Part shown: positions 1 through 64,000 of the stretch, piece after piece
Numbering within the stretch: the stretch's first letter is position 1
Layout: the number at the start of each line of letters is the position of its first letter
Sequence record: LC788708.1
From: Escherichia coli phage AZ21
DNA length: 64,000 bases
Direction: 5' to 3' (one strand)
The notes under the pieces: model-generated
Seen by the model: the letters and a program-made list of their open reading frames with translations, nothing else
Database searches by the model: none
Told to the model about the DNA's origin: nothing
Translations under genes and position numbers: made by a program

Positions 1-391
1 GACTAATGCTAAGACTTCTGAAACTAATGCTAAAGCTTCCAAATTAGCGGCAGCTACTTCGGCTACGAATGCTGCTACTAGCGAAACTAATGCATTAGCA
101 AGTAAAAATGCTGCTGCTGCATCACAAACAGCAGCAAAAACTTCTGAAACTAATGCTAAGACATCTGAGACGAATGCTGCTACTAGTGAAACTAATGCAT
201 TAGCAAGTAAAAATGCAGCAGCTAGAAGTGCCTCAGATGCTTTAGCAAGTAAAAATGCGGCAGCAGCTTCACAAATAGCAGCAAAAACTTCTGAGACTAA
301 TGCTAAGACTTCTGAAACTAATGCTAAAGCTTCTGAAATTAATGCTAAAGCTTCTGAAGCTGCCGCCGCTGCTTCTGCTGCTAGTATTATT
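1..391 (+). repeat. Tandem imperfect nucleotide repeats encoding Thr/Ser/Ala/Asn-rich peptide repeats (TSETNAK-like) inside the tail-fibre gene
   Basis: Recurring units such as aaaacttctgaaactaatgctaagac and gctactag(c/t)gaaactaatgcattagcaagtaaaaatgc appear 2-4 times each; open in the frame of the downstream ORF with no stop. Confidence 0.75.
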
Positions 392-1651
392 ATGTATGAA
401 CCTGTCCCTTATCCGGATGTTTGGATACCTTTAAATGATGATTTACGTTTACTTGCCGGTTTTGCACCTTATGAGCAACTAAATATAAACGGCAAAATCT
501 TGGAGCTTCCTTGGAAATCTATATCCCATAATAGAGGATCAACTGCCACTTATATAGATAAATCAGGAGTGCTGCAAACAGCAGGGATAAATGAGCCTAG
601 ATTTGAGCGCGCAGGGTTTTTACTAGAAGGACAATCAACTAATTATATATTAAATAGTGAAGCTCCTTTATCTTGGTCAGGAACTAATAAAGCTTTTGGA
701 ACAAAAAATGTAATACAGGATGGTACTACTAGAGCCACCACTTTTGATGGTATTATTACTTTAGCAGGTACTAATAATGCTTCTGTTGTATTTTCTTCTC
801 TTATATCTTGTGCTGTAGGAGAATTTATAACATTGTCCTGTCGTTTCAAGAGCACATACACAAAAGGATATATGTTATTTAGATTTGATTCACCGGCAGG
901 AACTAATCAGGGGCAGTTAGGTTTAAATTTCGATGGTACAACCGCTAATAATACTATCCCTGATATCCTTGTTAGGGTTGAGAATACTTTAGGAAGTGAT
1001 GGTTATTGTTATGGGGCTGTAACTTGTAAAGTTCCTGTAGCAGGTTATTATATGGGGCGTATTTACTTCATGCCTGGCGGCGGAGACACTTCAATTCCTG
1101 TAGATTCTGAAGTATTTGTTCAAACTGTTCAATGCGAAAAAAATGCCGTAGCAACTAGTTATATACCTACAACTACAGCAACAGCTACTCGTGCGAATGA
1201 GACATTATCTCTCCAACCTTCAAATAATTTAGGTTATAGGATTGTTGGAGATACTTTTAATAGAACTGTAGCACTAGAAATATCTGCCGATAGATTTTCT
1301 CCACCTACAGCAACTTATCATGACTTAATAAGAGCCCCTGGTGTTAGGTATGACATAATTATGAGGGTTACGGATACCTCTATAAGAGCATATAGAGCTT
1401 CAACAGGTCCAGTAGTTTCTGCTACACCTCCTTTCTTCAATAAAATTTATACACAAACTATAGATTCTAGTAATAAAATGACTCTATATTTTGATGGTAA
1501 TTCTAATTTTACTTTTGGGGATGCCAGGGATCCATCAACTGCACCTCAAGGATTAGAATTTGCGGGAGCATCTAGTATAGTATATCATTTAAGAAACTTT
1601 CGTATATGGCACAGAGTTCTAACAGAAGATCAAATTAGGGGTATACGCTAA
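2..1651 (+). CDS. Tail fibre protein, 5'-partial (gene continues upstream of the window)
   Basis: Frame of ORF 392..1651 stays open to position 2; repeat-rich N-terminal part then Gly/Thr/Asn-rich beta-type region; sits at the end of the late operon next to a second fibre gene. Confidence 0.6.
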   Translation, partial: TNAKTSETNAKASKLAAATSATNAATSETNALASKNAAAASQTAAKTSETNAKTSETNAATSETNALASKNAAARSASDALASKNAAAASQIAAKTSETNAKTSETNAKASEINAKASEAAAAASAASIIMYEPVPYPDVWIPLNDDLRLLAGFAPYEQLNINGKILELPWKSISHNRGSTATYIDKSGVLQTAGINEPRFERAGFLLEGQSTNYILNSEAPLSWSGTNKAFGTKNVIQDGTTRATTFDGIITLAGTNNASVVFSSLISCAVGEFITLSCRFKSTYTKGYMLFRFDSPAGTNQGQLGLNFDGTTANNTIPDILVRVENTLGSDGYCYGAVTCKVPVAGYYMGRIYFMPGGGDTSIPVDSEVFVQTVQCEKNAVATSYIPTTTATATRANETLSLQPSNNLGYRIVGDTFNRTVALEISADRFSPPTATYHDLIRAPGVRYDIIMRVTDTSIRAYRASTGPVVSATPPFFNKIYTQTIDSSNKMTLYFDGNSNFTFGDARDPSTAPQGLEFAGASSIVYHLRNFRIWHRVLTEDQIRGIR

Positions 1652-1950
1652 TGAGAGATTTATTTTTAAAATTTAAAGATGGGGATGAAATGAGCCAACA
1701 GCTAAAGGCTATTGGTTTTATTCCTGATGAGTATGGTACCTTGACTCACCCCGATATCAATTTAGATATAATAGGTACTATATCAATTTTATCTGAGGTT
1801 ATTGACGAAGGTACAGATAATCAAACAGAAAAATATATTAAAAAAGAAGGATATCATGCTAATCTTCGAGTTATAGATGATGATATTGATTTAACTTCAT
1901 TAGAAGATTACCTAGTATACCCAGAAAATCCTGTAAGAGTGTGGGCATAA
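1651..1950 (+). CDS. Hypothetical small acidic protein between the two tail-fibre genes
   Basis: 99-aa ORF, ATG overlaps the upstream stop (TAATG), same strand and operon. Confidence 0.45.
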   Translation: MRDLFLKFKDGDEMSQQLKAIGFIPDEYGTLTHPDINLDIIGTISILSEVIDEGTDNQTEKYIKKEGYHANLRVIDDDIDLTSLEDYLVYPENPVRVWA

Positions 1951-1959
1951 GGAATTAAA

Positions 1960-4077
1960 ATGGCAAATAGAATCGATACAATTAATTTAACTAGTACTGA
2001 CGTTGCTGCCTTACCTGTATATGGTTTAATTACTACAGGAACAAATTTAAATACACTTGATGGGAGTGTGTATGGAAAGTATTGGCAATCTGAAAATGCT
2101 AACTCTCCTACTTCTCTTAACTATCCTGTTGCGGCTGCAGGTACATTACTAGTTTTAAAAAATAATGCAAGCAATTTAGCGACTTCTTGTACTCAAATTT
2201 ACTTACCTTATAATCGTAATGAGATATATAGTAGATCTTTTTACAATTCATGGACTGCATGGTCAAGATTTGCTAGTATAGACATGGATGGTGCCAACTC
2301 AACTATTAAATCTTTAACAGGTTTAACCACTGCACTTTCTATAGAACAAGGAGGTACTGGAGTAGTATCAAAAGAAGCTTTTAGACAAAGTTATAATGTG
2401 CCAACAAAAGACGAAAGCCTATTGACTAAAAATAATTTATCAGATTTAGCAGATCGCGCAGCTGCGTGGCTAAATGTTCGTCCTATTGGATCTACTCCCC
2501 TTGCGGGAGATCCAGTTAATGATTATGATGCTGTAACTAAGCGTTGGGTGGAGAACAAAATTAATACTGGCATAGTAGGACCCACAATGAATGGTGTCAT
2601 GAACTATGGTGTAGGTGATTTTCACCTTCGCGATAGCCGTGCGTATATTCAACCTTATGAGGTAGTTTCTGATGGGCAGCTTCTTAACAGGGCTGACTGG
2701 CCGGAGCTTTGGGCTTACGCTCAAATGGTGGGTGCTATAGATGATTCTAAATGGCTGGCTGATAAATTTCAGCGTGGCAAGTATTCTAAGGGTGATGGAT
2801 CAACTACATTCCGCGTTCCAGACCGTAACGGCGTTCAAGTCGGTTCATTAGCCGCTCTTTATGGGCGTGGCGACGGTGCAGGAAGTGGCACGGCAAACTC
2901 AAATGCCGATGGTCTAGTGTTCGATTCAGGCGTTCCCAACATCACTGGTGATGCAGGTGGCGTTATATCTTACGGCGCTAGTGGCGCATTTTTCTATTCG
3001 GGTCAAGGAGATACCGTTGTGGGTGCGCAGCCTGGTACAAACTTAGGTACGCAACGGCTTTCGTTAAATGCTGCGGGAAGTAGTGCGGTATACGGAAGAT
3101 GCGCTGATGAAATTATGGGGCGCAACTTCGTCGGCGTCTGGGTAATACGCGCATCAGGCGGGTTCGTTGCTGCGGATACGTCGTGGAGTGTTAAGAACGC
3201 CGATAAAGGCACCCCTCCACAGAATACCTCCGTTCGTGGTGGTGAAGTAGTATCGGAATATTCCAATCCAGCAGGTAAGCGGTTTGCTCGTCTATACTCT
3301 GATACTATCTGGGGCTCCTCGGGGGCGGCGATTATTGAGGCTGAGGGCTCTGCTAAGCACTCCTATAAGTTTTACGAAGATGGTACAGTAGACTTCCGCC
3401 AGTCAGGGAAGATTAACACCTTTCATATGCACACGCCTATGGGTACATGGAATGGTATTACGGATGCAGGAATGAACAACCTAAGTACCAACGGCATGGA
3501 TAGGATAGCCATTGCGAGCGGTTCCGACACAATCATTCGTGGTTATTCTATCGGTGGATATCGCCCTAACGGATACCCCACCAAGGTTGGATACCATATG
3601 TATATTCCAGGCAATAATGCATTTGGTATAGGTTGCGTGGTAATCGGTGGAGATAACGGTAAATTCTGTCGATACTTCCTTGACATTGATGGTCAAATAT
3701 ATGGTTCGACTGATTACGGGAACTTTAGTTATACAAAAAATGGTACTTCTGACTCACGTGTAAAACACGGCATCGCCCCTGTTGGAGTTGACAAATCATA
3801 CTCTAATATTAAAGGACTGGAATTTGTAGAGTTCATTTATGACAATGACGAACAAAATCGAGTTCGGCATGGCGTGATTGCACAGCAAGCAGAGGTTGTT
3901 GAGCCTTTGTATGTTAAGACGCGCAAATATGTTGGCAATAATCCAGGAGAGGTTGTGGAGCAGAAGGAGCTGGACACCACGCCGATGCTTCTGGATACCA
4001 TGCACGTTGTGCAGGTATTGATGCAGAGGATCGAAGCGATGGAAGCTGAGATTGCGGAATTAAAGGCAAGTAAGTAA
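1960..4077 (+). CDS. Tail fibre protein with C-terminal intramolecular-chaperone-like domain (LtfB-like)
   Basis: 705 aa; RBS ggaattaaaATG; Gly-rich body; C-terminus (GIAPVGVDKSYSNIKGLEFVEF...MLLDTMHVVQVLMQRIEAMEAEIAELK) resembles the self-cleaving chaperone module of phage fibres and tailspikes. Confidence 0.65.
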   Translation: MANRIDTINLTSTDVAALPVYGLITTGTNLNTLDGSVYGKYWQSENANSPTSLNYPVAAAGTLLVLKNNASNLATSCTQIYLPYNRNEIYSRSFYNSWTAWSRFASIDMDGANSTIKSLTGLTTALSIEQGGTGVVSKEAFRQSYNVPTKDESLLTKNNLSDLADRAAAWLNVRPIGSTPLAGDPVNDYDAVTKRWVENKINTGIVGPTMNGVMNYGVGDFHLRDSRAYIQPYEVVSDGQLLNRADWPELWAYAQMVGAIDDSKWLADKFQRGKYSKGDGSTTFRVPDRNGVQVGSLAALYGRGDGAGSGTANSNADGLVFDSGVPNITGDAGGVISYGASGAFFYSGQGDTVVGAQPGTNLGTQRLSLNAAGSSAVYGRCADEIMGRNFVGVWVIRASGGFVAADTSWSVKNADKGTPPQNTSVRGGEVVSEYSNPAGKRFARLYSDTIWGSSGAAIIEAEGSAKHSYKFYEDGTVDFRQSGKINTFHMHTPMGTWNGITDAGMNNLSTNGMDRIAIASGSDTIIRGYSIGGYRPNGYPTKVGYHMYIPGNNAFGIGCVVIGGDNGKFCRYFLDIDGQIYGSTDYGNFSYTKNGTSDSRVKHGIAPVGVDKSYSNIKGLEFVEFIYDNDEQNRVRHGVIAQQAEVVEPLYVKTRKYVGNNPGEVVEQKELDTTPMLLDTMHVVQVLMQRIEAMEAEIAELKASK

Positions 4078-4080
4078 ATA

Positions 4081-4116
4081 AAAACCCCAATGGATTTTGT
4101 CCATTGGGGTTTATTA
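4081..4116. terminator. Bidirectional rho-independent terminator between convergent late and early operons
   Basis: aaaaccccaatgg-attttgt-ccattggggttt hairpin flanked by A/T runs on both sides. Confidence 0.75.
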
Positions 4117-4133
4117 TTTATTTGATATGTAAA

Positions 4134-4580
4134 TTATTTACTTCCTGAGCTTCCAAATCCGCCTTCTCCACGATCGGTCTTTCCTAATTCGTCAACGATT
4201 TCAAAGTTATGAGTTGAGTAGTGTGGTACTACTACTAGTTGACAAAGTCTTTCAAAATTCTCCAGAGTTTGAATTTCAGAACCATAGTTATAAAGGTTCA
4301 TCTTAATAGTTCCACGATAGTCTGAGTCAATCACTCCTGCGGTGTTTGCGATCATCAGATGACGCTTACCTAAAGAACTGCGAGGAACTACCAAACCGAA
4401 CCAACCTCGCGGAATTTCTACCGCGACACCGGTGTCAATCATTAGGGATTTGCCTGGTGCAATAGCACGTAAATCTGCAGCAGGGTTAGTACCAAAGAAT
4501 GCCCGCAGATCCATACCTGCGGCATCTTCGGAACCAATCTTAGGCATACAATCTGGATGAGTTAACTTAATTTTAATCAT
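4134..4580 (-). CDS. dut: dUTP pyrophosphatase
   Basis: 148 aa; motifs AAGMDLRA, GVIDSDYRG, RGEGGFGSSG typical of trimeric dUTPases. Confidence 0.9.
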   Translation of the reverse strand: MIKIKLTHPDCMPKIGSEDAAGMDLRAFFGTNPAADLRAIAPGKSLMIDTGVAVEIPRGWFGLVVPRSSLGKRHLMIANTAGVIDSDYRGTIKMNLYNYGSEIQTLENFERLCQLVVVPHYSTHNFEIVDELGKTDRGEGGFGSSGSK

Positions 4581-5452
4581 TGTTTTGCAATCTCCAAAAT
4601 ATCTTTTGTAAACTTATCTAATACGTCCTGGCCTACCGCAGCAATAGCATCCACACAGTACGTAGGTAAATCAACCAGAATTAAATTTCGGTAAAGCAAT
4701 TCTTCCGAAGCATTTAAATTCTGTATATATTTCTGTTTTCCAGGTAGTGGAAGCTGATCAATAATATCCAGAACGTTACCAAATTCACGAATAATATTAT
4801 ACCCGCGTTTTGCCCCAATACCCTCGACACCACGGATATTATCTCCTAAATCACCCATAATTGCTTTCAGAGAGATAAACTGCTCTACATCGTCAACATT
4901 ATGATGCTCATACATATCACGAAGATGGTACTCACGACGTGTTGTGAAAGAAAAACGAGAAACTTTATCTGTTAATAAAGTATCCCAGTCACCGTCTGTA
5001 GAAATTAGCCAAACATGATCATATAGATGCCCAATCAGCTTAACGATATAAGCTGCCATATCATCTGCTTCTACACCACGAATAGTGAAAGTTGGGAATG
5101 TAGTTTCACATAGTTCGAAAGCATCTTTCAAATACTCGAAGAACTGCTCATCTAACGCTTTCTCCTCTTCAGTACGCTGAGAGTATTTCTCATCTCGATT
5201 CCCTTTATACTCGGGGAGATGCTCTAAGCGGAATGCAGACTTCCCTTTATCTCCTAAAACTATTGTAGTTCTAGCGGAATAAGATTTTGCTAGAGACTGA
5301 ATAGTGGAAACATAACTTGAGGCAAATGGTTTTTTACTGTTGTTATGCTTGAAGCGAAAGCCTAAGTTAGTTCCATCGACAATCATTAGGTTACGACGGG
5401 AAGCCATTTCAGCTTCCTCTTCTTCAATAAATTTTCCCCAGGATTTACTCAT
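4577..5452 (-). CDS. 5'-3' exonuclease / flap endonuclease (T5 D15-like)
   Basis: 291 aa; N-terminal LMIVDGTNLGFRF and acidic clusters typical of FEN/PolI 5'-nuclease family; position matches T5 D15. Confidence 0.85.
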   Translation of the reverse strand: MSKSWGKFIEEEEAEMASRRNLMIVDGTNLGFRFKHNNSKKPFASSYVSTIQSLAKSYSARTTIVLGDKGKSAFRLEHLPEYKGNRDEKYSQRTEEEKALDEQFFEYLKDAFELCETTFPTFTIRGVEADDMAAYIVKLIGHLYDHVWLISTDGDWDTLLTDKVSRFSFTTRREYHLRDMYEHHNVDDVEQFISLKAIMGDLGDNIRGVEGIGAKRGYNIIREFGNVLDIIDQLPLPGKQKYIQNLNASEELLYRNLILVDLPTYCVDAIAAVGQDVLDKFTKDILEIAKQ

Positions 5453-5934
5453 TATTTAATTAAGTCCTCAACAGATGCATGATGTAGCCACGGCTCAAAT
5501 AAACCAATTACGATTTCCATGTCTTTCTTATTTAACACCATATGGGTACGACTCATTAAGTTGTCAACCATCGGGTCTGAGCTATCCAAAGCTATTAACC
5601 ACTGTCCTCTGTCTTTTTTGAATATTAATGCAGGTTTGGAGTTCATCTGCTCACCTTCACGTGAGCACTGCTGCCACCACTTCTCTAGAGTGGATTCACC
5701 AACATTAAATAAATTACTTGATATATTATCATCTTTATACCACTTAACTTCGAAGCAGTATTTACTAATGTGTCCGCTTTGTGGTGGAAGGTAGATGTCA
5801 CCTTTCAGTCCGTGGCTCTGGCCAAAAGCACCAGAGCCAGGAACACGTTCCCACTCAAGACCTGTACGTTCACGTAGAATATCTCTTACCTGATATTCCC
5901 CACGTTTACCTTTCTCTCTACTATCTACAGCCAT
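5452..5934 (-). CDS. Hypothetical protein, possible resolvase/nuclease (T5 D14 position)
   Basis: 160 aa; N-terminal REKGKRGEYQVRDIL motif; located between FEN and SbcCD-like genes. Confidence 0.4.
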   Translation of the reverse strand: MAVDSREKGKRGEYQVRDILRERTGLEWERVPGSGAFGQSHGLKGDIYLPPQSGHISKYCFEVKWYKDDNISSNLFNVGESTLEKWWQQCSREGEQMNSKPALIFKKDRGQWLIALDSSDPMVDNLMSRTHMVLNKKDMEIVIGLFEPWLHHASVEDLIK

Positions 5935-5937
5935 GTT

Positions 5938-7776
5938 TTATTCTAAGTAGGAAAATCCTTCTGCATCTTTTTTGACAGTAATCTTATGGGCCAATGGATG
6001 CGTATGCCCGTGAGAAACAATGATAGAATTTAGACTTTCTTCCTCATTTAATAATTCAACAAGGGTGTCAAGTCCTTTAGTATCAATAAAGCTAATTACT
6101 TCATCAAGGAATAGAAGATTAATATTAACTTTACTAATAGATGTTAGTAGCATTCGAATAGCTAACAGAGTTGCTAGATTGATTCTACTTTGCTGACCAG
6201 TGGAGCAGTTCTCCATACTAGTACGATTTCCATCATTGAAGATTACTACTTGTAATTTCGTTTCATCAAGCTCAAATCCAAGTGCAAACTTACCACCAGT
6301 CATAATAGAAAGGTATTTATTAATTAATTCTTCAAATACTTTCACACTATGCTCTAGCTTATACCCTACTAGATTTTTCAATGCGGCGATCAGAATATCA
6401 AGATCAGAAACAGCTTCTGATACTCCATCCAGTTTGGAAGTAATCTCAGACATTTCTGCCTCAGCTTTCTCAATCTGTTCTAGTTTCGCTTTATATTTTG
6501 CATTGGCTAATTCAACATTTGCATTATGCTCTTTGGCAATTGCAACCTTAGAACGGCCATCAGCTATTTCCTGTTCTAGTTGTCGGATTTGCACCTGTAG
6601 GTTTTGCACATTGAGTTCTTCAAAAGAAGCATCACTCATTGAATTTTTGAACTCGTCTCTAGCTGCTACTGCTTTATCCAAAGCATCCTTTGCTCTAATA
6701 TATGTAGTGTACTCAAGTTGTTCTTTCTTCAACTGTTCTAACTTAGCTTCAAGAGATTGTTTCTCTTTGAACAGAGGATCATATTCTGTTCTAGCCATAT
6801 CCATTGCTTTTTGAGCAGCAGTTGTATCCAGATGAGTACCACAAGTAGGACATTCAGTATTTGAAGCCTCTTGCTTGAACTTCTGATAACGTTTCTTGAC
6901 TTCGCCCGCACGTGAGGTCACAATCGTTAGGTCACGCGTAACACTCGAGATCTCTTCATTTTGGTCGGTGGGCGCGGGCAAATTTTTGAAAGGCTCGAAA
7001 GATTGTTCGGCAACTTGTACAGCTTTGTCCAAATTACGCAATTTAGTAATATTAGCCTCTTGAGACTTGGCTAATGCCGCCTTAATTTTCGATTCAGTAA
7101 GTTCTTGTGCTAAGGGTTCTTCGTCAAACTCAGGCACTTCGACTGGTTCCTGCAAAGTTCCCAGATTATTCTTTCCATTAAGGATTTTCGTAATTACAGC
7201 CATTTGGCCCTGCAAATTATTTAAGGTATTTGCTATTTCTTTACGGTCAGCCTTAATAGTTTCTGACATTTCTTTGTACTGTTCTTGATTGAACAAGTTA
7301 ACAAGGAAAGCCTTACGTGTTGCGTCTGTTGCTTTTAGAAAGTCTAGATTAGAACCCACTGATTGATAAATCAGTTTGGTGAATGTTTGGAAGTCACCAC
7401 CCATAATTTCTTCAATCATCTTGTATGTTTGGGTCGCCGTGTGCCCACTAATATCTTCTCCATTCTTAATAAGAGTTACTTTAGCAGTTGATTTAACTAC
7501 TTTATGTAGTTCGTACTCATCTTCATCTTTAGAGAAGTAAGCATGCATATCATACTCTTTTTTCGGAGTAGACCAAGAGAACAGAGCATCCTTCTTAATG
7601 CCACGCGAGTTCTTATTATAAAATAGTTCTTCAATAACAGTAGCGATAGTGGATTTCCCTAGCCCATTGCCACCAATTAGTTGAGTAACTGGATTCTTAT
7701 CGAAATGAATTACGATGTCCTTACCGTAAGACATAACGTTACTAAATTTTAGTGTCTTAATTGTAATCTTTGACAT
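5938..7776 (-). CDS. SbcC/Rad50-like recombination ATPase (T5 D13-like)
   Basis: Walker A GGNGLGKST near N-terminus, long coiled-coil, C-terminal LLFLDE signature; start placed at MSKITIKTLKF (7776) rather than the upstream in-frame ATG at 7857. Confidence 0.75.
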   Translation of the reverse strand: MSKITIKTLKFSNVMSYGKDIVIHFDKNPVTQLIGGNGLGKSTIATVIEELFYNKNSRGIKKDALFSWSTPKKEYDMHAYFSKDEDEYELHKVVKSTAKVTLIKNGEDISGHTATQTYKMIEEIMGGDFQTFTKLIYQSVGSNLDFLKATDATRKAFLVNLFNQEQYKEMSETIKADRKEIANTLNNLQGQMAVITKILNGKNNLGTLQEPVEVPEFDEEPLAQELTESKIKAALAKSQEANITKLRNLDKAVQVAEQSFEPFKNLPAPTDQNEEISSVTRDLTIVTSRAGEVKKRYQKFKQEASNTECPTCGTHLDTTAAQKAMDMARTEYDPLFKEKQSLEAKLEQLKKEQLEYTTYIRAKDALDKAVAARDEFKNSMSDASFEELNVQNLQVQIRQLEQEIADGRSKVAIAKEHNANVELANAKYKAKLEQIEKAEAEMSEITSKLDGVSEAVSDLDILIAALKNLVGYKLEHSVKVFEELINKYLSIMTGGKFALGFELDETKLQVVIFNDGNRTSMENCSTGQQSRINLATLLAIRMLLTSISKVNINLLFLDEVISFIDTKGLDTLVELLNEEESLNSIIVSHGHTHPLAHKITVKKDAEGFSYLE

Positions 7777-8734
7777 ATTTCGCAGCTCTAGCCAAGATTC
7801 TATCAATGTCGCCTTGAGATAGCTTCTCGACTTCACGGAAGTAAAGTTCAAGTTCACCTAACATATCAAGATCAACAAGATTTAACTTAGCATCTTTAGT
7901 AACTCGATGGTTAATCTTCTTATCTAATAAATCAGAGTCTTTGATAGACTTTAATTGAACAACGTCACCAGTAACTTCATAGACTACACGATCATAATCA
8001 CTAGGTTCCATCTCTTCACCAGCTCCGATTGTTTTACGAATCAGTTGTGGTAAATCACCGAGTTCGATCCATTCTACTTTTAATGTGTCGGTATCAACGA
8101 TAAAGCAACCATTTGTACCTTTTGTGCGTTCTCTATGGAACGATGTAGTTAATGGAGAGCCTGGGTAGAGGAGTCTAGTAGACCCGATAGTCTGGCTATT
8201 AGCATAAGAATGTAAATCGCCAGCAATTACAGTATCATAACAGTTGTACTTAGTTAGATCAATTTCTGGTTTTACATGTGGAGGGATTTCACCACGAACA
8301 TGCGTGAAACATAGTTTTGATTCAGATGGTTTCCACTTAGACTTATGGATTTCATCATACGGAACAATATCAAATTCAGGGGAACGATATGGTTTGGTAA
8401 CTACTTCCCACTTCCCACTCGTTACTTTATTAATAACTCCTGCATAATGATATAGGCATGAAATGGTTTTAGTTAACATTTCATGATTTCCAGTAAAGAT
8501 TTTGCCTGGATGGTCAAGTCTTGACATGAACTGTTCAAGCAGTTCTATTTCTTCTGACGACGGGTCGGCAACATCAAGTATATCACCACCAGCAATATGA
8601 AGATCACAGTTATGATTATGGAATATATCATTTAACCGTTCTCCTAGCATCAGGAAGCGACGCTTCTGCCATTCCTTTGGAACTTTATCTTGTCCTAGTT
8701 TGATATGATGATCAGCACTAAATAATATTCTCAT
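7757..8734 (-). CDS. SbcD/Mre11-like nuclease (T5 D12-like)
   Basis: 325 aa; calcineurin-like phosphoesterase motifs MRILFSADHH, GGDILD, GNHE; adjacent to the SbcC-like gene. Confidence 0.8.
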   Translation of the reverse strand: MRILFSADHHIKLGQDKVPKEWQKRRFLMLGERLNDIFHNHNCDLHIAGGDILDVADPSSEEIELLEQFMSRLDHPGKIFTGNHEMLTKTISCLYHYAGVINKVTSGKWEVVTKPYRSPEFDIVPYDEIHKSKWKPSESKLCFTHVRGEIPPHVKPEIDLTKYNCYDTVIAGDLHSYANSQTIGSTRLLYPGSPLTTSFHRERTKGTNGCFIVDTDTLKVEWIELGDLPQLIRKTIGAGEEMEPSDYDRVVYEVTGDVVQLKSIKDSDLLDKKINHRVTKDAKLNLVDLDMLGELELYFREVEKLSQGDIDRILARAAKYVKDYN

Positions 8735-8737
8735 TGG

Positions 8738-8763
8738 TTAAAAAGAAAGGGGCCGAAGCCCCT
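8738..8763 (-). terminator. Hairpin plus T-run immediately upstream of the SbcD-like start
   Basis: Minus-strand reading aggggcttcggcccct followed by ttcttttt, then aacc and ATG. Confidence 0.5.
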
Positions 8764-8770
8764 CTATTTA

Positions 8771-9544
8771 TTAGTCGTCCAGATCGCTTGCAGCTTCTGT
8801 GTCAATACCTTTCTGGGAGCCTGCATTGCTATTACCAGATTTGGCATCATCATCTTTATTCTCACGACCCTCCATGAAGGCTTGAATTGCTTCTTTCTGC
8901 TCTTCATAGGTAGGAACCGGATAGGTTTGTTCCAGAGAAGGAACTTTTTCGAACTTAATGATGTCGCCATCTTCATCACACATAGCTTCACCGATCATAT
9001 CTACATCCGCAGCATATTGCTTGGATTCCGCACTGTTAGGATCTTGCAGCTTAATCTGGAACTGCATAGCAGCAATCTGCTGTACATCATACTCAGTATC
9101 GAAACCTTTACCTTTTTTCTCGATAGAAATATCAATATCAAACGGAGTTGCCAGACTCAGCTGCTTCATGATAGACTGGATGCCTTTCAGAATAGTAGGC
9201 TTGACTTCCATTACTTTCAGTTTGTTATCAGAACGGTCAATAACAAAAGCGATATAGTTTTTCTTCGGTTTCAGCGGAACACGATTACCATCTTTATCCA
9301 GCTCTTTCTCGAAGAAGCCCATCTCATGAACCGGATCAGCTTTACCACGAACAAAGCTCTCTTTGTCACGGTTAAAACGGAGACATTCGAAAGGAGCTAC
9401 GCTACCCTCTTTATTAGTCAGCCAATAGACATAACGTGGAAGAACACCAGAAACGATACGAACACGAGTGATACCGTTGTTGAACTTCAGGAATTCGATT
9501 TTATCGTTAGAACCGCCAGTAGTTTCGCCCCAAGACTTAGCCAT
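8771..9544 (-). CDS. Hypothetical protein with acidic C-terminal tail, possible ssDNA-binding protein (T5 D11 position)
   Basis: 257 aa; C-terminus DTEAASDLDD is acidic as in SSB tails; no diagnostic catalytic motif. Confidence 0.4.
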   Translation of the reverse strand: MAKSWGETTGGSNDKIEFLKFNNGITRVRIVSGVLPRYVYWLTNKEGSVAPFECLRFNRDKESFVRGKADPVHEMGFFEKELDKDGNRVPLKPKKNYIAFVIDRSDNKLKVMEVKPTILKGIQSIMKQLSLATPFDIDISIEKKGKGFDTEYDVQQIAAMQFQIKLQDPNSAESKQYAADVDMIGEAMCDEDGDIIKFEKVPSLEQTYPVPTYEEQKEAIQAFMEGRENKDDDAKSGNSNAGSQKGIDTEAASDLDD

Positions 9545-9821
9545 ATTTTATTTCCTCTTTAAAGATTAATTTCGATTTGTTAATTGCGATTAGTGGGTTA
9601 GTGTCGATTACTAAACGTGGTATCCATACTGGAACATATTGCATGTCCAAGCTAGGATCGTTTGTAAACTTGTATTCGGCATAATTTCGTAGACTTAAAA
9701 TTCCTAGATATTCTGCCAGTTGTCTATTAGACAATTTATTTGGATTATCAACAATAGTTGATTCATTCAAAATGAAGGAAGAACCGACCAATAATTGATG
9801 AGCATCAGGCTCTGTAAGCAT
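9537..9821 (-). CDS. Hypothetical protein
   Basis: 94-aa ORF with weak RBS; downstream of tandem early promoters. Confidence 0.35.
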   Translation of the reverse strand: MLTEPDAHQLLVGSSFILNESTIVDNPNKLSNRQLAEYLGILSLRNYAEYKFTNDPSLDMQYVPVWIPRLVIDTNPLIAINKSKLIFKEEIKYG

Positions 9822-10041
9822 TCTTTTGAATAGCTTAATAATTAGGTCGGAATTTCCTCTAGCTAGTAAGTATAGCTTTTCATAATCGAAGAATTTAATT
9901 TTTGTTTTCTCCTCGAATTTATGTATATATTATACTAGATTTCGAGAGAATTTAGCAACTAAAATTTTTATTTTTCTGCTTCGGACTTTCTTATCAATCC
10001 GAAACTTTCTCTCTCAAATTTATGTATATATTATACATCAT

Positions 10042-11394
10042 TTATGAGCTGTTGCCAAATGCAATTTTAGCTAATTGAACTGCTTTCTCCGGAGTCATAG
10101 TAATAGTTTTCCACCCGTTGTTACGATATACTGCCATACGTCCAGAAGCCTGCCTTAACCCAGTGCCACCTTTCATAATTAGATCTACAACAATCGGGTC
10201 GAGTTTACCATCAACAATACGTTGAACACGCCCTGCAAGCTGTTCAATCAGAGATTCATTATTAATGAGACTTCCCATTATTAAACAAGACAACTCATTT
10301 AGAGAAATACCCTCAGAGAAGATACTTTGAGCTGCTGCAAGTACACAAGGCCCACCTTTTGCTATATCTTCCTGAATTTTTAATCGGTCATCCAAGTGGG
10401 TTGCCCCTATAATTTCATATGTTGTAACACCACGCTGTGCAAGAGCTTCTAGTACTGTTTGGATTAACTCTGTTCTATCACTTACAATGAGTACTTTATG
10501 CCCCATATTTACATATAAATGTGCTAGATTTATTATAGTCTCTCGATATTCGGGATGATTATACACATCGTTAGCACGTAATGCCCATGGCACATTCTGA
10601 TTTCCTGATAACTCAACAGGTATGGAGTACCTATGGATTGTAGGTGCAACAGTATTATTAACAGGTGGGCTGAAGATCTTATATCCAAAGAAGTCTTTGA
10701 ACGTAACGTGTAGACCATCTTTACGTTTTAATGTTCCAGATAGTCCAATCTTATAGCGAGCACATGATATTTCTAGGAAGTTAGTGAAAGTTGTAGCTAC
10801 ACAATGGTGAACTTCATCAACTATAACAGTACCGAATACTTTAGAAAGATTATTCGCATGTTTATTCACTGTTTGAATATTACTGACCACAATTGGTGGA
10901 TCAATATTGTATTTCCCAGAACCTATGATACCCGGTTCAAACCCAAACCATTTACGAACTTCTGCCGCCCACATTTCACGAATAGATGTATTGGTACAAA
11001 TTACCAAAGTTTTCTGGCCAAATTTATACGCAAGTGCGAGGGCTAGGATAGTTTTACCAAACCCAGGCTTACCATTAATAATACAGGTATCATCGCATTC
11101 TTCGTATATTGGAAGCTGGTCTTCTTCACGCAGCTTGAACTTAGGTTTTGGTATATCTACCGGAGCCAGTGTGCGTTTATCGACTAATTCGTATTTTACT
11201 CCTTTAGCATCTAATAAATCTAGACGCGTGATAGGAATCCACTTAATCTCTTTAGCAACAACACCACTATTCTTATACATAATAGGGTATTTACTAGTCA
11301 TTGTCTCAATGTGATAAGTGGTTTGCTTACTACAATAATCCCAAAGTTCATCATCGGGCTTGAAATAGGCTTTATTAGATATAACAACCTTCAT
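10042..11394 (-). CDS. SF2 DNA helicase (T5 D10-like)
   Basis: Walker A GKPGFGKT, DEVHH box, downstream helicase C-domain motifs. Confidence 0.8.
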   Translation of the reverse strand: MKVVISNKAYFKPDDELWDYCSKQTTYHIETMTSKYPIMYKNSGVVAKEIKWIPITRLDLLDAKGVKYELVDKRTLAPVDIPKPKFKLREEDQLPIYEECDDTCIINGKPGFGKTILALALAYKFGQKTLVICTNTSIREMWAAEVRKWFGFEPGIIGSGKYNIDPPIVVSNIQTVNKHANNLSKVFGTVIVDEVHHCVATTFTNFLEISCARYKIGLSGTLKRKDGLHVTFKDFFGYKIFSPPVNNTVAPTIHRYSIPVELSGNQNVPWALRANDVYNHPEYRETIINLAHLYVNMGHKVLIVSDRTELIQTVLEALAQRGVTTYEIIGATHLDDRLKIQEDIAKGGPCVLAAAQSIFSEGISLNELSCLIMGSLINNESLIEQLAGRVQRIVDGKLDPIVVDLIMKGGTGLRQASGRMAVYRNNGWKTITMTPEKAVQLAKIAFGNSS

Positions 11395-11888
11395 AATTTT
11401 ATTCTAAGTCTAGGAATTTCAGGCTCCTCTTGATGGACTTGGTAAATAACAGGGCTATTATTTACCAGAATATAGCTTATATAAGCTGGAACATAGGATA
11501 ATACAAATGGGTATGGAACTTTAGCTACATAGCATTGGTATTTTCCGTTATAAATTCTAGCTGAATGCAAAACTTTAGAGGTGACAACATCATAGAACGT
11601 AGTTTTCTTCCAATTAATAAGATTTCCATCAGAATCTATGAATTGGTTACGCTTTGACCCAACTAATTGGGACAACATTGATATTCTACCTCTAATAGGA
11701 TAGAGCTTGTATGGTAATTCTTTCCGTTTCTCAAATAGAATAAGCCTACGTTGAGAAAAAGTGCCAGGCAACTTCCTGTTATCTAACACATATTTATTAT
11801 ATCTTGTTGTAATTACGGAATAATCACCTTCTTGCTCAATTGATACAAACGCCCGTAAAGCATATACGGGCAATTTGAAATCAAGCAC
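11391..11888 (-). CDS. Hypothetical protein
   Basis: 165-aa ORF translationally coupled between polymerase and helicase genes. Confidence 0.45.
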   Translation of the reverse strand: MLDFKLPVYALRAFVSIEQEGDYSVITTRYNKYVLDNRKLPGTFSQRRLILFEKRKELPYKLYPIRGRISMLSQLVGSKRNQFIDSDGNLINWKKTTFYDVVTSKVLHSARIYNGKYQCYVAKVPYPFVLSYVPAYISYILVNNSPVIYQVHQEEPEIPRLRIKL

Positions 11889-14448
11889 CGAGAATCCTTC
11901 TCACGTTATCCAAATCTTTACATACAGCAATAAACTTATCATCCTTGTATTTGCTATGATCTGGATGCTCTTTATCCATTACAGCTAGTTTCTTATACTC
12001 GAATTCTGCGTCAAGTAATACACCCTTGACATAACGAGTATATTCATCATCATCAATACAAGCGATTGATGGATGCTGCTTCTTCATCTTACCGCAAGAG
12101 TAGTCACGAGAACCTCCAGCTTCAGAATCAGAATCAATACCAATCGGACAACCAGGAATACTGATACCACGGTCTTTCTGAATATTACGAATCAGGATTT
12201 CATTGTATTGGTCGATCAAATCCTCACGAACAATAGCAACTACGGAGTCGTGAACCAACATAACAATCTTCATCTCTTGTTCTAGGCCAAGAGAAATGAT
12301 CTCATTATCTGCATCTACAGCACCTAAAAGGAGGCTATCAGAGGAAGCAGACTGAATGATTGCGTTAAATCCAGAACGGATTTCTTCACCCTGAACACCA
12401 CGGTCTTCGGAGTGGATATTGTGCAGACGACGTTTACGACCAAAGTGGCTATAGATAAATCCATGATTCTTGATCTGATCGTGGCACTTATCAATCCAGC
12501 GCTTAAGCTGCGGGAACTGACTGAAATACGTTTCAATGTACTCTTTAGCATCTGCAACCGTACATTCTACAAACGGTTCGCCTGTCTTAGCAGCCTGTTC
12601 CAGAAGAGCTTCGTTAACAGAATGAGCTACTTTAGCTGGGCCAGAACCATACAGAATACCAAAGGTGATTGCTTTAGCTGCTTGACGCAGAGCTGGGAAT
12701 AACTTTTTAACATCACGAGGTTCGCATTGGAGCTTAAATACCATGTGTGCGATGTTAGAGTGGAAGTCAGGGTATTTATCTGGTTCATTTCTCATGTTGA
12801 TAAATACTTGTTGCATATTTCTATCACCAGATAGAACAGCAGCATAATAAACTTCCGCAGTTGTTAAGTCCCATGCGATTACACGATACCCAGGAGGAGC
12901 TACTACACAACCCTTGATAATAGATTCATCACGAGGTAACTGTTGCAGGTTCAGTTTACCAGAAGAACTCAGGCGACCAGAAGTAGTCATGTGTTCGTGG
13001 AAGCCAGTACGAATGCAACCATCAGCATCAATACTCAGAAGAATTTTCTCAACGTAAGTAGAGATCAGCTTAGTCAGCTTACGAATCTCTAGTAGAGTCT
13101 TAGCAATTGGATGCTGCGTAGACAATTCGTTCAGAGCTTCTGCATCTGTAGAGTCTGCTCCAGTATCTGTCAATTTACCTGTTGGAGTTAAGCCAACATA
13201 GTCAAACAGAAGAACACGGAGTTGTTTAACAGAGTTTGGGTTAAACGCTTCGTTCTGATCTTTCTCTAGCTGAATGACTTCTGGATAAGTATACAGCTTC
13301 TCACGGGCTTTATTCAGATTATGAGTTAACTGATACTGAGCTTCTTTTAAACGATTAATTGAAATAGGTACACCACGATCCTCAACACGCTGGAGAAATA
13401 CACAACCAGGCATTAGAACATCATAATACAGACTGCAAAGTTTTTCATTCTTCTCAATTTTTGGTAAGAAGAAGTTGTGCAGACGTAAGGTGGCATCAGT
13501 ATCTTTTGCAGCGTAAGGCCACATAATATCAAATGGAATTAAATCATAGGTGAAATCGTCTTTCTTGATTTTATGTGCTTTGCAGTAATCCTCCTTGAAC
13601 TTATCTAGCTCAAAGTCATAGTCACCCATATCGGTATACTTCATTGCTAGAGATTTCAAGCCATGAGTACCTCGACGCTCATCTAGAACATAGTGCTGCA
13701 ACATTGTATCATGGAGCCTGCGTTCTTTATGCGCTTTATCAAAAGTAAGTCCCAGATGGTACTTATAAAAGTGCATATCAAACTTCAAGTTGTGAAAAAC
13801 AATAGTGTGGTTTTCACTATCCAGAATTTTCTGGAGATAATATACTGCAACCTCTGTGAGACAATCAGAATCGATATATACACCCTGATACTCCTGGTGA
13901 GATATAGAAACACCAAGTAGATAACCATCTCGACAGTATAGTGCTGAGGTTTCGGAGTCGAATGCGACAGGTCCGATAACCATATTATACACCATCTTGA
14001 TATATTCTTCCGCCTCATCAGGGTCAGTAATAGGACGATAATCACCAGCTTTTGCAATCTTCTCACGACCATTGATAATATCGTGGATATTCTCTACTGT
14101 TGCATCAAAAACTGGTTTCATTTCAGGCTTAAAGTGTAACTGGGCTGGGCTGATACTCGCAATCCAGTTAGCATATCCATTATATTCTACACGTTTACCA
14201 GTATAGTCACCAATGCCTTTCTTACCTGCGAAATACAGGAAAGGTTCAGCACCTACTAGTATAACAAAATCATAGTCATTCGGATCAAATGGGTTTTCTG
14301 GTGTTCCAATAGTAATATGCTTTTTAAGCAAACGACCAGATAACTTCTCGTTACACATATGGAATACATCAACTTCCTCGCCGTATAGCTGGAAATGTTT
14401 ATCGTAACGAGTGTTGTTTAGAGCTTTATCAACTACTGCGATTTTCAA
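11881..14448 (-). CDS. Family A DNA polymerase with 3'-5' exonuclease domain
   Basis: 855 aa; Exo I VAFDSETSAL; Pol motif B RQAAKAITFGILYG; motif C VHDSVV. Confidence 0.92.
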   Translation of the reverse strand: MKIAVVDKALNNTRYDKHFQLYGEEVDVFHMCNEKLSGRLLKKHITIGTPENPFDPNDYDFVILVGAEPFLYFAGKKGIGDYTGKRVEYNGYANWIASISPAQLHFKPEMKPVFDATVENIHDIINGREKIAKAGDYRPITDPDEAEEYIKMVYNMVIGPVAFDSETSALYCRDGYLLGVSISHQEYQGVYIDSDCLTEVAVYYLQKILDSENHTIVFHNLKFDMHFYKYHLGLTFDKAHKERRLHDTMLQHYVLDERRGTHGLKSLAMKYTDMGDYDFELDKFKEDYCKAHKIKKDDFTYDLIPFDIMWPYAAKDTDATLRLHNFFLPKIEKNEKLCSLYYDVLMPGCVFLQRVEDRGVPISINRLKEAQYQLTHNLNKAREKLYTYPEVIQLEKDQNEAFNPNSVKQLRVLLFDYVGLTPTGKLTDTGADSTDAEALNELSTQHPIAKTLLEIRKLTKLISTYVEKILLSIDADGCIRTGFHEHMTTSGRLSSSGKLNLQQLPRDESIIKGCVVAPPGYRVIAWDLTTAEVYYAAVLSGDRNMQQVFINMRNEPDKYPDFHSNIAHMVFKLQCEPRDVKKLFPALRQAAKAITFGILYGSGPAKVAHSVNEALLEQAAKTGEPFVECTVADAKEYIETYFSQFPQLKRWIDKCHDQIKNHGFIYSHFGRKRRLHNIHSEDRGVQGEEIRSGFNAIIQSASSDSLLLGAVDADNEIISLGLEQEMKIVMLVHDSVVAIVREDLIDQYNEILIRNIQKDRGISIPGCPIGIDSDSEAGGSRDYSCGKMKKQHPSIACIDDDEYTRYVKGVLLDAEFEYKKLAVMDKEHPDHSKYKDDKFIAVCKDLDNVRRILGA

Positions 14449-14510
14449 ATTTAATCTCCTCTTGGTAAGTAAGTATAACTTCAGTGTTTCTTCTCTAACT
14501 TACCAATATA

Positions 14511-15401
14511 TTATACCAAATCTTTAAGCGATTCAGCAACTAAAATTTCAATACGTTTTGCTAACATATCAATTTCATCTTTGTTTAAATCACCAGGATC
14601 TTTGCCTTCTGGCAGAAGAAAGTTAGCAACTACAGGTGTTAAACGCGTTTTTGTACGAATTAGCTTGGCCAACGCTTGTGCAGCTTTGTTACCAGAAGCA
14701 TCATTATCTAGTAAGATAACAACAACTTTTACACCAGCAATAATATAAGGACTGAACTTATCTGCAATGTTATCCGAAGTAAATTGATGTGTACCAAAGC
14801 AGCAAGAAGCATAGTCTATACCATTATCCTCTAGGTTAAGCATATCAAAGATACCTTCAACTAGAATAAGAACTGGAGTATTATATCGTACAGGGAAAAT
14901 CGGTGGTGAAACTTGTTTTGGTTTTACTAAGTATTTAGGAGGGGCAGAACTGTTTATAGAACGACCCAAAAATAGGATATTGCGTCCAACAGCATCTGTG
15001 ATTGGGAATACAATTCTGCCTTCCCAGTCTGCTTGGTGTTGGAAAGCAAAATATTTCTTCAAGGTCTTAGAACTTATACCTCGGAAATCACCTTCGAAAA
15101 GGTAAGCAGATTCAGGAATTGCAAGATTCGTAGATCCATTCCTAATCTCTGAAATCTTTTTACGTACCTGTGATAGTCTTGGGGACTGTCTGTACTGAGT
15201 CTCATTAAAATAATGGTAAATGCTCGGTATACCTTTACCGAAGCCACAACTCAAGCAGTGCATAATACCTGTTTCAGGATCAATACGCAAACTTGGGTGT
15301 TTATCGTCATGATCTGGATTGAGACAACAGATGAGGATGTCCCCACCTGTGTCTTTATATTCAATGCCTTTCAGATCAAGTAGTTCTGTTATTCTACTCA
15401 T
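14511..15401 (-). CDS. DNA primase (DnaG-like zinc finger plus TOPRIM)
   Basis: CCLNPDHDDKHPSLRI...HCLSCGFGKG zinc-binding motif; TOPRIM LILVEGIFD and LDNDASGNKAA. Confidence 0.8.
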   Translation of the reverse strand: MSRITELLDLKGIEYKDTGGDILICCLNPDHDDKHPSLRIDPETGIMHCLSCGFGKGIPSIYHYFNETQYRQSPRLSQVRKKISEIRNGSTNLAIPESAYLFEGDFRGISSKTLKKYFAFQHQADWEGRIVFPITDAVGRNILFLGRSINSSAPPKYLVKPKQVSPPIFPVRYNTPVLILVEGIFDMLNLEDNGIDYASCCFGTHQFTSDNIADKFSPYIIAGVKVVVILLDNDASGNKAAQALAKLIRTKTRLTPVVANFLLPEGKDPGDLNKDEIDMLAKRIEILVAESLKDLV

Positions 15402-16870
15402 ATATCGCTGGCCTGTTCACCTGTTGAATTTTCAGTTTTGTCTTTCTTAGCACGTTTAGGTTGAGCCGGCTTATCCTTCTCAATAGGGATAACGAACTCA
15501 GCTTCCATTTGAGATATATCTTCCATTGCTAGATTGGTAGTGTTATCCATCCGCAGGGTTTCCCAGTTCATCTTAGGCATAAACTTCACGCTATCAGAAG
15601 AACGAGTCTTAACGAAGTCAAACATAATAGCACCTTGACCATTATCAGCTTTTGCAGCATTAAGATTAGCAGCCATGTCTGCGGAATCAAGAATCCCCTT
15701 TGACATACGTGTTCTACCATCTTGATCGATCTGGTAAGGAGCTACACCAGCAACATTATGTTTCTGACAGATGGATTTGAAAGACGAACTGACAACCATC
15801 TGTTCTTTCCAGTCATACATATCAATGGTTTTAGAGTCTGGAAGTCGGGTTTGGTTAATATAGTCAAGTAGAGCTACTGTAACTTTATCACCATATCTAG
15901 CAACTAATTTATTTAATTCTACGTCAACTGTCGTAATAGACAACTCAGGGTCATAAACAATAATCATAGGAGTATGTAGCTCATACCCTTCTATTAGCTT
16001 ACTCTCCATATCGTAGAAATCACTCATCTTAGCCATTGTATACTGTTTAACGAAGTTATCAAAAAGCTCTTCACCGCCATTAAACATTCTAGCTCTAGTT
16101 CTGGCCAATCTCAACAGAGCCGCACCTTCTAGAGTATTATTACGCATTGCTAATGCTGATACACCAGCTAACATGGCTAGATTACGTCTAAATACTTCAT
16201 GTTCTTTCATCTCAATTGAGAAGTATGGAGCAATATCCCCATTCAAATATTGCTGAACCTGTATGTTTGAACAGATAATGGATTTACCAGTACCACGCCA
16301 ACCACCAAGCAGTAACGTTTCTGTGCGAGCTAAACCAATTTGAGCGTCGAACTCATTACAAATACCAAGAGCGATTAAGTTCAGTTTGGTATCTTCTTCT
16401 CTCTGGAAAATACGCATGTTATCTGCGTTGAATACTTTTCCAGTATTCGTTACTTTCTCTTCTAATTTTAAGTGAAGGGAGGCAACTCGGTTGAGAATTT
16501 CTCCCTGATCCAGCATTGTTAAATCTTGAAGCACGTCTGTTTCTAGAAGCTTCAGGAATAAATCCTGCGTATATTCGGCTTCTAGGACTTCAAGTGCCTG
16601 TTCCATGCTCACTTCTGGAATTTGAGTGTTAGCTAAGACGACTAGAGCTTGAGAAAGGCGGGCGTTCCTATTAGCTTCAAGCATAAGTGCGTCAATGGAC
16701 GGCATTGTGTTATATTTTTTATAATAATTCTGGACGGCTTGGTAAATTGAGGAGAAAGCGTCATTAAAATGATCTTTATGCAGTTTTGAGAATGTTTCCA
16801 ATGCTATTTGCTTCTGTTCGGAAGCTAGAAGCATCTTCAACACTACAGCTTGCACGTTAAACAAGGTCAT
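15398..16870 (-). CDS. DnaB-like replicative helicase
   Basis: RecA-type Walker A GGWRGTGKS; start placed at MTLFNVQ (RBS aaaggaga) rather than the upstream in-frame ATG at 16921. Confidence 0.75.
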   Translation of the reverse strand: MTLFNVQAVVLKMLLASEQKQIALETFSKLHKDHFNDAFSSIYQAVQNYYKKYNTMPSIDALMLEANRNARLSQALVVLANTQIPEVSMEQALEVLEAEYTQDLFLKLLETDVLQDLTMLDQGEILNRVASLHLKLEEKVTNTGKVFNADNMRIFQREEDTKLNLIALGICNEFDAQIGLARTETLLLGGWRGTGKSIICSNIQVQQYLNGDIAPYFSIEMKEHEVFRRNLAMLAGVSALAMRNNTLEGAALLRLARTRARMFNGGEELFDNFVKQYTMAKMSDFYDMESKLIEGYELHTPMIIVYDPELSITTVDVELNKLVARYGDKVTVALLDYINQTRLPDSKTIDMYDWKEQMVVSSSFKSICQKHNVAGVAPYQIDQDGRTRMSKGILDSADMAANLNAAKADNGQGAIMFDFVKTRSSDSVKFMPKMNWETLRMDNTTNLAMEDISQMEAEFVIPIEKDKPAQPKRAKKDKTENSTGEQASDI

Positions 16871-16904
16871 TCTCCTTTGCACGCTTTCGTGCCTTCTAAA
16901 TGCA

Positions 16905-16936
16905 AAAAGGGGAAGGAGCATAGCCCCCTCCCCTTA
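16905..16936 (-). terminator. Rho-independent terminator
   Basis: Minus-strand reading aaggggagggggctatgctccttcccct followed by tttt. Confidence 0.6.
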
Positions 16937-16952
16937 GGTTTAATTTACCAGA

Positions 16953-17720
16953 TTATTCAGCAGCCGCAGCTTTTGCATCCAGTTTAGCACGCTTAGCGGC
17001 ACCATCATAGTCCTTAGCAACCAGACCACGACGAGACAGCATAGATTTAACACCGCGCTCAGACTTACCAGTTTTCTCAGCTATCTCAGCAACAGTCATG
17101 TTAACCAGATCCAGACCTTCTAACAGATCTTCACGAGTTTTAGCACTTGAAGTTTCCTGTACCGGCATAGCAGCGATACGACCTTCACGAAGCAGACTCA
17201 GAGCTTTACCACGGATCTGCTTGATATTACGACCGAAGTGAGCAGCGATAGCTTCAATAGTAGCACCAGCAACAACCTGATTAACAAAATCAGTTTCTTC
17301 ATCCGGAGTAAAGGAACGAACAGCAGCAGCTTTTTCGGTTGGCTTAACAGAAGCGGTCATTTCCAGACTCAGGATCTTACCCTGTACCTGTTTAGCACCG
17401 AACTGACCACCAGCTACAGCAGCAGCGATTTCAGCATAGGTATACTGACCAGCATGAGCGTTCAGGAAATCAACCAGTTCAGCTTCCTGCTCAGGAGTCC
17501 ACGGAGATTTCTGTACTTCGTTAGCTTTCTGTACTTCAAAACCTTCTTTACGCAGTTTAGAGCCAACAGAGCGAGCTGTAACGTCTTTGCCAGTTTCAGC
17601 AGCCAGTTCAGCAGCGATAGCAGCTACTTGTTCTTGAGAGATTACAGCAACACCCAGAGCAGTGGCTTTTGCTTTCAGAGACTCGGTTACACCTTCTACG
17701 TTCCAGTTCAGTTTAGACAT
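16953..17720 (-). CDS. Putative DNA-binding protein built from internal repeat modules (T5 D5 position)
   Basis: 255 aa; three to four repeated ~50-aa helix-rich modules such as FTPDEETDFVNQVVAGATIEAIAAHFGRNIKQIRGKALSLL and TVAEIAEKTGKSERGVKSML. Confidence 0.5.
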   Translation of the reverse strand: MSKLNWNVEGVTESLKAKATALGVAVISQEQVAAIAAELAAETGKDVTARSVGSKLRKEGFEVQKANEVQKSPWTPEQEAELVDFLNAHAGQYTYAEIAAAVAGGQFGAKQVQGKILSLEMTASVKPTEKAAAVRSFTPDEETDFVNQVVAGATIEAIAAHFGRNIKQIRGKALSLLREGRIAAMPVQETSSAKTREDLLEGLDLVNMTVAEIAEKTGKSERGVKSMLSRRGLVAKDYDGAAKRAKLDAKAAAAE

Positions 17721-18495
17721 TATTATTTTTCTCCAATAGTTCTTTAATCGACAGGATTTCTATCCCATTCGTTTCGGCTTTCTTATAAGATGAGGAAGAA
17801 CGTTTTGATTCATCCTCACAGATTAGGTATTTAACGTCTTTAGTAACGGATTTCTTAACCGTATACCCTAGACTTTCTAAATAGTTTGTTGCATCCGTTC
17901 TATTTGCAAAATCTTGCAAAGATCCGGTAATACATACCGCGATTCCATTTGGCTGGGCAATTAATTCATCTGTAATGATGACGTCAGCTTTAGTGCCCTT
18001 AATACCGGTTGAAAATTTCCACGGTAGTTCGATAACATCCTTGCCTTGTAGGGAATTTAGCCAGGCTTTATAATTTTCTCCAGCCTTGCCGTCAGCCTTC
18101 ACATCGTGGAAGCTAGTGCAATTTTGGGATAATTTCTTTGCTGCAACCTCTCCAATTAGAGGGATTCCTAAAGAACCGAGAACTGAACCAAAGTCAATGT
18201 CTCCGCGAACTTTAGTATTTAATTCGCTAATTAACTTAGCGGCAACCTTGCTACCCACGGCTCTAACCAAATCTTCTTCGGTTAGGTAAAATAGTTCTGA
18301 AATCTTCGTCAGCTCCAGCTTCTCAATAGTTTTCGGGCCAAAACCCTTTAACTTCATTTTTGTACAGAAGTTCTCAATTAACTTACTTGATTGCGCTGGA
18401 CAGTTGGACTTATTCCGACAGAATAATTGTCCGTTGACAAGATCTAGCTTAGAACCACAAGAGGGACATTGTGTTGGAATTTCGATTTTCATCAA
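17713..18495 (-). CDS. NAD-dependent DNA ligase, C-terminal half (Zn finger, HhH, BRCT)
   Basis: CPSCGSKLD...CRNKSNCP zinc finger, GFGPKTIEKL HhH, C-terminal BRCT-like segment; pairs with the adenylation-domain ORF upstream. Confidence 0.8.
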   Translation of the reverse strand: MMKIEIPTQCPSCGSKLDLVNGQLFCRNKSNCPAQSSKLIENFCTKMKLKGFGPKTIEKLELTKISELFYLTEEDLVRAVGSKVAAKLISELNTKVRGDIDFGSVLGSLGIPLIGEVAAKKLSQNCTSFHDVKADGKAGENYKAWLNSLQGKDVIELPWKFSTGIKGTKADVIITDELIAQPNGIAVCITGSLQDFANRTDATNYLESLGYTVKKSVTKDVKYLICEDESKRSSSSYKKAETNGIEILSIKELLEKNNNV

Positions 18496-18522
18496 ATTTC
18501 TTCCTTATCAATTTATATAAAT

Positions 18523-18551
18523 ATTATAGCAAGTATTTAAGCATTTAGCAA
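18523..18551 (-). promoter_or_regulatory. Sigma70-type early promoter for the ligase C-terminal-half gene
   Basis: Minus-strand reading ttgcta-17 nt-tataat then conserved box atttatataaattgataaggaag before ATG. Confidence 0.6.
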
Positions 18552-18694
18552 CTACAATTTTAACTAACTTTGCTTACCCTCGCCATAACTTTCTATCCCT
18601 CAACTGAATGATAATAGTATATACCTAAGCGGCGAAAATGTCAATAACCACTTTATAATTCCGATATGGTAGATGGGTAGCAAAGGGTTATGTA

Positions 18695-19666
18695 TTAATC
18701 GTATACTCGCTCTACTATGCACGGGATTACACCACCAGCACGAATCACTCGAATCTGGCAACCGATCTCTAGATCAAGAGAGTTAATATAATCAACGTTA
18801 TTAAGAGTCGCCTTAACAATTGTAGCATCATCAATAATTACCGGTTCGAAATAACCAACTGGAGTTACTTTACCAGAAGCCCCTACCTGCCATTCAACTT
18901 TAGTAAGAGTTGTAATCTCGCCTTCTTCATCCTCTTTAATAGCGAATGCTCCACGAGGGAATTTATTAGTCCAGCCTTCTCGGAAGAATTTGTTGTTGTC
19001 ATTAATACGAACAACTTTACCGTCCGTCGGAATCCATTTAAAGAAGGAACGCACATTAACAACTGTTAAGAAATCTTCATTCTCTAGCCAGAGCATATCT
19101 TTTAAATACGATTCTGTAATACCTACAGATTCAGCAGAACACTGGATACCGTATGCAACAAAGATTAAACCACCTTCCCCGATACGTTGTACGAAATCAT
19201 CGCTATCTTTGAGGTTAATAGCACCAGAGGCAAAGTTACGTTTATTTTCTACTTCTTTTGTAATTAGAACTTCACCAGTGATTTGAGTAGGTACTTTTTG
19301 GGAAATCTTTTTGGGGATGTTCAGCAATCTTACGTTGCTTGTGACATCATTCCCTAGAATACCATTACCACGAGTTAGTGCTTGAACAAATTCGCCATTA
19401 ATATATAGCAGAGAAATCGCACAACCATCTAACTTATCAGTTTCTACCTGACCTAACGGGTTAAATGGGGGTTTATCTCCACGATTATAATAAACTTTCT
19501 GTAAAGAATACATACGATACAGATGTGGAATATCACCCTTAGGCCCGATCTCTTCTTCTAATGGAAATCTTTTAATCAGACGATCATATTCTTCGTCAGA
19601 GATTAAAGACATTCCCTGGTAATATGCTTCTTGGCAACGTTTAATAAAGTCTTTTACATTAGTCAT
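18695..19666 (-). CDS. NAD-dependent DNA ligase, N-terminal half (adenylation and OB domains)
   Basis: 323 aa; KLDGCA adenylation motif (KxDG), further nucleotidyltransferase and OB-fold motifs. Confidence 0.85.
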   Translation of the reverse strand: MTNVKDFIKRCQEAYYQGMSLISDEEYDRLIKRFPLEEEIGPKGDIPHLYRMYSLQKVYYNRGDKPPFNPLGQVETDKLDGCAISLLYINGEFVQALTRGNGILGNDVTSNVRLLNIPKKISQKVPTQITGEVLITKEVENKRNFASGAINLKDSDDFVQRIGEGGLIFVAYGIQCSAESVGITESYLKDMLWLENEDFLTVVNVRSFFKWIPTDGKVVRINDNNKFFREGWTNKFPRGAFAIKEDEEGEITTLTKVEWQVGASGKVTPVGYFEPVIIDDATIVKATLNNVDYINSLDLEIGCQIRVIRAGGVIPCIVERVYD

Positions 19667-19697
19667 TTATTTGTATCTCTCATCAATTTATATAAAT

Positions 19698-19726
19698 ATT
19701 ATATAATAAAACTGAGTTGAAAGCAA
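19698..19726 (-). promoter_or_regulatory. Sigma70-type early promoter for the ligase N-terminal-half gene
   Basis: Minus-strand reading ttgctt-tcaactcagttttatta-tataat-atttatataaattgatgagagatacaaATG. Confidence 0.65.
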
Positions 19727-19740
19727 ATACATTTATAAAG

Positions 19741-19770
19741 AAAAAGCCAAGAACTAGGCATTCTTGGCTT
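19741..19770 (-). terminator. Rho-independent terminator
   Basis: Minus-strand reading agccaagaatgcctagttcttggct followed by ttttcttt. Confidence 0.65.
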
Positions 19771-20062
19771 TGAGTTCTTCAGCTCGTTTCTGTACTTCAT
19801 GTAAAACCTCAGATTCGCTAAGAATCTGTGTAAACGCATAGAAAAGCTGTGATGTTGTTTCTAGGGTGTAAGGAAAAGAGAAGCCAGATTTCGTTGGAAA
19901 CCACTCATCATTAATATCAAGAAGCCAGTAACGAATACCCATGTATAGATTCCCACGAAATTCAGATACTGTTAATCTTACTTGTTCTCCCTCCTTCTCC
20001 CAAAGTATGATGGACTGGTCATCAACGTGTCCTTCATAGTTTTGATTTACCTGTTCGCTCAT
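19754..20062 (-). CDS. Hypothetical protein
   Basis: 102-aa ORF between terminator hairpins. Confidence 0.5.
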   Translation of the reverse strand: MSEQVNQNYEGHVDDQSIILWEKEGEQVRLTVSEFRGNLYMGIRYWLLDINDEWFPTKSGFSFPYTLETTSQLFYAFTQILSESEVLHEVQKRAEELKAKNA

Positions 20063-20077
20063 TTACATATCCCAAAT

Positions 20078-20100
20078 ACACAAAAAGCCCCATATAGGGG
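20078..20100 (-). terminator. Rho-independent terminator
   Basis: Minus-strand reading agcccctatatggggct followed by ttttt. Confidence 0.6.
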
Positions 20101-20112
20101 CTAATTGGTTTC

Positions 20113-20409
20113 TTATCGGCCTACTGGAGAAGCACGATCTAACTCTGATTGGAGGCTAGTCACACGACGGACTTTCTCGACAGGAATAAAACGGAAGCTA
20201 TCATTAGTACGAGAGAAGACAAGGATCTCATCATCTTTCGCTTTACGAATACGTTCACGTTTAATACGCTCAGCCAGATATTTATCCTGGGCTGGATCAA
20301 ATTCCATCGTACCCTGAAGGTACGTGGTTCCTTTCTGACGAAGTTTCTCGTAATGAAGATAAAACTCACCAAATTTTTCACATTGTGCGATAATTTCAGC
20401 TTTGGTCAT
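20113..20409 (-). CDS. Hypothetical protein
   Basis: 98-aa ORF, basic/acidic mix, no recognisable motif. Confidence 0.5.
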   Translation of the reverse strand: MTKAEIIAQCEKFGEFYLHYEKLRQKGTTYLQGTMEFDPAQDKYLAERIKRERIRKAKDDEILVFSRTNDSFRFIPVEKVRRVTSLQSELDRASPVGR

Positions 20410-20445
20410 AACTGTGTTCCTTTTGTTGGTGGATTTATCTAAAAA

Positions 20446-20856
20446 TTACTTAGTGATAGCTCGGATTGCTTCTGCCAGATGAGCAGCCGCTTTACCGGTC
20501 AGTTTGTCGATAATTGCATCATCCAGAAAATCTGGTGCTAGGCCAGCATCAGAGAATGCTGAACGAAGGTCGGCATGAGCTTGGGCTTTAGAAGTACGAG
20601 AGCCTCCAGAAGCTTTTTCTCCAGTAGATGCGCTAGATTTAGAAGCAGAGCCAGCAGCTTTCTTGATATACAAACCTGCTTTAGTCAGCTTCATACGAAA
20701 ACCGTTCGGAGTTACACCATTTTCCTGGGCAATTTCGCTAACAATTTCCATGCTAACACCCGGACGTTCATCCTCTGGGAATTGCTCCATACGAGCAACG
20801 TATTCGGAAGACATTTTTTCGAACAGTTCATCAGTCCACTGAGTTGGAGTAGTCAT
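20446..20856 (-). CDS. Hypothetical protein, possible DNA-binding (module similar to the 16953..17720 product)
   Basis: 136 aa; segment SMEIVSEIAQENGVTPNGFRMKLTKAGLY resembles repeat modules of the D5-position protein; own promoter at about 20895-20925. Confidence 0.45.
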   Translation of the reverse strand: MTTPTQWTDELFEKMSSEYVARMEQFPEDERPGVSMEIVSEIAQENGVTPNGFRMKLTKAGLYIKKAAGSASKSSASTGEKASGGSRTSKAQAHADLRSAFSDAGLAPDFLDDAIIDKLTGKAAAHLAEAIRAITK

Positions 20857-20959
20857 ATTTTATATTTCCTTAATTAAGAATTAAACAGAATAGTTCTTTC
20901 AAACTATGAGAATATTATATCAAGAATTATAGGATTAAGCAACTGAAATTTTTCAGTAG

Positions 20960-21235
20960 TTACTCCACCAGGCCAACAGCAAGCATATCATCAATGCTGG
21001 CAATCTCCCAATCGTCGGCAATAGCTTCGCATACTGTTAACGTGGCAACCTCACTATAGGGATAATTACCAGCTACCCAGGTATGTTGGGTAGCTACATC
21101 TGAGTCAGCGTCTAAAGTTAGTAACACTAAGCCATTATTGTCATTATCCCAGCTTCTACGATATAGAGTTTTTACTTCCCCATCTTTAAGCAAATCTGTT
21201 AGTTTACTCACGGCGTTTTCCTTTTTCTTTATCAA
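20960..21235 (-). CDS. Hypothetical protein
   Basis: 91-aa acidic ORF. Confidence 0.45.
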   Translation of the reverse strand: MIKKKENAVSKLTDLLKDGEVKTLYRRSWDNDNNGLVLLTLDADSDVATQHTWVAGNYPYSEVATLTVCEAIADDWEIASIDDMLAVGLVE

Positions 21236-21908
21236 GTTTCAGGGCAGCCTTAACAGCTTCGTTAATCAACGTAATAATTTCTTCACGAGTCCATTTATAT
21301 CCTAGAGATTTTACATCAACCCCTAGCTTTTCCAGGTGTTTAATAGAAGCTAGCTCGTAATTCATATAATGAACGTTCTGTTGTTTGCCTTCTGATAGAA
21401 GCCATACACGGTAACAACCAACAGGATTATCCATTGCTTTTTTGATTTCACCGATACACTGGTATCCAGGAACCCAAACAAGCTCACCAACTGCAAATTC
21501 TTCTGCTACAGCATCATCAGGAATAATCGGAGGATTCAATGGATCTACAATATCATTCAAACGAAGTAGAGCACCGTATCGTTCCAGAACAGATTTAACC
21601 ATTGCTACAGAGCGATAATTACGATCGGCAATTTCTTCAAAAGAATCACCAGATAAATACTGCTCAATAACGTTAGCTAACTCGATGCCTTCAATAAGTG
21701 TGCCACGTTTCTTTTTCTTCATTTCGGCAACTTGAATTTGGCGATCTTGCCATTCTTCAATCATCCTTTCCATAGTTGGATTGGAGGATACGCCGAGCAT
21801 TTCACATGCTGCTTTCTTAGTACCACCGTTCTCCAGATGCTCTATAACCTTTTTAAAGACTTCATCCGGGATTTCATGGATATGTTTCTTTCTACGAGAA
21901 CCAGCCAT
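21204..21908 (-). CDS. Putative helix-turn-helix DNA-binding protein
   Basis: 234 aa; two HTH-like segments (GGTKKAACEMLGVSSNPTMERMI and FEEIADRNYRSVAMVKSVLERY); promoter box at 21915-21945. Confidence 0.5.
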   Translation of the reverse strand: MAGSRRKKHIHEIPDEVFKKVIEHLENGGTKKAACEMLGVSSNPTMERMIEEWQDRQIQVAEMKKKKRGTLIEGIELANVIEQYLSGDSFEEIADRNYRSVAMVKSVLERYGALLRLNDIVDPLNPPIIPDDAVAEEFAVGELVWVPGYQCIGEIKKAMDNPVGCYRVWLLSEGKQQNVHYMNYELASIKHLEKLGVDVKSLGYKWTREEIITLINEAVKAALKLDKEKGKRRE

Positions 21909-21976
21909 ATTTAAACTCCTCTCTCAAATTTATGAATCTATTATACAGAAATTTTTTGAACTATGCAAATAAATTT

Positions 21977-22219
21977 TTACGATTCCTTGAGCAAAGAAGC
22001 AAGTTCAGCATAGACTTTATCTAACTCAAAGCCGATGCGAAGAGACACGTTTGTTTTCCGTTGTTTAAGTAACCACTCGGATATGTTAGGGATGCCAGCT
22101 AATCTATGTGGTACCACCCTACATAGCTTTTCCGAAGTGTCGTAAACAGGAACTTTACGTTCTTTTACTGGAAACTTCCTTGTTTCCCATTTTTTATTCT
22201 TCACTGTCATTTCTAGCAC
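21977..22219 (-). CDS. Hypothetical protein
   Basis: 80-aa basic ORF. Confidence 0.4.
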   Translation of the reverse strand: MLEMTVKNKKWETRKFPVKERKVPVYDTSEKLCRVVPHRLAGIPNISEWLLKQRKTNVSLRIGFELDKVYAELASLLKES

Positions 22220-25061
22220 CTAGCTCTGCCATTGCTTCATCATGCATATGTTTCTCCTCATCAGTCATAAACTTATATGGGATTGGCATACACTCGATTT
22301 TACAATAGGTTCTGTACCAGTCTACAATATTCTCCGTGTTCATATCCTTACCAATACCCATCATACCAAGATACATTCTTGCATATTTTGGGTTAGCACT
22401 CTGACCTGTTTTAAGGAAGAAATCTTTCTTCTTACCTTTCAGAGCTTCTATGAATGGTTTGATAGTGACATTTGAACACTTCTTAATATCTTCCCAGAAC
22501 ATCTCGTGCATTTTATGGAAGAATGCCGCTCGATCATTCGGTTTATCCTTGATATATTGTTCAACATGCTCAACTGTTACATCTTTAATAGACTCAAGAT
22601 GATAATAGCGTACAAGAAGTAGTTTAGCTTCATACGCATCTGCATGGCGTGGAGCACAATAATCAGGAGTTGAATACAAAATAGCTTTGATTCGCTCTTC
22701 CGTATATTCTTTTCCTGCACCTTCGATAGTTCCCCAGCTTTCACTAAAAATATCAATAGTTGCACCCTGATCAAGCAAGTAGTAACGTAAAGTACTAGTA
22801 TAGTTCCTAGATTCCAGCTCTCTTCGACGTGCGTATAATTGCTGTGCTAACTCCAGCCAACCTTCATCAATGTTATATTGTTCAGAACCTGCGGAGAATC
22901 CACTTGTAGATTTATCAATAAAATAATAAATGTTCTGAGCACCACGGTCGCGCCTGATTGCTTGGAAACGCATGTTTGGCGCCTGGTTGCTAGTTCTAGT
23001 AATAACGAATACGTTATCAAAGTAGTTGAAGTCAACACCACTCGTTACGGATGGACTACATAATAAGCAATCAATTTGTTGATCAATTAGCTCGTTAGTT
23101 GTGTAATCCAGGATACGTCGAATATCTACATCAGACGTAGAGTTTGAATGGATTTCCTTAACTAACGCACCAGTATTACGACGCAATGCCATGCCCTTCT
23201 CATTCAGTTCATCAGGGCCACAATCAGATACCAGAATAGATTTCTCCCCCATCTCTAGAGAAGTCTGAAGTGCAACCCAAATACTGGATTCGTCAGGGAA
23301 CTCATAAGCATGAGCTTTTGACAGCATCTTACGGTGATGATTATAAAATGCAACCGGTTTATCAAACTCAATCAAAGAACCATATGCTTCAATTGTTTCT
23401 GCACTAATATCCCCATCAGATAATATAATTATTTTTGCAGTTGCAAGAATATCCCGAAGAACTTGAATGCATTCACGACGTTGTTTAACAACCGGAGCGA
23501 ATAATAGGTCATTCATTACAGCATCACATTCATCGATAAAGATTGCATCAATTTGACCAATAAAACTCTTGAACTTATGCAAAGAGTGAATAGTTGTGGA
23601 CATACGGTCAATAGCACCACGCTTAAAATTAAGCATATCTACAGACTTATCATATTGTCCTGCACTAAATTTCTTAGCATTTGAAGATACCAGCGCTCTA
23701 GTATTGGTAATTGCTAAGAAATTACCTTTAATAACTCCTGAATCTAACCAACGTACAACCGCCGTAGTTTTACCTGTACCTAGACTTGCTTTTACAAAAG
23801 TCATATAACCTTCTGGTGGTACAGTATTTAATTTCAAGAAGTTATCAGTTTCTAGAGAATTAGTTTCTAACTTTTTAAGTGGAATACCTTTTAAAACATC
23901 AGGTATATCGCGTTTAGAATTATTAACAAACGCTTTCAGAGCCTGTTTACGACCGTTATTAAAGTAATCTTGAATATTACGACTATTATCTTTAGTTGCA
24001 ATATACTCTGATAAGGCTGGACGGATTTCTTTTTCTAGCCATGCAAAGTCAACACCATCCTCTAAAGCTCTATGATAGAGTTTAGGTATGATACGTAGAT
24101 ACACTCCATCCTCAGCTTCTTCTAGTTCGCTGATAGTTTCCTCTACTTTATCAGAGGCAGCTTTTTTACCTTTAATTTGATCTAGTAAAGAGTAAAACTC
24201 CTCCTTAAACTCACCTCTAGTTGTTTCATAATCAACCAGATTATTGGGTAAGTTTACCTTAGAACCCTTAACAAATACCAGACGTGAAGCACCCTCCGCT
24301 TTAAACGGATCTACTATACCATCGGTAAATAACGGATCTGCAAAATAATGAAGCTGTACGGAAGAGTAATAAGCTAAGTCGGCAATATCAAAGCCATACT
24401 TTTGTCTACTACTTTCGTTGATAGATGTAAATAAGAATTTTATTTGACCCTGAGTTACTTTAACATTAGATTCTAGTATTAAGTGCATTCGGATACCTGG
24501 TTTTAGCCCAGCCGAAGACGATGCATGAGCGATAAACCCTGCATCAAGAGGAAACATATCCTCACTAATACTATTTAACATTCTAATAATATGTCGAGCC
24601 ATGCCAACAAGATCAAACTTGTTACAACCACCTGTATCTACAATACCATCCACATCCATTGCAATTATATGACTTGGATTAGATACATTAAAGTTGCCCT
24701 TCTTACGCCGCACATTATTTTTAGGTGCGAGACATCGACCTCGTACCGCAACAATATGAGGGTCAGACGTTAAACGTCTCATAAGGGGAAGCATTTCTAC
24801 TAGGGTTTGAGGATCAACTTCATCAATTACATCAAACTTGAAGGGCATTGAAGCTGGTTTACCTTCAGGATGCTTTGAGGAAAATCTTTTAGCAAAAAGA
24901 TAGTCTTCTGCTTTAACTTCTCGCCAAATGCCTGTGGCTAAATCGCGATGAAATCCTGCATGACCTTGTAGGATTGAGAACACAACAATACTCCTGTGTT
25001 GGAAATGAAATAAGTTTTCTTTAGGACTATTCAGAAAGAATAGAACAACTGTTACTGTCAA
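22194..25061 (-). CDS. Large P-loop NTPase / helicase-like protein (putative replication origin-binding helicase); true start may be the internal ATG near 24848
   Basis: Walker A SLGTGKTTAV, Walker B FIDECDAV; N-terminal 71 residues of the longest ORF look non-protein-like; preceded by about 400 nt ORF-free leader. Confidence 0.6.
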   Translation of the reverse strand: MTVTVVLFFLNSPKENLFHFQHRSIVVFSILQGHAGFHRDLATGIWREVKAEDYLFAKRFSSKHPEGKPASMPFKFDVIDEVDPQTLVEMLPLMRRLTSDPHIVAVRGRCLAPKNNVRRKKGNFNVSNPSHIIAMDVDGIVDTGGCNKFDLVGMARHIIRMLNSISEDMFPLDAGFIAHASSSAGLKPGIRMHLILESNVKVTQGQIKFLFTSINESSRQKYGFDIADLAYYSSVQLHYFADPLFTDGIVDPFKAEGASRLVFVKGSKVNLPNNLVDYETTRGEFKEEFYSLLDQIKGKKAASDKVEETISELEEAEDGVYLRIIPKLYHRALEDGVDFAWLEKEIRPALSEYIATKDNSRNIQDYFNNGRKQALKAFVNNSKRDIPDVLKGIPLKKLETNSLETDNFLKLNTVPPEGYMTFVKASLGTGKTTAVVRWLDSGVIKGNFLAITNTRALVSSNAKKFSAGQYDKSVDMLNFKRGAIDRMSTTIHSLHKFKSFIGQIDAIFIDECDAVMNDLLFAPVVKQRRECIQVLRDILATAKIIILSDGDISAETIEAYGSLIEFDKPVAFYNHHRKMLSKAHAYEFPDESSIWVALQTSLEMGEKSILVSDCGPDELNEKGMALRRNTGALVKEIHSNSTSDVDIRRILDYTTNELIDQQIDCLLCSPSVTSGVDFNYFDNVFVITRTSNQAPNMRFQAIRRDRGAQNIYYFIDKSTSGFSAGSEQYNIDEGWLELAQQLYARRRELESRNYTSTLRYYLLDQGATIDIFSESWGTIEGAGKEYTEERIKAILYSTPDYCAPRHADAYEAKLLLVRYYHLESIKDVTVEHVEQYIKDKPNDRAAFFHKMHEMFWEDIKKCSNVTIKPFIEALKGKKKDFFLKTGQSANPKYARMYLGMMGIGKDMNTENIVDWYRTYCKIECMPIPYKFMTDEEKHMHDEAMAELGARNDSEE

Positions 25062-25550
25062 TTTCTCAACAAATTAATTGCAAATACTGAAGGGGGGTGG
25101 CAACTTCCCCTTTCACGCTACACTGCCGCTTCACTATACCGCACAAATCCTTGAGGATGGCCGCTAAGCCAGATTTGCTCACCTAATGCTTCATGTACTA
25201 GCTCATACTAGATGCAGTATACCTTACGTCATCACTTCTCAGAGTTTTTCACTCTTCCCGTCTCACTTCACAACCACCTCACGCTAGGTTGCTTCGAGGC
25301 CTTACCAGGGTTCCTACGGGATGTAGATCGCTAAGTATTCTATTAACTATTTGTTTAAAAACTAACACGTAACAGTTAAAACAACCCTTAATGGGGCAGC
25401 CTAACTGTTCCGTATCGCGGATTGTAAACAAGAAAAATTAGCAAAATCAATTTTTACTAATGTCTCTCAATTCAATATAAATATTATATCAAGATTTTGG
25501 GCATCCTGCAAGTAAAATTTTCCGGATGGTGCTATCATTGGTCTTGAGTA

Positions 25551-25580
25551 CGATAAAACCGAGCCAAAATGACTCGGTTA
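25551..25580 (-). terminator. Hairpin terminator
   Basis: Minus-strand reading aaccgagtcattttggctcggtt followed by ttatcg. Confidence 0.45.
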
Positions 25581-25586
25581 TGTGGA

Positions 25587-25784
25587 TTAGACACTTAAAA
25601 TACTTCTAATCTCTTCTATATACTTATCTACTTTTTTAGCATCTACTTTACTTAGTTTTCCTATATCAAAATCAGGATCAGTAAACATTCTAGCTATTTC
25701 TATCTCTAGAGACTTACTAATTTTCCCTGTAGTATTCCACTTAGAAATCTTACCTTTTATTTTCCAAAATTCCTTATTCATCAT
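25587..25784 (-). CDS. Hypothetical small protein
   Basis: 65-aa ORF. Confidence 0.4.
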   Translation of the reverse strand: MMNKEFWKIKGKISKWNTTGKISKSLEIEIARMFTDPDFDIGKLSKVDAKKVDKYIEEIRSILSV

Positions 25785-25854
25785 TTAATCCCGGAACATA
25801 AATCCCAACACGGTTTAATTGTTCTTTAGCTTCTTTGAGAATATCTGTAGTGTA

Positions 25855-26166
25855 CTACCAAATATCATCTTCCACCTGTAAAAGATGGGGCGAACAACCA
25901 TCATCCGGCACACGACATATGGCCAACCCACGTGGATGGAATATAGAGAAGTTTAGGGCAACAATCAAGCCCATAGCAGACAATTCATTCCAATCCAATT
26001 CCCATTCCCCTGCATATCCAGACAGGAAAACGCCAATGCAGGGATCATCTATTTGCTGCTCTGGAAAAGTGAAGGAGGCTTGTCTTACCCCCAACCAACG
26101 TTGTAGCAGCTTCTCAGCACGTTCCACTAAACTAGGGTCAATCTATCGCCAAAATACTCGTTCCAT
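25855..26166 (-). pseudogene. Amber-interrupted paralogue of the adjacent 142-aa gene
   Basis: RBS aaggagg then ATG GAA CGA GTA TTT TGG CGA TAG, continuing in frame as IDPSLVERAEKLLQRW...; downstream part aligns with residues ~30-100 of the 26176..26604 product (shared DDPCIG, MGLIVALN-type motifs). Confidence 0.5.
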
Positions 26167-26175
26167 TCTGCCTCC

Positions 26176-26604
26176 TTAAGCAGTTAAACCTGGGATGATA
26201 TACCCGAAACGTCGAAGTTTCTGAATCTCCTCATTTACTTCTTCCGGTGAGTAAGACCAACCGTAACGTTCATTAACCTGAAAACCAGGAGATTCACTAG
26301 TCTTATAGTTAACAACGAGGCGATGCTTAGCAGGCATAAACAGCTTATAGTTTAATGCAAAAACTAAGCCCATTTCATCTAACTCTTTCCAGCCAACAAT
26401 TTCTTCAAGACCCTCCTCTACCTGAACAATTAAACCAATACAGGGGGCCTCATCAATATCATCTTTAAAAGCAAAGGAGATTTCGTTATTTTCACACCAT
26501 ATTTTCAAGGAGTTAATAGCTTCATTATACAGGCTAGCTGGGAGAGTACGCCAAAAGTTAACCAAAATTGGGTTAGCTTCTTTAGAGAATACATTATTGA
26601 ACAT
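26176..26604 (-). CDS. Hypothetical protein (intact member of tandem paralogue pair)
   Basis: 142-aa ORF; paralogous to the interrupted copy downstream. Confidence 0.5.
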   Translation of the reverse strand: MFNNVFSKEANPILVNFWRTLPASLYNEAINSLKIWCENNEISFAFKDDIDEAPCIGLIVQVEEGLEEIVGWKELDEMGLVFALNYKLFMPAKHRLVVNYKTSESPGFQVNERYGWSYSPEEVNEEIQKLRRFGYIIPGLTA

Positions 26605-26606
26605 AT

Positions 26607-27113
26607 TTACACCTTAAATTGTTGTAAGGATTTACACATTTCAAGATCTGGGCTAAATTCTAGCATATAGCTAACAGCCATTAAATCTTGAAGATTTATC
26701 CCAGTCCTACCGTTGACTATAACTGTTGGATACTGATACATCATAGCACCAGCATCATCTAGCACACACCAATGTTTGAGCTTATGCTTTTCAACGAAGC
26801 GAAGAACAGAATTACCTCTAGATAGCCCACTCCCAGTAAAATCCGTTGTACCAAGAAAACGATCGATAAGGCCTAATCCGGTCATAATCTGAACGTTCTC
26901 CATCTCATTTTTGACAGAGAACCAAGATGATACTCCAACAATCATTATCGGAGAAGGACGAATAAAGTCCTGAAAAGCCTTGAGAAGCGGTTTGAAAACC
27001 CAGTCACTTCCAAAGAAAATCTTTTCATTATCAGGTGCATGATGGTGGGAGATGCTCGAATTGAGCACCCCATCAATATCTAGAAAAATAATTGGAGTAT
27101 TACTTATTTCCAT
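26607..27113 (-). CDS. HAD-superfamily phosphatase-like protein
   Basis: N-terminal IIFLDIDGVLN (HAD motif I DxDG) and C-terminal VLDDAG-type motif. Confidence 0.6.
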   Translation of the reverse strand: MEISNTPIIFLDIDGVLNSSISHHHAPDNEKIFFGSDWVFKPLLKAFQDFIRPSPIMIVGVSSWFSVKNEMENVQIMTGLGLIDRFLGTTDFTGSGLSRGNSVLRFVEKHKLKHWCVLDDAGAMMYQYPTVIVNGRTGINLQDLMAVSYMLEFSPDLEMCKSLQQFKV

Positions 27114-27309
27114 TTTTGTTCCTTTCTAAGAACGTATCATACTCAACCGTATCAACATATATAACACCATAGTCATCGGATTTATAGTCCATCTCCCACA
27201 GCTCACAGCGATAGCACCAACTACCATCTGCCCATACAAATATATCATCGGGATGTGTATAAACAGATTTAACTATGGACATATCTATTTCCCTTGCTTC
27301 TCGACACAT
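27100..27309 (-). CDS. Hypothetical protein
   Basis: 69-aa ORF overlapping neighbours at both ends. Confidence 0.4.
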   Translation of the reverse strand: MCREAREIDMSIVKSVYTHPDDIFVWADGSWCYRCELWEMDYKSDDYGVIYVDTVEYDTFLERNKNGNK

Positions 27310-28105
27310 AAGGTCTACCCTCTAAATGAGCTTCTACACGAGCAATAAAATCAGGGTCACTAAAAGCATCTACCGCACCTTTACTCCAGTAAGGGATACC
27401 GCGTTCTTCCAACTGGTACATCTCACTACGAGTCATACCTTGATAGCCAGGTTCTGCTGCGAGGGCACTATCATAGTAGTTAACAACCATAAGTTTCGCA
27501 GCAGTCAAATTAAGAACAGGAAATAATTCCCAGTAGAAGTTAATTACTTGGTTAGAGCAACCAACCACAATGATCATATCTTGACTGGTAATACCATCAA
27601 AAACATTATACATTTCTGCGTATGCAGGAGCACACTCCCCAAAGAAGATTACATTAGGTTTAACCCATTTATAATCATCTGGATCAATAGAATTGTATCC
27701 TACATCAATAATCCGTTTATTGCTACTATTGTAGCTATCAGCTACAACAACCTCTTTTAAATATCCGTGAATGTGCAGAATGTCACTATGTGGAACGCCA
27801 GCACGCTCAATAAGGTCATCAACGTTGGTAGTCAAGTTTACTACTTGACCTGGATATTGTTTATACCATTCACCAATACGCAAATGCGCAAGATTGGGTT
27901 CAACAGTTTTTAGCTCTTCACGACGCTTGTTGTAAAACATATGGGTTTTATGATAAAAATTACTACGAAAGGCATGAATATTACATACTTCTTCTAGATC
28001 ATAATCATCCCACAATGCTTTACCACTAGCAGTATCAGTACGGAAGGCTCGTACACCACTTTCAACACTCAAACCTGCACCACTAATAATAATTAATCTA
28101 CGCAT
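27269..28105 (-). CDS. Sir2 (sirtuin)-like NAD-binding protein
   Basis: GAGLSVESGVRAFR (sirtuin GAGxSxxSGIPxFR), TTNVDDL, HIHG (catalytic His), IFFGE, VVGCS; no zinc-ribbon cysteines seen. Confidence 0.65.
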   Translation of the reverse strand: MRRLIIISGAGLSVESGVRAFRTDTASGKALWDDYDLEEVCNIHAFRSNFYHKTHMFYNKRREELKTVEPNLAHLRIGEWYKQYPGQVVNLTTNVDDLIERAGVPHSDILHIHGYLKEVVVADSYNSSNKRIIDVGYNSIDPDDYKWVKPNVIFFGECAPAYAEMYNVFDGITSQDMIIVVGCSNQVINFYWELFPVLNLTAAKLMVVNYYDSALAAEPGYQGMTRSEMYQLEERGIPYWSKGAVDAFSDPDFIARVEAHLEGRPYVSRSKGNRYVHS

Positions 28106-28319
28106 TTTTCACCTGTTCTCTGAAGTTTTGCCCAATACTGTCTAATAGCTCAGCTAATTCTTTATTGCCTTTCCCCATTAAGGTATTAGCAATAACTTCT
28201 AGCATAGTAGCGCAGGATTCAACACCATCCTTATAGCCAGTTTCCCAGCGCTGCATTAATGCGTTTTCCAAAACAGCGTTTAAACCCTTATCTGGTAGCA
28301 TCGGCTTCGAGAATGCCAT
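28098..28319 (-). CDS. Hypothetical protein
   Basis: 73-aa ORF. Confidence 0.4.
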   Translation of the reverse strand: MAFSKPMLPDKGLNAVLENALMQRWETGYKDGVESCATMLEVIANTLMGKGNKELAELLDSIGQNFREQVKNA

Positions 28320-28491
28320 AAAGTTTCTCCTCTAGTTCCATGATACGACTTTCATAAGAGGCACGCAACTTTTCAATTGCCAGAGCACGCACTGTAATCT
28401 CATTAGAATTAATAGCTAATTGGGCCAGATCTTCTGTTTCCATACGTCCGTTGTAAATTAAGCGATATTTAAGATGTTTTACGTTTTTCAT
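28288..28491 (-). CDS. Hypothetical protein
   Basis: 67-aa ORF. Confidence 0.4.
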   Translation of the reverse strand: MKNVKHLKYRLIYNGRMETEDLAQLAINSNEITVRALAIEKLRASYESRIMELEEKLYGILEADATR

Positions 28492-28500
28492 TCTTGTTCC

Positions 28501-28782
28501 TTAGTTCTGTACTGTAAACTCATTCTTATCACAGTGAGCATAATAATACCCATACATACGATAAATTTTCACAGCCTTAGTAGACCCCTTCGATTCTTCA
28601 TAATCAATCCAGAGCCACTTGTCTTTACCTACATAATGTACCCGAAACTTCTTAACTTTCTTATCATTCCATGTTGCAACAACACGACGATAATCAAATC
28701 CTCCCAACCAATCTAGAGCCTTACGTTCTTCGCTAGGCTCTCCAAAATGGGAGACATCTACTTTAGGAAGCAACTCGCTCAT
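28501..28782 (-). CDS. Hypothetical protein
   Basis: 93-aa ORF; promoter box copy at 28785-28815. Confidence 0.45.
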   Translation of the reverse strand: MSELLPKVDVSHFGEPSEERKALDWLGGFDYRRVVATWNDKKVKKFRVHYVGKDKWLWIDYEESKGSTKAVKIYRMYGYYYAHCDKNEFTVQN

Positions 28783-28881
28783 AGCTTTCTCCTCTCAAAT
28801 TTATAAATCTATTATATATAAATTTTTGGCTGAAAGCAAATAAAATAAAAGCCAGGTCGACTAGCAACCCGGCTGATTAGC

Positions 28882-30729
28882 TTATTTAGCTCGAATATCC
28901 TGATGTTTCACTCTGCCCATCACCTCGTGCTGTTTGCCGGGGTTAAATGGACGAGCACCCGGATTTCCAAGATACCCACAAACTCGACGAGTTACTTCAA
29001 GAGTCTCAGGGTCATGATTACCACAGATAGGGCACTTAAATCCATCTTCGGATGCTATTGTTTCACCTAAGAATCCACATTTACCACAAGAATCCACTGG
29101 GGTATTAATACCGAAGTAATGAACCTTACTAGCAGCATAATTAATAACCCATTCCAGTGCATCTGGGAATCGTTTCATATCCGGTAGTTCTACATAGGAA
29201 ATGCACCCACCAGAAGCAATCGGAGTAAAGTTAGATTCATAATCAAATTTCACATTGGGAGCAACTTTACGTTCTACATCAAGGTGGTGCGAGTTAGTGT
29301 AGTATCCTTTGGACAGAATATCTTCATGCTCTGGGAAATATTCACGGTCTAGACGACAAAAACGGTCGCATAGGGATTCTGATGGTGTAGCATACAGACT
29401 ATAACCTAGTTTAGTTTCTTCCTTCTTCTGATCGACTCTATCCCGCATGTACTGCAATACACGCTGAACAAACTTGATGCAGGTCTCGGACATTGTGTCT
29501 ACATCTTTGCCAAACATGAACTGTAGCATTTCATGGCAGCCAATATACCCTAGAGATACAGAAGCACGGTTATAGAAATGATCGAATACATATTCCTCAG
29601 GCCCCAAGCGTAACCCAAAGGCTCCTGACATATAGAGGATGGGTGCAGCTTTAGCTTGAATGTATTTTAAGCGATCAACTCTCCACTCCAACGCTTTTAA
29701 TGCTGTATCCACACGTAGCTCAAGCAAATCAAAGAATAGGTCAATATTTCCTTCAGCTTCGATAGCAATTCTAGGCAAGTTTACAGAAACAACACCTAAG
29801 TTATTACGACCGGCAGTTTCACCATCTTCTGTAGCAGCTAGGAATGAACGGCAGCCCATAGAAACTTTATAGTCTCCAGTAACTTCTACAACCTTGTCAT
29901 AGCTGATATAATCTGGATACATACGTTCAGCAGTACATTTCATAGCTAACTTCTTGATGTCATAATTAACATCTCCTGGTTTCATGTTAACACCATCACG
30001 AAGTACAAATACCAGTTTCGGGAAGATAGCTGTACGTTTATTGATACCTAAACCATCCATGCGTACTTTCAGTATTGCCCTCTGTACTAGACGTGCTTCC
30101 CAAGAAGTTCCTAGACCAAAACCAAAGGTAATAAATGGACTCTGACCATTAGAGTTGAACATGGTATTGATTTCATATTCTAAACCCTGACAAGCGTCAT
30201 AGACTTCTTTTTCAGTCATCTCCGTAGCCATTACGGATGCTTTGGCCTCATCCTTAGTCCAACGTTTTGCAAACGCATGATTTTTATCATAGGATTTACG
30301 AACATAAGGGGCTAATACTTCATCAAGGCGATCTACAGAAGTACCACCATACTGATGGGAGCTAACCTGAGTGATAATCTGAGCAGTAATAGCCGCCGCA
30401 GTAGTAATAGAGTTTGGAGTGCTAATTTCAGCATTACCAACCTTCATACCATTCTTCAACATATCTTCCAGAGCTACCAGACAACAGTTAGTCATGCCTA
30501 ATGCAGCATAATCAGCATCATGGAAATGAATATCCCCAATCATATGAGCATTTCGAATCTGAATTGGCATTTCTTCTAGAATCAGATACTTACTCAATTC
30601 ACCTGCAAGCATATCCCTTTGTGTAGGGAAACGTTCTGAGGGTTTATTAGCATTATTAAACAGCAGCTCTTCATCTGCTGACCCTTCGATAATCTCTTTG
30701 CAGTTTCTAATCAATTCATCTTTGTTCAT
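28882..30729 (-). CDS. nrdD: Anaerobic ribonucleoside-triphosphate reductase (class III RNR)
   Basis: 615 aa; C-terminal zinc site CGKCGF...CPICG and glycyl-radical motif RRVCGYLG. Confidence 0.9.
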   Translation of the reverse strand: MNKDELIRNCKEIIEGSADEELLFNNANKPSERFPTQRDMLAGELSKYLILEEMPIQIRNAHMIGDIHFHDADYAALGMTNCCLVALEDMLKNGMKVGNAEISTPNSITTAAAITAQIITQVSSHQYGGTSVDRLDEVLAPYVRKSYDKNHAFAKRWTKDEAKASVMATEMTEKEVYDACQGLEYEINTMFNSNGQSPFITFGFGLGTSWEARLVQRAILKVRMDGLGINKRTAIFPKLVFVLRDGVNMKPGDVNYDIKKLAMKCTAERMYPDYISYDKVVEVTGDYKVSMGCRSFLAATEDGETAGRNNLGVVSVNLPRIAIEAEGNIDLFFDLLELRVDTALKALEWRVDRLKYIQAKAAPILYMSGAFGLRLGPEEYVFDHFYNRASVSLGYIGCHEMLQFMFGKDVDTMSETCIKFVQRVLQYMRDRVDQKKEETKLGYSLYATPSESLCDRFCRLDREYFPEHEDILSKGYYTNSHHLDVERKVAPNVKFDYESNFTPIASGGCISYVELPDMKRFPDALEWVINYAASKVHYFGINTPVDSCGKCGFLGETIASEDGFKCPICGNHDPETLEVTRRVCGYLGNPGARPFNPGKQHEVMGRVKHQDIRAK

Positions 30730-31387
30730 TAATTATTTCCTCAATAAACCTTGCTACTACTTCTGGCTCAATACTAAAAAATTCTGTAGCACCATCAAAA
30801 TCTTTATATTGACAATTATATTCCTTAAAATGTAGATGGGTTTCTCTCTCAATACGCATAGCTTTTGATCTATCTGAAAAGCTATACTCCTTAAATATTT
30901 TTAAATCATGTATGTTAGAAGAAGTTTTAATATCTCTGAGTCTATCTTTAGTTCTGCTAGACACACCTATTTTGGTCCCCACATTACTTACTAAAATATA
31001 TACGTTAGTAGGATAATTATCCTTTTCTAATAAACATATAGGACAACCAGAATTATGATTCCTAACACTATCGAGTGTAGACTCCCACCTATGATCATTC
31101 TCACAGCTAAACATGATTTTACTCTTGGAATTGATGTATTTACCTTCCATCTTTATTCCACGGGCAGCTAACGACTCATTTACTTCTTTAAGATCTAAAG
31201 TACGGCTAGCACAATAAGGGCAGCCCCTACCACCTTTTACGTTATCTACTCTAGCCTCCCAACTATGTCCATTAGAGCACTTAAATATAGCATTGGATTT
31301 AGCTGATATATACGTGCTTAGCATAACTATTCCTCTAGGAGCAAGTGCTAAGTTCACATCTTCTGTAGTTATTTTCTTTCTTACCAT
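30716..31387 (-). CDS. T5orf172 / GIY-YIG-like domain protein with tandem zinc-ribbon repeats (putative homing endonuclease)
   Basis: Two repeats FKCSNGHSWEARVDNVKGGRGCPYCA and FSCENDHRWESTLDSVRNHNSGCPICL; C-terminal NVYILVSNVGTKIGVSS...GATEFF; start overlaps nrdD by 14 nt. Confidence 0.6.
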   Translation of the reverse strand: MVRKKITTEDVNLALAPRGIVMLSTYISAKSNAIFKCSNGHSWEARVDNVKGGRGCPYCASRTLDLKEVNESLAARGIKMEGKYINSKSKIMFSCENDHRWESTLDSVRNHNSGCPICLLEKDNYPTNVYILVSNVGTKIGVSSRTKDRLRDIKTSSNIHDLKIFKEYSFSDRSKAMRIERETHLHFKEYNCQYKDFDGATEFFSIEPEVVARFIEEIINEQR

Positions 31388-31609
31388 TAAATTCTCCTTA
31401 ATTCACATATTATACATAATTCCACCCCATACGTCAACTACATTTTTCTAATACTATTTGACTTTTGATTTTTATCAATTTTTATTGACGTTATACAGCA
31501 TAATATCTTTACGTATAAATAAATGAATATCTAGTATCATATTTCTACCTTTATAAGCAAGTAAACTTTTTATTTAAAAGCAATATCATAGGTTTATTTA
31601 AAATTATAC

Positions 31610-31638
31610 TTGCTTTTTGCTGTAAACCTTGTTATAAT
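31610..31638 (+). promoter_or_regulatory. Sigma70-type early promoter (phoH operon) in the divergent intergenic region
   Basis: ttgctt-17 nt-tataat in AT-rich 320-bp region. Confidence 0.6.
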
Positions 31639-31714
31639 ATATTCGTAAGTTGATAAACAAGATCTCTTTGTTGATCCTCTGTTAGAAGCGAAGTACACTA
31701 TAGGAGTGTTATTT

Positions 31715-32467
31715 ATGGGAAAAGCACGTCAAAAAAGAGAGAACCGCAATGGTTCAAGAAAGCGTGGCAACAAATATGAGAATACCGTAATTCAGGCTGA
31801 TTTTTCTAATGATTACGCTAACCCAGTTGCTAAATCCCTAGTAGGTAAAAACCGCGAGCAAAAATCATATATCAATATGATCAAGAACAACACAGTGACT
31901 GTGGGTATCGGTGAGCCGGGTACTGGTAAAACCTTTATTCCGTCCGTTCTTGCAGCTCAGGAACTCGTAGACATTCACTCAGATATTGAGCAAGTGATCC
32001 TCGTACGTCCTAATGAACCTCTAGGCAAGTCTCTTGGTATGCTTCCTGGTGATCTAGCAGAAAAGCTAGAGCCTTGGTTGGAGCCAATAGCTGATGGTAT
32101 GAAATGGGCCATCGGCGATCATGCATATAAAGGATATGTCGAACGTCAGAAAATTAAATTTTTGGCTATCGAACATGCTCGTGGCAGAACTTTCAACAAC
32201 TCCTATGTAATTGTCGATGAAGCTCAGAATATTTCCGTTGAGGCAATGATTTGTCTCCTAACTCGTGTAGGACAAGACTGCCGTTTAATTATCTGCGGAG
32301 ATATAGCTCAGAAAGACATTAAAGGTGACTCAGGTCTAGCACTCCTTATGGAAGTCTATGAGAAATACGAAAATGCCCCATTCTCAATGATCGAATTGAT
32401 TGATAACGTTCGTTCTGTCGAGTCTAAAGCATTCTATGATATTTTTAAAGACATGGGGAAGGTGTAA
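31715..32467 (+). CDS. phoH: PhoH-like ATPase
   Basis: Walker A GEPGTGKT, Walker B VIVDEAQN; start at ATG with RBS aggag (not the upstream GTG at 31706). Confidence 0.85.
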   Translation: MGKARQKRENRNGSRKRGNKYENTVIQADFSNDYANPVAKSLVGKNREQKSYINMIKNNTVTVGIGEPGTGKTFIPSVLAAQELVDIHSDIEQVILVRPNEPLGKSLGMLPGDLAEKLEPWLEPIADGMKWAIGDHAYKGYVERQKIKFLAIEHARGRTFNNSYVIVDEAQNISVEAMICLLTRVGQDCRLIICGDIAQKDIKGDSGLALLMEVYEKYENAPFSMIELIDNVRSVESKAFYDIFKDMGKV

Positions 32468-32468
32468 T

Positions 32469-32690
32469 ATGGGAAACGTCGTTCATCTGAGCCGTAAAAC
32501 TAAAATACATCGTACTTCACTGAGTGCTGCTAATATTATTACACGTAAGGAAGGAGAAGAAAGTCCTAAGACAACCCTAGCGTGGAAAATTGTAACCTCA
32601 AATCCAAATAAACCATTCAATTATAACGAGCTGAGCACCTCCATAGATATTCTATTAAAAGAAGTAGCTAGAGCTAAAGTAATTGAATAA
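32469..32690 (+). CDS. Hypothetical protein
   Basis: 73 aa from MGNVVHL; ATG overlaps the phoH stop. Confidence 0.4.
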   Translation: MGNVVHLSRKTKIHRTSLSAANIITRKEGEESPKTTLAWKIVTSNPNKPFNYNELSTSIDILLKEVARAKVIE

Positions 32691-32832
32691 GCTAAAAAGC
32701 TAGACTGGTAATATACAGGGCCTGGGTATGAAAATACTCGGGCCTTTTCTATCAGAAAATTTTATTTGCCTAATGACCAATAATAATGTAGAATATTCCT
32801 TAAATCCTGATAACTATAAAAAGGAAAGCCAA

Positions 32833-35163
32833 ATGAGCCATCGCATTGAAAAAGTAATTAAACGTGACGGTACTGTAGAAGACTTTGCTCCTGAAAAAAT
32901 CAATGGTTGGGCAGAGTATGGTTGCAAAACAGTTGATGTAAGTTGGTCAGCCATTACTATGGCTGCTCAAAAAACTCTGCCTAAAGGGGTTGTAGATTCC
33001 GACACTCTGATGGATGCATTAATTAAAGCTGCTGAAAGTCTTATTAAAGATAATCCAGCATATGATGTGCCAGCAAAGGAATTACGTCTTGCGCAAATGC
33101 GTAAACGCCTTTATGATTCCTTCGAACCGCCTTCTCTGCGCTTCTTCCATGACCATATGGTTAGCGTAGGTGCATGGGAAGACATGAGTGCATGGATTAC
33201 CGATGAGCAATTTGAAGCTCTGAATCAGGTTATCGACCATGATCGTGACCGTCTTTTTACTAGTGGTGGGCTGAAGCAGTTCTTTGATAAGTATTCCCGC
33301 CGTAACATAGCCACTGGTGAAATTTATGAAACCCCGCAGTTTGCCTACATGGGTATGGCAATGGCGATGCTTTCTCAACCTAACTGGACAATTCTAGATG
33401 CAATCGACCTCTACAACGCAATGTCACTCCACAAAATCAACGTTCCTACGCCGCCACTGGTTGGTCTGCGCTCTAGTGACCGTGGATTTGCTAGTTGCTG
33501 TCTCGTGGATTCCACTGACACGTTGGATTCAATCGACACCGCCGAGCACATCGTCTTCAAAATGGTCGCAGCCAGAGCGGGAATCGGGTATCATCTTGAA
33601 AGCCGATCAATTGCTGATCCGGTGCGAAATGGGGCATTCCCGCATTCCGGAAAACTGCCATATTATCGACACATTGACCGCTCAGTAAAGGCCAATACTC
33701 AGCAAACTCGTGGTGGTTCTGCTACAGTGTCTTATCCATACTTCGACCCTGAAATCATTCAATTGATGCAGGTTAAGCAACAACGTGCTACAGATGAGAA
33801 TAAAATCGATAAGATGGATTATTCTCTGAGCTTTAACAATCTTTTGTTAAAACGTTATCTTAAAAACGAAGATATTACGCTAATGTCATACTTCTATGCT
33901 CCAGAAGTTCATGAAGCGTTTTATAGTGATGACGAGGCTAAATTTGAAGAAATCTACGTGGCAGCGGAGAAACGTGTGGCATCTCTTACAAAGATCGACC
34001 ACGAAGGAAAAACAGTTCCTGCAGCTCCTAAAGTCTCTGCAAAAGAAATCCTAGATACTTGGCTACGTATCCGAATGGAAACAGGACGTATGTATGCTCA
34101 TCACATCGGGGAATCTAATCGTCACGGTAACTTCCTTGATCCGATCCGTATGACAAACCTTTGTGTTGAAATTACTCAGCCTACACGCCCGTTCCATCAT
34201 ATCACAGAGCTGTATAAGACAAAAGAGCAGCTTGATCAAATGAAGCCGGAGGATATTGGTGAAGTATCTCTGTGTAACTTAGGCGGTGTTGTACTTGGAC
34301 GCATGGAATCTCTGGCTGAGTGGGAAAAAACTTGCTACATCCTTCTGAAATTCGTTGATACAATTATTGAGATTCAGGATTATCCGTTCCCAACTATGGA
34401 ATATACGGCTAAGAAACGTCGTAATGTTGGTATTGGCCTGATGAACGCAGCAGGTGCAATGGCAGCAGAAGGTCTGGCTTACGAAGGTATTGAAGCCCGT
34501 AACTGGATCCACCGTGAGGCTGAAAAACTGTCTTACTTCCTGCATAAAGCCTCTGTACGCCTAGCTAAAGAACAAGGTGCATGTGAGTGGTTTGATCGTA
34601 CTAAACCATCTAAAGGAATTCTGGTAATCGACACGTACAAGAAAACTGTTGATGAACTAGTATCCGTAGGCCTAGAAATGGATTGGGAGTCTCTGCGGGC
34701 AGATATTCTGAAATATGGTATGCGTAACTCTGTTCTAACTGCTCAGATGCCGGGAGAAAGTTCTTCTGTTCTGTTAGGTGTTACTAACTCTATTGAACCA
34801 CCTCGTAAGATTGTATCTATCAAGGGTAGTGCAGTAAATAAAGTAATTGCAATTGCTCCGGGTGCAACCGATTGGGAGACGTTAATGAGCTATAAACTGG
34901 CTTATGATGTAGATCGTATCGAGTGGATCAAGTGGGTAGCAACTATGCAGAAATTCTTCAGTCAGTCTATCAGTACGAATATGTACTATGACTACACCAA
35001 GTTTGAGAATGAAATCATTCCTGGCCCAGTAGTAGTTCGTGATTTCATGACTGCTGTTAAGTATGGGTGGAAAACTTTCTATTATGCTAACTTCAACACC
35101 GCAAATGGTGGAGGTGCTGGAGAAGAAGCAGCCGGTTGTGCATTCGGTGGTTGTACTATTTAA
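32833..35163 (+). CDS. nrdA: Ribonucleotide reductase large subunit (class Ia)
   Basis: ATP-cone VIKRDGTVEDF at N-terminus, catalytic core and C-terminal Cys pair; start at MSHRIEK with RBS aaaggaaag. Confidence 0.9.
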   Translation: MSHRIEKVIKRDGTVEDFAPEKINGWAEYGCKTVDVSWSAITMAAQKTLPKGVVDSDTLMDALIKAAESLIKDNPAYDVPAKELRLAQMRKRLYDSFEPPSLRFFHDHMVSVGAWEDMSAWITDEQFEALNQVIDHDRDRLFTSGGLKQFFDKYSRRNIATGEIYETPQFAYMGMAMAMLSQPNWTILDAIDLYNAMSLHKINVPTPPLVGLRSSDRGFASCCLVDSTDTLDSIDTAEHIVFKMVAARAGIGYHLESRSIADPVRNGAFPHSGKLPYYRHIDRSVKANTQQTRGGSATVSYPYFDPEIIQLMQVKQQRATDENKIDKMDYSLSFNNLLLKRYLKNEDITLMSYFYAPEVHEAFYSDDEAKFEEIYVAAEKRVASLTKIDHEGKTVPAAPKVSAKEILDTWLRIRMETGRMYAHHIGESNRHGNFLDPIRMTNLCVEITQPTRPFHHITELYKTKEQLDQMKPEDIGEVSLCNLGGVVLGRMESLAEWEKTCYILLKFVDTIIEIQDYPFPTMEYTAKKRRNVGIGLMNAAGAMAAEGLAYEGIEARNWIHREAEKLSYFLHKASVRLAKEQGACEWFDRTKPSKGILVIDTYKKTVDELVSVGLEMDWESLRADILKYGMRNSVLTAQMPGESSSVLLGVTNSIEPPRKIVSIKGSAVNKVIAIAPGATDWETLMSYKLAYDVDRIEWIKWVATMQKFFSQSISTNMYYDYTKFENEIIPGPVVVRDFMTAVKYGWKTFYYANFNTANGGGAGEEAAGCAFGGCTI

Positions 35164-35170
35164 TAAAAAC

Positions 35171-35199
35171 AAGGAGATCTTCGGGTCTCCTTTTTCTTT
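35171..35199 (+). terminator. Rho-independent terminator after nrdA
   Basis: aaggagatcttcgggtctcctt followed by tttcttt. Confidence 0.75.
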
Positions 35200-35209
35200 G
35201 AAATTTTAC

Positions 35210-35239
35210 TTGCTAATCGCTACCAGATTTGCTATAATA
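35210..35239 (+). promoter_or_regulatory. Sigma70-type promoter for nrdB
   Basis: ttgcta-18 nt-tataat. Confidence 0.6.
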
Positions 35240-35269
35240 TTCCTGAAATAGTGAGAAAGAGGAAAATCA

Positions 35270-36415
35270 ATGACTACTTTACTAAACCTGAATTGGGATC
35301 ATACTAACGCTGACCTTTTCCTGGGAGATTCTCTCGGTATCGCAGATTATGTACGTGTAGCACATCCAGAACTAGAACGTCTGGCACTTCTGCAACGCTC
35401 TCAATTTTGGACTGAAACTGAAATCAGTCTGGAAGCAGATAAGAAACAATGGCCCAATCTCCCTCGTGAAATTCAGGAAATTACACTCCTGAACTTAGCA
35501 TGGCAAACTCAAACTGATTCCTTTATCAGTCGTGCCCCTGAAGCAGCTATTATGCCACTTGTAAGTCGTCCAGAATTGGAAGGTATGCTCAAACAGTGGA
35601 GCTATTTTGAAGACCTGCATAGTCGTGCTTATAGCAATATTATTCGTAATGTGCTGACTGATCCAGCAGAATTTATTGATTCTGTAACCAAAAACCAAGA
35701 AGCATTCGCGCGCATCGCTGATTCTGTTGAACTATTCGATGAACTGTACCAGTTAGGTCAGTATTTCATCGCAGTACGCGATCATCGTGGAGACAATACA
35801 TATCCAGAAACTGAGTTCCCTGAAGTTAAACGTGAAACTCAGGCTAAACTATTGGACGCTTACTTTGCGATCTATGGTCTGGAAGCAATGCAGTTTTACG
35901 CATCCTTTGCATGTACCTTTGCATTAGCAGAGAACGATATTCTGCAAGGTATTGCTAAAAATCTGCAATTAATCGCTAAAGATGAAGCTCTGCACACTCA
36001 GATGTCCAAAGCAATCATCCAGATTATGTTTCAGCAATTTGACAAAGATCTGGTAGATGAGGCAGTAGCTAAAGCACCAGCACAGCTCCTGAAAACTCTG
36101 AAAACTGAAATTGAATGGGGTCATTTCATTTTCAAAGGTCGTAGTCTGATTGGCTTGAATGCAGAACTTCTAGAAGAATATCTGTACTTTGTGGGGCGCA
36201 ATGCATTTATGCACATCGGTGTAGAATGGCCTAGTCACTTACCAGTAATCACCAAAAACCCTATTCCGTGGATCATGAACTGGTTGGATACTACTTCTCT
36301 ACAGCCTGCTCCGCAAGAAATCCAGATTGGTGCAGCTTACCGTGTAGGTCAGGTAACTGAGACCTCTACTGATACTCTGAAAGATCTGGGTAATGAATTT
36401 GGAGATTTCTTATGA
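35270..36415 (+). CDS. nrdB: Ribonucleotide reductase small subunit (class Ia)
   Basis: 381 aa; diiron ligand pattern and tyrosyl-radical region. Confidence 0.88.
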   Translation: MTTLLNLNWDHTNADLFLGDSLGIADYVRVAHPELERLALLQRSQFWTETEISLEADKKQWPNLPREIQEITLLNLAWQTQTDSFISRAPEAAIMPLVSRPELEGMLKQWSYFEDLHSRAYSNIIRNVLTDPAEFIDSVTKNQEAFARIADSVELFDELYQLGQYFIAVRDHRGDNTYPETEFPEVKRETQAKLLDAYFAIYGLEAMQFYASFACTFALAENDILQGIAKNLQLIAKDEALHTQMSKAIIQIMFQQFDKDLVDEAVAKAPAQLLKTLKTEIEWGHFIFKGRSLIGLNAELLEEYLYFVGRNAFMHIGVEWPSHLPVITKNPIPWIMNWLDTTSLQPAPQEIQIGAAYRVGQVTETSTDTLKDLGNEFGDFL

Positions 36416-36945
36416 TTACAGCAATGTATGCAGTTGGGCCGAATGGGGAGTTCGGCCTCCGCGGTAAACTTCCATGGGGTTCCTTCAAAGAAGAACTAGA
36501 TGCTTTCTATTCTCAACTGGACGTATTAAATCCAGATAACATCATCATTGGTGCGGGTACTTATTTAGCTCTTCCATACGCCGTTAGAGAACGTATGATT
36601 AGGGCTTCTGACCTATTTATTCGTGTTGATCGTCCACTGCCAGACGATATTACGCATGATATTTACACTCCAATTTCTAAGATTGGGGATACATTACCTA
36701 CGTTTCTGAAAGATCAGCAGACAGTGGTTTTAGGTGGCGCAACATTATTGTACGAAATGTATATTCATGGACATATTGAGAGTGCTTTTGTATCCACAAT
36801 CTTTAGTAGTCAAAAACTAGAGGCAGATGTACATCTGGATAATATGATTCTAGATTACAACTATGAATCTACTCGTTTAGTTTACGCAACTGGCGCAAAC
36901 AGTGATAACAGCCTGCGATTTGTACAGGAATTGGTTACTTATTAA
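36412..36945 (+). CDS. Dihydrofolate reductase
   Basis: 177 aa; N-terminal [18 protein letters not shown]; sits directly upstream of thymidylate synthase. Confidence 0.7.
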
Positions 36946-37799
36946 TGGATCAGTATATCGAAGTTGGAAAACGCATTCTATCAGATGGTCAGTGGGTAAC
37001 GAATCCTAGAACAGGGGTTCGTTGCCTCACTATTATTGATGCAGACTTTACTTTTAACGTAGGTGCAGGGGAATTTCCCCTTATTACTACTCGTAAGGCG
37101 TTTGCAAAACAAGCAATAATGGAAATGATTGGGTATCTACGTGGATATGACTCAGCAGCACAATTCCGTGCTATTGGTGTTAACACATGGAATGCTAATG
37201 CAAATGAAAACTCAGCTTGGCTAGACAATCCATACCGTAAAGGTGAGGATGATATGGGACGAGTCTATGGTGTTCAAGGACGTCAGTGGACTAATTCCGA
37301 TGGTCTTATGTTTGACCAACTAGCCAAGATTTATCATAATCTGAAAAGGGGCATTGATGATCGTGGGGAAATTCTAACCTTCTGGAATCCGGGAGAGTTC
37401 TCAAAGGGTTGCTTACGTCCATGTATGCACACTCATCAGTTCTCTATTTTGGGAGATACATTATACCTGAACTCTTTCCAGAGATCTAATGACTTCCTGT
37501 TAGGCCAAGTATTTAACATGGTTCAGTGCTATACGCTTCTAGCATTAATGGCTCAGATTACAGGCCTTAAACCAGGAATTGCACGCCAGAAGATTATCAA
37601 TCTTCATATCTATGAGGATCAGTATAATGTTTTGATGGAGCATAAGCAATTCGATCGTAAACCTTTTGCACCTCCTACTCTAGAAATTAATCCAAATATC
37701 CGAACTCTGGAGGATGTATTGACCTGGGTAAATAAGGATGATTTTACTGTTCGTGGTTACGAACACCACCCTGCTATTGCATACCCCTTTACGGTATAA
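36945..37799 (+). CDS. thyA: Thymidylate synthase
   Basis: 284 aa; catalytic Cys region [10 protein letters not shown] and [12 protein letters not shown] (ThyA-like DxxLGxPFN). Confidence 0.8.
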
Positions 37800-37802
37800 T
37801 AT

Positions 37803-38156
37803 ATGTTGACAATACTATTATTTGTTATATTCTTCCTGAAACATTTTATGGCTGATTATCCCCTCCAAACTCCATACATGTTAAGGAAGACCCACAAAAT
37901 AGGGTGGAAACTTCCATTACTAACCCATTCTCTAGTACATGCTGGACTAACCTTTATAATTCTTACTATGTTCACATCACTAGGAATGGCTATAACTTTA
38001 GCTATAATGGAATTAATTCTACACTTTATCATAGATTACTGGAAAGCACAATGCTGTAAATACGATATAAGTGATTCCAGGTTTTGGATAGCTTTAGGAT
38101 TTGATCAGTTACTCCATTACTTAACCTATGCTCTCATAATTTTAATTATAATTTAG
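37803..38156 (+). CDS. Hypothetical membrane protein
   Basis: 117 aa, several hydrophobic helices. Confidence 0.45.
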   Translation: MLTILLFVIFFLKHFMADYPLQTPYMLRKTHKIGWKLPLLTHSLVHAGLTFIILTMFTSLGMAITLAIMELILHFIIDYWKAQCCKYDISDSRFWIALGFDQLLHYLTYALIILIII

Positions 38157-38161
38157 CTCAA

Positions 38162-38187
38162 ATAGCCCTTCGGGGCTATTATATTTA
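38162..38187 (+). terminator. Rho-independent terminator
   Basis: atagccc-ttcg-gggctat followed by tatattt. Confidence 0.65.
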
Positions 38188-38195
38188 AATTTCAT

Positions 38196-38224
38196 TTGCT
38201 TATTTAGTGAAATTTAAATATAAT
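38196..38224 (+). promoter_or_regulatory. Sigma70-type early promoter
   Basis: ttgctt-17 nt-tataat-atattttataaattggagg. Confidence 0.65.
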
Positions 38225-38250
38225 ATATTTTATAAATTGGAGGTACACAT

Positions 38251-38508
38251 ATGGGACTCTTTAGAAAGAAAGTTTATTTAACAGAAGAGCAAGAACACAA
38301 ACTTCTTACTCTATCAGAATACTATCATTTACCATATGATTATTTTGTAGATAGAGCAATAGAGGAATTCTTAGATAGAGAATTAGAGGCTATAAAACCT
38401 AAGCCTCCTGAGCCGTCTTTAGCATCAAAGGGTCACCAAAGAGAATCCCCAAGAGTTCCGCCAATGCCCCCAATTCCACCAAAAACTAGAGTTGTAACAG
38501 AGTTGTAA
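38251..38508 (+). CDS. Hypothetical protein, possible ribbon-helix-helix fold with Pro-rich tail
   Basis: 85 aa; KKVYLTEEQEHKLLTLSE N-terminus; C-terminal PPMPPIPP. Confidence 0.4.
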   Translation: MGLFRKKVYLTEEQEHKLLTLSEYYHLPYDYFVDRAIEEFLDRELEAIKPKPPEPSLASKGHQRESPRVPPMPPIPPKTRVVTEL

Positions 38509-38524
38509 TAGAAGGTAAAAAATA

Positions 38525-39004
38525 ATGTCGGTTTTCCACATTTACACAGATGGTGCTTGTAAGTCTAACCCAGGTCCAGGTGCTTGGGGTTTTATTGTCT
38601 ATAATGATAACGACGATCGTTTAGGTTCTAAATCTGGTTATAATCCTAAAACTACAAATAATGAGATGGAACTCACAGCTATTGTAGAAGCTCTACGTTG
38701 GTCTGTTAAAAAAGATAATAGACCAATTGCTATCTATACTGACTCTGCTTATTGCAAAAATGGCATGGAAAGCTGGATGTTTTCTTGGCAAAGGAAAGGC
38801 TGGAAGAAAGCAGATGGTGAAGTTCCTCTTAATCTAGAACTTTGGCAGGAAGCATTTAAATTAACACAGCAGTATATCAACTTTCATAATACTAATCCTA
38901 CCTTTATTAAGGTTAAAGGACATTCTGGTATTAGTGGTAATGAAGCTGTAGACGCCTTATGTAATACAGTTATTACTGAAGCTGAAATGGCTGAGATGTT
39001 ATAA
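38525..39004 (+). CDS. rnh: Ribonuclease H
   Basis: 159 aa; HIYTDGACKSNPGPGAWG start, TNNEMEL, YTDS, C-terminal H...D motifs of RNase HI. Confidence 0.8.
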   Translation: MSVFHIYTDGACKSNPGPGAWGFIVYNDNDDRLGSKSGYNPKTTNNEMELTAIVEALRWSVKKDNRPIAIYTDSAYCKNGMESWMFSWQRKGWKKADGEVPLNLELWQEAFKLTQQYINFHNTNPTFIKVKGHSGISGNEAVDALCNTVITEAEMAEML

Positions 39005-39021
39005 ATAAATTAAAAATTTTC

Positions 39022-39050
39022 TTGCTTAAAGCCCTCTAATTTAGTATAAT
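39022..39050 (+). promoter_or_regulatory. Sigma70-type early promoter
   Basis: ttgctt-17 nt-tataat. Confidence 0.65.
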
Positions 39051-39077
39051 ATTCGTATTGAAAGTGAGGAGGGATTT

Positions 39078-39356
39078 ATGCGAATTTATAACTCAAATTC
39101 ATTAGGATTTAAACCATTGAGAAAACGTGCACAATCACCTCGTCAAATAAGAAAGGCTAATATTGGTGAGCCAGAGACACGCCTTCCACCTCCTCCAGAA
39201 CAACGTTTAGTTTATCTGGACGAAGAATTAGCTGAACGCGAAAGAAAAGCTCAAGAAGAGATTGAGCGTAAGAAAATGTGTACTGCTCCAGCGTATAATA
39301 AAGGGGCGTATCAATACGTCTCAGATGCCGAACAAGCTAAGATGGTTGGTAGATAA
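39078..39356 (+). CDS. Hypothetical protein
   Basis: 92-aa ORF with RBS gaggagg. Confidence 0.45.
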   Translation: MRIYNSNSLGFKPLRKRAQSPRQIRKANIGEPETRLPPPPEQRLVYLDEELAERERKAQEEIERKKMCTAPAYNKGAYQYVSDAEQAKMVGR

Positions 39357-39372
39357 TTTTTAAAAAATTCAT

Positions 39373-39401
39373 TTGCTAAACGCTTCAAATTCTCGTATAA
39401 T
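39373..39401 (+). promoter_or_regulatory. Sigma70-type early promoter
   Basis: ttgcta-17 nt-tataat-atacttcataaattgat. Confidence 0.65.
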
Positions 39402-39439
39402 ATACTTCATAAATTGATAAACAAAAAGGAAAACAAATA

Positions 39440-39955
39440 ATGGCTAAGCAGAAAAACGCAAAAACTCAAGCAGCTCCGGCAGTTAAAACTTTCCCGAAGA
39501 CTGAGGCTAATCGCAAAGCTCGGCTGGAACGTCACCTGCGTAAGCATCCTACAGATGCTCAGGCTGCGCAAGCACTGAATAATCCGGCTCCGATTCGTCA
39601 GAAGCCTAAAGCTAAAAATGCCACCCGTAAATCCTACAAAATGGTTATGTATGTAGAAAATTACGGCCACAAATCTGTCCCAGTTTCCCTGAGCTTTAAC
39701 GCTGGGGCTGAATTGTTCTCTCGTAATGGTATGTCTATGAAAGACTATGAGAAGGCAGTTAACCAGAAGCGTAAACCAACAGCAGATGTATTGCGCGATA
39801 CTCGTGGACAGTTTGGTTCTGTTAAGCCAAGTATCTTTGGCGTAGAGTATAGTAAAGATAATGTTCGTGCTCTGTGTTACGGTGTAGGTATTAAGTTCAC
39901 GGGTGATTCTGCTCGTAAATCTGCTAAACCAGCTCGCAAGCGTAAAGCGAAGTAA
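39440..39955 (+). CDS. Highly basic Lys/Arg/Ala-rich protein (possible nucleic-acid binding)
   Basis: 171 aa; KAKNATRK, ARKSAKPARKRKAK. Confidence 0.5.
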   Translation: MAKQKNAKTQAAPAVKTFPKTEANRKARLERHLRKHPTDAQAAQALNNPAPIRQKPKAKNATRKSYKMVMYVENYGHKSVPVSLSFNAGAELFSRNGMSMKDYEKAVNQKRKPTADVLRDTRGQFGSVKPSIFGVEYSKDNVRALCYGVGIKFTGDSARKSAKPARKRKAK

Positions 39956-39964
39956 TAGATAAAT

Positions 39965-39980
39965 AGGGGCGAAAGCCCCT
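39965..39980 (+). terminator. GNRA-type hairpin (attenuator-like, weak U-tract)
   Basis: aggggcgaaagcccct. Confidence 0.4.
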
Positions 39981-40019
39981 ACAATCGACTAATTCTCTAA
40001 CTAATCAAGGATATTTTTT

Positions 40020-40235
40020 ATGTTCTCTAAGAAACCACGTTCTGTTACTGAAATCGTTGCTTCCTTTACCACTATCACTGATGAGCTTCAAGCTCGTATT
40101 GAGGCTGATCAAAAAATCGCTGCTGATATTCAGAAACAGCAGGAAGAACTCGCTTTAAAGTTGGCTGAAACCAACAAGAGTGAAAAATCTGCCCAAACTA
40201 TTATGGAAAATATCCTTAAACTGCTGGGCAAGTGA
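40020..40235 (+). CDS. Hypothetical protein
   Basis: 71-aa ORF. Confidence 0.45.
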   Translation: MFSKKPRSVTEIVASFTTITDELQARIEADQKIAADIQKQQEELALKLAETNKSEKSAQTIMENILKLLGK

Positions 40236-40243
40236 TTTAAATC

Positions 40244-40270
40244 AGGGGGGGGCGAAAGCCCCTCTTATTT
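40244..40270 (+). terminator. Rho-independent terminator-like hairpin
   Basis: gggggggcgaaagcccctc followed by ttattt. Confidence 0.55.
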
Positions 40271-40279
40271 GGAGAAACT

Positions 40280-40516
40280 ATGCGTAATTTTGTAGCAAAG
40301 AATGATTTTAACCGTGCTAGCACTCATAAGTCCGCTAGAGATTATACACGACTTTCTAGTCATGAGGTAATGGATACCTGTTATGAAGAGCTGGAAGGTA
40401 GCTGGAATGAGTGTCCCGACTTCTCTATGGAAGAGAACTGGGATGTCAGTGAGGATATGCTTCCTGGTTTTAAAGACCCCAAGAAGTGGGAGTCTATTAA
40501 AGAGACAGCTCTTTAA
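40280..40516 (+). CDS. Hypothetical acidic protein
   Basis: 78-aa ORF. Confidence 0.45.
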   Translation: MRNFVAKNDFNRASTHKSARDYTRLSSHEVMDTCYEELEGSWNECPDFSMEENWDVSEDMLPGFKDPKKWESIKETAL

Positions 40517-40544
40517 TAGTTTTCTACACAATAAAGGATAAGTT

Positions 40545-41246
40545 ATGAAAGTAAAACCATTTGGTATGCTAGATATTGAATCTCTAGGAACTCCAGGAGA
40601 TTGTGGTACTACCCATATCGCAATGCCTTCATTCGCTTTTGTGGCTATGCATGGAATTGATAAAGACCCTGATCTAGTATTTGTTACTTTAGATGTACAA
40701 GATCAACTTAATTCTGGTGCCAAAGTTACAGCATCTACTCTAGCATTCTGGATGGATCAGGCTAAACATAGCCCGTCTGCTATCCACATTATGGAAGCTA
40801 TGAATGAGCGTAATCCAAAACTGGTTGCCTTCCAAAATGGTAAACATCATTGCACTAATAAACTTGGCTCTAACCATGCTGCCTTCTCTATGGCTCAAAA
40901 TATTATGGAGTTGGCTCTAGGCGAAAATGCTTTGTATTATGGCAATGGCCCAGAGTTTGATATGACTATCTACTCTGCAAACACTTTCCATGCTGGAACC
41001 AATGAAGAAATAGTTCCGTGGAAATTCTGGAACTTGGGTAATGTTAGATCTCTTCGTAATCTCTGGATGCAAACTGGCTATAGTTATAAAGCTCTAGAAA
41101 CCGAAGGTATTAGCTGGGCAATAGCTAAAATGGAGAAGATGGACACCATTCGTTATGGGATCTATCCGGTTAAGCACGACCCAGCATTCGATGCCCTAGT
41201 TGAGAGCTATTGTGTTGCAGCTATGATCGAAAAAATGAAAATTTGA
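40545..41246 (+). CDS. Putative DEDDh 3'-5' exonuclease (Rv2179c-like)
   Basis: N-terminal MLDIESLGT (Exo I), YGNGPEFD (Exo II), KHDPAFDAL (Exo III HxAxxD). Confidence 0.5.
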   Translation: MKVKPFGMLDIESLGTPGDCGTTHIAMPSFAFVAMHGIDKDPDLVFVTLDVQDQLNSGAKVTASTLAFWMDQAKHSPSAIHIMEAMNERNPKLVAFQNGKHHCTNKLGSNHAAFSMAQNIMELALGENALYYGNGPEFDMTIYSANTFHAGTNEEIVPWKFWNLGNVRSLRNLWMQTGYSYKALETEGISWAIAKMEKMDTIRYGIYPVKHDPAFDALVESYCVAAMIEKMKI

Positions 41247-41247
41247 T

Positions 41248-41276
41248 TTGCTTCCGGCTCCAAAATTCTGTATAAT
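41248..41276 (+). promoter_or_regulatory. Sigma70-type early promoter
   Basis: ttgctt-17 nt-tataat-atattcataaatttgag. Confidence 0.65.
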
Positions 41277-41316
41277 ATATTCATAAATTTGAGAAAACAA
41301 TAAAAGGAAAACAAAT

Positions 41317-41499
41317 ATGCCAGTATCTAAAAATGTTCGTAAAAATGGTAAGAAAGCTACTCGTAATCTGGGTATCCGTCGTATGGCTGAACGTCAATCA
41401 GGTATCCAGAAAATCTTTGATCTGCTAAATCGTGCTAATCCTAAAATTGATAACAGTAACGATACTGTTCTGCGCACCCTGCTGGCAATTGGTCTGTAA
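41317..41499 (+). CDS. Hypothetical small basic protein
   Basis: 60-aa ORF. Confidence 0.45.
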   Translation: MPVSKNVRKNGKKATRNLGIRRMAERQSGIQKIFDLLNRANPKIDNSNDTVLRTLLAIGL

Positions 41500-41552
41500 T
41501 AGACCAAATTTAAACAAATTCAAATCTCAAACTTCATATAAGGAAGCAAATA

Positions 41553-42191
41553 ATGACTACTCGTATCTCTAAAACTCGCGCTCTGGCAACTATCAAATCT
41601 CTGGAAGCTAAAATCCGTAAAGCTACTGAACAACAGCTTCTGATCGCTGTTGGTGAAGGTAAGGATAAAAACCAGGTTGTAGTTGGCGCTGCAATCGAAG
41701 TAGATGCCCTGTCTACTCGTATTAAAACTGATTTCCAATCTCTGCTGGATATGATGTCTCAGCGTGATCGTATTAAATCTGCTCTGATTAAGAGCAATGC
41801 AGAAACAATCGTTGAGATTGGTTCTCGTAAGATGACTGTTGCGGAAGCAATTGAAGCTAAGCGTTCTATGGAGCTTAAAGCTCAGCTGCTGGCTAACATG
41901 CGTAAGCAGTTCCATGCCGCTACGATTAAGTTTAATACGCAGAAAGCACAGTTTGATGCTAAATATGAGCGTTTGCAGGATAGCATGGCTACCCGCGATA
42001 AGAAAACTTCCGAAGATGAAGTTAAAATGCAGCTCAATCTGCTGGAACTCAAGAATACTCCATTCTTGATTGATCCGCTGGAACTGGAGAAGCTGATTAA
42101 GCAGCATGACGAGGAATACCAGGACTTTGCAACAAATGTTGACTTTGTTCTATCCGAGTCTAACGCCTCTACCTTCATTGAAGTAGAGTAA
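41553..42191 (+). CDS. Hypothetical coiled-coil protein
   Basis: 212 aa; RBS aaggaagcaaataATG. Confidence 0.5.
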   Translation: MTTRISKTRALATIKSLEAKIRKATEQQLLIAVGEGKDKNQVVVGAAIEVDALSTRIKTDFQSLLDMMSQRDRIKSALIKSNAETIVEIGSRKMTVAEAIEAKRSMELKAQLLANMRKQFHAATIKFNTQKAQFDAKYERLQDSMATRDKKTSEDEVKMQLNLLELKNTPFLIDPLELEKLIKQHDEEYQDFATNVDFVLSESNASTFIEVE

Positions 42192-42574
42192 TAATTTAAA
42201 AGCTAGTAAATCGGTAGACGAAAGCCCAAGCATCTTACCTCGCAGCAGCGGTTGAAATACGAGGTTAAATAAGACCGCTGACCATACTATAAAGTATAAT
42301 CTATTGGAGATTATGTTTATTACACCAGCCTCTTAAGCTGACACGTAAGAACAAAGCGTCGTTGATATTACCGACACAACTTCAAAGATCAACATTTAAG
42401 TATGAAAGCTGAAAAGTTTAAAGAACTCAAACTTCTAAACTTCTAAAGCTAAAAGATGCAAAGTATTCGTTGATGATTCAAACCCTAGATCAAAGGTACA
42501 TGGCTCATAAGATATGGCCTGTGGCGCCTCTAGGCTGTTTATCGGTTTACTAGTTTCACAATTTAAAAATGTAT

Positions 42575-42603
42575 TTGCTAATTTACTAAGTTATCTGTAT
42601 AAT
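42575..42603 (+). promoter_or_regulatory. Sigma70-type early promoter
   Basis: ttgcta-17 nt-tataat-atatttttaaattgatgaaacgagg. Confidence 0.65.
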
Positions 42604-42633
42604 ATATTTTTAAATTGATGAAACGAGGCTATT

Positions 42634-42951
42634 ATGACTTTTCATATTTTGATTGATGATGTGCGTAATCTTCACGGAATGGACATTATCATTCGAACCC
42701 CAGAAGCCGCTGTAGAGTTTCTGAATAAAACTGATACCACAGGCCACTTCGTTTATATGGATAATGACTTGGCTGTAGATGGTATGGAAGGTTATCAAAT
42801 TCTTCGTTTACTCTTAGAATTTGGGCAGAGACCAAAGAAAGTGGTACTAGTAACCTCAAACCCAGTAGCTAAGCAAAATATGCGTAATGATTTGCTTGAC
42901 TTAGGGTATAAAGAAAATCCCAATCGTGTTGAATATGATTGGCAGGAGTAA
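42634..42951 (+). CDS. Stand-alone receiver (REC/CheY-like) domain protein
   Basis: 105 aa; HILIDD (beta1 acidic pair), FVYMDNDLAVDGMEG (beta3 Asp), VVLVTSNP (beta4 Thr/Ser), YKENP (beta5 Lys). Confidence 0.4.
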   Translation: MTFHILIDDVRNLHGMDIIIRTPEAAVEFLNKTDTTGHFVYMDNDLAVDGMEGYQILRLLLEFGQRPKKVVLVTSNPVAKQNMRNDLLDLGYKENPNRVEYDWQE

Positions 42952-42956
42952 AAAGA

Positions 42957-43406
42957 ATGAAGGCAGCTTTGCTTTTAGTAGCTGCCCTTACCTTCAGCTT
43001 TAGTAGTCAGGCATCGCACGATGCAAAAGAAATAGATTGCATTGCTAAAAATATCTATTTCGAGAGTCGCGGTGAGGGCATAAAGGGAATGACGGCGGTT
43101 GCACATGTTACTAAAAACCGTGTAAACTCCGGTAAATTCCCAGATTCCTACTGTAAAGTAGTATATCAGTCTAACCAGTTCTCTTGGGTATCTAAGAGAC
43201 CAAAAGTTGATAAAACTGATGAGGCTTGGCAAACCGCTAAGAATTTAGCTAGAGTGATATACTACGTTGATTTACCACAAGATCCTACGTATGGAGCACT
43301 ATACTTCCATAGTGGTAAAGATAAACCTTACTGGACAAAGAAGTTTAAGAAAACAACTAAGATTAAGGGACATACGTTTTATAAACCTGTTGTCACTAAA
43401 ACTTAA
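42957..43406 (+). CDS. Secreted SleB-like cell-wall hydrolase
   Basis: Signal peptide MKAALLLVAALTFSFSSQA; IAKNIYFESRGEG...AVAHVTKNRV...YCKVVYQSNQFSW matches SleB/Hydrolase_2 family. Confidence 0.65.
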   Translation: MKAALLLVAALTFSFSSQASHDAKEIDCIAKNIYFESRGEGIKGMTAVAHVTKNRVNSGKFPDSYCKVVYQSNQFSWVSKRPKVDKTDEAWQTAKNLARVIYYVDLPQDPTYGALYFHSGKDKPYWTKKFKKTTKIKGHTFYKPVVTKT

Positions 43407-43414
43407 AAATTTAC

Positions 43415-43443
43415 TTGCTTAGCTACTTAAATTTCTGTATAAT
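43415..43443 (+). promoter_or_regulatory. Sigma70-type early promoter
   Basis: ttgctt-agctacttaaatttctg-tataat-actttcataaattaatgagaggaag. Confidence 0.7.
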
Positions 43444-43474
43444 ACTTTCATAAATTAATGAGAGGAAGCGAAAT

Positions 43475-43645
43475 ATGAAATCAGTTGTAATTATTGGTGT
43501 TAACACTCGCGGTATTCGTACTACGAAAACTGTTAAAACTTCTAACGTTGCTGAAATCACTACGAACCCTAAAAAGTTTGATTTCGCCAAAGTCTCAGCA
43601 GTTATGACAGAACAATCTTTTAACCAAGCATTGGGGATGAAATAA
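43475..43645 (+). CDS. Hypothetical small protein (56 aa)
   Basis: ATG 10 nt after RBS gagaggaag; stop overlaps next start (TAATG); below the ORF-track size cutoff. Confidence 0.45.
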   Translation: MKSVVIIGVNTRGIRTTKTVKTSNVAEITTNPKKFDFAKVSAVMTEQSFNQALGMK

Positions 43646-44079
43646 TGGGTGAAAATATTCTAATGACCCTTCGTGGACTGCTTAGTCTAGCACGTACCCA
43701 CGGTGATAAGGAGAGGGCACTTAATCTTCAGACCATGATTGGTGATCTGCAACGTATTGATAAAGACATTGTTACTCGAACCGAGTTCGTAGCCTATCTG
43801 AAAGCTCAGATTAAGGCTCTAGAAAATGCAAAACAACGCGCTATTAAAGTTGGTACGGAAGTTCCTACTGATGTAGACTATGAGCAACTGCTTTATTCCA
43901 TGCTGCAAGAGTATCAGCCAAGTCAACTGACTGAAGTTCAGATTCGTGAGTATTTTGCAGAACTGGTTAAATTAAACCCAGGTATTACCAAAGCTCTATT
44001 AATGAAAACTATTAAGGCAGAATTTCCTGGACGTTATGACGGTAAAACAACTGCTTTGATTGCTAGTGAATTTTTCTAA
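43645..44079 (+). CDS. Hypothetical protein
   Basis: 144-aa ORF translationally coupled to the preceding small ORF. Confidence 0.5.
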   Translation: MGENILMTLRGLLSLARTHGDKERALNLQTMIGDLQRIDKDIVTRTEFVAYLKAQIKALENAKQRAIKVGTEVPTDVDYEQLLYSMLQEYQPSQLTEVQIREYFAELVKLNPGITKALLMKTIKAEFPGRYDGKTTALIASEFF

Positions 44080-44087
44080 AAATTCAC

Positions 44088-44116
44088 TTGCTAAATGCTT
44101 ATAAATTCTATATAAT
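44088..44116 (+). promoter_or_regulatory. Sigma70-type promoter heading the tRNA island
   Basis: ttgcta-17 nt-tataat-atattcataaatt followed by inverted repeat aattagatg...catctaatt. Confidence 0.65.
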
Positions 44117-44193
44117 ATATTCATAAATTAGATGATAATTAGGCATCTAATTTATAAATAGTGGGGTGTGGAAATCACTTATGTAGTAACACT

Positions 44194-44265
44194 GCCGTCC
44201 TAGTATAATTGGTATTATCAAGCCGTAACTGGTGGAAGATGTAGGTTCGAATCCTACGGTCGGTA
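44194..44265 (+). tRNA. tRNA-like gene with canonical T-arm but irregular acceptor/anticodon arms (possible degenerate tRNA)
   Basis: T-arm gtagg-ttcgaat-cctac and D-loop aattgg are present; acceptor gccgtcc/ggtcggt has one U-U mismatch; best anticodon stem has only 4 bp (loop gccgtaa); no encoded CCA. Confidence 0.4.
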
Positions 44266-44767
44266 AGAACTGGATAACTGATGCTTTTAACGTAAAAGCT
44301 TCCGAGGTTAGTTGCGCACTGCCTAAACCACGCGGTAGTTGGTTCCAGACTAACCAACCAGTCTGCTGAATAGTTTTATTACGATTTAACTATGTCCAGG
44401 CTAAAGAAGAACTTTAGAAGGTATTCTAGGATAGTGAAGTTCTTTCTCCACATCGGAGTAGTTTTTCAAGCTATCCACAAAGTGGGAAATGCTGACATGA
44501 GAGATGTCACTAATGGTGCACAATAGCACAGGTAATTCGCGATAATTCCTGTTGAGTAGCAGCAAAAGGCGGGAAGTCATGACCCCAAGCCTAACCGAGT
44601 CCTCAATATACCGCAGGGCATAACCACTAAGTCACCCTGACTTAAACTGGAAAATAATAGACGTTACTGTATTTTGTCTTGAAATACTTAATGAGTGAGA
44701 CTTATGACTCTCCCGGTATCGTCTGTATTTTTAAGAGTTTTTACGAGAGTTCTTAAAAATACTTAAA

Positions 44768-44842
44768 CGGGGTGTAGTCTAAGGGAGAGGCAGGAGTCTT
44801 CTAAATTCCTTTATGCAGGTTCGAATCCTGTCACCTCGGCCA
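44768..44842 (+). tRNA. tRNA-Arg (anticodon UCU)
   Basis: Acceptor cggggtg/cacctcg, D-stem gtct/aggc, anticodon stem ggagt/attcc with loop cTTCTAa, T-arm gcagg-ttcgaat-cctgt, discriminator g, encoded CCA. Confidence 0.8.
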
Positions 44843-44876
44843 ATTTTATTAACTGTAACTAAAACAAAGGAAACAT

Positions 44877-45824
44877 ATGTTTAATACTAAAAATATGAAA
44901 GAATTGACTTCTGAGCAGAAAGTAATTCGTACTATTAAACGTTGGGGTATTGGTGCTGTAGTTGGTTTAGCAGGTTTAATCCTAGCTTTTAATTCGTATA
45001 CCATTGTTTCTGATGGTACGGTTAAAACCCAAACATTCCTGGGTAAAGTAGACCCTAATCCAGTATTACCTGGTTTCCATCTTGTAAACCCGTTTGCATC
45101 TTTCGATACTTTTAGTACGAAAGATATTTCTATGAAACTGGATAAACTTCAGGTTCCTAGCCAGGATAAGTTTAAGTCTACAGTTGACATTACCGTTATG
45201 TTGCAGTTTGATGGTGCTAAAGCTCCTATTAACCGTGTTAACGCAGGTACTCAGGATCAAGCTCTGAACAAGTACGTTGAAGAGAAGATGCTGTCTACGA
45301 TTCGTGAGTTTGGTAAGTCTGTACCAAAAGCACAAGATCTGTTCGACGCTAAGATTCAGGCTCAACTGCAAACCGCTATTCAGCAAGAAGTAGAAGAGTA
45401 TGCGCGTCCTTATGGCTACACCGTTAAGCAAGTATTCCTTCAGGATATTACTCTGCCACCGGTAATCATGGAACAGGTACAAAACACCAAAGTTCGTGAA
45501 GAACAAGTTAACGCTGCAAAAGCTGAACTAGCTCGTGTTGAACAAGAAGCACAGCAGAAAGTTAAGCAAGCTGAGGCTGATCGTTCTGCTCGTGAAAATA
45601 TGGCAGTAGCTAACGAACGTGACGCAGATGCTAAACTGTATGCGGCTAAGAAAGAAGCTGAAGCTAACACCGCTCTGCAGCGTACCATCACTCCAGAGAT
45701 GATTCGCTGGAAACAGCTGGAAGTTGATATGAAACGCGCTGAAAAATATCAGGGTGGCGTTCCTCAGACTGTTGTAGGTACTGGTTATGATGGCCAGATG
45801 ATTATGGATATGCGTAATAAGTAA
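44877..45824 (+). CDS. SPFH/band-7 (prohibitin/HflC-like) membrane protein
   Basis: 315 aa; N-terminal TM helix IGAVVGLAGLILAF, SPFH core, C-terminal coiled-coil. Confidence 0.65.
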   Translation: MFNTKNMKELTSEQKVIRTIKRWGIGAVVGLAGLILAFNSYTIVSDGTVKTQTFLGKVDPNPVLPGFHLVNPFASFDTFSTKDISMKLDKLQVPSQDKFKSTVDITVMLQFDGAKAPINRVNAGTQDQALNKYVEEKMLSTIREFGKSVPKAQDLFDAKIQAQLQTAIQQEVEEYARPYGYTVKQVFLQDITLPPVIMEQVQNTKVREEQVNAAKAELARVEQEAQQKVKQAEADRSARENMAVANERDADAKLYAAKKEAEANTALQRTITPEMIRWKQLEVDMKRAEKYQGGVPQTVVGTGYDGQMIMDMRNK

Positions 45825-45847
45825 TAGTTACACGTAATCTTCGAAAC

Positions 45848-45882
45848 AAGCCCGCGTTTCCTCCGAGAGCGCGGGCTTTTCT
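45848..45882 (+). terminator. Rho-independent terminator
   Basis: aagcccgcg-loop-cgcgggctt followed by ttctg. Confidence 0.7.
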
Positions 45883-46027
45883 GTATTTAAGGCAAAAGAA
45901 AAGCCCATAAGTTATTCAACTAAGGTCTTTAGTACTTAATTCTTTAGAATCATATACTATTATTGCAGCAACAACGTGCTACCACTAAATGCCCTACGAT
46001 TTTCCTCTAAAAAGTTAAAAAATTCGA

Positions 46028-46056
46028 TTGCTTGAATGCTAAATTCTCTGTATAAT
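46028..46056 (+). promoter_or_regulatory. Sigma70-type early promoter
   Basis: ttgctt-17 nt-tataat-atatttataaatttgagagagg. Confidence 0.7.
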
Positions 46057-46086
46057 ATATTTATAAATTTGAGAGAGGAATCAAAT

Positions 46087-46383
46087 ATGAAACGCATTGT
46101 ACTTGCATTGACTCTAGTATCTACTTCTGTATTTGCTGCTCCACAACAGGAACTTTGTCAAGTTCAAGTTTGTAATAAGCTAGAACGATTTACTTTGGAT
46201 ATTTGGTCACACATTAAAGATAATATGGGTGAGCAATGTTTTGATATTGTTCTGCCAAAAGAACAAGCTGTTCCTGGTGCTGTTCTCAGCTCAGAATCAC
46301 GTTGGTGGCAAGGTTCTTCTATCAATCCAACTAAGAAGTCAGTGACACGTATCAAACAAGTGTATCAGTGCAGTGTTCAGTAA
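46087..46383 (+). CDS. Small secreted Cys-containing protein
   Basis: Signal peptide MKRIVLALTLVSTSVFAAPQ; 98 aa; start at ATG with RBS gagagagg. Confidence 0.5.
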   Translation: MKRIVLALTLVSTSVFAAPQQELCQVQVCNKLERFTLDIWSHIKDNMGEQCFDIVLPKEQAVPGAVLSSESRWWQGSSINPTKKSVTRIKQVYQCSVQ

Positions 46384-46391
46384 AATTTCAC

Positions 46392-46420
46392 TTGCTTAAT
46401 GCCGAAATTTTCTATATAAT
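46392..46420 (+). promoter_or_regulatory. Sigma70-type early promoter
   Basis: ttgctt-17 nt-tataat. Confidence 0.65.
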
Positions 46421-46451
46421 ATATTCTATAAATTATAGATAGGAGTCATAT

Positions 46452-46970
46452 ATGACTGTTGACGAGTTAAAACAACATCTTTTATCTAGGGGCTTTGATA
46501 GTGATAAGTATCACTGTTGGCTCTCTCCACATGGATGGTTAACAGTTCCACTGTATGATTTCTCTGGCATGTTACGTGGATATCAAACATATAACCCTAG
46601 TGCAGCTAAAGGTCATGGAAAATGTCCTTCTGAAGCTAAATATTTTACGCATTCTTCTACTCAATGTCTATGGGGTTTAGAAACTCTTACAGGTAATGAA
46701 GACCTAGTATTAGTTGCAGAATCTGTATTTAAAGCTGTGGCACTACACAACGCGGGATATCCCGCACTAGCAATGCTAGGATCTTCCCCTAGCAAAGCAC
46801 TGCTAAAGCAGCTAAAATTACAACCTTTTAAAGTAGTAGCCGTAGGCGATAATGATTCTGCTGGTGAGAAGTTTGCTAAAAAACTAAATGGGTTTACTTC
46901 CCTCATGGATTTAGATGAAATGAATACAGAAAACTTGAAAAATTTTCTTGCCATGAAGCTAAATTTCTAA
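46452..46970 (+). CDS. Hypothetical protein with TOPRIM-like segment
   Basis: 172 aa; LVLVAESVFKAVAL...VVAVGDNDSAGEKFAKKL resembles TOPRIM acidic motifs; the downstream tRNA promoter -35 lies within its 3' end. Confidence 0.4.
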   Translation: MTVDELKQHLLSRGFDSDKYHCWLSPHGWLTVPLYDFSGMLRGYQTYNPSAAKGHGKCPSEAKYFTHSSTQCLWGLETLTGNEDLVLVAESVFKAVALHNAGYPALAMLGSSPSKALLKQLKLQPFKVVAVGDNDSAGEKFAKKLNGFTSLMDLDEMNTENLKNFLAMKLNF

Positions 46971-46976
46971 TATAAT
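46948..46976 (+). promoter_or_regulatory. Sigma70-type promoter for tRNA-Ser/tRNA-Met pair
   Basis: ttgcca-17 nt-tataat-atattcataaattt immediately followed by the tRNA 5' end. Confidence 0.65.
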
Positions 46977-46990
46977 ATATTCATAAATTT

Positions 46991-47084
46991 GGAAGATTAA
47001 CCCTAAAGGTAAGGGAGCTGTTTGCTAAACAGCCAGTAGCTGTGGAGACACGGTGTGCCAGTTCGAATCTGGCATCTTCCTCCA
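46991..47084 (+). tRNA. tRNA-Ser (anticodon GCU), class II with long variable arm
   Basis: Acceptor ggaagat/atcttcc (7 bp), anticodon stem gctgt/acagc with loop tTGCTaa, long variable arm, T-arm gccag-ttcgaat-ctggc, encoded CCA. Confidence 0.8.
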
Positions 47085-47089
47085 AATTT

Positions 47090-47167
47090 GGTTCTCAAGC
47101 TCATTTGGTATGAGCCGTCGCCTCATAAGCGAAAGGTAGGCAGGTTCGAATCCTCCGGGAGCCACCA
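47090..47167 (+). tRNA. tRNA with CAU anticodon (Met or Ile-lysidine type)
   Basis: Acceptor ggttctc/gggagcc, D-stem gctc/gagc, anticodon loop cTCATaa, T-loop ttcgaat, encoded CCA; one non-WC pair in each of the anticodon and T stems. Confidence 0.6.
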
Positions 47168-47186
47168 AATTAAATAAGGACAACTA

Positions 47187-47375
47187 ATGGAATTATTCAT
47201 AGTTTCTATTAAATTTGCACAAGATAGAGAACATTCGGACGAGTTTAAACAAGGGTACAGACTAGTAAAGGCTACATCTGAACTACATGCTATGGACAAA
47301 GTAGTAGACTATATGTATAAAGTAGAAGACGTTTACTACGTCAATGCTTTAGAAGCCTCAAAAGTAATTAACTAG
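47187..47375 (+). CDS. Hypothetical protein
   Basis: 62-aa ORF with RBS aaggacaactaATG. Confidence 0.45.
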   Translation: MELFIVSIKFAQDREHSDEFKQGYRLVKATSELHAMDKVVDYMYKVEDVYYVNALEASKVIN

Positions 47376-47383
47376 GAGACTAT

Positions 47384-47569
47384 ATGTCCAAATTTCAAGA
47401 ACTCAAGCAAGAGCTAGAAGAGTGTGCCTGCCCAAAATGCTTCGGAGTAGGTGAGTGGAACGATGCTGAACCCGGTGATACACGGTATAATACATACGTT
47501 TGTACATATTGTAATGGTTCTGGTATTAATCCTGAATGTGGTATTTCTCTAGACATTGAGCGAGGTTAA
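47384..47569 (+). CDS. Small zinc-ribbon-like Cys-rich protein
   Basis: 61 aa; CACPKCFG ... CTYCNGSG. Confidence 0.45.
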   Translation: MSKFQELKQELEECACPKCFGVGEWNDAEPGDTRYNTYVCTYCNGSGINPECGISLDIERG

Positions 47570-47909
47570 GATGGATATTTTTACTACTCCGGCAATAAAC
47601 CTTTTAGGTGTTGGCTTGTTCCAAGCTACGGTGTATCGTACTGATGATTCTACTGATGTGGTAACGTTCATCGTACCTGAGTTCTTCCTAGAAAAGTTCT
47701 TTGAAGAGTTTGAGCAGTTCCGTGAAGAACACAATGCTCATTCCGATATGGAAGATCTAGCAGCTATGTTCCCTGCGGTTTACGGCTATATCTTTGAAGG
47801 TAATGGCCTAGATCTTAATAAATCTGAACTCGTTGAACTTAACTGGGGCATCAATTTTGAAGTTGGCTCTCCATTCCCTCGATATTTCCAGGGTTTAGAG
47901 ATTCGCTAA
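47556..47909 (+). CDS. Hypothetical acidic protein
   Basis: 117-aa ORF overlapping the upstream stop. Confidence 0.45.
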   Translation: MSEVKMDIFTTPAINLLGVGLFQATVYRTDDSTDVVTFIVPEFFLEKFFEEFEQFREEHNAHSDMEDLAAMFPAVYGYIFEGNGLDLNKSELVELNWGINFEVGSPFPRYFQGLEIR

Positions 47910-47917
47910 GATTACAT

Positions 47918-47994
47918 GGGGGTGTAATCGAATTGGCATAGGTACTGGACTTAAAATTCAGGTTTTGTGGGTTCGAATCCCACCACCCCTACCA
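47918..47994 (+). tRNA. tRNA with UAA anticodon (Leu by anticodon) but class I short variable arm
   Basis: Acceptor gggggtg/cacccct (7 bp), anticodon stem ctgga/ttcag with loop cTTAAaa, 5-nt variable loop, T-arm gtggg-ttcgaat-cccac, discriminator a, encoded CCA. Confidence 0.6.
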
Positions 47995-48009
47995 AATTAA
48001 GGAAATAAA

Positions 48010-48132
48010 ATGAAAGCTATTAAGAAAGCACTGCGTAAATTTATGTATTGTCGTTTTCATAGCATCAAGGCTTCAACTAATGGTACTACTTACGATCGCT
48101 ATGATCCTAAGTTTGGCTTACATTCTAAATAA
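48010..48132 (+). CDS. Possible small basic peptide (40 aa)
   Basis: RBS aaggaaataaaATG; below the ORF-track cutoff. Confidence 0.3.
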   Translation: MKAIKKALRKFMYCRFHSIKASTNGTTYDRYDPKFGLHSK

Positions 48133-48145
48133 CTGGAGAAAACAA

Positions 48146-48352
48146 ATGGCTAATCCTGAAATTACGGCACAACGCTTTATGCTGAAAGGAATTATTGCTG
48201 AAGCAGGCATGACAGAAGAAGTTGCAGATTTTCAAAAGCAATTCCTCAATATTCTCACTCAAGCCAAAGAGCTAGGAGAGAAAGAACATGGCGCGGCTAT
48301 TATGGCAATCACATTGGTTGGGCTTGATCTGGCTGAAGAATCAGGAGTTTAA
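48146..48352 (+). CDS. Hypothetical protein
   Basis: 68 aa from MANPEITAQ with RBS ctggagaaaacaaATG. Confidence 0.45.
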   Translation: MANPEITAQRFMLKGIIAEAGMTEEVADFQKQFLNILTQAKELGEKEHGAAIMAITLVGLDLAEESGV

Positions 48353-48382
48353 CTCCTCCAAGCAGAAATTTTAAAAATGTAC

Positions 48383-48412
48383 TTGCTTTTTGCTTAAGAT
48401 TTCTGCTATAAT
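48383..48412 (+). promoter_or_regulatory. Sigma70-type early promoter
   Basis: ttgctt-18 nt-tataat-agttatataagttgatgagagg. Confidence 0.6.
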
Positions 48413-48441
48413 AGTTATATAAGTTGATGAGAGGAATCAGA

Positions 48442-48717
48442 ATGTTAAAACGTTTTGCAGCAACTGGTATTGAAAGCTCAGTATGTAAATCCTGGGGTGG
48501 TTGGGAAGGTGAGATCGAGTGGCTTCAGTTCTACAATGTAGAACTTCTTCCAGAGATCAAAGCTCAATGTATTGAGGCTGGTATGGCTCCTGATGCTACG
48601 GCTGATGTTGAAATCAGCATGAATAAGCTAGAGGGTCGAGTAGTCACTGTTACTGATGAAGGTGAAGAGGTATTCGAACTTCCATTCACTTTGAAAGTCA
48701 CTCCTTCATTTGATTAA
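48442..48717 (+). CDS. Hypothetical acidic protein
   Basis: 91 aa from MLKRFAAT. Confidence 0.5.
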   Translation: MLKRFAATGIESSVCKSWGGWEGEIEWLQFYNVELLPEIKAQCIEAGMAPDATADVEISMNKLEGRVVTVTDEGEEVFELPFTLKVTPSFD

Positions 48718-48753
48718 CTGATACAGCACTGAGCAAGTTCTTTAAAATTTGAC

Positions 48754-48782
48754 TTGCTCAGTGCCTTAAAACTTGATATAAT
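48754..48782 (+). promoter_or_regulatory. Sigma70-type promoter upstream of tRNA-Tyr
   Basis: ttgctc-17 nt-tataat. Confidence 0.55.
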
Positions 48783-48847
48783 ATTTATCTAATTTGGAAA
48801 CATATTTAAAAGTGTTTAAATGAGAATTTTTGAATACTTCTAAATAT

Positions 48848-48935
48848 GGGCGTTTATTCCGTAAGTGGTAGCGGAGGGGATTGTAAATCCCTGGTCATTG
48901 CGACTCGAGTGGTTCGACTCCATTAACGCCCACCA
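48848..48935 (+). tRNA. tRNA-Tyr (anticodon GUA), class II
   Basis: Acceptor gggcgtt/aacgccc (7 bp), D-stem tccg/cgga, anticodon stem gggga/tccct with loop tTGTAaa, long variable arm, T-arm agtgg-ttcgact-ccatt, encoded CCA. Confidence 0.75.
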
Positions 48936-48952
48936 AATTAAAGGTAAAGGAT

Positions 48953-49144
48953 ATGTATATTGATCGGATAATTCAAGAAGCTGCAAATAGGGGTATTATA
49001 CAGTTGGGTTCACCCGCTGATATAAATAAAGATCTAATATTAGAAAGCCTCACATTTGGTACAGCTAACTTTGGTCGCGATAGTAATCGTCGATATAGCT
49101 TGAAGTTATCTGCACTATCTTTTATCAAGTATAACAAATTATAG
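48953..49144 (+). CDS. Hypothetical protein
   Basis: 63-aa ORF between two tRNAs; stop overlaps the next tRNA 5' end. Confidence 0.4.
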   Translation: MYIDRIIQEAANRGIIQLGSPADINKDLILESLTFGTANFGRDSNRRYSLKLSALSFIKYNKL

Positions 49145-49218
49145 TTAGTTGGCAGAGTGGTTATGCACCTCCTTCATACGGAGCGACTACAGTGGTTCAA
49201 CTCCACTACTAACTACCA
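49143..49218 (+). tRNA. tRNA with CAU anticodon (second copy; Met/fMet or Ile2)
   Basis: Acceptor agttagt/actaact (7 bp), anticodon stem ctcc/ggag with loop tTCATac, T-arm agtgg-ttcaact-ccact, encoded CCA. Confidence 0.7.
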
Positions 49219-49401
49219 AAGATAAGATCAGGCCTTTGTGCCAGATCTCTGTGTTTATTAAACTGAATGGGACTATCAATCCACAAGCCGGACTACGAGC
49301 GATTATCGGGTATTCACTTAATAAACAGCCTGCCTCCCAGTTTTTATCTTGCTTCTGGGTTAACAAAAAGCTGAGCCAAATTCTAACATCAGGGAGATCT
49401 A

Positions 49402-49770
49402 ATGAAAGCATATCAAAGTCTTAAGTCTGGCGTAATTAACCTTGTTCATGATAACCAGATCATTCAGCTATATTCTAAAGATGGTGAACTTAAACAAAAG
49501 GTTCTAGTTGAAGATCTAGAGGGTATCACACCTCATTTTGACCCTGAGGCCTTCCGCATTGTAGATGTAGAAGTGGTTCCTCAAGTCGAGGGTGGTCAGC
49601 ACCTAAATGTCAATGTGTTAAGCCGTGATCAGCTTTTGGATGCACAGAAACATCCTGAAAAATATCCTCAGTTGACCATCCGTGTCTCTGGCTATGCTGT
49701 TCGATTTAACGCATTGACGCGTGAACAACAGAACGACGTTATTAGTCGTACATTTACTCAGGCGATATAA
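49402..49770 (+). CDS. grcA: Autonomous glycyl-radical cofactor (GrcA/YfiD-like)
   Basis: 122 aa; [11 protein letters not shown]...[37 protein letters not shown] is the conserved GrcA/PFL C-terminal glycyl-radical domain (RVSGY). Confidence 0.8.
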
Positions 49771-49851
49771 TGGGGTTTGGATACGATTTCTCCCAACTAC
49801 GCAAGGTAGTCGAGCAAACTCCATTTATCTCCCAAGTTTTAGGAGAAATGT

Positions 49852-50151
49852 GTGGATCGAGCATTAAGACGCCATCACCGGCAACGTGTGAAAAACAATC
49901 GCAAGAAGTATTGGACAGTCTTCCCACATGAAGAAAGCCCTAAGAGGTTAGGCATTATCACTACCACTCCTTGCATCTGTTCTTGTTGGATGTGTGGGAA
50001 TCCTCGCAAATACTATAAGAATAGTAAAGCAGGCATGAAAATTTCGGAGATTAAAAAGATGGATGCAATGATTATGGGCATCACCTTTACAGGTGGTATC
50101 TCTGATGAATTCGACGGTTTTGTAACTCAGGATATTGTCGAAATTATCTAA
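49852..50151 (+). CDS. Hypothetical Cys-rich basic protein (GTG start)
   Basis: 99 aa; PCICSCWMCGNP; RBS aggag 6 nt before GTG. Confidence 0.4.
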   Translation: MDRALRRHHRQRVKNNRKKYWTVFPHEESPKRLGIITTTPCICSCWMCGNPRKYYKNSKAGMKISEIKKMDAMIMGITFTGGISDEFDGFVTQDIVEII

Positions 50152-50160
50152 TTAATAATA

Positions 50161-50196
50161 AACCCCAGCTATTGAATACGTAGTCTGGGGTTTTCT
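50161..50196 (+). terminator. Rho-independent terminator
   Basis: aaccccag-loop-tctgggg followed by ttttctt. Confidence 0.75.
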
Positions 50197-50215
50197 TGTA
50201 TATAGGATTTTCGAA

Positions 50216-50401
50216 ATGAAAATTTTTAAAGTGAACTATAGCGGCCTGTGGTTAGGTGGTACAGCTATTGTTGTTGCGGAAACTGCGGAAGAAGCAATCG
50301 AACTGGCTAGAAATCATAGAAGTTCTATAGAATTCGAGAATGTGACAGCAGAAGAACTCCCTAGCAGTGGGGTAGTATACAACGATAACGGAGACTACTA
50401 A
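50216..50401 (+). CDS. Hypothetical protein
   Basis: 61-aa ORF. Confidence 0.45.
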   Translation: MKIFKVNYSGLWLGGTAIVVAETAEEAIELARNHRSSIEFENVTAEELPSSGVVYNDNGDY

Positions 50402-50460
50402 ATGTTATATTTTGAAGTTAGACCACATTAAGTTACTTTAACAGACTTAATGGAGGTATT

Positions 50461-50814
50461 ATGAGCCGTACATATCGTAAACAATCGGGGAATCGTCACT
50501 GGCGTGATGCACATCGTTCTAAATTCAACTTTACTCTTGGGTACAATCGTCGTTTCTTTGCTTTGAAGGAGCCAGCAGTCCCGTATACTAGAGAAGAAGT
50601 TGAAAAGGAATTACAAGACGATATCATTAAATATGAGAAGAAGGATGGTTATAACTGGAATTCCATTAGTAAGAATGTTAAGTGGCACTCTAATAAAATG
50701 GTTCGTCAAGGGAATCGTCAAGAACTTCACCGCGTGATGAAAGATCCAGAAAATTACGACTATAATCGCGATCATGACATGCGTAAGCGTGGGTTATGGT
50801 GGTGCTATGACTAA
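50461..50814 (+). CDS. Hypothetical basic protein
   Basis: 117-aa ORF with RBS ggaggtattATG. Confidence 0.5.
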   Translation: MSRTYRKQSGNRHWRDAHRSKFNFTLGYNRRFFALKEPAVPYTREEVEKELQDDIIKYEKKDGYNWNSISKNVKWHSNKMVRQGNRQELHRVMKDPENYDYNRDHDMRKRGLWWCYD

Positions 50815-50831
50815 ATTCTGAAATAATTCAT

Positions 50832-50860
50832 TTGCTAAACCTCTCTTTTCTTGCTATAAT
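50832..50860 (+). promoter_or_regulatory. Sigma70-type early promoter
   Basis: ttgcta-17 nt-tataat-atgtttataaattgatgagagagg. Confidence 0.7.
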
Positions 50861-50890
50861 ATGTTTATAAATTGATGAGAGAGGTTTGAA

Positions 50891-51172
50891 ATGAAAACTC
50901 GTCTAGACTGTGCTGTTCATGTTCTTGAGCATGATGTTGCGGGAACCTGTATGTCCTACCATGAAGCAGGTCGTTTAATTAAAGAACGTGTGGCAGATGT
51001 GTGCGGATTGAAGATTACTGCTGAGGAAGCTGATGATCTTTTAGGTCAAGCACTGGAGAAAACCGAAATGTTCCTCTGCGATTCTTGTTCTTGGTGGTGT
51101 GAAGCTCACGAACGTTCTTTCAACGATTATGATGTATGTCGTGATTGTAGTGGGGAGGATGAAGATGAATAA
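50891..51172 (+). CDS. Hypothetical Cys-containing acidic protein
   Basis: 93 aa; ends CRDCSGEDEDE. Confidence 0.5.
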   Translation: MKTRLDCAVHVLEHDVAGTCMSYHEAGRLIKERVADVCGLKITAEEADDLLGQALEKTEMFLCDSCSWWCEAHERSFNDYDVCRDCSGEDEDE

Positions 51173-51464
51173 GTTTATTATTGCACTGATGATCTCCGCA
51201 GTTAGTTTCGGTTCTCTGGCGTCTACCAAAGTTTCTATGAAAAATGGTAATGTTAAAGTCCAACAGAACGGTATTATTACCGAGTATGGTAAAGTTCGCG
51301 ATGTTAAAGAACGTAATGGTAAAGTAGAAATCTATACTAATAAAAACTTCTCTACTCCAGCCGTTACTATTGGCAAACGTGGTGAAATAACCACTCAACG
51401 TACTAATAGTTCCAGCTCTTTTACTTGTCGTTATGATTGCGACTTTGAAGGTGAAGATGAATAA
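51165..51464 (+). CDS. Small secreted protein
   Basis: Signal peptide MNKFIIALMISAVSFGSLAS; ends CRYDCDFEGEDE, similar tail to the previous ORF. Confidence 0.5.
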   Translation: MNKFIIALMISAVSFGSLASTKVSMKNGNVKVQQNGIITEYGKVRDVKERNGKVEIYTNKNFSTPAVTIGKRGEITTQRTNSSSSFTCRYDCDFEGEDE

Positions 51465-51852
51465 TTTAGACCCTAGAATTAAATTTGCAATTACAGAAAT
51501 CCAAGATCAAATTGATGAGGACTTCACTGTTTGGTCAAGGTCTGGTAATGGGGAATATTGCCAGCTTTATAGCATGAAAATGGGTATCTCAATTGAGCTT
51601 AATATCAACTCTGAAGGCAGAGTAGAAGCCCAACCCATGTTCAGTGTTCCAGGCTTCTCTGGATTTGTTGCAGGTATAAAATTGTGTCTACCAAATAACC
51701 ATCTTCATCGAATTATTTGTCAGCTAGAGACTATTAAGCATTTCTTGCCAGAAGATAACATTAATGACTACTACCACGAAGTTGTAGCAGCTCATATGAT
51801 GAAAGAATCTAAACGTCGGAGAGAAGAACGTGAAAAGACTAAACATCAATAG
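51457..51852 (+). CDS. Hypothetical protein
   Basis: 131 aa from MNNLDPRIKF. Confidence 0.45.
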   Translation: MNNLDPRIKFAITEIQDQIDEDFTVWSRSGNGEYCQLYSMKMGISIELNINSEGRVEAQPMFSVPGFSGFVAGIKLCLPNNHLHRIICQLETIKHFLPEDNINDYYHEVVAAHMMKESKRRREEREKTKHQ

Positions 51853-52126
51853 CACAGTGCAGATTCCAGCAACTAAGGATGTTTTAACATTCCTACGGAG
51901 TGAAAACGCTCAGTTTTGGCATGATCATGTTGTAAAGAACGGTAGTATTCCAGATGTAGTTGCCTTTGCCAAAAAACGTATTGAAGAATATAAAGATCCA
52001 GAGATTAAAGATGGGATGATCACTATACAATTGTGGGTAGCCATGAATACGTTTGGGCCTACTATGAGTCTAGGAGTTACTCCACTGTTTACTAATATTC
52101 TAATTAAGGAAAAGGATCTGAAATGA
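51830..52126 (+). CDS. Hypothetical protein
   Basis: 98-aa ORF. Confidence 0.45.
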   Translation: MKRLNINSTVQIPATKDVLTFLRSENAQFWHDHVVKNGSIPDVVAFAKKRIEEYKDPEIKDGMITIQLWVAMNTFGPTMSLGVTPLFTNILIKEKDLK

Positions 52127-52407
52127 TTATCTCTCCATTTGCTCTTTGGTTCGTCATTGGATCTATAGTAGCTATTTACAGCTTGGTTGATGATCTGTAT
52201 ATTTCTAAGAATAAAGATGTAATATTATACGTTATACATAAAACTCGACCGTTAGATCTGCCTCCTCTTGATGATAAAACATTACTCAGATGTGCTAGAT
52301 CTATGATATTTGTTGTGGATATTCTTCTAGGCCCAACATCTGTGTTTTTCTTTTATAGAAAGACTCGTAATATGAAAAAATTTAAAGCTGAAATGCAGAA
52401 TACCTAA
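52123..52407 (+). CDS. Hypothetical membrane protein
   Basis: 94 aa, two hydrophobic helices. Confidence 0.45.
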   Translation: MIISPFALWFVIGSIVAIYSLVDDLYISKNKDVILYVIHKTRPLDLPPLDDKTLLRCARSMIFVVDILLGPTSVFFFYRKTRNMKKFKAEMQNT

Positions 52408-52517
52408 AGAACTCGCGTAGGACCGAGTTGCGTCACCTGCAACTGTTACGGATAAGGGAGTCGTGCCCCTTAGTGCGGTAAGTGGTGAGGTGGCTGCTAG
52501 CCATAACTGGAGATAAT

Positions 52518-52862
52518 ATGACTATATTACTAATTCTTGTTACAACTTGGTTTTTAATAGGTGCTGGATACGCAATAGCTATTATTAGACATTTGGACGA
52601 ATACTCTGCTGAATGGTTTGTTAAATATCTACGTATTGATGATCAAGAACAGAAGTTTAAAGATGAAAAGCAGAAAAAAGCAGTAAATAATATGACAGCC
52701 AAAGAATGCTTGTTCTACATGCGTATTGTAGGGTTCTTTGGACTATTAGTTGCTGGCCCAATTGGTTCTACCATTGCTCCCTATAAAGAAACAGTTGCTG
52801 ACATCAAATTGTGGAGAAATGCAGGGGTACTACGCAAAGCTAGAGAAACTAATATTACATAA
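52518..52862 (+). CDS. Hypothetical membrane protein
   Basis: 114 aa from MTILLILVTTWFLIGAGYA. Confidence 0.45.
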   Translation: MTILLILVTTWFLIGAGYAIAIIRHLDEYSAEWFVKYLRIDDQEQKFKDEKQKKAVNNMTAKECLFYMRIVGFFGLLVAGPIGSTIAPYKETVADIKLWRNAGVLRKARETNIT

Positions 52863-52956
52863 GATTGATACTAAATCAACTTACTAGCAAAAGCAAATAA
52901 TGACAAAGTCCAGCCTGCACTTTTGCGACTGGGCTATTTTTATAATAAAATTTTAG

Positions 52957-52985
52957 TTGCTTAGATGCCCAAACTTTTGTATAAT
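52957..52985 (+). promoter_or_regulatory. Sigma70-type early promoter
   Basis: ttgctt-17 nt-tataat-atgtttatagattgagg. Confidence 0.65.
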
Positions 52986-53016
52986 ATGTTTATAGATTGA
53001 GGCAAGAGGATTAAAT

Positions 53017-53715
53017 ATGAGGATTATTTCTAAGTTCGCCGATGTGTATGATTTGCAGAACAGTTTGTTCGACCCAGATCGTGTTTGGGAACGTAAAACT
53101 GAAGAGTTGCTGGTTAAAGTAACCGATGATGCAGAAAAGAACATTGTGCATACTCGCCAGGTATTTCGTGATGGTTCGCTATCTTTCCGTGGTGATTTCG
53201 AATATTTTGTAAACCCACTATTTGTTGCAGGTGAAGTTTACTGGTTACACGAGCTGTACTGCTGGCATCCAGCATTTAGCTTCAAAACGTTTAATCTCGA
53301 CACTATGTTCGATAAAATGGAAGAGATGGGATTACATGCTCGCTCTTACTTAATGGATAAGAGTCGTGGAGATGTTCGTGAAACAGTACGTGATTTGCTC
53401 TCTGAAGCAAAACCTAAAGCAGAACGTATCTTATCCGAACTGCGTGTACCGATTGCATATGTGAAAGGTATTAAGAAGAACGATAACGATGATGTTCGTA
53501 ACTTCGTGATTCAGACTAACATTCGTTTCCATCAGTCAGGTATTCCGTGGCAGGAAATTGAAAGTAACTTATACCGTTTACACCAAGTTCTCGAACAGTA
53601 TATCTTCGGTGTACTAGGAACTGGTGAGCCTGATATGATTAAAGTATCAGATAAAGACAGGTTAGCAGCGCATGGATTTGATACAAAAACTTCTTTCAGG
53701 AATATGGCACGGTAA
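53017..53715 (+). CDS. Hypothetical protein
   Basis: 232-aa ORF. Confidence 0.5.
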   Translation: MRIISKFADVYDLQNSLFDPDRVWERKTEELLVKVTDDAEKNIVHTRQVFRDGSLSFRGDFEYFVNPLFVAGEVYWLHELYCWHPAFSFKTFNLDTMFDKMEEMGLHARSYLMDKSRGDVRETVRDLLSEAKPKAERILSELRVPIAYVKGIKKNDNDDVRNFVIQTNIRFHQSGIPWQEIESNLYRLHQVLEQYIFGVLGTGEPDMIKVSDKDRLAAHGFDTKTSFRNMAR

Positions 53716-54121
53716 GTGGTATATCCTGGGAGCAGGTCTAGCGATAGGCATCGGGTTCGGTGCTTATCACTTAGTAGATAAAGTGGAGACTTTAGCAGGA
53801 GATCTTGCGGTAGCTACTAAAAAGATTTCTTCTCTAGAAACTTCCCTTAATAAGGTGAAAGCTGAAAGTGAACTTCGGGAGACTCGGATGAATCAGTATT
53901 TCACGATGAATAATACTTCTCAAGCAGATCTAGACAAAAAGATTAAGCAGTTAGATAAAGCTCTTAGTCGACAAGATATTATAGCTGCAAAGCCTGGATT
54001 GGTAACATTAATTGCTAAAAAGCAGAGTAAAGAGTTCGAGGAAAGATTAGCGTGTTTAACTGGAAACTTGGAATACTGCTCGCAGCCGCAATCACAATCA
54101 CAGGCTGTGCAGAAGAAATAA
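53672..54121 (+). CDS. Putative i-spanin (Rz-like): N-terminal TM helix plus coiled-coil
   Basis: 149 aa; TM WYILGAGLAIGIGFGAY then coiled-coil; overlaps the next lipoprotein gene. Confidence 0.5.
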   Translation: MDLIQKLLSGIWHGKWYILGAGLAIGIGFGAYHLVDKVETLAGDLAVATKKISSLETSLNKVKAESELRETRMNQYFTMNNTSQADLDKKIKQLDKALSRQDIIAAKPGLVTLIAKKQSKEFEERLACLTGNLEYCSQPQSQSQAVQKK

Positions 54122-54405
54122 AACCAGAGCCATCTCATGAGTTAAAGCAAGCTCATGTAGACTGGCCTAAAGGACTTCAACCTTGTAGCTTTGACTTTAA
54201 GTTTGAAAAGAAATTAGCTACAAATGGAGAAGATGGCGTAGTAGTTGTTGTACCATACAAAGATTGGAATGCAAAAGCAAAATGTGAGGAAGCAGTTTAC
54301 TCTTACATTTCACGACTGACTGGTATGGTTTGCTTCTATCGCCAAGATTTACAAGAAAAACGTTGCTTAGTTTACTATCCACCAATTAACAATAGGAAAG
54401 ATTAA
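54052..54405 (+). CDS. Putative o-spanin (Rz1-like outer-membrane lipoprotein)
   Basis: GTG start; lipoprotein signal LGILLAAAITITGC (lipobox ITGC); start embedded in the 3' end of the preceding gene. Confidence 0.5.
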   Translation: MFNWKLGILLAAAITITGCAEEIKPEPSHELKQAHVDWPKGLQPCSFDFKFEKKLATNGEDGVVVVVPYKDWNAKAKCEEAVYSYISRLTGMVCFYRQDLQEKRCLVYYPPINNRKD

Positions 54406-55157
54406 TGTCAGTATTAGTCGGTTTACATGGTGAAGCTGGTTCGGGAAAAGATACCGTTGCAAAATTAATTATCGATTGGTGTAATGACACGTATCCAACG
54501 TGTTTATCCCGTCGTTATAGTTTTGCTAAGCCCGTTTATGAACTTGCATCCGTAATCCTCGGTGTAACTCCGGAGTTTCTAGGAGAGCGCAGGGGAAAAG
54601 AGATTGACCAATGGTTTACTGTCACACAATCTCAATTGGAGCGAGCCAGAGATGTGTGGTTTAAGTACGGTATCGATAAGTTTGAAGACTTCTCGTACAT
54701 TTGGCCTATTTTTGAGGAAAAGTATCTTAATCCTCAACAACTTATCTCAGAGAATAAAGAAGACGGATTTTATAGTTTATTTATTTCTCCGAGAAAAATG
54801 TTACAGCTCGTAGGGACAGAGCTAGGAAGGCAGCTGGTGCATGAACGCATTTGGCTCATAATTCTGGAGCAATCCATCGCTAAAGACGACCCAGATGTCG
54901 CCGTAATAACAGATGTTAGATTCCCCAATGAAGGAGAGTTACTCAGAGAAACAAACCATTTAGATATGGATTCTTTGATAGTAAATGTAGTACCCGCTGA
55001 GCAGAAGTTCACTATTAAATCAGATCATCCATCTGAAAGTGGTATTCCTGCAAAATATATTACTCACGAATTAGTTAATAAATTCGATGGTATCAATAAC
55101 CTTAAACTAGAAGTTTATAACTTCTGTGACTTAGAGCTAGAACCACTAGTTGGATAA
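54405..55157 (+). CDS. Deoxynucleoside monophosphate kinase-like P-loop kinase
   Basis: 250 aa; N-terminal Walker A GLHGEAGSGKDT. Confidence 0.6.
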   Translation: MSVLVGLHGEAGSGKDTVAKLIIDWCNDTYPTCLSRRYSFAKPVYELASVILGVTPEFLGERRGKEIDQWFTVTQSQLERARDVWFKYGIDKFEDFSYIWPIFEEKYLNPQQLISENKEDGFYSLFISPRKMLQLVGTELGRQLVHERIWLIILEQSIAKDDPDVAVITDVRFPNEGELLRETNHLDMDSLIVNVVPAEQKFTIKSDHPSESGIPAKYITHELVNKFDGINNLKLEVYNFCDLELEPLVG

Positions 55158-55169
55158 TCAAGGATCGCT

Positions 55170-55769
55170 ATGACTAATAAAAAAGAAGAAAAGACTAACC
55201 TGTTTCACTCCATTCGCCAATCTAACGAGTATACCTTTTTCTTTGATGAAGAATTAGGCCCGCCTGATGAATACCGTGATTTATCAATGGTACTTATGCA
55301 GGCAAATGAGGACGACGAAATTAATCTGATGATTAATGGCCCAGGTGGTTATGTTGATACTGCTGCACAGTTAGCTAACTTAATTGCTAATTGCCGTGGA
55401 ACAGTTATAGGGCATCTGATTGGTCCTAGTGCTTCTGCTTACTGCACAATTTTCCTATCCTGTCATGGATGGGTAGTACATCCACATGCTACGTTAATGG
55501 GACACACGTTCTCTGGCGGATTCTGTGAGAAAGGTCAGGAAATCAAGAAAGCCTATGAATCTTACAACAAGTTTGTAGAAGATATGATGCTAGATGTCTA
55601 CTATCCCTTTTTCTCAATAGATGAAATCGACGAGATGGTAAAAGACAACAAAAATATCTATCTAGATAGCAAGGAAATCCATAAGCGTATTGAAATCTTG
55701 GCGAAATATCGATCTGAGCAATATAATAAAGCCCAGTTACCTCAATCCGAGGAGTACAACGAAGAGTAA
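55170..55769 (+). CDS. ClpP-like serine peptidase (S14 family)
   Basis: LMINGPGGYV (ClpP INSPGG-type) and IGPSASAYCTIF (GxxAS active-site Ser region), downstream His. Confidence 0.55.
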   Translation: MTNKKEEKTNLFHSIRQSNEYTFFFDEELGPPDEYRDLSMVLMQANEDDEINLMINGPGGYVDTAAQLANLIANCRGTVIGHLIGPSASAYCTIFLSCHGWVVHPHATLMGHTFSGGFCEKGQEIKKAYESYNKFVEDMMLDVYYPFFSIDEIDEMVKDNKNIYLDSKEIHKRIEILAKYRSEQYNKAQLPQSEEYNEE

Positions 55770-55778
55770 GTAATTTTA

Positions 55779-55810
55779 AGCCAGGGTTTAACGACCCTGG
55801 CTTTTCTTTT
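55779..55810 (+). terminator. Rho-independent terminator
   Basis: agccagggtt-taacg-accctggct followed by tttctttt. Confidence 0.8.
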
Positions 55811-55925
55811 ATCTAAAATTCTTCTTGACAACGACAAAATTTTGTGCTCCAAAGAAAATCTTTAAAAACACATTGTAATTTTCCTCCAAAATTAGTATAA
55901 TGGTACTGGTTAGAGGAGGTTACAA

Positions 55926-56582
55926 TTGGAAAAGTTCTTACAATTATTAACGGTACTGCTCCAAGAAGCGAAAGATCCAGCATCGCTTCTTAAACGTCTG
56001 CTAACTATCTTAGTTGCTGTCATTATTTTCTTATTTGTTAGTAATACTAGCGAGGTGATGTCATTCTTAAAGACTTTCTCCACGTCTGCGGTTCTACAGG
56101 ATGTTCAAACTCAAAGGATAGATAACTTTCCTAATGTAGCTAGAGAAAAGAGCATGGTACTCTTTTCTCAAACGGGTGCGGATGCTGTTTTTGTAGTCAA
56201 GTATAAACCCGATGCCATTAATGATTATTCTAACATTATTGCATGGGAAAGCAATGCGCAATTAGATAGGGCTGACTTGGCCGATAAAGCAGTAAATAAA
56301 ACGTCTGAGCTATACAGACGTCACTTAGAGGGCTTTAACTACGCATCGGATTTAAGTGTAAGAGTAAATAAATATACGGGGTTAAATATACCTGCGTTTA
56401 AGAACGTTACTTTTAATTACATATACACTTGTCCATATTTCAATCTAAACAATATCTATGCTGGATATATTGGTATTGCTTGGAAAGATAATCCTGTAGA
56501 TGCAGCCGATTCTGAGAGATTTAAGGAATATTTAACAAAGCTCTGTTCTCCACAACAGAGATCTTTAGGTAGATCAATATGA
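55926..56582 (+). CDS. Putative holin (membrane protein immediately upstream of the endolysin)
   Basis: TTG start after RBS gaggagg; 218 aa with N-terminal TM helix; stop overlaps the endolysin start. Confidence 0.55.
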   Translation: MEKFLQLLTVLLQEAKDPASLLKRLLTILVAVIIFLFVSNTSEVMSFLKTFSTSAVLQDVQTQRIDNFPNVAREKSMVLFSQTGADAVFVVKYKPDAINDYSNIIAWESNAQLDRADLADKAVNKTSELYRRHLEGFNYASDLSVRVNKYTGLNIPAFKNVTFNYIYTCPYFNLNNIYAGYIGIAWKDNPVDAADSERFKEYLTKLCSPQQRSLGRSI

Positions 56583-56992
56583 GTTTTAAATTTGGTAAAA
56601 ATAGCGAAAAACAATTAGCTACCGTTAAGCCAGAGCTACAAAAAGTAGCTCGTAGAGCGTTAGAATTATCCCCATATGATTTCACAATCGTACAGGGTAT
56701 TCGTACAGTAGCACAAAGTGCCCAGAATATTGCTAATGGTACTTCATTTTTAAAAGATCCTAGTAAAAGCAAGCATATTACTGGGGATGCGCTTGATTTT
56801 GCTCCATATATTAATGGCAAAATTGATTGGAATGACTTAGAAGCATTTTGGGCGGTTAAAAAGGCTTTTGAACAAGCGGGTAAAGAACTAGGTATTAAAC
56901 TTCGTTTTGGTGCTGATTGGAATAATTCTGGAGACTATCACGATGAAATAAAACGTGGTACCTATGATGGCGGTCATGTCGAACTAGTTTAA
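56579..56992 (+). CDS. Endolysin, L-alanyl-D-glutamate peptidase (M15-like zinc peptidase)
   Basis: 137 aa; SKHITGDALD ... DGGHVE (His-Asp-His zinc triad pattern). Confidence 0.8.
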   Translation: MSFKFGKNSEKQLATVKPELQKVARRALELSPYDFTIVQGIRTVAQSAQNIANGTSFLKDPSKSKHITGDALDFAPYINGKIDWNDLEAFWAVKKAFEQAGKELGIKLRFGADWNNSGDYHDEIKRGTYDGGHVELV

Positions 56993-57003
56993 TTAATAAT
57001 TGA

Positions 57004-57026
57004 GGCGGGAATATTCCCGCCTTTTT
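57004..57026 (+). terminator. Rho-independent terminator
   Basis: ggcggga-atat-tcccgcc followed by ttttt. Confidence 0.8.
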
Positions 57027-57069
57027 AGGCAAAGGGGGCTTTAATAATTTTTGAAGATAGGAGAAAGCC

Positions 57070-57486
57070 ATGTTTGCAGAACTATTCACTATGATGCTGC
57101 TAAGTATCTGGAAAATAAGTCTAGTAGTATTCGTTTTAATGATAGTCTTTACTATCCTTGCATTAACTACCCGAAATAGCTTATTAATAAAGGTTATTCA
57201 CGGACTAGAGTATATAATTATGGGTTCATTCGGCGTTTGTAAATGCAATTGCCATAGAGATACGAAATATTGTTGGTTATGGATGGAACTAGAGAATCCT
57301 ATATCCATAGCTTTGGCTGTTTCATTCGGCATGATTCTTATGGCCCTTACTCTAGCATTAATACCTTTGATGTTAGCTGGGGGAGTTACAGCGTATTTCA
57401 CCCTTTTCTCCCCGATACTTATGTACTCAATTTACCCGATAACTATGTATCTAGTTAGGAAAAGATTTATCCATGCAGTAGATTAA
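57070..57486 (+). CDS. Hypothetical multi-pass membrane protein
   Basis: 138 aa, four hydrophobic segments. Confidence 0.5.
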   Translation: MFAELFTMMLLSIWKISLVVFVLMIVFTILALTTRNSLLIKVIHGLEYIIMGSFGVCKCNCHRDTKYCWLWMELENPISIALAVSFGMILMALTLALIPLMLAGGVTAYFTLFSPILMYSIYPITMYLVRKRFIHAVD

Positions 57487-57499
57487 GATAAAAAAGTAG

Positions 57500-57528
57500 T
57501 TGACTTTTAGCCCTACTTATTATATAAT
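57500..57528 (+). promoter_or_regulatory. Sigma70-type early promoter
   Basis: ttgact-17 nt-tataat-atatacataaattagttaagagagg. Confidence 0.7.
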
Positions 57529-57563
57529 ATATACATAAATTAGTTAAGAGAGGTATATATATT

Positions 57564-57992
57564 ATGTCTGATCGTTTCTATACTCAAATGGCGGAACATT
57601 TTCGTATACCACATTACGAGCTAAACATTGCACTCCGTGATCATGACTCTCCTGAGTACAAAAAGCTCGAAAAGAAAGCGGAAAAATCTATTGATACAAA
57701 GGTAGGTGCATCTATGTCTAAGGGCAAAAAGTTAACTCGTCTTGATCTTAATAAAATTTTAACTGAACTTTTGGGTACTGATATTGAAGGTGCTAAATTA
57801 CCGCTTCTTGTACTAGAGACTATGATTAAAAAGGTCAAAAATAAAGAATATAAGAAGGTAGAAGTCCCGGAAGGCAGATTAAAAGCTCCTTATCAGGAAG
57901 CATTAACCGAGTGTTTGGGTGTAAATCTTGATCTGAGCACCGCAACCGTAAAAACTATGAAAAACTTCTTAGAGGCCATTAATAAATTGTGA
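57564..57992 (+). CDS. Hypothetical protein
   Basis: 142-aa Lys-rich ORF. Confidence 0.5.
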   Translation: MSDRFYTQMAEHFRIPHYELNIALRDHDSPEYKKLEKKAEKSIDTKVGASMSKGKKLTRLDLNKILTELLGTDIEGAKLPLLVLETMIKKVKNKEYKKVEVPEGRLKAPYQEALTECLGVNLDLSTATVKTMKNFLEAINKL

Positions 57993-58495
57993 TTACTAGG
58001 GAAAGATTATTAGAGGTACTAGAGTATCACGAAGATGGTACTCTAACCTGGAAACCTAGACCAGAAGGTACAAGAGGTTGGAATACCAGCCTTAACAATA
58101 TGCCTGCTGGGTCTATTAATGCTGATGGCTATCTAATGCTCTCTATTGATAGAGAACGAATACTTGCGCATAGGGCAATCTTCTTTATGCACAAAGGCTA
58201 TTTACCTGATATAGTAGATCATGATGATACCAATACTCTAGATAATCGTATTGGTAACTTAAGAGAAGCTACAAAAGCTCAAAATGCTTTTAATAGGAAA
58301 TCGGCTAATAAAAATAACCTATTGGGATTAAAAAATATATCTCAAAGAGGGAAGTCTTTTAGAGTAAAAATCTCTAGGGCAGGAATCAATTATATGAAAA
58401 CGTGCAGTTCTTTGGAAGAAGCAATTGCATGGAGAGATGAAAAACTAGAAGAACTCCACGGTGAGTTTGCCAGCAAAGGAAATAAAAATGTCTAA
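57989..58495 (+). CDS. HNH homing endonuclease-like protein
   Basis: 168 aa; HRAIFFMHKGYLPDIVDHDDTNTLDNRIGNLREATKAQNAFN matches HNH_3-type motif. Confidence 0.65.
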   Translation: MITRERLLEVLEYHEDGTLTWKPRPEGTRGWNTSLNNMPAGSINADGYLMLSIDRERILAHRAIFFMHKGYLPDIVDHDDTNTLDNRIGNLREATKAQNAFNRKSANKNNLLGLKNISQRGKSFRVKISRAGINYMKTCSSLEEAIAWRDEKLEELHGEFASKGNKNV

Positions 58496-58778
58496 ATTAG
58501 TCTATCTATTAAAAGGTTCCACCTGTAACCCGTGTAAACTTTTCGAGCCAGTATTTGATAAAGTAGTCAGTGACTATAATTTGGAAATCCATAAAGAGAC
58601 TGATAATACAGAATTAATGCAGAAATTTGGTGTGCGCCAAGTTCCTGTAGTAGTTCTGGCGGATCGCTTACCTAATGGTCGAGTAGAAGCTAATCATATT
58701 CTGATTGGACGTCAGCTTCGTAAAGAAACTATGCACGAAGCTATTAAAAATTTCCTGGATGATAATCCAGAGGACTAA
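58488..58778 (+). CDS. Thioredoxin/glutaredoxin-like protein
   Basis: CNPC (CxxC) near N-terminus; 96 aa from MSKLVYLLKG with RBS aaagga. Confidence 0.55.
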   Translation: MSKLVYLLKGSTCNPCKLFEPVFDKVVSDYNLEIHKETDNTELMQKFGVRQVPVVVLADRLPNGRVEANHILIGRQLRKETMHEAIKNFLDDNPED

Positions 58779-58785
58779 TAAACAA

Positions 58786-58817
58786 AGCCTGATTTTAGCT
58801 GATCAGGCTTTTATTTT
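58786..58817 (+). terminator. Rho-independent terminator
   Basis: agcctgat-tttagc-tgatcaggct followed by tttatttt. Confidence 0.75.
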
Positions 58818-58819
58818 AC

Positions 58820-58848
58820 TTGCTTTTTGCTAAAAATTTTGGTATAAT
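58820..58848 (+). promoter_or_regulatory. Sigma70-type early promoter
   Basis: ttgctt-17 nt-tataat-acttatataaattgattggagg. Confidence 0.7.
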
Positions 58849-58875
58849 ACTTATATAAATTGATTGGAGGATTAA

Positions 58876-59121
58876 ATGTTAGCGGAACAAGCAAAACGTT
58901 TAGCTAGAATAAATAGAGCTGCACTCCTTAAGAGCAAGAAGAAAACGTATAAGTATGTTAAAAAGAGAATAGTTTCTTCTGTAGGGATTGGAAGTTCTTT
59001 TGTACAGTTTAATCGTGATGAAATTAGTTATGAAGTTATAAAAGCCCTCTATAAAGAGGGTTATACTCTCCAACTATCTAATGATTATGGCACAACTATT
59101 TTAACTGTTATTTGGGAATAA
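58876..59121 (+). CDS. Hypothetical protein
   Basis: 81-aa ORF. Confidence 0.45.
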   Translation: MLAEQAKRLARINRAALLKSKKKTYKYVKKRIVSSVGIGSSFVQFNRDEISYEVIKALYKEGYTLQLSNDYGTTILTVIWE

Positions 59122-59987
59122 TTATGAAAAAAGAATTTAATGTACATAAAACTCTAGTAGTGCCTGATGATGCCAACTTGTTTTTCGTTGGTGATATTCA
59201 TGGATGCAATGATTTGCTAGAAGATGCGTTGAAGTTAGCTGGGTATAATAGCAAAAAAGATTGCGTAGTATGTGTCGGAGACTTAATAGACCGAGGCACA
59301 CAAAACCTACAAGTTTTAGCCAAATTCCTGTATAATCCACGTTTTATCAGTGTACGTGGTAATCATGACCAATTTATGATTGTAGGAGATTGGGCTAATT
59401 GGATGTATAATGGTGGTATGTGGGCTATGAATGAACTAGATGCAGACACCATTAAAAATATTGCCGAAGATATGGCTGAAAAAATGCCAGTATTCCTAAC
59501 TGTTAGACATCGTGGTAAGAAGTTTGGTGTTGTTCATGGTGGTGTACCTTTTACGTACAAAGAATGTGGTAATGAAGTAGAAACCCCAGTATGGGATAAT
59601 CTTATTGCACAAATAGAAGCAGCTAAGGAAAACCCACATGACCATCCTGAATACCATATTGAACCATATTTATGGGATCGAGATGTAATCCAAGAAATAG
59701 GCTTCTACTTGTCCAAAAATGGTGAGGAACACCCGTATTTCCAGCGTTATGCAGGATTTAAAGAAAAATACATGGTAGAAGTGCCAGAAGTTAAAGGTGT
59801 AGATTTCGTGTTTCACGGACATACTGGAGTTCCTTACCCACTTCTTTATAAGAACCGTGTTTATCTTGATACTGGCGGTGTTTTCAACGGGCAGTTGACG
59901 GTTGCGCAAGTTAACGATGAAACTGGCAAAATCACCACATTTACCACAGATAAAAATAATAGCTGCGGTGTACAGAGGATTCTTTAA
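59112..59987 (+). CDS. Ser/Thr protein phosphatase (calcineurin-like metallophosphatase)
   Basis: FFVGDIHGC, VGDLIDRG, RGNHD motifs. Confidence 0.75.
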   Translation: MGIIMKKEFNVHKTLVVPDDANLFFVGDIHGCNDLLEDALKLAGYNSKKDCVVCVGDLIDRGTQNLQVLAKFLYNPRFISVRGNHDQFMIVGDWANWMYNGGMWAMNELDADTIKNIAEDMAEKMPVFLTVRHRGKKFGVVHGGVPFTYKECGNEVETPVWDNLIAQIEAAKENPHDHPEYHIEPYLWDRDVIQEIGFYLSKNGEEHPYFQRYAGFKEKYMVEVPEVKGVDFVFHGHTGVPYPLLYKNRVYLDTGGVFNGQLTVAQVNDETGKITTFTTDKNNSCGVQRIL

Positions 59988-60508
59988 TGAAAGTTCGCTT
60001 TTGGAGTGATCTCCACTTGGGGCATGCAAATATTACTAAATTCAGACCAATCTTCTCTACTATGGAAGAGCATGATGAATTTATTATGGATACTATTACA
60101 TCTATGAAAGATAAGCGTACAGTATTCTATATTTTAGGAGACGCATTTGTATCTAGAAATGGTTTGGAGAAGTTCGAAAAACTCTTTGGCAATGTTAGAA
60201 CTACGTTAGTTTTGGGAAACCACGACTTAGAACGAGAAGGATTATCTTTCAAAGACTTAATAGGGGTTGTAGATAATGTACAATCACTAGTTAAATATAA
60301 AAACTTCTGGCTTTCCCATGCTCCAGTGCACCCTGGGGAGCTGAGGGGTAAAAAGAACCTACATGGACATACTCACTTTGAGTTAATGGGAGACCCTCGT
60401 TATATTAACGTTTGTATCGAGTATGCAAAATCTCCAGTACGCCTGGAAGACATCATGAGTGGTAAGTACACTTCACATGATAAAACTAGCTGGATGTTAA
60501 ATGTCTGA
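59987..60508 (+). CDS. Second calcineurin-like metallophosphoesterase
   Basis: SDLHLGH, ILGDAF, LGNHD, HGHTH motifs. Confidence 0.65.
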   Translation: MKVRFWSDLHLGHANITKFRPIFSTMEEHDEFIMDTITSMKDKRTVFYILGDAFVSRNGLEKFEKLFGNVRTTLVLGNHDLEREGLSFKDLIGVVDNVQSLVKYKNFWLSHAPVHPGELRGKKNLHGHTHFELMGDPRYINVCIEYAKSPVRLEDIMSGKYTSHDKTSWMLNV

Positions 60509-60623
60509 GTATATAGCTGAGGGTATTATTAAACGAATCATACAAGCGATAGCAATACTTATAATCATTTGTATTGCTATTGGTGCGGGATTAGGCATTT
60601 TAATTAAAAGTTTTATTTGCTAA
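60501..60623 (+). CDS. Possible small hydrophobic peptide (40 aa)
   Basis: MSEYIAEGIIKRIIQAIAILIIICIAIGAGLGILIKSFIC; start overlaps the upstream stop; below the ORF-track cutoff. Confidence 0.3.
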   Translation: MSEYIAEGIIKRIIQAIAILIIICIAIGAGLGILIKSFIC

Positions 60624-60645
60624 AATGCTTAAGTTTCTGTATAAT
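60617..60645 (+). promoter_or_regulatory. Sigma70-type early promoter
   Basis: ttgcta-17 nt-tataat-tactttataaattgatgagaagg. Confidence 0.7.
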
Positions 60646-60675
60646 TACTTTATAAATTGATGAGAAGGAATCAAA

Positions 60676-61104
60676 ATGAACAAAGTTGATAAAGCTCTAG
60701 TTTTCGCAGCAGCAGATAAGTTTGAACAAGTTAAGGCAACTTTCCGAACCTTGTTCCAGTCTTACGTTCAAGATAAGTCTAATCCTATCTCTGAACGTTT
60801 GATGGTCTGGGAATGCTACGCAACTGATGCCCTATTAATGGCATATTACAGGGGTGAGGCAGACGAAGAGATCGAAGAACTTTTTACTGAAGATACTCCA
60901 CGTTATCAGGCAGTTTATTTCCAAGACCTAGCTGAGCGCATCATTCCTGATGATCTTTGGAATAAATACTACGGTGATCCTGAAGATGAAGGAATGACTC
61001 CAGAAGCCTGTATTGAGCTGATCTGCAAAGATCATCCTGAAATTGCAGAGAAATTTGAAAAAGTTTTTGCTTCTGAGTTCTCCGGCGTTGTTAACGATTG
61101 GTAA
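60676..61104 (+). CDS. Hypothetical acidic protein
   Basis: 142-aa ORF. Confidence 0.5.
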   Translation: MNKVDKALVFAAADKFEQVKATFRTLFQSYVQDKSNPISERLMVWECYATDALLMAYYRGEADEEIEELFTEDTPRYQAVYFQDLAERIIPDDLWNKYYGDPEDEGMTPEACIELICKDHPEIAEKFEKVFASEFSGVVNDW

Positions 61105-61121
61105 GTAATTAAAAAATTCAG

Positions 61122-61150
61122 TTGCTTTAAGCCTTAAAATTCTGTATAAT
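61122..61150 (+). promoter_or_regulatory. Sigma70-type early promoter
   Basis: ttgctt-17 nt-tataat-aagttcataaattaatgagagagg. Confidence 0.7.
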
Positions 61151-61182
61151 AAGTTCATAAATTAATGAGAGAGGAAATTCTA

Positions 61183-61461
61183 ATGAAAAACATGACTAAA
61201 GACTTCGACGCCTCTAACCTTACCAAGACTGAAATGGCCAATGTATTAGCAATTCTCCTCGACATGCAAGGATTTGAGGGGCAACTGATGAAAATGTCTA
61301 TTCCAGCGATGAAGAAGATGTACGATTCCCTTAACAAGAACGCTATGGCCTTTAACTTAGCAAAACAAGAGGCGCGCTTTGCTAAGGAGCATCAAGCAGT
61401 GGCAGAACGCCGAGCAGCTAGCTTTGAGCGTGAAGTTAAGCAACTGAAAGGTAAGAAATAA
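61183..61461 (+). CDS. Hypothetical protein
   Basis: 92 aa from MKNMTKDF; the upstream in-frame ATG at 61165 lies inside the conserved promoter box. Confidence 0.5.
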   Translation: MKNMTKDFDASNLTKTEMANVLAILLDMQGFEGQLMKMSIPAMKKMYDSLNKNAMAFNLAKQEARFAKEHQAVAERRAASFEREVKQLKGKK

Positions 61462-61483
61462 GGACTAAGGGAGTATATAATTA

Positions 61484-61765
61484 ATGTTAATTGAAATTCT
61501 CATTGGATTGCTAGTGCTTATGACACTAGCAGCGATTGGTGGGGTTATTGGTATTGTAAGCATACGAAAAAACATGGAGAGTATGCTTATTACTAATAGT
61601 GGACTTCACTGCCGCTTAATAGAACAAGAACAAGATATTGAACTAGCACAAAGACGCTCGGATATTCTAAAAGAAAAATTAAACAATATTGAAGCAATAG
61701 CTGGGAATACAAAACTACCTAATAAAGTAATGCGTGCTCAGATAATTACGGAGATTAAAAAATGA
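61484..61765 (+). CDS. Hypothetical membrane protein
   Basis: 93 aa; N-terminal TM helix, coiled-coil tail. Confidence 0.45.
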   Translation: MLIEILIGLLVLMTLAAIGGVIGIVSIRKNMESMLITNSGLHCRLIEQEQDIELAQRRSDILKEKLNNIEAIAGNTKLPNKVMRAQIITEIKK

Positions 61766-62007
61766 TGATGTTTATTCTAGCGTTTTATCTAATTGTGGTT
61801 GGTGTACTGGTTACTAAATATCACACATGGACGCCAAAGAATGTTGTTAAGGTAGCCTTATTTGTTATTCCAGTTCCACTTATTATCTTTTCTATGTTAC
61901 TAGTGATGTTAGTTGGTAAAGTAACAAAAACCGATATTAAACGAATTGCGGATGAATTGCAACAGTCTTGTGATATGGTAGAGGATATTCTTAAAGATGA
62001 AGCTTAA
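61762..62007 (+). CDS. Hypothetical membrane protein
   Basis: 81 aa, two TM helices. Confidence 0.45.
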   Translation: MMMFILAFYLIVVGVLVTKYHTWTPKNVVKVALFVIPVPLIIFSMLLVMLVGKVTKTDIKRIADELQQSCDMVEDILKDEA

Positions 62008-62323
62008 TTTTAATGAATTAAATACCTTACATGAGATATTACAGTTTGTGAATAACAATATTAGTATTCCGGACGATACACTAGAAGTTCTCAGGATAAT
62101 TGAGAAAAAGGTAGGAATTGAAATTGAGGACTCTTGGAAACCACTTTCTGTATTAACACCACTTAATATGAAAGTGATAGTTAAAAATATCAATACTGGT
62201 GAAGAGTGTGAAATGATTCGTAAAGAACTAGCTGATAGCTATTCACCAAAGTCTGTAGTAATGTACCATGATGATACTGCTAAGACTCTACAGACAGCTA
62301 ATTACGTATGGCGTCTCCCATGA
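61997..62323 (+). CDS. Hypothetical protein
   Basis: 108-aa ORF. Confidence 0.45.
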   Translation: MKLNFNELNTLHEILQFVNNNISIPDDTLEVLRIIEKKVGIEIEDSWKPLSVLTPLNMKVIVKNINTGEECEMIRKELADSYSPKSVVMYHDDTAKTLQTANYVWRLP

Positions 62324-62466
62324 TTGATTTAGTACCAATTACTGCTGGGCTAATAGCACTATTAGTGCTTGCAGTTTTTATTATTGTGGAGCAGGCCAAA
62401 GTAATAAGGAGACTTAAAAACAATGATAAAACGTCTTGTTTATCAGGCACCAAAGATTGTAACTGA
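62320..62466 (+). CDS. Possible small membrane peptide (48 aa)
   Basis: ATG overlaps the upstream stop (ATGA); hydrophobic core ITAGLIALLVLAVFIIV; overlaps the next ORF in another frame. Confidence 0.3.
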   Translation: MIDLVPITAGLIALLVLAVFIIVEQAKVIRRLKNNDKTSCLSGTKDCN

Positions 62467-62623
62467 GTATTTTGTATTACTGCCTCAGATTGTATTTCTA
62501 ACAGCATTATTTAATATACTTTTTCGGCATCTAGGAATAACGGAAAATATCTTCTACACTTCTGAACTACTTCCTTTTATGTACGAAGGCATCATCGTGG
62601 CAATTAACGGAGTTCGTAAATGA
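62423..62623 (+). CDS. Hypothetical membrane protein
   Basis: 66-aa ORF. Confidence 0.4.
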   Translation: MIKRLVYQAPKIVTEYFVLLPQIVFLTALFNILFRHLGITENIFYTSELLPFMYEGIIVAINGVRK

Positions 62624-63081
62624 CAGCACTACAACAACTACAGAATTACTGGTTTGATAACCAATTTAACGATCTCTTCATCCAGTTGTTTGTCGAAACG
62701 AACGGACGCTTCAACTACCGATTCTTTAATAAGTTTCACGAAACAAAATTCTCGCATACAGAAATTAATGCAGCGATCCAAGACCTAACTGGTTCTAAAG
62801 TAATTCAGTATCGTGAAGTAGACTTTACACCAGATTGTTTTGGGTTTGAATTGTTTAAGAAAGCATATAAATTTGGTAAGTTTGAGGATGCTCGTCAATG
62901 GGTTCATGATTTCTGGTACAACACTGATATTGTTCCTAGTCGTGTGCTGATTCTTAACTGGATTGCTAAACAACATCCACCTAAAGCTCAATCGTCCTTC
63001 TTACCAACTGACACAGGAAACCTTTACCATGACAGAAAAGAAAAATCCATTGCTGGAGCAGATGAAGGAATGGGAGAGTAA
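62620..63081 (+). CDS. Hypothetical protein
   Basis: 153-aa ORF. Confidence 0.5.
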   Translation: MTALQQLQNYWFDNQFNDLFIQLFVETNGRFNYRFFNKFHETKFSHTEINAAIQDLTGSKVIQYREVDFTPDCFGFELFKKAYKFGKFEDARQWVHDFWYNTDIVPSRVLILNWIAKQHPPKAQSSFLPTDTGNLYHDRKEKSIAGADEGMGE

Positions 63082-63400
63082 TATTGAATCTGGTCTGGTA
63101 GACGGAGAAGATATTGTTAACTCTATGCTAGAAGTAACAATAGATAATATAAATCCTATTTTGGCCAGTGAAACCTCAGATCTTATAGGACTTTCTAGTA
63201 CTTTCGATTCTTTGGCTAAATTAGCCTTAGATGACAAAGAGATAACCAAAGAAGATCTCGCCTCAGCTATGAATATGGCTATTAACGCTTACATTGGCAA
63301 ACGTACCGATGAACTCGACAAACAAATCAAAAAGCGTGATACAACACTAAATCTTATGGAAACGGCCACTATTTTAAGAAGTGGTAAACAACTTCATTAA
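63029..63400 (+). CDS. Hypothetical acidic protein
   Basis: 123 aa from MTEKKNPLLEQ. Confidence 0.45.
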   Translation: MTEKKNPLLEQMKEWESNIESGLVDGEDIVNSMLEVTIDNINPILASETSDLIGLSSTFDSLAKLALDDKEITKEDLASAMNMAINAYIGKRTDELDKQIKKRDTTLNLMETATILRSGKQLH

Positions 63401-63413
63401 TTCTAGAGGCCGG

Positions 63414-63445
63414 GACTTGATTGTTCTGGCCTTTTGTGTTTCAAG
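63414..63445 (+). terminator. Rho-independent terminator-like hairpin
   Basis: aggccggg-loop-ctggcct followed by tttgtgttt. Confidence 0.55.
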
Positions 63446-63454
63446 GAATATAAT

Positions 63455-63652
63455 ATGAAAGCACTAGATAATTACTTAAAGGCTAAATATAGTCCTATAG
63501 AAGATCAATCTGCTGTAACTTGTGAAATAAGTCGAAATAATACAGTACGATTAGCTCAAAAAGGCGGAGGAACATCTGCTAATATTATTTGGCTATCCGA
63601 AGAACAAGCAAAAGACTTGTACCATAAACTAGACAAGTTATTTAATAAGTAG
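63455..63652 (+). CDS. Hypothetical protein
   Basis: 65 aa from MKALDNYLK. Confidence 0.45.
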   Translation: MKALDNYLKAKYSPIEDQSAVTCEISRNNTVRLAQKGGGTSANIIWLSEEQAKDLYHKLDKLFNK

Positions 63653-63653
63653 T

Positions 63654-64000
63654 ATGAGAGAAAAAGTAAATGAATTACTAATCGAGGAAGCTAACAACTT
63701 TCCAATAAATAGGTTTGTCAAATCTGATGGATCTATTAATAGAACTAAGATTAAGCAGCTACATCCCGACTTTCAACAAGAAGCACTAAACCTTATATTT
63801 ATCAAGAAAGCTGTTGCAGTTCATGGGGCTTTCTTTGGGTATGAGCGTGTAAATTACAAAACAATGCAACAGCAAGTCGAGATCTACTGTCCAGATCATG
63901 AAGGGTATTATTGGCAAACTGCTAGATCTCATTTAGAAGGGCATGGTTGTCGACTGTGTGCACACAAGGTTGTGCAGCGTGTCACGGATTATGGAACTTA
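63654..64000 (+). CDS. 3'-partial ORF with zinc-ribbon motif similar to the T5orf172-type endonuclease repeats (runs off the window end)
   Basis: Open frame from ATG 63654 to window end; EIYCPDHEGYYWQTARSHLEGHGCRLCA resembles the repeats of the 30716..31387 protein. Confidence 0.4.
   Translation, partial: MREKVNELLIEEANNFPINRFVKSDGSINRTKIKQLHPDFQQEALNLIFIKKAVAVHGAFFGYERVNYKTMQQQVEIYCPDHEGYYWQTARSHLEGHGCRLCAHKVVQRVTDYGT

What the first reader, a model, noticed from the sequence alone, without database searches (positions are those of the whole stretch)
31610..61190. Family of more than 25 near-identical early promoters sharing a conserved box downstream of the -10 element
Almost every early transcription unit on both strands starts with TTGCT(T/A)-17 nt-TATAAT, followed by a conserved element roughly a(t/c)(a/t)TTcATAAATT(g/a)ATGAGAGG that merges into the ribosome-binding site (for example 43415-43470, 46028-46080, 50832-50885, 61122-61180; reverse-complement copies at 9905-9945, 10005-10044, 18505-18551, 19680-19726, 21915-21945, 28785-28815). 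The box often contains an ATG that opens a 3-6 codon mini-ORF or extends the annotated ORF in frame. The conservation is far stronger than sigma70 recognition needs, suggesting an extra function such as promoter-clearance tuning, a phage regulator binding site, or a standard translation-initiation leader.
Basis: partly seen in the sequence, partly recalled or inferred. Interest (0 to 1): 0.45.

Follow-up and report, generated by a model that had tools for sequence, protein, structure and literature searches.

The report
Classic phage T5 early promoter family
The repeated element is real, but it is the long-known family of very strong early promoters of phage T5 (the source of the laboratory "T5/N25 promoter"); the conserved box after the -10 element is the stretch just before the start site, the first transcribed bases and the ribosome-binding site.

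Summary
The window is a T5-like coliphage, 100% identical to E. coli phage AZ23 (Tequintavirus) over the 8 kb compared (window 40000-48000), apart from one 1.8 kb cassette.

- **Observation: confirmed.** TTGCTW-N16-18-TATAAT occurs 22 times against 0.27 expected. In sites chosen only by that pattern, the next 24 nt carry 16.1 bits (null 0.13±0.43). I count about 30 members in the window, 20 of them in the stated range.
- **Identity.** They are orthologues of promoters already annotated in the T5 GenBank record: P-N25, P-N26, P-K28a, P-H207, P-D/E33, P15a-c, P16-17 and P31A/B.
- **Box anatomy.** It is the discriminator (-6..-1, ATATTY), an A/T-rich start (+1..+7, ATAAATT) and a purine-rich +8..+18 tract that holds the Shine-Dalgarno site.
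- **Transcription, not translation.** The -6..+7 part is as conserved at 9 promoters with no start codon within +35 (three of them drive tRNA or stable RNA). Only GAGG is lost there.
- **Class and family range.** T5 pre-early and late promoters lack the box. It recurs in Klebsiella and Vibrio relatives.
- **Published work.** Changing N25 +3..+20 lowers output about 10-fold, and the native sequence speeds promoter escape. The early-specific ATATT discriminator has been proposed as the target of the phage RNA-polymerase-binding protein gpT5.026.
- **Mini-ORF idea: not supported.** An ATG sits in the box in 8 of 30 promoters, in frame in 2 of 8.

Verdict: already known, low interest.

The parts
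31610..31662 (+). Early promoter (-35 to +18); orthologue of T5 promoter at 53638-53712 (phoH operon). Long leader, no SD in the box.
35210..35262 (+). Early promoter before nrdB; same position as T5 p50061. In T5 the HNH gene hegH is inserted right after the -10.
38196..38248 (+). Early promoter, directly after a terminator-like hairpin.
39022..39074 (+). Early promoter; orthologue of T5 p46337. Box divergent (ATTGAAAGTGAGGAGG).
39373..39425 (+). Early promoter; orthologue of T5 P-H207.
41248..41300 (+). Early promoter; orthologue of T5 p44393.
42575..42627 (+). Early promoter; orthologue of T5 p43067. ATG at +9 opens a 12-codon ORF.
43415..43467 (+). Early promoter; orthologue of T5 P-D/E33. 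ATG at +9 opens a 6-codon ORF.
44088..44140 (+). Early promoter; orthologue of T5 P16-17 (stable RNA X / tRNA-Arg unit). No SD. The box forms the 5' arm of a 12-bp 5'-terminal RNA hairpin.
46028..46080 (+). Early promoter; orthologue of T5 P15a, box identical to N25 type. It is the junction of the nadR-pnuC cassette deletion relative to AZ23.
46392..46444 (+). Early promoter with the box shifted by 1 nt (TATAAATTATAGATAGGAG).
46948..47000 (+). Early promoter (-35 TTGCCA); orthologue of T5 P15b. tRNA-Ser starts at +9, so only the -6..+8 half of the box is present.
48383..48436 (+). Early promoter (18-bp spacer); orthologue of T5 P15c. The ATG at +9 is in frame with the ORF.
48754..48806 (+). 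Early promoter (-35 TTGCTC); orthologue of T5 P14a, upstream of tRNA-Tyr. No SD.
50832..50884 (+). Early promoter; orthologue of T5 p26722.
52957..53009 (+). Early promoter; orthologue of T5 p24443.
57500..57552 (+). Early promoter with -35 TTGACT; orthologue of T5 p19368. Found by the box matrix alone.
58820..58872 (+). Early promoter; orthologue of T5 p18550, overlapping an upstream terminator T-run.
60617..60669 (+). Early promoter; same position as T5 P-F30.
61122..61174 (+). Early promoter; orthologue of T5 p16245. The ATG at +9 is in frame.
28787..28839 (-). Early promoter; orthologue of T5 p55708.
25459..25511 (-). Early promoter (-35 TTGCAG); orthologue of T5 p58999. Long leader, no SD.
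21916..21968 (-). Orthologue of T5 P-N25 (before gene D2). TATAAT AGATTC ATAAATTTGAGAGAGGAG matches T5 N25.
   Evidence: numbering from PMC7472727
20890..20942 (-). Orthologue of T5 P-N26 (ATTCTC ATAGTTTGAAAGAAC). Long leader.
19674..19726 (-). Early promoter before ligA; orthologue of T5 p65284.
18499..18551 (-). Orthologue of T5 P-K28a (before ligB/D5).
14486..14539 (-). DNA polymerase promoter (18-bp spacer); orthologue of T5 p70987. Box GTAAGTTAGAGAAGAAAC.
10006..10058 (-). Orthologue of T5 P31A (-35 TTGGCA). Found by the box matrix.
9905..9958 (-). Orthologue of T5 P31B (18-bp spacer).
31385..31437 (-). nrdD promoter (TTGACG-17-TATAAT). Box weak or absent, so a marginal member.
62620..63078 (+). 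Gene for the gpT5.026 orthologue (98% identical). It is the RNA-polymerase-binding protein proposed in the literature to act through the early-specific discriminator. The link to the box is inferred, not shown here.
   Evidence: PMC7472727

Best explanation
These are the sigma70-dependent early (class II) promoters of a T5-like phage. Each one is a compact expression cassette of about 80 bp.

Anatomy of the cassette:
- An A/T block at -45..-37, then TTGCT(T/A), a 17-bp spacer, and TATAAT.
- The 'box', which has three parts:
  1. The discriminator, -6..-1, ATATT(T/C).
  2. The start site and an A/T-rich initial transcribed sequence, +1..+7, ATAAATT.
  3. A purine-rich tract, +8..+18, TGAGAGAGG or GATGAGAGG, which holds the Shine-Dalgarno site where a gene follows. 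The start codon then lies at about +21..+35.

Mechanism:
- The upstream half binds host RNA polymerase extremely tightly, so the rate-limiting step becomes promoter escape.
- The A/T-rich, purine-rich initial transcribed sequence lowers abortive cycling and speeds escape. This is shown in vitro and in vivo for N25, and inferred for the other members.
- The 3' end of the box supplies the ribosome-binding site.
- The box marks the early class and is absent from T5 pre-early and late promoters. That last step is a published hypothesis and an inference.
For: Identity:
- The 8 kb compared (window 40000-48000) is 100% identical to phage AZ23, genus Tequintavirus.
- 22 of 30 promoters lie in T5 alignments of 77-99.5% identity that span an annotated T5 promoter (a 23rd alignment, for 9934, is a paralogous hit); these include P-N25, P-N26, P-K28a, P-H207, P-D/E33, P15a-c and P16-17. 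P31A and P31B were matched by direct sequence comparison.
- The +1 numbering comes from the N25 oligonucleotide, -12..+2 = TATAATAGATTCAT (PMC7472727).

Conservation:
- 16.1 bits in the 24 nt after the -10, against a null of 0.13±0.43.
- Every strong box match sits directly after a TATAAT.

A promoter function rather than a translation function:
- 9 promoters have no start codon within +35. They keep 5.75 bits at -6..-1 and 6.34 bits at +1..+7. The 20 coding-proximal promoters have 3.98 and 6.37 bits.
- Both groups stay purine-rich at +8..+18 (77% and 85%, against a 53% background).
- The 9 have an SD core in only 1 of 9, against 18 of 20.
- tRNA-Ser begins at +9 of promoter 46971.

Class specificity:
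- T5 P-H22 (pre-early) and P-G25 and P-J5 (late) lack the box. The lpp promoter has it.
- PMC7472727 states that all early promoters have ATATT in the discriminator.

Depth of conservation:
- The same consensus appears, with 10.8-15.8 bits, in T5, Klebsiella VAC35, Vibrio Ceto and Vibrio D124.

Function of the box at N25:
- The antiDSR change (+3..+20) cuts full-length RNA to one tenth.
- The native sequence gives the fastest escape, with a half-time of 0.3 min on supercoiled DNA, at +11.
- Purine content correlates with productive yield (PMC12464699; PMC5961368).
Against: - The escape function has been measured only for N25 and its variants. For the other roughly 29 promoters it is extrapolated.
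- Tuning of escape alone does not explain why one specific sequence (ATATTC ATAAATT) is kept across phages of different hosts, or why other strong T5 promoters (P-H22, P-G25, P-J5) do without it.
- The effect of gpT5.026 in vitro is modest, and it has not been tested on box mutants (PMC7472727).
- No transcription start sites were mapped for this phage.
Confidence: 0.85

Rival explanations
1. The box is mainly the recognition determinant of a phage-encoded temporal switch. A phage factor reads the early-specific -6..+8 sequence to shut early promoters off or re-tune them. Candidates are polymerase carrying gpT5.026, the DNA-binding protein D5, or an unknown site-specific protein. Escape tuning would then be secondary.
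For: - The box is class-specific.
- It is conserved across the family, down to relatives with 49-57% DNA polymerase identity in Vibrio phages.
- gpT5.026 is reported as conserved across Demerecviridae. It lowers polymerase affinity for the -5/+2 non-template strand 8-10-fold, and without it early transcripts are more abundant (PMC7472727).
- The window encodes orthologues of both gpT5.026 and D5.
Against: - There is no dyad symmetry beyond what A/T-rich sequence gives: at most 3.9 of 7 complementary pairs.
- The box lies inside the polymerase footprint.
- The N25 box affects output without any phage protein present (PMC12464699).
Confidence: 0.25
2. The box is a standard mRNA leader that acts at the RNA level, as a translation enhancer plus Shine-Dalgarno site, or as a determinant of 5'-end stability.
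For: - GAGG, GGAG or AGGA lies at +8..+18, and the start codon at about +21..+35, in 18 of 20 coding-proximal members.
- The leaders are unstructured, with a mean z-score of -0.3.
- At the P16-17 promoter the box forms a 5'-terminal hairpin, with compensatory changes between the window and T5.
Against: - The -6..-1 part is not transcribed, yet it is conserved.
- The +1..+7 part is equally conserved where a tRNA starts at +9 or no gene follows.
- Strong box matches never occur at internal ribosome-binding sites away from a TATAAT.
Confidence: 0.15
3. TAAATT at +2..+7 is a -10-like element that re-binds sigma70 and causes a promoter-proximal pause near +16..+18. This would resemble lambda PR', where the -10-like element lies at about +1..+6 and the pause at +16/+17. 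The pause would give a phage factor a loading point.
For: - TAAATT keeps the two key -10 positions (A at position 2, T at position 6). It lies in the most conserved part of the box.
- The lambda PR' geometry is taken from PMC5001585.
Against: - No G-rich discriminator follows the element. Lambda PR' has GGG there and depends strongly on it.
- The N25 paper read here describes escape at +11 and mentions no such pause at native N25.
- No Q-like factor is known for T5.
- Nothing could be tested here beyond the sequence match.
Confidence: 0.05
4. Family homogeneity is maintained largely by recombination or gene conversion between promoter copies. The copies would act as junctions for gain and loss of gene cassettes, rather than each position being selected separately.
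For: - In AZ23 the 1.79 kb nadR-pnuC cassette is flanked by two promoter copies that are identical from -15 to the start codon. The window has exactly the recombinant single copy.
- 5 of 42 window-versus-T5 alignment breakpoints fall inside promoter intervals, against 1.6 expected (P = 0.02).
Against: - The enrichment is modest and not corrected for the general excess of breakpoints in intergenic DNA.
- Mean pairwise identity of the copies is only 58%.
- The consensus persists in phages too diverged for copies to be exchanged between them, which requires selection on function.
- This explains spread and homogenisation, not why the sequence works.
Confidence: 0.2

Closest known systems
Bacteriophage T5 early promoters (P-N25, P-N26, P-K28a, P-H207, P-D/E33, P15a-c, P16-17, P31A/B). 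They are annotated in GenBank AY543070. From my own knowledge, they were first described by Gentz & Bujard (1985), cited as ref. 38 in PMC7472727.
   Same: - Positions are orthologous and the architecture is the same.
- The N25 copy has the same sequence from the -10 through +18.
- The consensus is the same in both genomes: up-block AAAA, TTGCTW-17-TATAAT, At.Ttt, ATAAATT, then a purine tract.
   Different: - Only strain-level differences, about 92% identity around the promoters.
- One extra promoter-plus-gene cassette at 46.0-46.4 kb is not alignable to T5.
- Some T5 promoters fall in regions the window lacks, such as the larger T5 tRNA region.
N25 'downstream sequence region' (initial transcribed sequence), studied by Kammerer et al. 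1986 and by L. Hsu's laboratory.
   Same: The +1..+20 part of the box is that element. At the window's N25 orthologue it reads ATAAATTTGAGAGAGGAG.
   Different: Those studies treat a single promoter. They do not address the family-wide and class-specific conservation, or the untranscribed -6..-1 part.
T7 A1 and other phage early promoters with purine-rich initial transcribed sequences.
   Same: Strong sigma70 promoters where a purine-rich ITS favours escape. [quoted passage not shown]
   Different: The sequence is unrelated. These are single promoters, not a family of about 30 members with a fixed box.
T4-type 'promoter-early stem-loop' (PeSL) cassettes that mediate modular shuffling (Arbiol et al. 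2010; from my own knowledge, not read here).
   Same: Repeated early-promoter units flank small gene cassettes and can serve as recombination junctions. The nadR-pnuC case shows this.
   Different: - The sequence and the phage family are different.
- Only one clear junction and a weak enrichment were seen here.
Lambda PR'-type sigma70-dependent pause element.
   Same: A -10-like hexamer lies within +1..+7.
   Different: There is no G-rich discriminator after it, no known antiterminator, and no pause evidence.

Membership tests
T5 early (class II) sigma70 promoters | Lies in the early region of a T5-like genome, at positions orthologous to mapped or annotated T5 promoters. | tested here: met
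   22 of 30 lie in T5 alignments that span an annotated promoter (a 23rd alignment, for 9934, is a paralogous hit). P31A and P31B were matched by sequence.
T5 early (class II) sigma70 promoters | -35 TTGCT(T/A), 17-bp spacer, consensus -10 TATAAT. | tested here: met
   22 exact matches against 0.27 expected. The spacer is 17 bp in most and 18 bp in three.
T5 early (class II) sigma70 promoters | A/T-rich block upstream of the -35, around -43. | tested here: met
   AAAA(t)TT at -45..-39 carries 0.65-1.4 bits per position. It is present in all five phages compared.
T5 early (class II) sigma70 promoters | Early-specific discriminator ATATT (PMC7472727). | tested here: met
   The consensus is A-t-.-T-t-t at -6..-1, with 4.4 bits. 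It is absent from T5 P-H22, P-G25 and P-J5.
T5 early (class II) sigma70 promoters | Conserved initial transcribed sequence ATAAATT followed by a purine tract (N25 type). | tested here: met
   6.3 bits at +1..+7, 5.2 bits at +8..+18, and 82% purine.
T5 early (class II) sigma70 promoters | Used by host sigma70 polymerase with early kinetics, starting at the A of ATAAATT. | not testable with these tools
   This needs primer extension or dRNA-seq on infected cells. The N25 start site is taken from PMC7472727.
Sigma70-dependent promoter-proximal pause element (lambda PR' type) | -10-like hexamer in the early transcribed region, followed by a G-rich discriminator. | tested here: inconclusive
   TAAATT is present at +2..+7. 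The next bases are TGA or GAT, not GGG.
Sigma70-dependent promoter-proximal pause element (lambda PR' type) | Sigma-dependent pause 10-12 nt downstream of the element. | not testable with these tools
   This needs in-vitro single-round transcription or NET-seq.
Operator of a dimeric sequence-specific repressor | Dyad symmetry of the conserved site. | tested here: not met
   The best centre has 3.9 of 7 complementary pairs on average. That is the level expected for A/T-only sequence; random sites give 1.85±1.16.
Translation-initiation leader / Shine-Dalgarno region | SD core at a fixed short distance from a start codon, and present only where a gene follows. | tested here: met
   This holds for the +8..+18 part only: 18 of 20 with a nearby start codon, against 1 of 9 without. 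It does not hold for -6..+7, which is retained at the 9 promoters with no start codon within +35 (three drive tRNA or stable RNA).
Upstream mini-ORF / leader peptide | Conserved start codon, conserved frame or length, and its own ribosome-binding site. | tested here: not met
   An ATG is present in 8 of 30. ORF lengths range from 4 to 12 codons. 2 of 8 are in frame with the gene. No SD lies upstream of +9.
Recombination-junction promoter cassettes (T4 PeSL-like) | Repeated promoter units flank variable gene cassettes, and indel junctions lie inside the repeats. | tested here: inconclusive
   One exact case was found, the nadR-pnuC cassette. 5 of 42 breakpoints lie in promoters against 1.6 expected, P = 0.02, uncorrected for intergenic bias.

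The most novel reading that the evidence does not exclude
The untranscribed-plus-initial module ATATTY|ATAAATT (-6..+7) is not just an escape-optimised sequence. It would be a class label conserved across the family, from E. coli to Vibrio phages. Polymerase modified by gpT5.026, or another phage factor, would read it to time the shut-off of some 30 early promoters at once. The same repeated module would also serve as the junction for gain and loss of gene cassettes.
Probability: 0.2. Interest if true: 0.45.

Novelty: already known. Interest (0 to 1): 0.12.

Why it matters
It matters little as a discovery. The family, its downstream homology and the function of the N25 transcribed region have been studied since the 1980s (dating from my own knowledge; the 1985-86 papers were not held), and N25 is a standard promoter in transcription research (PMC12464699).

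What remains open is why one specific discriminator and start sequence marks only the early class, and why it persists in relatives that infect Klebsiella and Vibrio. Answering that would bear on the unsolved mechanism of the T5 early-to-late switch.

Tried and rejected
- **Mini-ORF or in-frame ATG.** Rejected. An ATG is present in 8 of 30 promoters, the frames are random, and no SD lies upstream.
- **Palindromic operator.** Rejected. There is no dyad symmetry above the A/T-rich expectation.
- **Structured RNA leader.** Rejected in general. Mean z-score is -0.3 for +1..+45, and the polymerase leader hairpin is not significant. Only the P16-17 transcript has a real 5' hairpin.
- **Known RNA families.** The Rfam scan found only tRNAs.
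- **Window-versus-T5 substitution footprint.** The two genomes are too close, about 92% identical, to be decisive. +1..+7 is 98.8% identical and the -10 is 100%, against about 91% in the flanks.
- **Primary papers.** Kammerer 1986 and Gentz & Bujard 1985 are not held in the library. Their results are cited through PMC12464699, PMC5961368 and PMC7472727.
- **Loci not analysed.** Pectobacterium DU_PP_V and Proteus Stubb were fetched but never reached the script machine, so I did not analyse them.
- **Not used.** I ran no protein-homology or structure searches, because the finding is a DNA element with a clear identity.
Full report
**What the window is.**
An 8 kb piece (window 40000-48000) is 100% identical to Escherichia coli phage AZ23, family Demerecviridae, genus Tequintavirus. 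About 500 T5-like phages match it at 80-96%. GC skew flips near 32 kb. This fits the divergent early region of T5: genes run leftward from about 31.4 kb and rightward from about 31.6 kb. In T5 terms, the window + strand from 31.6 to 64 kb corresponds to T5 53.8 to 13.3 kb, and the - strand from 31.4 to 4 kb corresponds to T5 53.9 to 81 kb.

**Checking the observation.**
- The pattern TTGCTW-N16-18-TATAAT occurs 22 times, against 0.27 expected from shuffles.
- To avoid circularity I took those 22 sites, which were chosen without reference to what follows, and measured information content in the next 24 nt. The sum is 16.1 bits. Random sites give 0.13±0.43 (maximum 1.75 in 2000 draws). Sites after other -10-like hexamers give 0.19±0.44.
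- Columns beyond +18 fall to background.
- A box matrix trained on T5 sites gives 15 window hits above the best of 100 null sequences. All 15 lie directly after a TATAAT.
- The matrix scans also pick out two members whose -35 deviates, with -10 hexamers at 10035(-) and 57523(+).
- In total there are about 30 members: 20 on the + strand inside the stated range and 9-10 on the - strand.
- 'Near-identical' is too strong. Mean pairwise identity over -50..+20 is 58%, against 26% in the flanks.

**Identity.**
The T5 GenBank record AY543070 annotates 75-bp 'promoter' features with the classic names. Printing them shows the same family.
- T5 P-N25 reads TTGCTT...TATAAT AGATTC ATAAATTTGAGAGAGGAG. The window copy at 21916-21968(-) has the same -10 and box, and it precedes the D2 gene.
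- 22 of 30 window promoters lie inside T5 alignments that span an annotated promoter (a 23rd alignment, for 9934, is a paralogous hit to another T5 promoter). The copies at 10035 and 9934 are P31A and P31B.
- The position numbers follow Klimuk et al. 2020, who give TATAATAGATTCAT as -12..+2 of N25 (PMC7472727). So +1 is the A of ATAAATT.

**Anatomy of the box.**
With that numbering, the box has three parts:
- the discriminator at -6..-1, consensus A-t-n-T-t-t/c;
- +1..+7, ATAAATT, which is the most conserved part after the -10;
- a purine-rich tract at +8..+18, either TGAGAGAGG or GATGAGAGG.

Where a gene follows, its start codon lies at about +21..+35, and GAGG, GGAG or AGGA is present in 18 of 20 cases.

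**Tests that separate the possible functions.**
1. *Translation leader or promoter element?* Nine promoters have no start codon within +35. Of these, 44111, 46971 and 48777 drive tRNAs or stable RNAs; the rest have long leaders or precede another promoter.
   - They keep -6..-1 (5.75 bits) and +1..+7 (6.34 bits) as well as the coding-proximal ones do (3.98 and 6.37 bits).
   - They remain purine-rich at +8..+18 (77% against 85%; background 53%).
   - They have an SD core in only 1 of 9.
   - At 46971 the tRNA-Ser begins at +9.
   - So -6..+7 acts at the level of transcription, and only the GAGG core is explained by translation.
2. *The ATG.* It is present in 8 of 30 promoters, at +9 or +10, with no ribosome-binding site upstream. 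It opens ORFs of 4-12 codons or is in frame in 2 of 8, which is what chance predicts. It is missing from the N25-type variant. This is not supported as a feature.
3. *Operator?* No centre in the box has more self-complementarity than A/T-only DNA would give.
4. *RNA structure?* The leaders are unstructured on average.
5. *Class specificity.* In T5, pre-early P-H22 and late P-G25 and P-J5 lack the box. The lpp promoter has it.
6. *Depth of conservation.* I applied the same unbiased selection (TTGC-N18-20-TATAAT) to other phages and measured the next 24 nt. DNA polymerase identities are; per-phage listings are.

| Phage | DNA polymerase identity to window | Bits in next 24 nt |
|---|---|---|
| window | - | 15.8 |
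| T5 | not measured | 14.1 |
| Klebsiella VAC35 | 77% | 14.5 |
| Vibrio Ceto | 57% | 10.8 |
| Vibrio D124 | 49% | 11.1 |

   In every case the consensus is the same: A-T-rich discriminator, ATAAAtT, then about 80% purine. In Ceto the box also sits directly in front of a tRNA.

**What the literature says.**
- *N25 kinetics.* N25 binds polymerase extremely tightly and is rate-limited at escape. Replacing +3..+20 ('antiDSR', Kammerer et al. 1986) lowers full-length RNA about 10-fold and raises abortive synthesis.
- *General ITS effects.* Purine content correlates with productive yield, and ITS changes alter in-vivo strength more than 10-fold (PMC5961368).
- *Class difference.* Klimuk et al. report that T5 early and late promoters differ mainly in the discriminator, and that all early promoters carry ATATT.
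- *gpT5.026.* It binds polymerase and weakens its hold on the -5/+2 non-template strand. Without it, early transcripts are more abundant and late ones fewer (PMC7472727).
- *In this window.* The window encodes a 98% identical gpT5.026 and the D5 protein.

**Best explanation and rivals.**
The elements are T5-type early promoters. The box is the discriminator, an escape-favouring initial transcribed sequence, and the ribosome-binding site.
- *Shown for N25:* the ITS controls escape and output.
- *Shown here:* the family is real, it is early-class specific, -6..+7 is independent of translation, and it is conserved across the family.
- *Inferred:* the escape role holds for all members, and the early-specific discriminator and start region is the handle for the later down-shift by gpT5.026-modified polymerase.

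The rivals are a dedicated regulator site, a purely RNA-level leader, a sigma70-dependent pause at the -10-like TAAATT (geometry as in lambda PR', PMC5001585), and homogenisation by recombination. They are scored in the report sections. None displaces the main reading, and the first and last may coexist with it.

**Novelty and verdict.**
This is already known. But it is a long-studied, database-annotated promoter family. Interest is low.

The residual open question is why this exact sequence labels the early class across Demerecviridae. It is already framed in the literature.

Noticed in passing
window 46028-46090; AZ23 locus L001 26041-26090 and 27883-27932: The window equals AZ23 minus a 1.79 kb nadR-pnuC cassette. 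In AZ23 the cassette is flanked by two early-promoter copies that are identical from about -15 to the start codon (CTGTATAATATATTTATAAATTTGAGAGAGGAATCAAATATGA). The window carries the single recombinant copy. So the conserved box can serve as a junction for gain or loss of a gene cassette. 5 of 42 window-versus-T5 alignment breakpoints fall within promoter intervals, against 1.6 expected (P = 0.02, not corrected for intergenic bias).
   Followed up: partly
window 44123-44155 (+); T5 P16-17 transcript start: The transcript from the promoter at 44088-44140 begins with a 12-bp hairpin starting at +1, in which the box is the 5' arm (-10.3 kcal/mol, z = -3.2). T5 has a 13-bp hairpin at the same place with compensatory changes (GAUG/CAUC against GAGAG/CUCUC). 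It is probably a 5'-end protection element for the stable RNA X / tRNA-Arg unit.
   Followed up: partly
window 46983-47084 (+): tRNA-Ser(GCU) starts at +9 of the promoter whose -10 is at 46971. The primary transcript therefore has only an 8-nt leader (AUAAAUUU) before the tRNA.
   Followed up: yes
window 44194-44265 (+): Rfam reports a tRNA-like match (35.5 bits) that ARAGORN does not call. It lies in the region corresponding to T5 'RNAX', a stable RNA of unknown function.
   Followed up: no
window 35238-35245 (+) versus T5 49561-50085: In T5 the HNH homing-endonuclease gene hegH is inserted exactly between the -10 of the nrdB promoter and nrdB. The window lacks it. Other T5 HNH genes (hegI, hegJ) are also absent at window positions 22207-22214 and 15398-15401.
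   Followed up: partly
window 38150-38200, 58795-58820 (+), 28840-28865 (-); T5 record features: Several early promoters start immediately after, or overlap, a rho-independent terminator of the preceding unit. The terminator's T-run merges into the A/T block upstream of the -35. T5 annotates overlapping terminator and promoter pairs, for example 18607-18637 with 18550-18624 and 55694-55729 with 55708-55782.
   Followed up: no
T5 record 92013-92087 (outside the window): The late promoter P-G25 lacks the early box. Its leader reads ATTAAAGAGGAGAAATTAACTATG. From memory, I recognise this as the synthetic 'RBSII' of common expression vectors.
   Followed up: no
window 62620-63078 (+) and 16953-17720 (-): The window encodes orthologues of the polymerase-binding protein gpT5.026 (98% identical) and of the D5 DNA-binding protein, which is involved in early shut-off and late transcription.
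   Followed up: partly

What the first reader, a model, noticed from the sequence alone, without database searches (positions are those of the whole stretch)
42192..42633. Second ORF-free island (about 440 bp) between early genes
No ORF of 60 aa or more on either strand. It contains a promoter-like tataaagtataat followed by a 7-codon mini-ORF (ATGTTTATTACACCAGCCTCTTAA) with a ggag RBS, a 14-codon ORF (MKAEKFKELKLLNF), and the canonical early promoter for the next gene at its 3' end. It may encode small peptides, a regulatory RNA, or a recombination/insertion scar.
Basis: seen in the sequence. Interest (0 to 1): 0.4.

Follow-up and report, generated by a model that had tools for sequence, protein, structure and literature searches.

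The report
Unannotated structured RNA beside phage gene
The "empty" 440 bases in this T5-like phage encode a large, intricately folded non-coding RNA of about 357 nt that, in hundreds of unrelated phages and prophages, always sits just after the same small protein gene of unknown function, which points to an undescribed RNA-protein pair.

Summary
The window is a T5-like phage (100% identical to E. coli phage AZ23). Positions 42200-42556 (+) encode a ~357-nt structured RNA. It has a 20-bp helix closing its 5' and 3' ends, an invariant GAA, an H-type pseudoknot, variable hairpins, a single-stranded array of tandem 7-nt repeats (N-U-N-A-A-A-G) and a three-tier 3' hairpin ending in GGCUG. The same architecture follows the stop codon of every inspected homolog of the upstream gene (T5.085 / phrog_1491, wrongly called "tail fiber"). 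This holds in Demerecviridae, Vequintavirinae, jumbo Erwinia phages, Pseudomonas, Vibrio, Bacillus, Lactococcus and C. difficile phages and in Bacillota prophages. The helices covary heavily: 94.5% of cells paired against 59% in shuffles. Among T5-like genomes the RNA varies at 11% of sites, against 58-75% at third codon positions of flanking genes. Rfam 15 has no matching family, and the protein resembles only DUF6847, also of unknown function. My best reading is a phage RNA-protein particle in which the repeat array binds several copies of the protein. Its function is unknown but is probably tRNA- or RNA-related.

The parts
41553..42191 (+). T5.085 homolog (212 aa; phrog_1491; often mislabelled 'tail fiber protein'): the protein gene invariably found just upstream of the RNA, and its presumed partner
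42200..42556 (+). Whole structured non-coding RNA (357 nt)
   Evidence: It is the only hit of the strict architecture finder in the 64-kb window on either strand. MFE -97.5 kcal/mol, z = -5.09 against shuffles. RNAalifold consensus with 26 of 40 pairs compensated. 10.9% variable sites against 58-75% at codon position 3 of neighbours.
42200..42219 (+). P1 5' arm (AAGCTAGTAAATCGGTAGAC) of the long-range closing helix
   Evidence: Pairs with 42537-42556. The innermost 10 pairs are 96.6% paired across 32 lineages, and 9 of 10 pairs show changes on both sides. G-U pairs are frequent, so the + strand is the RNA strand.
42220..42222 (+). Junction GAA, invariant in the 32-sequence alignment
   Evidence: Invariant columns G11 A12 A13 in alignment A3. 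Variants GGU, GUA and GAC were seen by eye in a few lineages.
42237..42280 (+). H-type pseudoknot. S1 is ACCTCG (42237-42242) with CGAGGT (42260-42265). S2 is CAGCGGTT (42246-42253) with GACCGCTG (42273-42280). An A-rich linker TAAATAA joins them.
   Evidence: Found in 33 of 33 non-redundant RNAs at the same place with different sequences. Mean score 22.2 against 11.0 (sd 8.8) in dinucleotide shuffles. S1 was also predicted independently by RNAalifold.
42284..42375 (+).
   Evidence: Least conserved segment, 22% variable sites. Hairpin sequences differ between lineages. In other phages the same site holds a tRNA-Thr (L055) or a YrlA-like tRNA-like module (Ea35-70).
42380..42463 (+).
   Evidence: Spacing between successive AAAG is 7 nt (40 observed, 0.9 expected) or 14 nt (30 observed, 1.9 expected). 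The consensus is the same in proteobacterial-phage and Bacillota sets. No consensus pairing predicted.
42484..42534 (+). Three-tier 3' hairpin, preceded by CAAAC and closed by CCTAGA/TCTAGG; loop TCATAAGATATG
   Evidence: Outer stem 91% paired with compensatory changes. Inner tiers covary. The hairpin spans 48-56 nt in nearly all lineages.
42535..42556 (+). CU junction followed by the P1 3' arm (GTTTATCGGTTTACTAGTTT)
   Evidence: G70 C71 T72 G73 are invariant in A3; pairing counted. The homing endonuclease gene insertion in phage bobsandoy falls between 42555 and 42556, at the last base of the P1 3' arm.
42575..42603 (+). Sigma-70 early promoter (TTGCTA-17-TATAAT) of the next gene; not part of the RNA
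   Evidence: Consensus scan, 10 of 12 matches; annotated as a promoter in T5 AY543070.
42634..42951 (+). T5.084 homolog, cREC_REC (cyclic-phosphate-processing receiver) domain protein. This is a neighbour in T5-like phages only, not a conserved part of the module.
   Evidence: Pfam PF20274, E 3.8e-15. Not conserved next to the module in other lineages.

Best explanation
Window 42200-42556 (+) encodes a discrete, highly structured non-coding RNA of about 357 nt. It belongs to a widespread RNA class that does not match any family in Rfam 15.

Shown:
- Its ends are clamped by a 20-bp helix.
- Inside lie a conserved GAA/CU junction, an H-type pseudoknot with an A-rich linker, a variable insertion site, an unpaired array of about 8-14 tandem heptamers (N-U-N-A-A-A-G) and a three-tier hairpin.
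- It always sits a few nucleotides after the stop codon of a ~210-aa helical protein (T5.085 / phrog_1491).

Inferred:
- In T5-like phages it is made as the 3' part of the early T5.086-T5.085 transcript.
- RNA and protein form one particle. The heptamer array is a multi-site platform that binds several copies of the protein, perhaps through its duplicated S-N-A-x-T motif. The folded core gives stability and defined ends.
- The particle acts in trans early in infection on some aspect of tRNA or RNA metabolism, or on a host-phage conflict over it. This last step is the most speculative. It rests only on the habitual position inside phage tRNA clusters and on occasional embedded tRNA or tRNA-like modules.
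For: RNA and its structure:
- P1 and the 3' hairpin are 94.5% paired against 59.4% in shuffles. There are 191 cells changed on both sides against 52, and the covariation score is 0.967 against 0.232. Slid controls give 30-48% paired.
- RNAalifold recovers P1, pseudoknot stem S1 and the 3' hairpin without guidance.
- The pseudoknot is present in 33 of 33 non-redundant RNAs and scores far above shuffles.
- Folding energy z = -5.09.
- The heptad periodicity is 7 and 14 nt.

Constraint: 10.9% variable sites in the RNA against 58-75% at third codon positions of flanking genes in 28 T5-like genomes.

Linkage to the protein:
- The ORF-free gap follows the gene in all 10 phage genomes checked.
- The strict finder scores 68 of 90 viral loci. 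Most of the rest show variants by eye.
- Across those viral loci plus the bacterial-genome loci, the finder gives 76 distinct RNAs. They start a median of 11.5 nt after the stop codon.
- No other protein family is consistently nearby.

Discrete RNA:
- tRNA genes begin 3-7 nt after its 3' end in several lineages.
- Intrinsic terminators follow it in Bacillota prophages.
- A homing endonuclease gene is inserted exactly at its 3' end.

Partner is universal: the heptad consensus is identical across host phyla, and the protein has invariant basic and S-N-A-x-T residues.
Against: - No expression data were found for this RNA in any phage, so its transcription, ends and abundance are inferred.
- No direct evidence shows that the protein binds RNA. 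Its fold (DUF6847-like helical bundle) has no known function and no recognised RNA-binding domain.
- Strict co-location would also be expected for a cis-acting 3' UTR element.
- Loci for the covariation test were chosen by a finder that requires P1 pairing, which inflates the percentage paired for P1. It does not inflate the variety of pair types or the hairpin.
- The strict finder missed 22 of 90 viral loci and 55 of 78 bacterial loci. These were rescued only by eye through motif variants (GGCAG, GUA), and about five loci remain unresolved.
- The tRNA link is not universal: 31 of 54 loci have a tRNA within 1.5-2 kb.
Confidence: 0.55

Rival explanations
1. The RNA works on its own as a decoy or sponge. 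Its repeated single-stranded heptamers soak up a host RNA-binding factor. Candidates are the main decay endonuclease (AAAG|NUY resembles the RNase E preference R-N|W-U-U with U at +2, and cleavage after G in A/U-rich RNA reported for RNase Y), a tRNA-binding enzyme or a tRNA-targeting defence nuclease. The neighbouring protein only chaperones, protects or loads the RNA.
For: The array has many copies of a short unpaired motif, as in protein-sequestering RNAs. The heptad consensus is conserved across phyla, which fits a universal target. The module sits in tRNA clusters and sometimes carries tRNA or tRNA-like inserts. The resemblance to nuclease preferences rests on my own knowledge of the literature and was not tested.
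Against: RNase E and RNase Y are unrelated enzymes of different phyla, yet the motif is the same in both host groups. A pure decoy would not need an obligatory, co-evolving protein gene or such an elaborate folded core.
Confidence: 0.2
2. It is a cis-acting 3' untranslated element of the T5.085 mRNA. It would be a large structured 3' end that stabilises the message, or that feeds back on translation of the upstream gene when the protein binds it.
For: The RNA starts a median of 11.5 nt after the stop codon on the same strand. In T5 there is no promoter call between gene and RNA. Terminators follow the RNA in several lineages.
Against: About 330 nt with a pseudoknot, an invariant junction and a heptad array is far more than 3'-end protection requires. 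In several lineages a hairpin separates gene and RNA. In others a tRNA abuts or is embedded, implying RNase P processing into a separate molecule. The RNA is more conserved than the synonymous sites of the gene.
Confidence: 0.15
3. It is a type III-like toxin-antitoxin or abortive-infection pair, in which a repetitive RNA neutralises the adjacent protein.
For: A repeat-containing RNA sits next to a small protein gene on mobile elements, including prophages.
Against: Known type III antitoxins have 34-36-nt repeats placed upstream of the toxin. Here the repeats are 7 nt and lie downstream inside a folded RNA. The protein has no ToxN/AbiQ-like match and is all-helical. PADLOC finds nothing. The module is a core gene set of strictly virulent phages.
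Confidence: 0.05
4. One reading: the gap encodes small peptides, carries an internal promoter, or is a recombination or insertion scar.
For: The motifs exist at the stated positions.
Against: The mini-ORFs are not conserved beyond close relatives, and their differences are non-synonymous. The RBS and ATG of the first are inside a stem. No promoter is called at the 'tataaagtataat' box. The region is under strong purifying selection with compensatory changes.
Confidence: 0.03

Closest known systems
Bacterial and phage Y RNAs (YrlA) with Ro60/Rsr
   Same: The 5' and 3' ends pair in a long stem that encloses functional modules. The RNA is encoded next to a dedicated protein gene and is linked to tRNA and RNA-repair neighbourhoods. 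In Erwinia phage Ea35-70 the variable site of this RNA carries a permuted tRNA-like module that matches the Rfam YrlA model (44.5 bits, E 1e-8).
   Different: There is no Ro60/TROVE protein. The T5 RNA gives no YrlA or Y_RNA hit even at E 10. It is three times longer and has a pseudoknot, a heptad array and GAA/GGCUG junction motifs that Y RNAs lack.
GOLLD and ROOL large ornate RNAs of phages and prophages
   Same: These are large, complex non-coding RNAs carried by phages, typically beside tRNA genes, with unknown function.
   Different: No Rfam match to either. This RNA is shorter (about 255-440 nt against about 580-800). It has an obligatory protein-gene partner and a tandem heptamer array. 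GOLLD and ROOL are reported to be RNA-only assemblies (PMC12286853).
tmRNA with SmpB
   Same: The order of elements is similar: paired ends, then an H-type pseudoknot with an A-rich linker, then an A-rich single-stranded stretch, then more structure. It also has a dedicated small protein partner.
   Different: ARAGORN and Rfam find no tmRNA. There is no tRNA-like acceptor/T-arm with CCA and no conserved tag reading frame. The protein is a helical bundle, not an SmpB barrel.
Multi-site protein-sequestering RNAs (CsrB/RsmZ type) and repeat-reading RNA-binding oligomers (TRAP, HutP)
   Same: A short motif is repeated many times at fixed spacing. This is the signature of an RNA read by several identical protein subunits.
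   Different: The motif is N-U-N-A-A-A-G rather than GGA, GAG or UAG. The repeats lie in an unpaired tract rather than in hairpin loops. The array is embedded in a clamped, pseudoknotted RNA, and the likely reader is phage-encoded.
T5 'stable RNAs of unknown function' (RNAX in AY543070)
   Same: The same phage, the same early/tRNA region, and the same status as a non-coding product with no known role.
   Different: RNAX is annotated at T5 40848-41566, about 1.5 kb downstream. The RNA described here (T5 about 43141-43497, complement) carries only a promoter annotation at its edge.

Membership tests
Any Rfam 15 family (4227 models) | Covariance-model match at the gathering score, or at least a suggestive E-value | tested here: not met
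   Window at gathering thresholds: only tRNAs elsewhere. Positions 42100-42700 at E up to 10: three chance miRNA/snoRNA hits at 14-19 bits. Nine homologous loci at E up to 0.1: only tRNAs and one partial YrlA hit.
YrlA / Y RNA - Ro60 | RNA matches the YrlA or Y_RNA model at gathering score (69 bits) | tested here: not met
   No hit in the T5 RNA. The Ea35-70 insert reaches 44.5 bits over model positions 23-87 only.
YrlA / Y RNA - Ro60 | Adjacent Ro60 (TROVE-domain) protein | tested here: not met
   The adjacent protein has no Pfam domain. Its fold matches DUF6847 / 3kdq.
YrlA / Y RNA - Ro60 | 5' and 3' ends form a long closing stem | tested here: met
   P1 is 20 bp in T5 and 10-21 bp elsewhere, with covariation.
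GOLLD / ROOL | Match to the family covariance model | tested here: not met
   No hits.
GOLLD / ROOL | Phage or prophage location beside tRNA genes | tested here: met
   31 of 54 loci have same-strand tRNA genes within 1.5-2 kb. Several tRNAs start 3-7 nt after the RNA.
GOLLD / ROOL | RNA-only homo-oligomeric assembly | not testable with these tools
   This needs cryo-EM or native gels.
tmRNA | tRNA-like domain with acceptor/T-arm and CCA end, and a tag-peptide reading frame | tested here: not met
   ARAGORN finds no tmRNA and Rfam none. No ORF is conserved across lineages.
Type III toxin-antitoxin (ToxIN-like) | Tandem ~34-36-nt RNA repeats upstream of a ToxN/AbiQ-type endoribonuclease gene | tested here: not met
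   The repeats are 7 nt and lie downstream of the gene. The protein has no ToxN-like Pfam or PADLOC match and is helical.
Sigma-70 promoter (for 'tataaagtataat') | A -35-like hexamer 16-18 nt upstream of the -10 hexamer | tested here: not met
   The scan of 41400-43100 reports no site there, only 42575-42603 and two sites elsewhere (a weaker one at 42792-42820 and one on the minus strand). The sequence is a hairpin arm that covaries in relatives.
Small protein-coding genes (the two mini-ORFs) | Reading frame and peptide conserved among relatives | tested here: not met
   Both ORFs are absent outside Tequintavirus and Epseptimavirus. The three codon differences in the 14-codon ORF are all non-synonymous.
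DUF6847 / DIP1984 family (for the partner protein) | Pfam PF20935 match at gathering score | tested here: inconclusive

The most novel reading that the evidence does not exclude
This is the founding example of a new class of phage ribonucleoprotein. It pairs a ~330-nt clamped, pseudoknotted RNA bearing a tandem heptamer array with a dedicated ~210-aa DUF6847-like protein. The protein family numbers thousands of sequence clusters in large tRNA-bearing phages and prophages of Proteobacteria, Bacillota and other phyla, and the RNA was checked in about 170 of their loci. Several protein copies would assemble on the array. The particle would intervene in the contest over tRNAs or RNA decay, for example by shielding or mimicking targets of host tRNA or RNA nucleases.
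Probability: 0.3. Interest if true: 0.9.

Novelty: categorically new. Interest (0 to 1): 0.8.

Why it matters
T5 has been a model phage for seventy years, yet this RNA is unannotated in all the records I inspected, and its partner protein is propagated as a "tail fiber".

If confirmed, it would add a new large structured RNA family with a clear protein partner. Most orphan large RNAs (GOLLD, ROOL, OLE, raiA) lack such a handle. It occurs in genetically tractable phages (T5, the BASEL collection, PVP-SE1, Bacillus phages).

That would make several questions directly testable:
- What the particle binds.
- Whether it belongs to the tRNA-centred arms race between phages and bacterial defence nucleases.
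- How a 7-nt repeat code is read by a protein.

It would also correct a widespread mis-annotation and flag hundreds of "empty" intergenic regions as genes.

Tried and rejected
- **Rfam** at gathering and permissive thresholds on the window and nine homologous loci: nothing except tRNAs and a sub-threshold YrlA module in Ea35-70.
- **ARAGORN**: no tRNA or tmRNA in the region.
- **Ribozyme and RNase P resemblances.** I considered an RNase P-like RNA (the T5 P1 arms resemble E. coli M1 P1 by eye, from memory), a tmRNA relative and a hammerhead-like GAA/CUG junction. I dropped all three. The resemblances are confined to enteric phages or to two trinucleotides, and no model matches.
- **Phage K lnc001**, an abundant RNA beside tRNA-Met (PMC9241854), tested as a possible expressed member. 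It lacks the architecture, and the neighbouring gp233 is unrelated.
- **T5-family anti-retron protein Rad.** In SP15 Rad is ORF75 (189 aa, TOPRIM), eight genes away from the T5.085 homolog, ORF083.
- **Expression data.** The BF23 genome paper and the catalogue of 10,006 viral structured-RNA candidates do not mention this element. Pseudomonas phages with published long-read transcriptomes are absent from the 60 listed homolog-carrying records of 744.
- **Relaxed finder.** A relaxed architecture finder reached its threshold in 21% of shuffles, so I did not use it for counts.
- **Pseudoknot S2 covariation with the official tool.** This was not possible because MAFFT does not keep S2 in register. 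I used a shuffle control of a constrained finder instead.
- **Neighbourhood clustering**: no further conserved partner protein.
- **NCBIfam and PADLOC** on four family members: no meaningful hits.

Full report
**Context.** The window is a Tequintavirus, 100% identical over the tested 2 kb to E. coli phage AZ23 and 97.5% to T5 across the gap. The finding lies between two + strand genes. Upstream is the homolog of T5.085 (41553-42191, 212 aa). Downstream is the homolog of T5.084 (42634-42951), a cREC_REC receiver-domain protein.

**Observation.**
No ORF of 60 aa or more lies inside the interval.
- The only promoter call inside the gap is TTGCTA-17-TATAAT at 42575-42603. It coincides with the promoter annotated in T5.
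- The gap is not neutral spacer. About 436 T5-like genomes keep it at 88-100% identity.
- In 28 aligned T5-like genomes, 10.9% of sites in 42200-42556 vary. The figure at third codon positions of the flanking genes is 58-75%, and at positions 1 and 2 of T5.085 it is 17% and 5%.

- A distant blastn hit fell in Enterobacter phage FENT2, an unrelated myovirus (Vequintavirinae). There a T5.085 homolog is followed by about 390 nt without real genes and then a tRNA-Thr.
- A tblastn search found the protein in 743 phage records from very different lineages.
- In all ten genomes inspected, the gene is followed by a 360-640-nt ORF-free gap, usually among tRNA genes. These were T5-like, Serratia Slocum, FENT2, Erwinia Hena1, jumbo phage Ea35-70, Lactococcus P1048, C. 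difficile phiCD211, Bacillus Thurquoise, Pseudomonas phiPsa300 and Vibrio Morian.
- Read side by side, the gaps share one architecture.

**Anatomy in the window.**

| Element | Coordinates | Sequence or note |
|---|---|---|
| P1 5' arm | 42200-42219 | pairs with 42537-42556 (20 bp, three G-U) |
| Junction | 42220-42222 | GAA |
| Pseudoknot S1 | 42237-42242 with 42260-42265 | ACCTCG / CGAGGT |
| Pseudoknot S2 | 42246-42253 with 42273-42280 | CAGCGGTT / GACCGCTG; linker TAAATAA |
| Variable hairpins | 42284-42375 | least conserved segment |
| Heptamer array | about 42380-42463 | tandem N-U-N-A-A-A-G |
| 3' hairpin | 42484-42534 | preceded by CAAAC, followed by CU |

**Evidence for structure.**
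- *Detection.* A script anchored on the conserved motifs found the architecture directly after the gene in 68 of 90 viral loci, with P1 arms of unrelated sequence. The same strict definition gives a single hit in the whole 64-kb window on both strands, at exactly 42200-42556.
- *Covariation count.* The test used 32 non-redundant lineages and mini-constructs holding the ten innermost P1 pairs and the whole 3' hairpin.
  - 94.5% of cells pair, against 59.4% in shuffles.
  - 191 cells are changed on both sides, against 52.
  - The covariation score is 0.967 against 0.232, and no shuffle of 500 reached it.
  - Sliding the partners by 1-3 columns drops pairing to 30-48%.
- *Strand.* From the pair-type counts, G-U pairs make up about 13% of cells. 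This fixes the + strand as the RNA strand.
- *Independent prediction.* RNAalifold on ten full-length enteric-phage RNAs predicts P1, S1 and a three-tier 3' hairpin. 26 of 40 pairs are compensated, and the heptamer tract is left unpaired.
- *Pseudoknot.* It is present in 33 of 33 non-redundant RNAs, at 8-25 nt (mostly 16-25) after the GAA. It scores 22.2 against 11.0 (sd 8.8) in dinucleotide shuffles.
- *Folding energy.* The T5 RNA folds at -97.5 kcal/mol, z = -5.09.
- *Caveat.* The loci in the covariation test were selected by a finder that demands P1 pairing. This biases the percentage paired for P1, but not the diversity of pair types or the hairpin result.

**The repeat array.** Successive AAAG motifs are 7 nt apart (40 cases, 0.9 expected) or 14 nt apart (30 cases, 1.9 expected). 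The unit N-U-N-A-A-A-G is the same in proteobacterial phages and in Bacillota prophages.

**Evidence that it is a discrete RNA tied to the gene.**
- Across the viral and bacterial-genome loci the strict finder gives 76 distinct RNAs. They start a median of 11.5 nt after the stop codon (74 of 76 within 70 nt). Their median length is 326 nt.
- tRNA genes lie on the same strand within 1.5-2 kb in 31 of 54 loci. They begin 3-7 nt after the RNA's 3' end in L005, L043, L044, L046, L082 and L085. RNase P processing would then define that end.
- In L055 a tRNA-Thr(UGU) is embedded in the variable site. In Ea35-70 the same site holds a permuted tRNA-like module that matches the YrlA model below threshold.
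- In Bacillota prophages the RNA is followed by intrinsic terminators.
- In Salmonella phage bobsandoy a homing endonuclease gene is inserted exactly at the 3' end of P1, leaving the RNA intact.
- Clustering all ORFs in 64 loci shows no other consistently associated protein.

**The protein.**
- It has no Pfam, NCBIfam or PADLOC family. PHROGs labels it "tail fiber protein", for which I see no basis.
- The AlphaFold model (pLDDT 89) is a bundle of long helical hairpins capped by a small four-stranded sheet.
- The family is large and uniform, with 3274 clusters at 50% identity, and the 150 best hits are all 202-217 aa. It also occurs in 183 bacterial species genomes, mostly Bacillota.
- Invariant residues include R9, R71, K75 and K103. 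A motif L-x-x-S-N-A-x-T-h-h-E-h appears twice, at residues 78-89 and 200-211, each time leading into a strand of the sheet (read from the sequence).

- The "promoter-like" box (42288-42300) is the loop and 3' arm of a small hairpin, ATACT-ATAA-AGTAT. Its counterpart in relatives is ATCAT-ATAGG-ATGAT, CATTT..AAATG or ACC..GGT.
- The ggag and ATG of the 7-codon ORF lie in the next hairpin.
- The 14-codon ORF is a by-product of the A-rich repeats.
- Neither ORF survives outside close relatives.

**Interpretation.**
- Shown: a conserved, structured, strand-specific RNA element with defined boundaries, strictly syntenic with one protein family.
- Inferred: it accumulates as a separate RNA, and it forms a particle with that protein. 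The heptad array would be the multi-copy binding platform. The 14-nt sub-periodicity and the duplicated protein motif fit one protomer reading two heptamers.
- Speculative: a role in tRNA or RNA metabolism, or in countering RNA-targeting host defences.
- Rivals: an RNA-only decoy for a host factor, a cis-acting 3' UTR element, and a type III-like toxin-antitoxin pair. These are weighed in the rival section.

**Novelty.** No Rfam 15 family matches in T5 or in nine distant loci. I found nothing describing this element in the searchable literature. That library omits most subscription journals and the older T5 literature, so prior description cannot be excluded. On the evidence here it is a new RNA class with a new protein partner.

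Noticed in passing
window 41553-42191 and homologs in 743 phage records: The T5.085 / phrog_1491 family is widely annotated as 'tail fiber protein'. Nothing supports this. It is an early-region, ~210-aa helical protein related only to DUF6847. It carries a duplicated S-N-A-x-T motif (residues 78-89 and 200-211).
   Followed up: yes
window 40545-41246: The T5.087 homolog, annotated 'putative metallopeptidase' in T5 and many relatives, matches the Pfam Rv2179c-like 3'-5' exoribonuclease domain (E 3e-8). It is probably an RNase rather than a peptidase.
   Followed up: partly
window 42634-42951: The T5.084 homolog is a stand-alone cREC_REC domain (cyclic-phosphate-processing receiver, PF20274). 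This domain is tied to RNA-repair systems, so the local neighbourhood is rich in RNA-related functions.
   Followed up: partly
window 44194-44265: An Rfam tRNA hit (35.5 bits) that ARAGORN does not call. It lies in the stretch that T5 AY543070 annotates as 'RNAX, stable RNA with unknown functions'. It may be a degenerate or tRNA-like element.
   Followed up: no
L004 (Salmonella phage bobsandoy) 1366-1903; equivalent to window 42555/42556: A homing endonuclease gene is inserted precisely at the last base of the RNA's 3' arm, before the next promoter. It spares the RNA.
   Followed up: yes
L008 (Erwinia phage Ea35-70) 2253-2316; L055 2229-2305: The variable site of the RNA can host tRNA-shaped modules: a permuted YrlA-like tRNA mimic in Ea35-70 and a complete tRNA-Thr(UGU) in an uncultivated phage. 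In Vequintavirinae a tRNA-Thr(UGU) instead follows the RNA by 3-7 nt.
   Followed up: partly
L005 2296-2330, L007 2140-2172, L006 2152-2176: In Vequintavirinae and Serratia phage Slocum a separate conserved hairpin sits between the stop codon and the RNA (for example GAGGAATTATGAAAAACATCTTGTAATTCCTC). Its role is unknown; it could be a processing or attenuation signal.
   Followed up: no
L097-L176 (bacterial genomes): Lysinibacillus, Solibacillus and Brevibacillus prophage copies use junction variants (GGCAG instead of GGCUG, GUA instead of GAA). They escaped the strict finder, so motif-based counts underestimate the family.
   Followed up: partly
L094 1096-1729 (Staphylococcus phage K, minus strand): The published abundant lncRNA lnc001 beside tRNA-Met is a different, also uncharacterised, large phage RNA. 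It shares neither the architecture nor the partner protein.
   Followed up: partly

What the first reader, a model, noticed from the sequence alone, without database searches (positions are those of the whole stretch)
42634..42951. Stand-alone receiver (CheY-like) domain protein in a phage early operon
The 105-aa product shows the spacing of receiver-domain landmarks (acidic pair after beta1 in HILIDD, Asp in YMDNDL, Thr/Ser in VVLVTSNP, Lys in YKENP) but no output domain. A phage-encoded orphan receiver could titrate a host histidine-kinase or phosphorelay, or bind a nucleotide second messenger.
Basis: inference. Interest (0 to 1): 0.4.

Follow-up and report, generated by a model that had tools for sequence, protein, structure and literature searches.

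The report
Phage T5 cREC receiver-like protein
This small gene of a T5-like phage does encode a receiver (CheY)-like fold, but it belongs to the already catalogued phage 'cREC' family, predicted though never shown to be an enzyme that opens cyclic phosphates on damaged RNA or NAD-derived molecules, and not a signalling partner of bacterial histidine kinases.

Summary
The ORF is real: 42634..42951 (+), 105 aa, with its own T5-type promoter and under purifying selection. The window is a Tequintavirus (100% identical to E. coli phage AZ23), and the gene is the ortholog of T5 gene T5.084.

It matches Pfam PF20274 (cREC_REC) at 56.8 bits (cutoff 27). It fails the classical Response_reg model (12.5 bits, cutoff 30.2).

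The 'Lys in YKENP' is not conserved. R11, D17 and R21 are invariant instead.

The same genome carries a Sir2 plus 'Swiss-army-knife' HAD phosphatase pair 14.5 kb away. In rV5-like phages a cREC gene sits between an RNA ligase and the orthologous Sir2.

Best reading: a catalytic, receiver-derived phosphoesterase for cyclic phosphates, either RNA 2',3'>p ends or ADP-ribose 1'',2''>p, within a dispersed phage RNA end-healing set. No experiment supports this.

Titration of host kinases is unlikely. Orthologs already carry the cREC name in public databases, so the finding is already known and of modest interest.

The parts
42575..42603 (+). Sigma-70-type promoter-like site TTGCTA-17 nt-TATAAT directly upstream of the gene
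   Evidence: Consensus scan, 10/12 matches. A promoter is annotated at the equivalent place upstream of T5.084 in AY543070. The sequence recurs at about 75-82% identity at other positions in T5-like loci, as expected of the T5 early promoter family.
42625..42628 (+). Shine-Dalgarno-like GAGG, 5 nt before the ATG
   Evidence: Read directly from the sequence.
42634..42951 (+). CDS for a 105-aa stand-alone cREC (cyclic-phosphate processing receiver) domain protein, ortholog of T5.084. Family-invariant residues: D8, D9 (42655-42660), R11, D17, R21, D43 and D45 (42760-42768), G53, P67, T74 and N76 (42853-42861), Y92.
   Evidence: ORF list. PF20274 at 56.8 bits, E 3.8e-15. 96% identity to T5 AAS77130. 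Family conservation. AF2 model pLDDT 94.5. Fold matches. pN/pS 0-0.17.
27269..28105 (-). Sir2-family protein in the same genome, 14.5 kb away on the opposite strand. Proposed functional partner; this link is inferred, not shown.
   Evidence: PF02146 at 89.1 bits, E 4.3e-25. 58% identical to the rV5-like Sir2 that lies directly downstream of a cREC gene. Co-occurs with cREC in 48 of 50 Vibrio phage records.
26607..27113 (-). HAD_SAK_2 ('Swiss Army Knife' RNA-repair HAD phosphatase) next to the Sir2 gene. Proposed functional partner; inferred.
   Evidence: PF18143 at 72.7 bits, E 5.2e-20. It corresponds to the SP15-type sirtuin + HAD neighbourhood described in PMC9503650. SP15 is a Tequintavirus.

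Best explanation
The gene encodes a member of the cREC family (PF20274), a minimal receiver-derived domain. It keeps the phosphoryl-handling acidic pocket of receiver domains but has lost the surfaces used for two-component signalling.

Proposed mechanism (inferred):
- The pocket forms at the C-terminal ends of beta1 (D8, D9), beta3 (D43-x-D45) and beta4 (T74, N76). Invariant R11 and R21 lie in the loop that replaces alpha1 and at the end of beta2.
- This pocket binds a cyclic phosphate. [quoted passage not shown]
- The ring is opened, probably by attack of the beta3 aspartate, with the Asp two residues downstream acting as acid/base. The DxDxT phosphatase domain of T4 Pnkp works this way.
- The resulting phosphomonoester would then go to the Sir2 and HAD 'Swiss-army-knife' phosphatase encoded elsewhere in the same phage. 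The cleaned end would be left for a ligase, presumably host RtcB, since no Rnl1-type ligase is found in the window.

Shown here: family membership, fold, conserved residues, early-region expression signals, and genomic associations.
Inferred only: the substrate, the chemistry and the partnership with Sir2/HAD.
For: Membership: PF20274 at 56.8 bits against a cutoff of 27. Orthologs are already named 'cyclic-phosphate processing receiver domain-containing protein' by NCBI and UniRef.

Active-site conservation across 161 representatives of 50%-identity clusters: D8, D9, R11, D17, R21, D43, D45, G53, P67, T/S74 and N76 are each at or above 90%. All map to the strand ends and loops that make the receiver active site (topology).

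Context:
- rV5-like phage: Rnl1 RNA ligase, then a 116-aa cREC (family HMM E 9e-10), then Sir2, with a divergently transcribed P-loop kinase and a metallophosphoesterase.
- A metagenomic phage contig has a T4 Rnl1-type ligase four genes upstream of cREC.
- Vibrio phage D479: tRNA cluster, Sir2, cREC and a DUF2828/Ro-like RNA-binding protein lie on one strand within 10 kb (the DUF2828 assignment is from the nt-1 homologue).
- 48 of 50 cREC-bearing Vibrio phage records also carry the Sir2.
- This window carries Sir2 plus HAD_SAK_2, and the cREC gene lies at the edge of the tRNA gene cluster.

Published prediction: PMC7824862 and PMC9503650.

Chemical precedent: an Asp-x-Asp acylphosphatase opening RNA>p, PMC3592404.
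Against: - No cREC protein has been characterised experimentally. PMC9503650 says so, and literature searches found nothing newer.
- In T5-like phages the gene is not adjacent to any RNA-repair gene. Its immediate neighbours are a SleB-like cell-wall hydrolase and proteins of unknown function.
- Its position relative to those neighbours is not conserved in phage My1.
- Most other sampled contexts show only small unknown early genes.
- No Rnl1-type RNA ligase is found in the window.
- The co-occurrence with Sir2 rests on about four phage lineages, not on many independent events.
- Whether D43 or D45 corresponds to the phospho-acceptor Asp is ambiguous. hhalign against CheY prefers D45; the model's strand boundary prefers D43.
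- The T5 clade has Q104 where most of the family has K/R, and A47 where most have G.
Confidence: 0.4

Rival explanations
1. Anti-defence enzyme or sponge. The protein degrades or sequesters a small nucleotide-derived immune or stress signal of the host (2',3'-cyclic nucleotides, cyclic ADP-ribose isomers or related ADPr derivatives, cyclic oligonucleotide breakdown products). In this reading it does not repair RNA ends.
For: - It is an early gene with its own strong promoter, among many small accessory early genes.
- The describers of the family also list cADPr and cyclic nucleotides as candidate substrates and report Nudix fusions (PMC7824862, PMC9503650).
- Two invariant arginines plus an acidic pocket suit a nucleotide ligand.
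- In T5-like phages there is no adjacent ligase.
Against: - No hit to any PADLOC defence-system model that would name a target system.
- The tightest linkages seen here are to an RNA ligase, tRNA clusters and a Ro-like RNA-binding protein, not to signal-making systems.
- No experimental data exist.
Confidence: 0.2
2. Non-catalytic adaptor or regulator. The receiver-like domain binds a ligand or a partner protein (for example the phage Sir2 or a host RNA-processing factor) and modulates it without itself breaking a bond.
For: - Receiver folds commonly act as switches.
- The protein is tiny (105 aa) and has no second domain.
- It co-occurs with Sir2.
Against: Near-absolute conservation of five acidic or polar pocket residues and two arginines across 161 divergent sequences is more typical of catalysis. 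No partner interface has been identified.
Confidence: 0.15
3. One reading: an orphan CheY-like phospho-acceptor that draws phosphoryl groups from host histidine kinases or phosphorelays and so perturbs host two-component signalling.
For: - Receiver-like fold.
- The acidic residues needed for phosphorylation, and the Thr/Ser position, are retained.
- There is a weak sub-threshold match to Response_reg (12.5 bits).
Against: - It fails the Response_reg gathering score.
- alpha1 is replaced by an 8-residue loop and alpha5 is absent. alpha1 is the principal kinase/Hpt docking element (established knowledge of HK-RR complexes).
- The family is reported never to occur with histidine kinases.
- No kinase appears in any sampled neighbourhood.
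Confidence: 0.05

Closest known systems
cREC / cRec domain family (Pfam PF20274; defined by Iyer, Anantharaman, Krishnan, Burroughs and Aravind, Viruses 2021, PMC7824862; extended in PMC9503650)
   Same: Clear HMM match above threshold. Same length and stand-alone architecture. Same conserved DD ... D-x-D ... T/S-x-N signature. Phage early-gene context. The same genome encodes the sirtuin clade that the family is linked to.
   Different: In T5-like phages the gene is not in a compact RNA-repair or NAD-processing operon. It lies 14.5 kb from the Sir2/HAD pair and next to a cell-wall hydrolase. The T5 clade has A47 and Q104 where the family mostly has G and K/R.
Classical response-regulator receiver domains (CheY, Spo0F; Pfam PF00072)
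   Same: Flavodoxin-like receiver fold with parallel sheet. Acidic pair after beta1, Asp at the end of beta3, Thr/Ser at the end of beta4.
   Different: No alpha1 or alpha5, and no conserved Lys after beta5 in this clade. It has extra invariant R11, D17, R21, D45 and N76. Only 9-20% identity to receiver domains, Foldseek TM about 0.57, and below the Pfam threshold. No kinase partner is known.
DxDxT (HAD-type) acylphosphatase domain of T4 polynucleotide kinase-phosphatase
   Same: It works-like this in the proposed model. An Asp-x-Asp motif at a strand end of a Rossmann-like fold. In T4 Pnkp the first Asp forms a phosphoaspartyl intermediate that opens RNA 2',3'>p, and the second Asp is the acid/base (PMC3592404). 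cREC has an invariant D43-x-D45.
2H phosphoesterases (LigT, phage Acb1-like enzymes)
   Same: Predicted to be functionally analogous: opening of 2',3'-cyclic or 1'',2''-cyclic phosphates in RNA repair and signal degradation. They occupy similar phage gene neighbourhoods (PMC9503650).
   Different: Unrelated fold and catalytic residues (two His-x-Thr/Ser motifs). The activity of 2H enzymes is demonstrated; that of cREC is not.
rV5-like phage cassette Rnl1 - cREC - Sir2 (+ kinase, metallophosphoesterase)
   Same: It contains a cREC paralogue and a Sir2 58% identical to the one in this window.
   Different: There the genes are contiguous and include an RNA ligase and a kinase. In the T5-like genome the components are dispersed, and no Rnl1-type ligase was found in the 64-kb window.

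Membership tests
cREC (PF20274) | Match to the family HMM above the curated gathering score | tested here: met
   56.8 bits against a cutoff of 27, E 3.8e-15, covering profile positions 2-86 of 88.
cREC (PF20274) | Receiver-like alpha/beta fold | tested here: met
cREC (PF20274) | Conserved catalytic aspartates shared with receiver domains | tested here: met
   D8 159/161, D9 159/161, D43 161/161, D45 160/161.
cREC (PF20274) | Never associated with histidine kinases; phage or prophage context | tested here: met
   All 12 neighbourhoods inspected are phage-like and lack kinases. This is a small sample; the general statement is from PMC7824862.
cREC (PF20274) | Gene-neighbourhood link to RNA-repair or NAD/ADPr-processing genes | tested here: inconclusive
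   Not adjacent in this window. Sir2 + HAD_SAK_2 are in the same genome, 14.5 kb away. Direct adjacency was seen only in relatives.
cREC (PF20274) | Cyclic-phosphate phosphodiesterase activity (the function that names the family) | not testable with these tools
   It is a prediction only, in the literature as well.
Classical response-regulator receiver (PF00072, CheY-like) | Match to the Response_reg HMM above the gathering score | tested here: not met
   12.5 bits against a cutoff of 30.2, E 0.17. A PDB profile search gives response regulators only at E of about 1.
Classical response-regulator receiver (PF00072, CheY-like) | Complete (beta-alpha)5 architecture including alpha1 and alpha5 | tested here: not met
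   The model has beta1 (4-7), a loop (8-17), beta2 (18-20), three helices and beta5 (100-102). There is no helix between beta1 and beta2 and none after beta5.
Classical response-regulator receiver (PF00072, CheY-like) | Conserved quintet: two acidic residues, phospho-acceptor Asp, Thr/Ser, Lys | tested here: not met
   Four of five are present. The proposed Lys (K93) is 30/161 in the family and lies before beta5. The family's K/R after beta5 (122/161) is Q104 in this protein.
Classical response-regulator receiver (PF00072, CheY-like) | Phosphotransfer from a histidine kinase, Hpt or small-molecule phosphodonor | not testable with these tools
   Requires biochemistry.
HAD / DxDxT acylphosphatases | DxDxT/V motif at the end of the first strand, plus the further HAD motifs | tested here: not met

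The most novel reading that the evidence does not exclude
cREC is a genuinely catalytic receiver domain. It would use an Asp-x-Asp acylphosphatase-like mechanism to open 2',3'-cyclic phosphates on cleaved tRNAs. In T5-like phages it would work with the distantly encoded Sir2 and HAD 'Swiss-army-knife' phosphatase as a dispersed, ligase-less end-healing pathway that hands cleaned ends to a host ligase. This would be a second line of protection of the translation apparatus, alongside the phage's own tRNA set.
Probability: 0.25. Interest if true: 0.6.

Novelty: already known. Interest (0 to 1): 0.28.

Why it matters
The receiver fold is the best-known bacterial signalling module. A widespread phage branch of it that has become an enzyme, or a ligand binder, would be a clear case of a switch domain recruited for virus-host conflict over RNA and NAD metabolites.

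No cREC protein has been tested. T5 is a tractable model phage in E. coli K-12. Its 105-aa single-domain version, with a confident model and about ten invariant residues, is a convenient entry point for the first biochemical test.

As a genome-scan finding, however, it adds nothing new. The family, its name and the annotation of these very orthologs are already public.

Tried and rejected
- **PDB profile search.** TAL-effector proteins came top (E 1e-16 to 1e-8). This is an artefact of adding up 13-16 individually insignificant repeats of about 4 bits each ('LTPEQVVAIASN' against 'lPkkvvlVtsN'). Rejected.
- **Libraries with no hit.** NCBIfam. PADLOC for cREC, the rV5 cREC, Sir2, HAD_SAK and the exoribonuclease-like neighbour.
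- **Literature.** Searches for T5.084, its accession numbers or any experimental cREC work found nothing relevant.
- Only a weak match (probability 6.8%). It leaves open whether D43 or D45 corresponds to the phospho-acceptor Asp.
- **The search for related loci.** The 39-sequence alignment failed for lack of a conserved stretch. The closer alignment returned only near-identical T5-like loci, which are uninformative for context.
- **tblastn of a T4 Rnl1-type ligase against the window.** Nothing.
- **AlphaFold-database fold search.** The library was unavailable.
- **A functional link to the downstream SleB-like hydrolase.** Considered and rejected, because the adjacency is not kept in phage My1.

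Full report
**1. What is there**

The ORF is exactly as described: 42634..42951 on the + strand, ATG start, 105 aa. A GAGG ribosome-binding site lies 5 nt upstream. A TTGCTA-17-TATAAT promoter-like site lies at 42575-42603.

The window is a T5-like phage. The 3 kb around the gene is 100% identical to Escherichia coli phage AZ23 and 98% identical to many Tequintavirus genomes. The protein is 96% identical to T5 gene product T5.084 (AAS77130). In the T5 record that gene is an unnamed hypothetical protein of the early region, preceded by an annotated promoter.

493 phage records encode a relative. Crude pN/pS against 27 T5-like orthologs is 0-0.17. It is a genuine, constrained protein-coding gene.

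**2. Family**

- Pfam assigns it to PF20274, cREC_REC ('cyclic-phosphate processing receiver domain'): 56.8 bits (cutoff 27), E 3.8e-15.
- The classical Response_reg model reaches only 12.5 bits (cutoff 30.2).
- PHROGs places it in phrog_1479, function unknown. NCBIfam has nothing.
- Near-identical proteins are already named 'cyclic-phosphate processing receiver domain-containing protein' by UniRef and NCBI and in at least one T5-like GenBank record.
- An exhaustive profile search found 426 clusters at 50% identity (E <= 1e-3). Almost all are 90-130 aa and single-domain.
- The few longer proteins add an HNH nuclease or unassigned sequence, never a known response-regulator output domain.

**3. 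Structure**

With a 39-sequence alignment, AlphaFold2 gives a confident model: pLDDT 94.5, pTM 0.86.

- beta1: 4-7
- loop: 8-17
- beta2: 18-20
- helix: 23-32
- beta3: 39-42
- helix: 53-62
- beta4: 69-72
- helix: 77-89
- beta5: 100-102

Fold searches:
- Foldseek agrees but weakly (best E 3e-3, TM 0.57). No solved structure is closer, so no cREC structure appears to exist.
- Among predicted viral structures, the nearest are other proteins named cREC (TM 0.63-0.93). Receiver domains of giant-virus histidine kinases reach only about 0.5.

The domain is nonetheless a stripped-down receiver. The helix between beta1 and beta2 (alpha1) is replaced by an eight-residue loop, and there is no alpha5. This agrees with the Pfam Response_reg alignment, which starts only at profile position 25, and with the hhalign register against CheY.

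**4. Conserved residues**

In a 161-sequence alignment of cluster representatives, the invariant or near-invariant positions are:
- D8 and D9 (159/161 each)
- R11 (153, plus 6 K)
- D17 (146)
- R21 (159)
- D43 (161)
- D45 (160)
- G53 (160)
- P67 (151)
- T/S74 (160)
- N76 (158)
- Y92 (149)

The fourth, 'Lys in YKENP' (K93), is Lys in only 30/161 sequences and lies before beta5.

The family does tend to have K/R just after beta5 (122/161), but this protein has Q104 there. In the T5 clade R98 is nearly invariant instead.

What separates cREC from classical receivers is the second invariant Asp two residues after the beta3 Asp, the two arginines, D17 and N76. By topology all of these lie at the C-terminal strand ends and adjoining loops that form the receiver active site.

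**5. Context in the window**

The gene lies between the nucleotide-metabolism block (ribonucleotide reductase, thymidylate synthase, RNase H) and the tRNA gene cluster.

- Upstream lies a 442-nt non-coding gap, preceded by the T5.085 ortholog of unknown function.
- Further upstream, the gene that T5 annotates as a 'metallopeptidase' actually matches the Rv2179c-like 3'-5' exoribonuclease family (33.9 bits).
- Immediately downstream, 5 nt after the stop, is a signal-peptide-bearing SleB-like cell-wall hydrolase (PF07486).
- That adjacency is not conserved. In Pectobacterium phage My1 the cREC gene sits about 3 kb away, next to RNase H.
- No Rnl1-type RNA ligase is present in the window.
- A scan of 71 window ORFs found a Sir2-family protein (27269-28105, minus strand) directly next to a HAD_SAK_2 'Swiss-army-knife RNA repair' phosphatase (26607-27113).
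- This is the sirtuin + HAD neighbourhood that Iyer et al. 2022 describe for phage SP15, a Tequintavirus. They interpret it as NAD-dependent clean-up of RNA ends carrying 2',3'-cyclic phosphates (PMC9503650).
- That paper does not mention the cREC gene of these phages, which lies 14.5 kb away on the other strand.

**6. Context in relatives**

- rV5-like phages: the gene order is Rnl1 RNA ligase, a 116-aa protein that my family HMM recognises as cREC (E 9e-10), then a Sir2 58% identical to the one in this window. A P-loop kinase and a metallophosphoesterase are transcribed divergently.
- A metagenomic phage contig has a T4 Rnl1-type ligase four genes upstream of cREC.
- KVP40-like Vibrio phages: 48 of the 50 records with cREC also carry the Sir2. 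The two exceptions are truncated records.
- In most of these phages the two genes are about 100 kb apart. In the divergent phage D479, a tRNA cluster, Sir2, cREC and a Ro-like (DUF2828) RNA-binding protein lie on one strand within 10 kb.
- Other sampled contexts show only small unknown early genes, with recurrent metallophosphoesterase and SprT-like genes.
- No histidine kinase was seen in any neighbourhood.

These associations support a link to RNA (tRNA) end processing and to one sirtuin clade. They come from only about four lineages and are not corrected for shared ancestry.

**7. Interpretation**

Family membership is secure. Function is not. The family's authors predicted a phosphoesterase for 2',3'-cyclic RNA ends or cyclic ADP-ribose derivatives, and state that it remains uncharacterised. 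I found nothing newer.

| Reading | Confidence |
|---|---|
| Cyclic-phosphate-opening enzyme in a dispersed phage RNA end-healing set (cREC + Sir2 + HAD_SAK, ligation left to the host) | about 0.4 |
| Degradation or sequestration of a nucleotide-derived host signal | about 0.2 |
| Non-catalytic adaptor | about 0.15 |

The kinase-titration model ranks last for three reasons: the kinase-docking helix and the conserved Lys are missing, the Response_reg model is not matched, and the family never accompanies kinases.

**8. Novelty and score**

But the family, its predicted role and the annotation of these orthologs are already public. The only small addition here is that T5-like phages combine the SP15-type Sir2/HAD pair with a distantly encoded cREC.

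Interest is modest (0.28). The value lies in T5 being a convenient system for the first biochemical test of the family.

**9. Side observation**

The 383-nt non-coding stretch upstream of the cREC promoter (42192-42574) is unexpectedly well conserved and well folded. Details are under 'noticed in passing'.

Noticed in passing
window 42192-42574 (+), core about 42200-42556: The non-coding gap between the T5.085 ortholog and the cREC promoter looks like a conserved structured element.
- It folds far better than shuffles: MFE -98.2 against -72.4 +/- 4.6 kcal/mol, z -5.6, 0 of 100 shuffles as good.
- Across 25 T5-like loci it is 93.5-99.8% identical, with at most 5 gapped positions over 442 nt. 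In the most divergent loci it is better conserved than the adjacent cREC ORF, which is about 88-89% identical there.
- RNAalifold gives a 20-bp long-range closing stem. There are two compensatory pairs (AU to GC in 4 sequences, CG to AU in 6), several wobble-compatible changes and almost no broken pairs.
- It contains an 8-bp hairpin followed by ACCA, and a GGCGCC site at 42523-42528.
- There is no ORF of 40 aa or more and no Rfam match. It is unannotated in T5.

It may be an undescribed stable RNA, an RNase III-type processing site or a DNA-level element.
   Followed up: partly
window 26607-28105 (-): A Sir2-family gene (27269-28105) lies adjacent to a HAD_SAK_2 'Swiss-army-knife' RNA-repair phosphatase gene (26607-27113). 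This is the SP15-type sirtuin system predicted to act in NAD-dependent RNA end repair. The phage Sir2 clade occurs in 999 phage records.
   Followed up: partly
window 40545-41246 (+): The ortholog of T5.087 is annotated in T5 and many relatives as 'putative metallopeptidase'. It matches the Rv2179c-like 3'-5' exoribonuclease family above threshold (PF16473, 33.9 bits against 27), so the usual annotation is probably wrong.
   Followed up: no
window 44194-44265 (+): Rfam reports a tRNA-like match (35.5 bits, gathering score 29) that ARAGORN does not call. It lies just downstream of a second TTGCTA-17-TATAAT promoter (44088-44116), in the region T5 annotates as 'RNAX, stable RNA with unknown functions'. 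Some relatives label it tRNA-OTHER.
   Followed up: no
window 41553-42191 (+) and 43645-44079 (+): Database names for neighbouring genes look unreliable. The T5.085 ortholog is called 'tail fiber protein' in several records although it lies in the early region and has no Pfam match. The T5.081 ortholog is variously called tRNA amidotransferase or recombination exonuclease, on the strength of a sub-threshold YqeY-like match (18.2 bits against 27).
   Followed up: no
L041 (Vibrio phage D479, OZ195776.1 206500-217500): One-strand arrangement within about 10 kb: tRNA cluster, Sir2, seven small ORFs, cREC, three ORFs, then a Ro-like (DUF2828/DUF7788) 'RNA-binding protein'. In the related phages nt-1 and KVP40 the Sir2 and cREC genes are about 100 kb apart.
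   Followed up: partly
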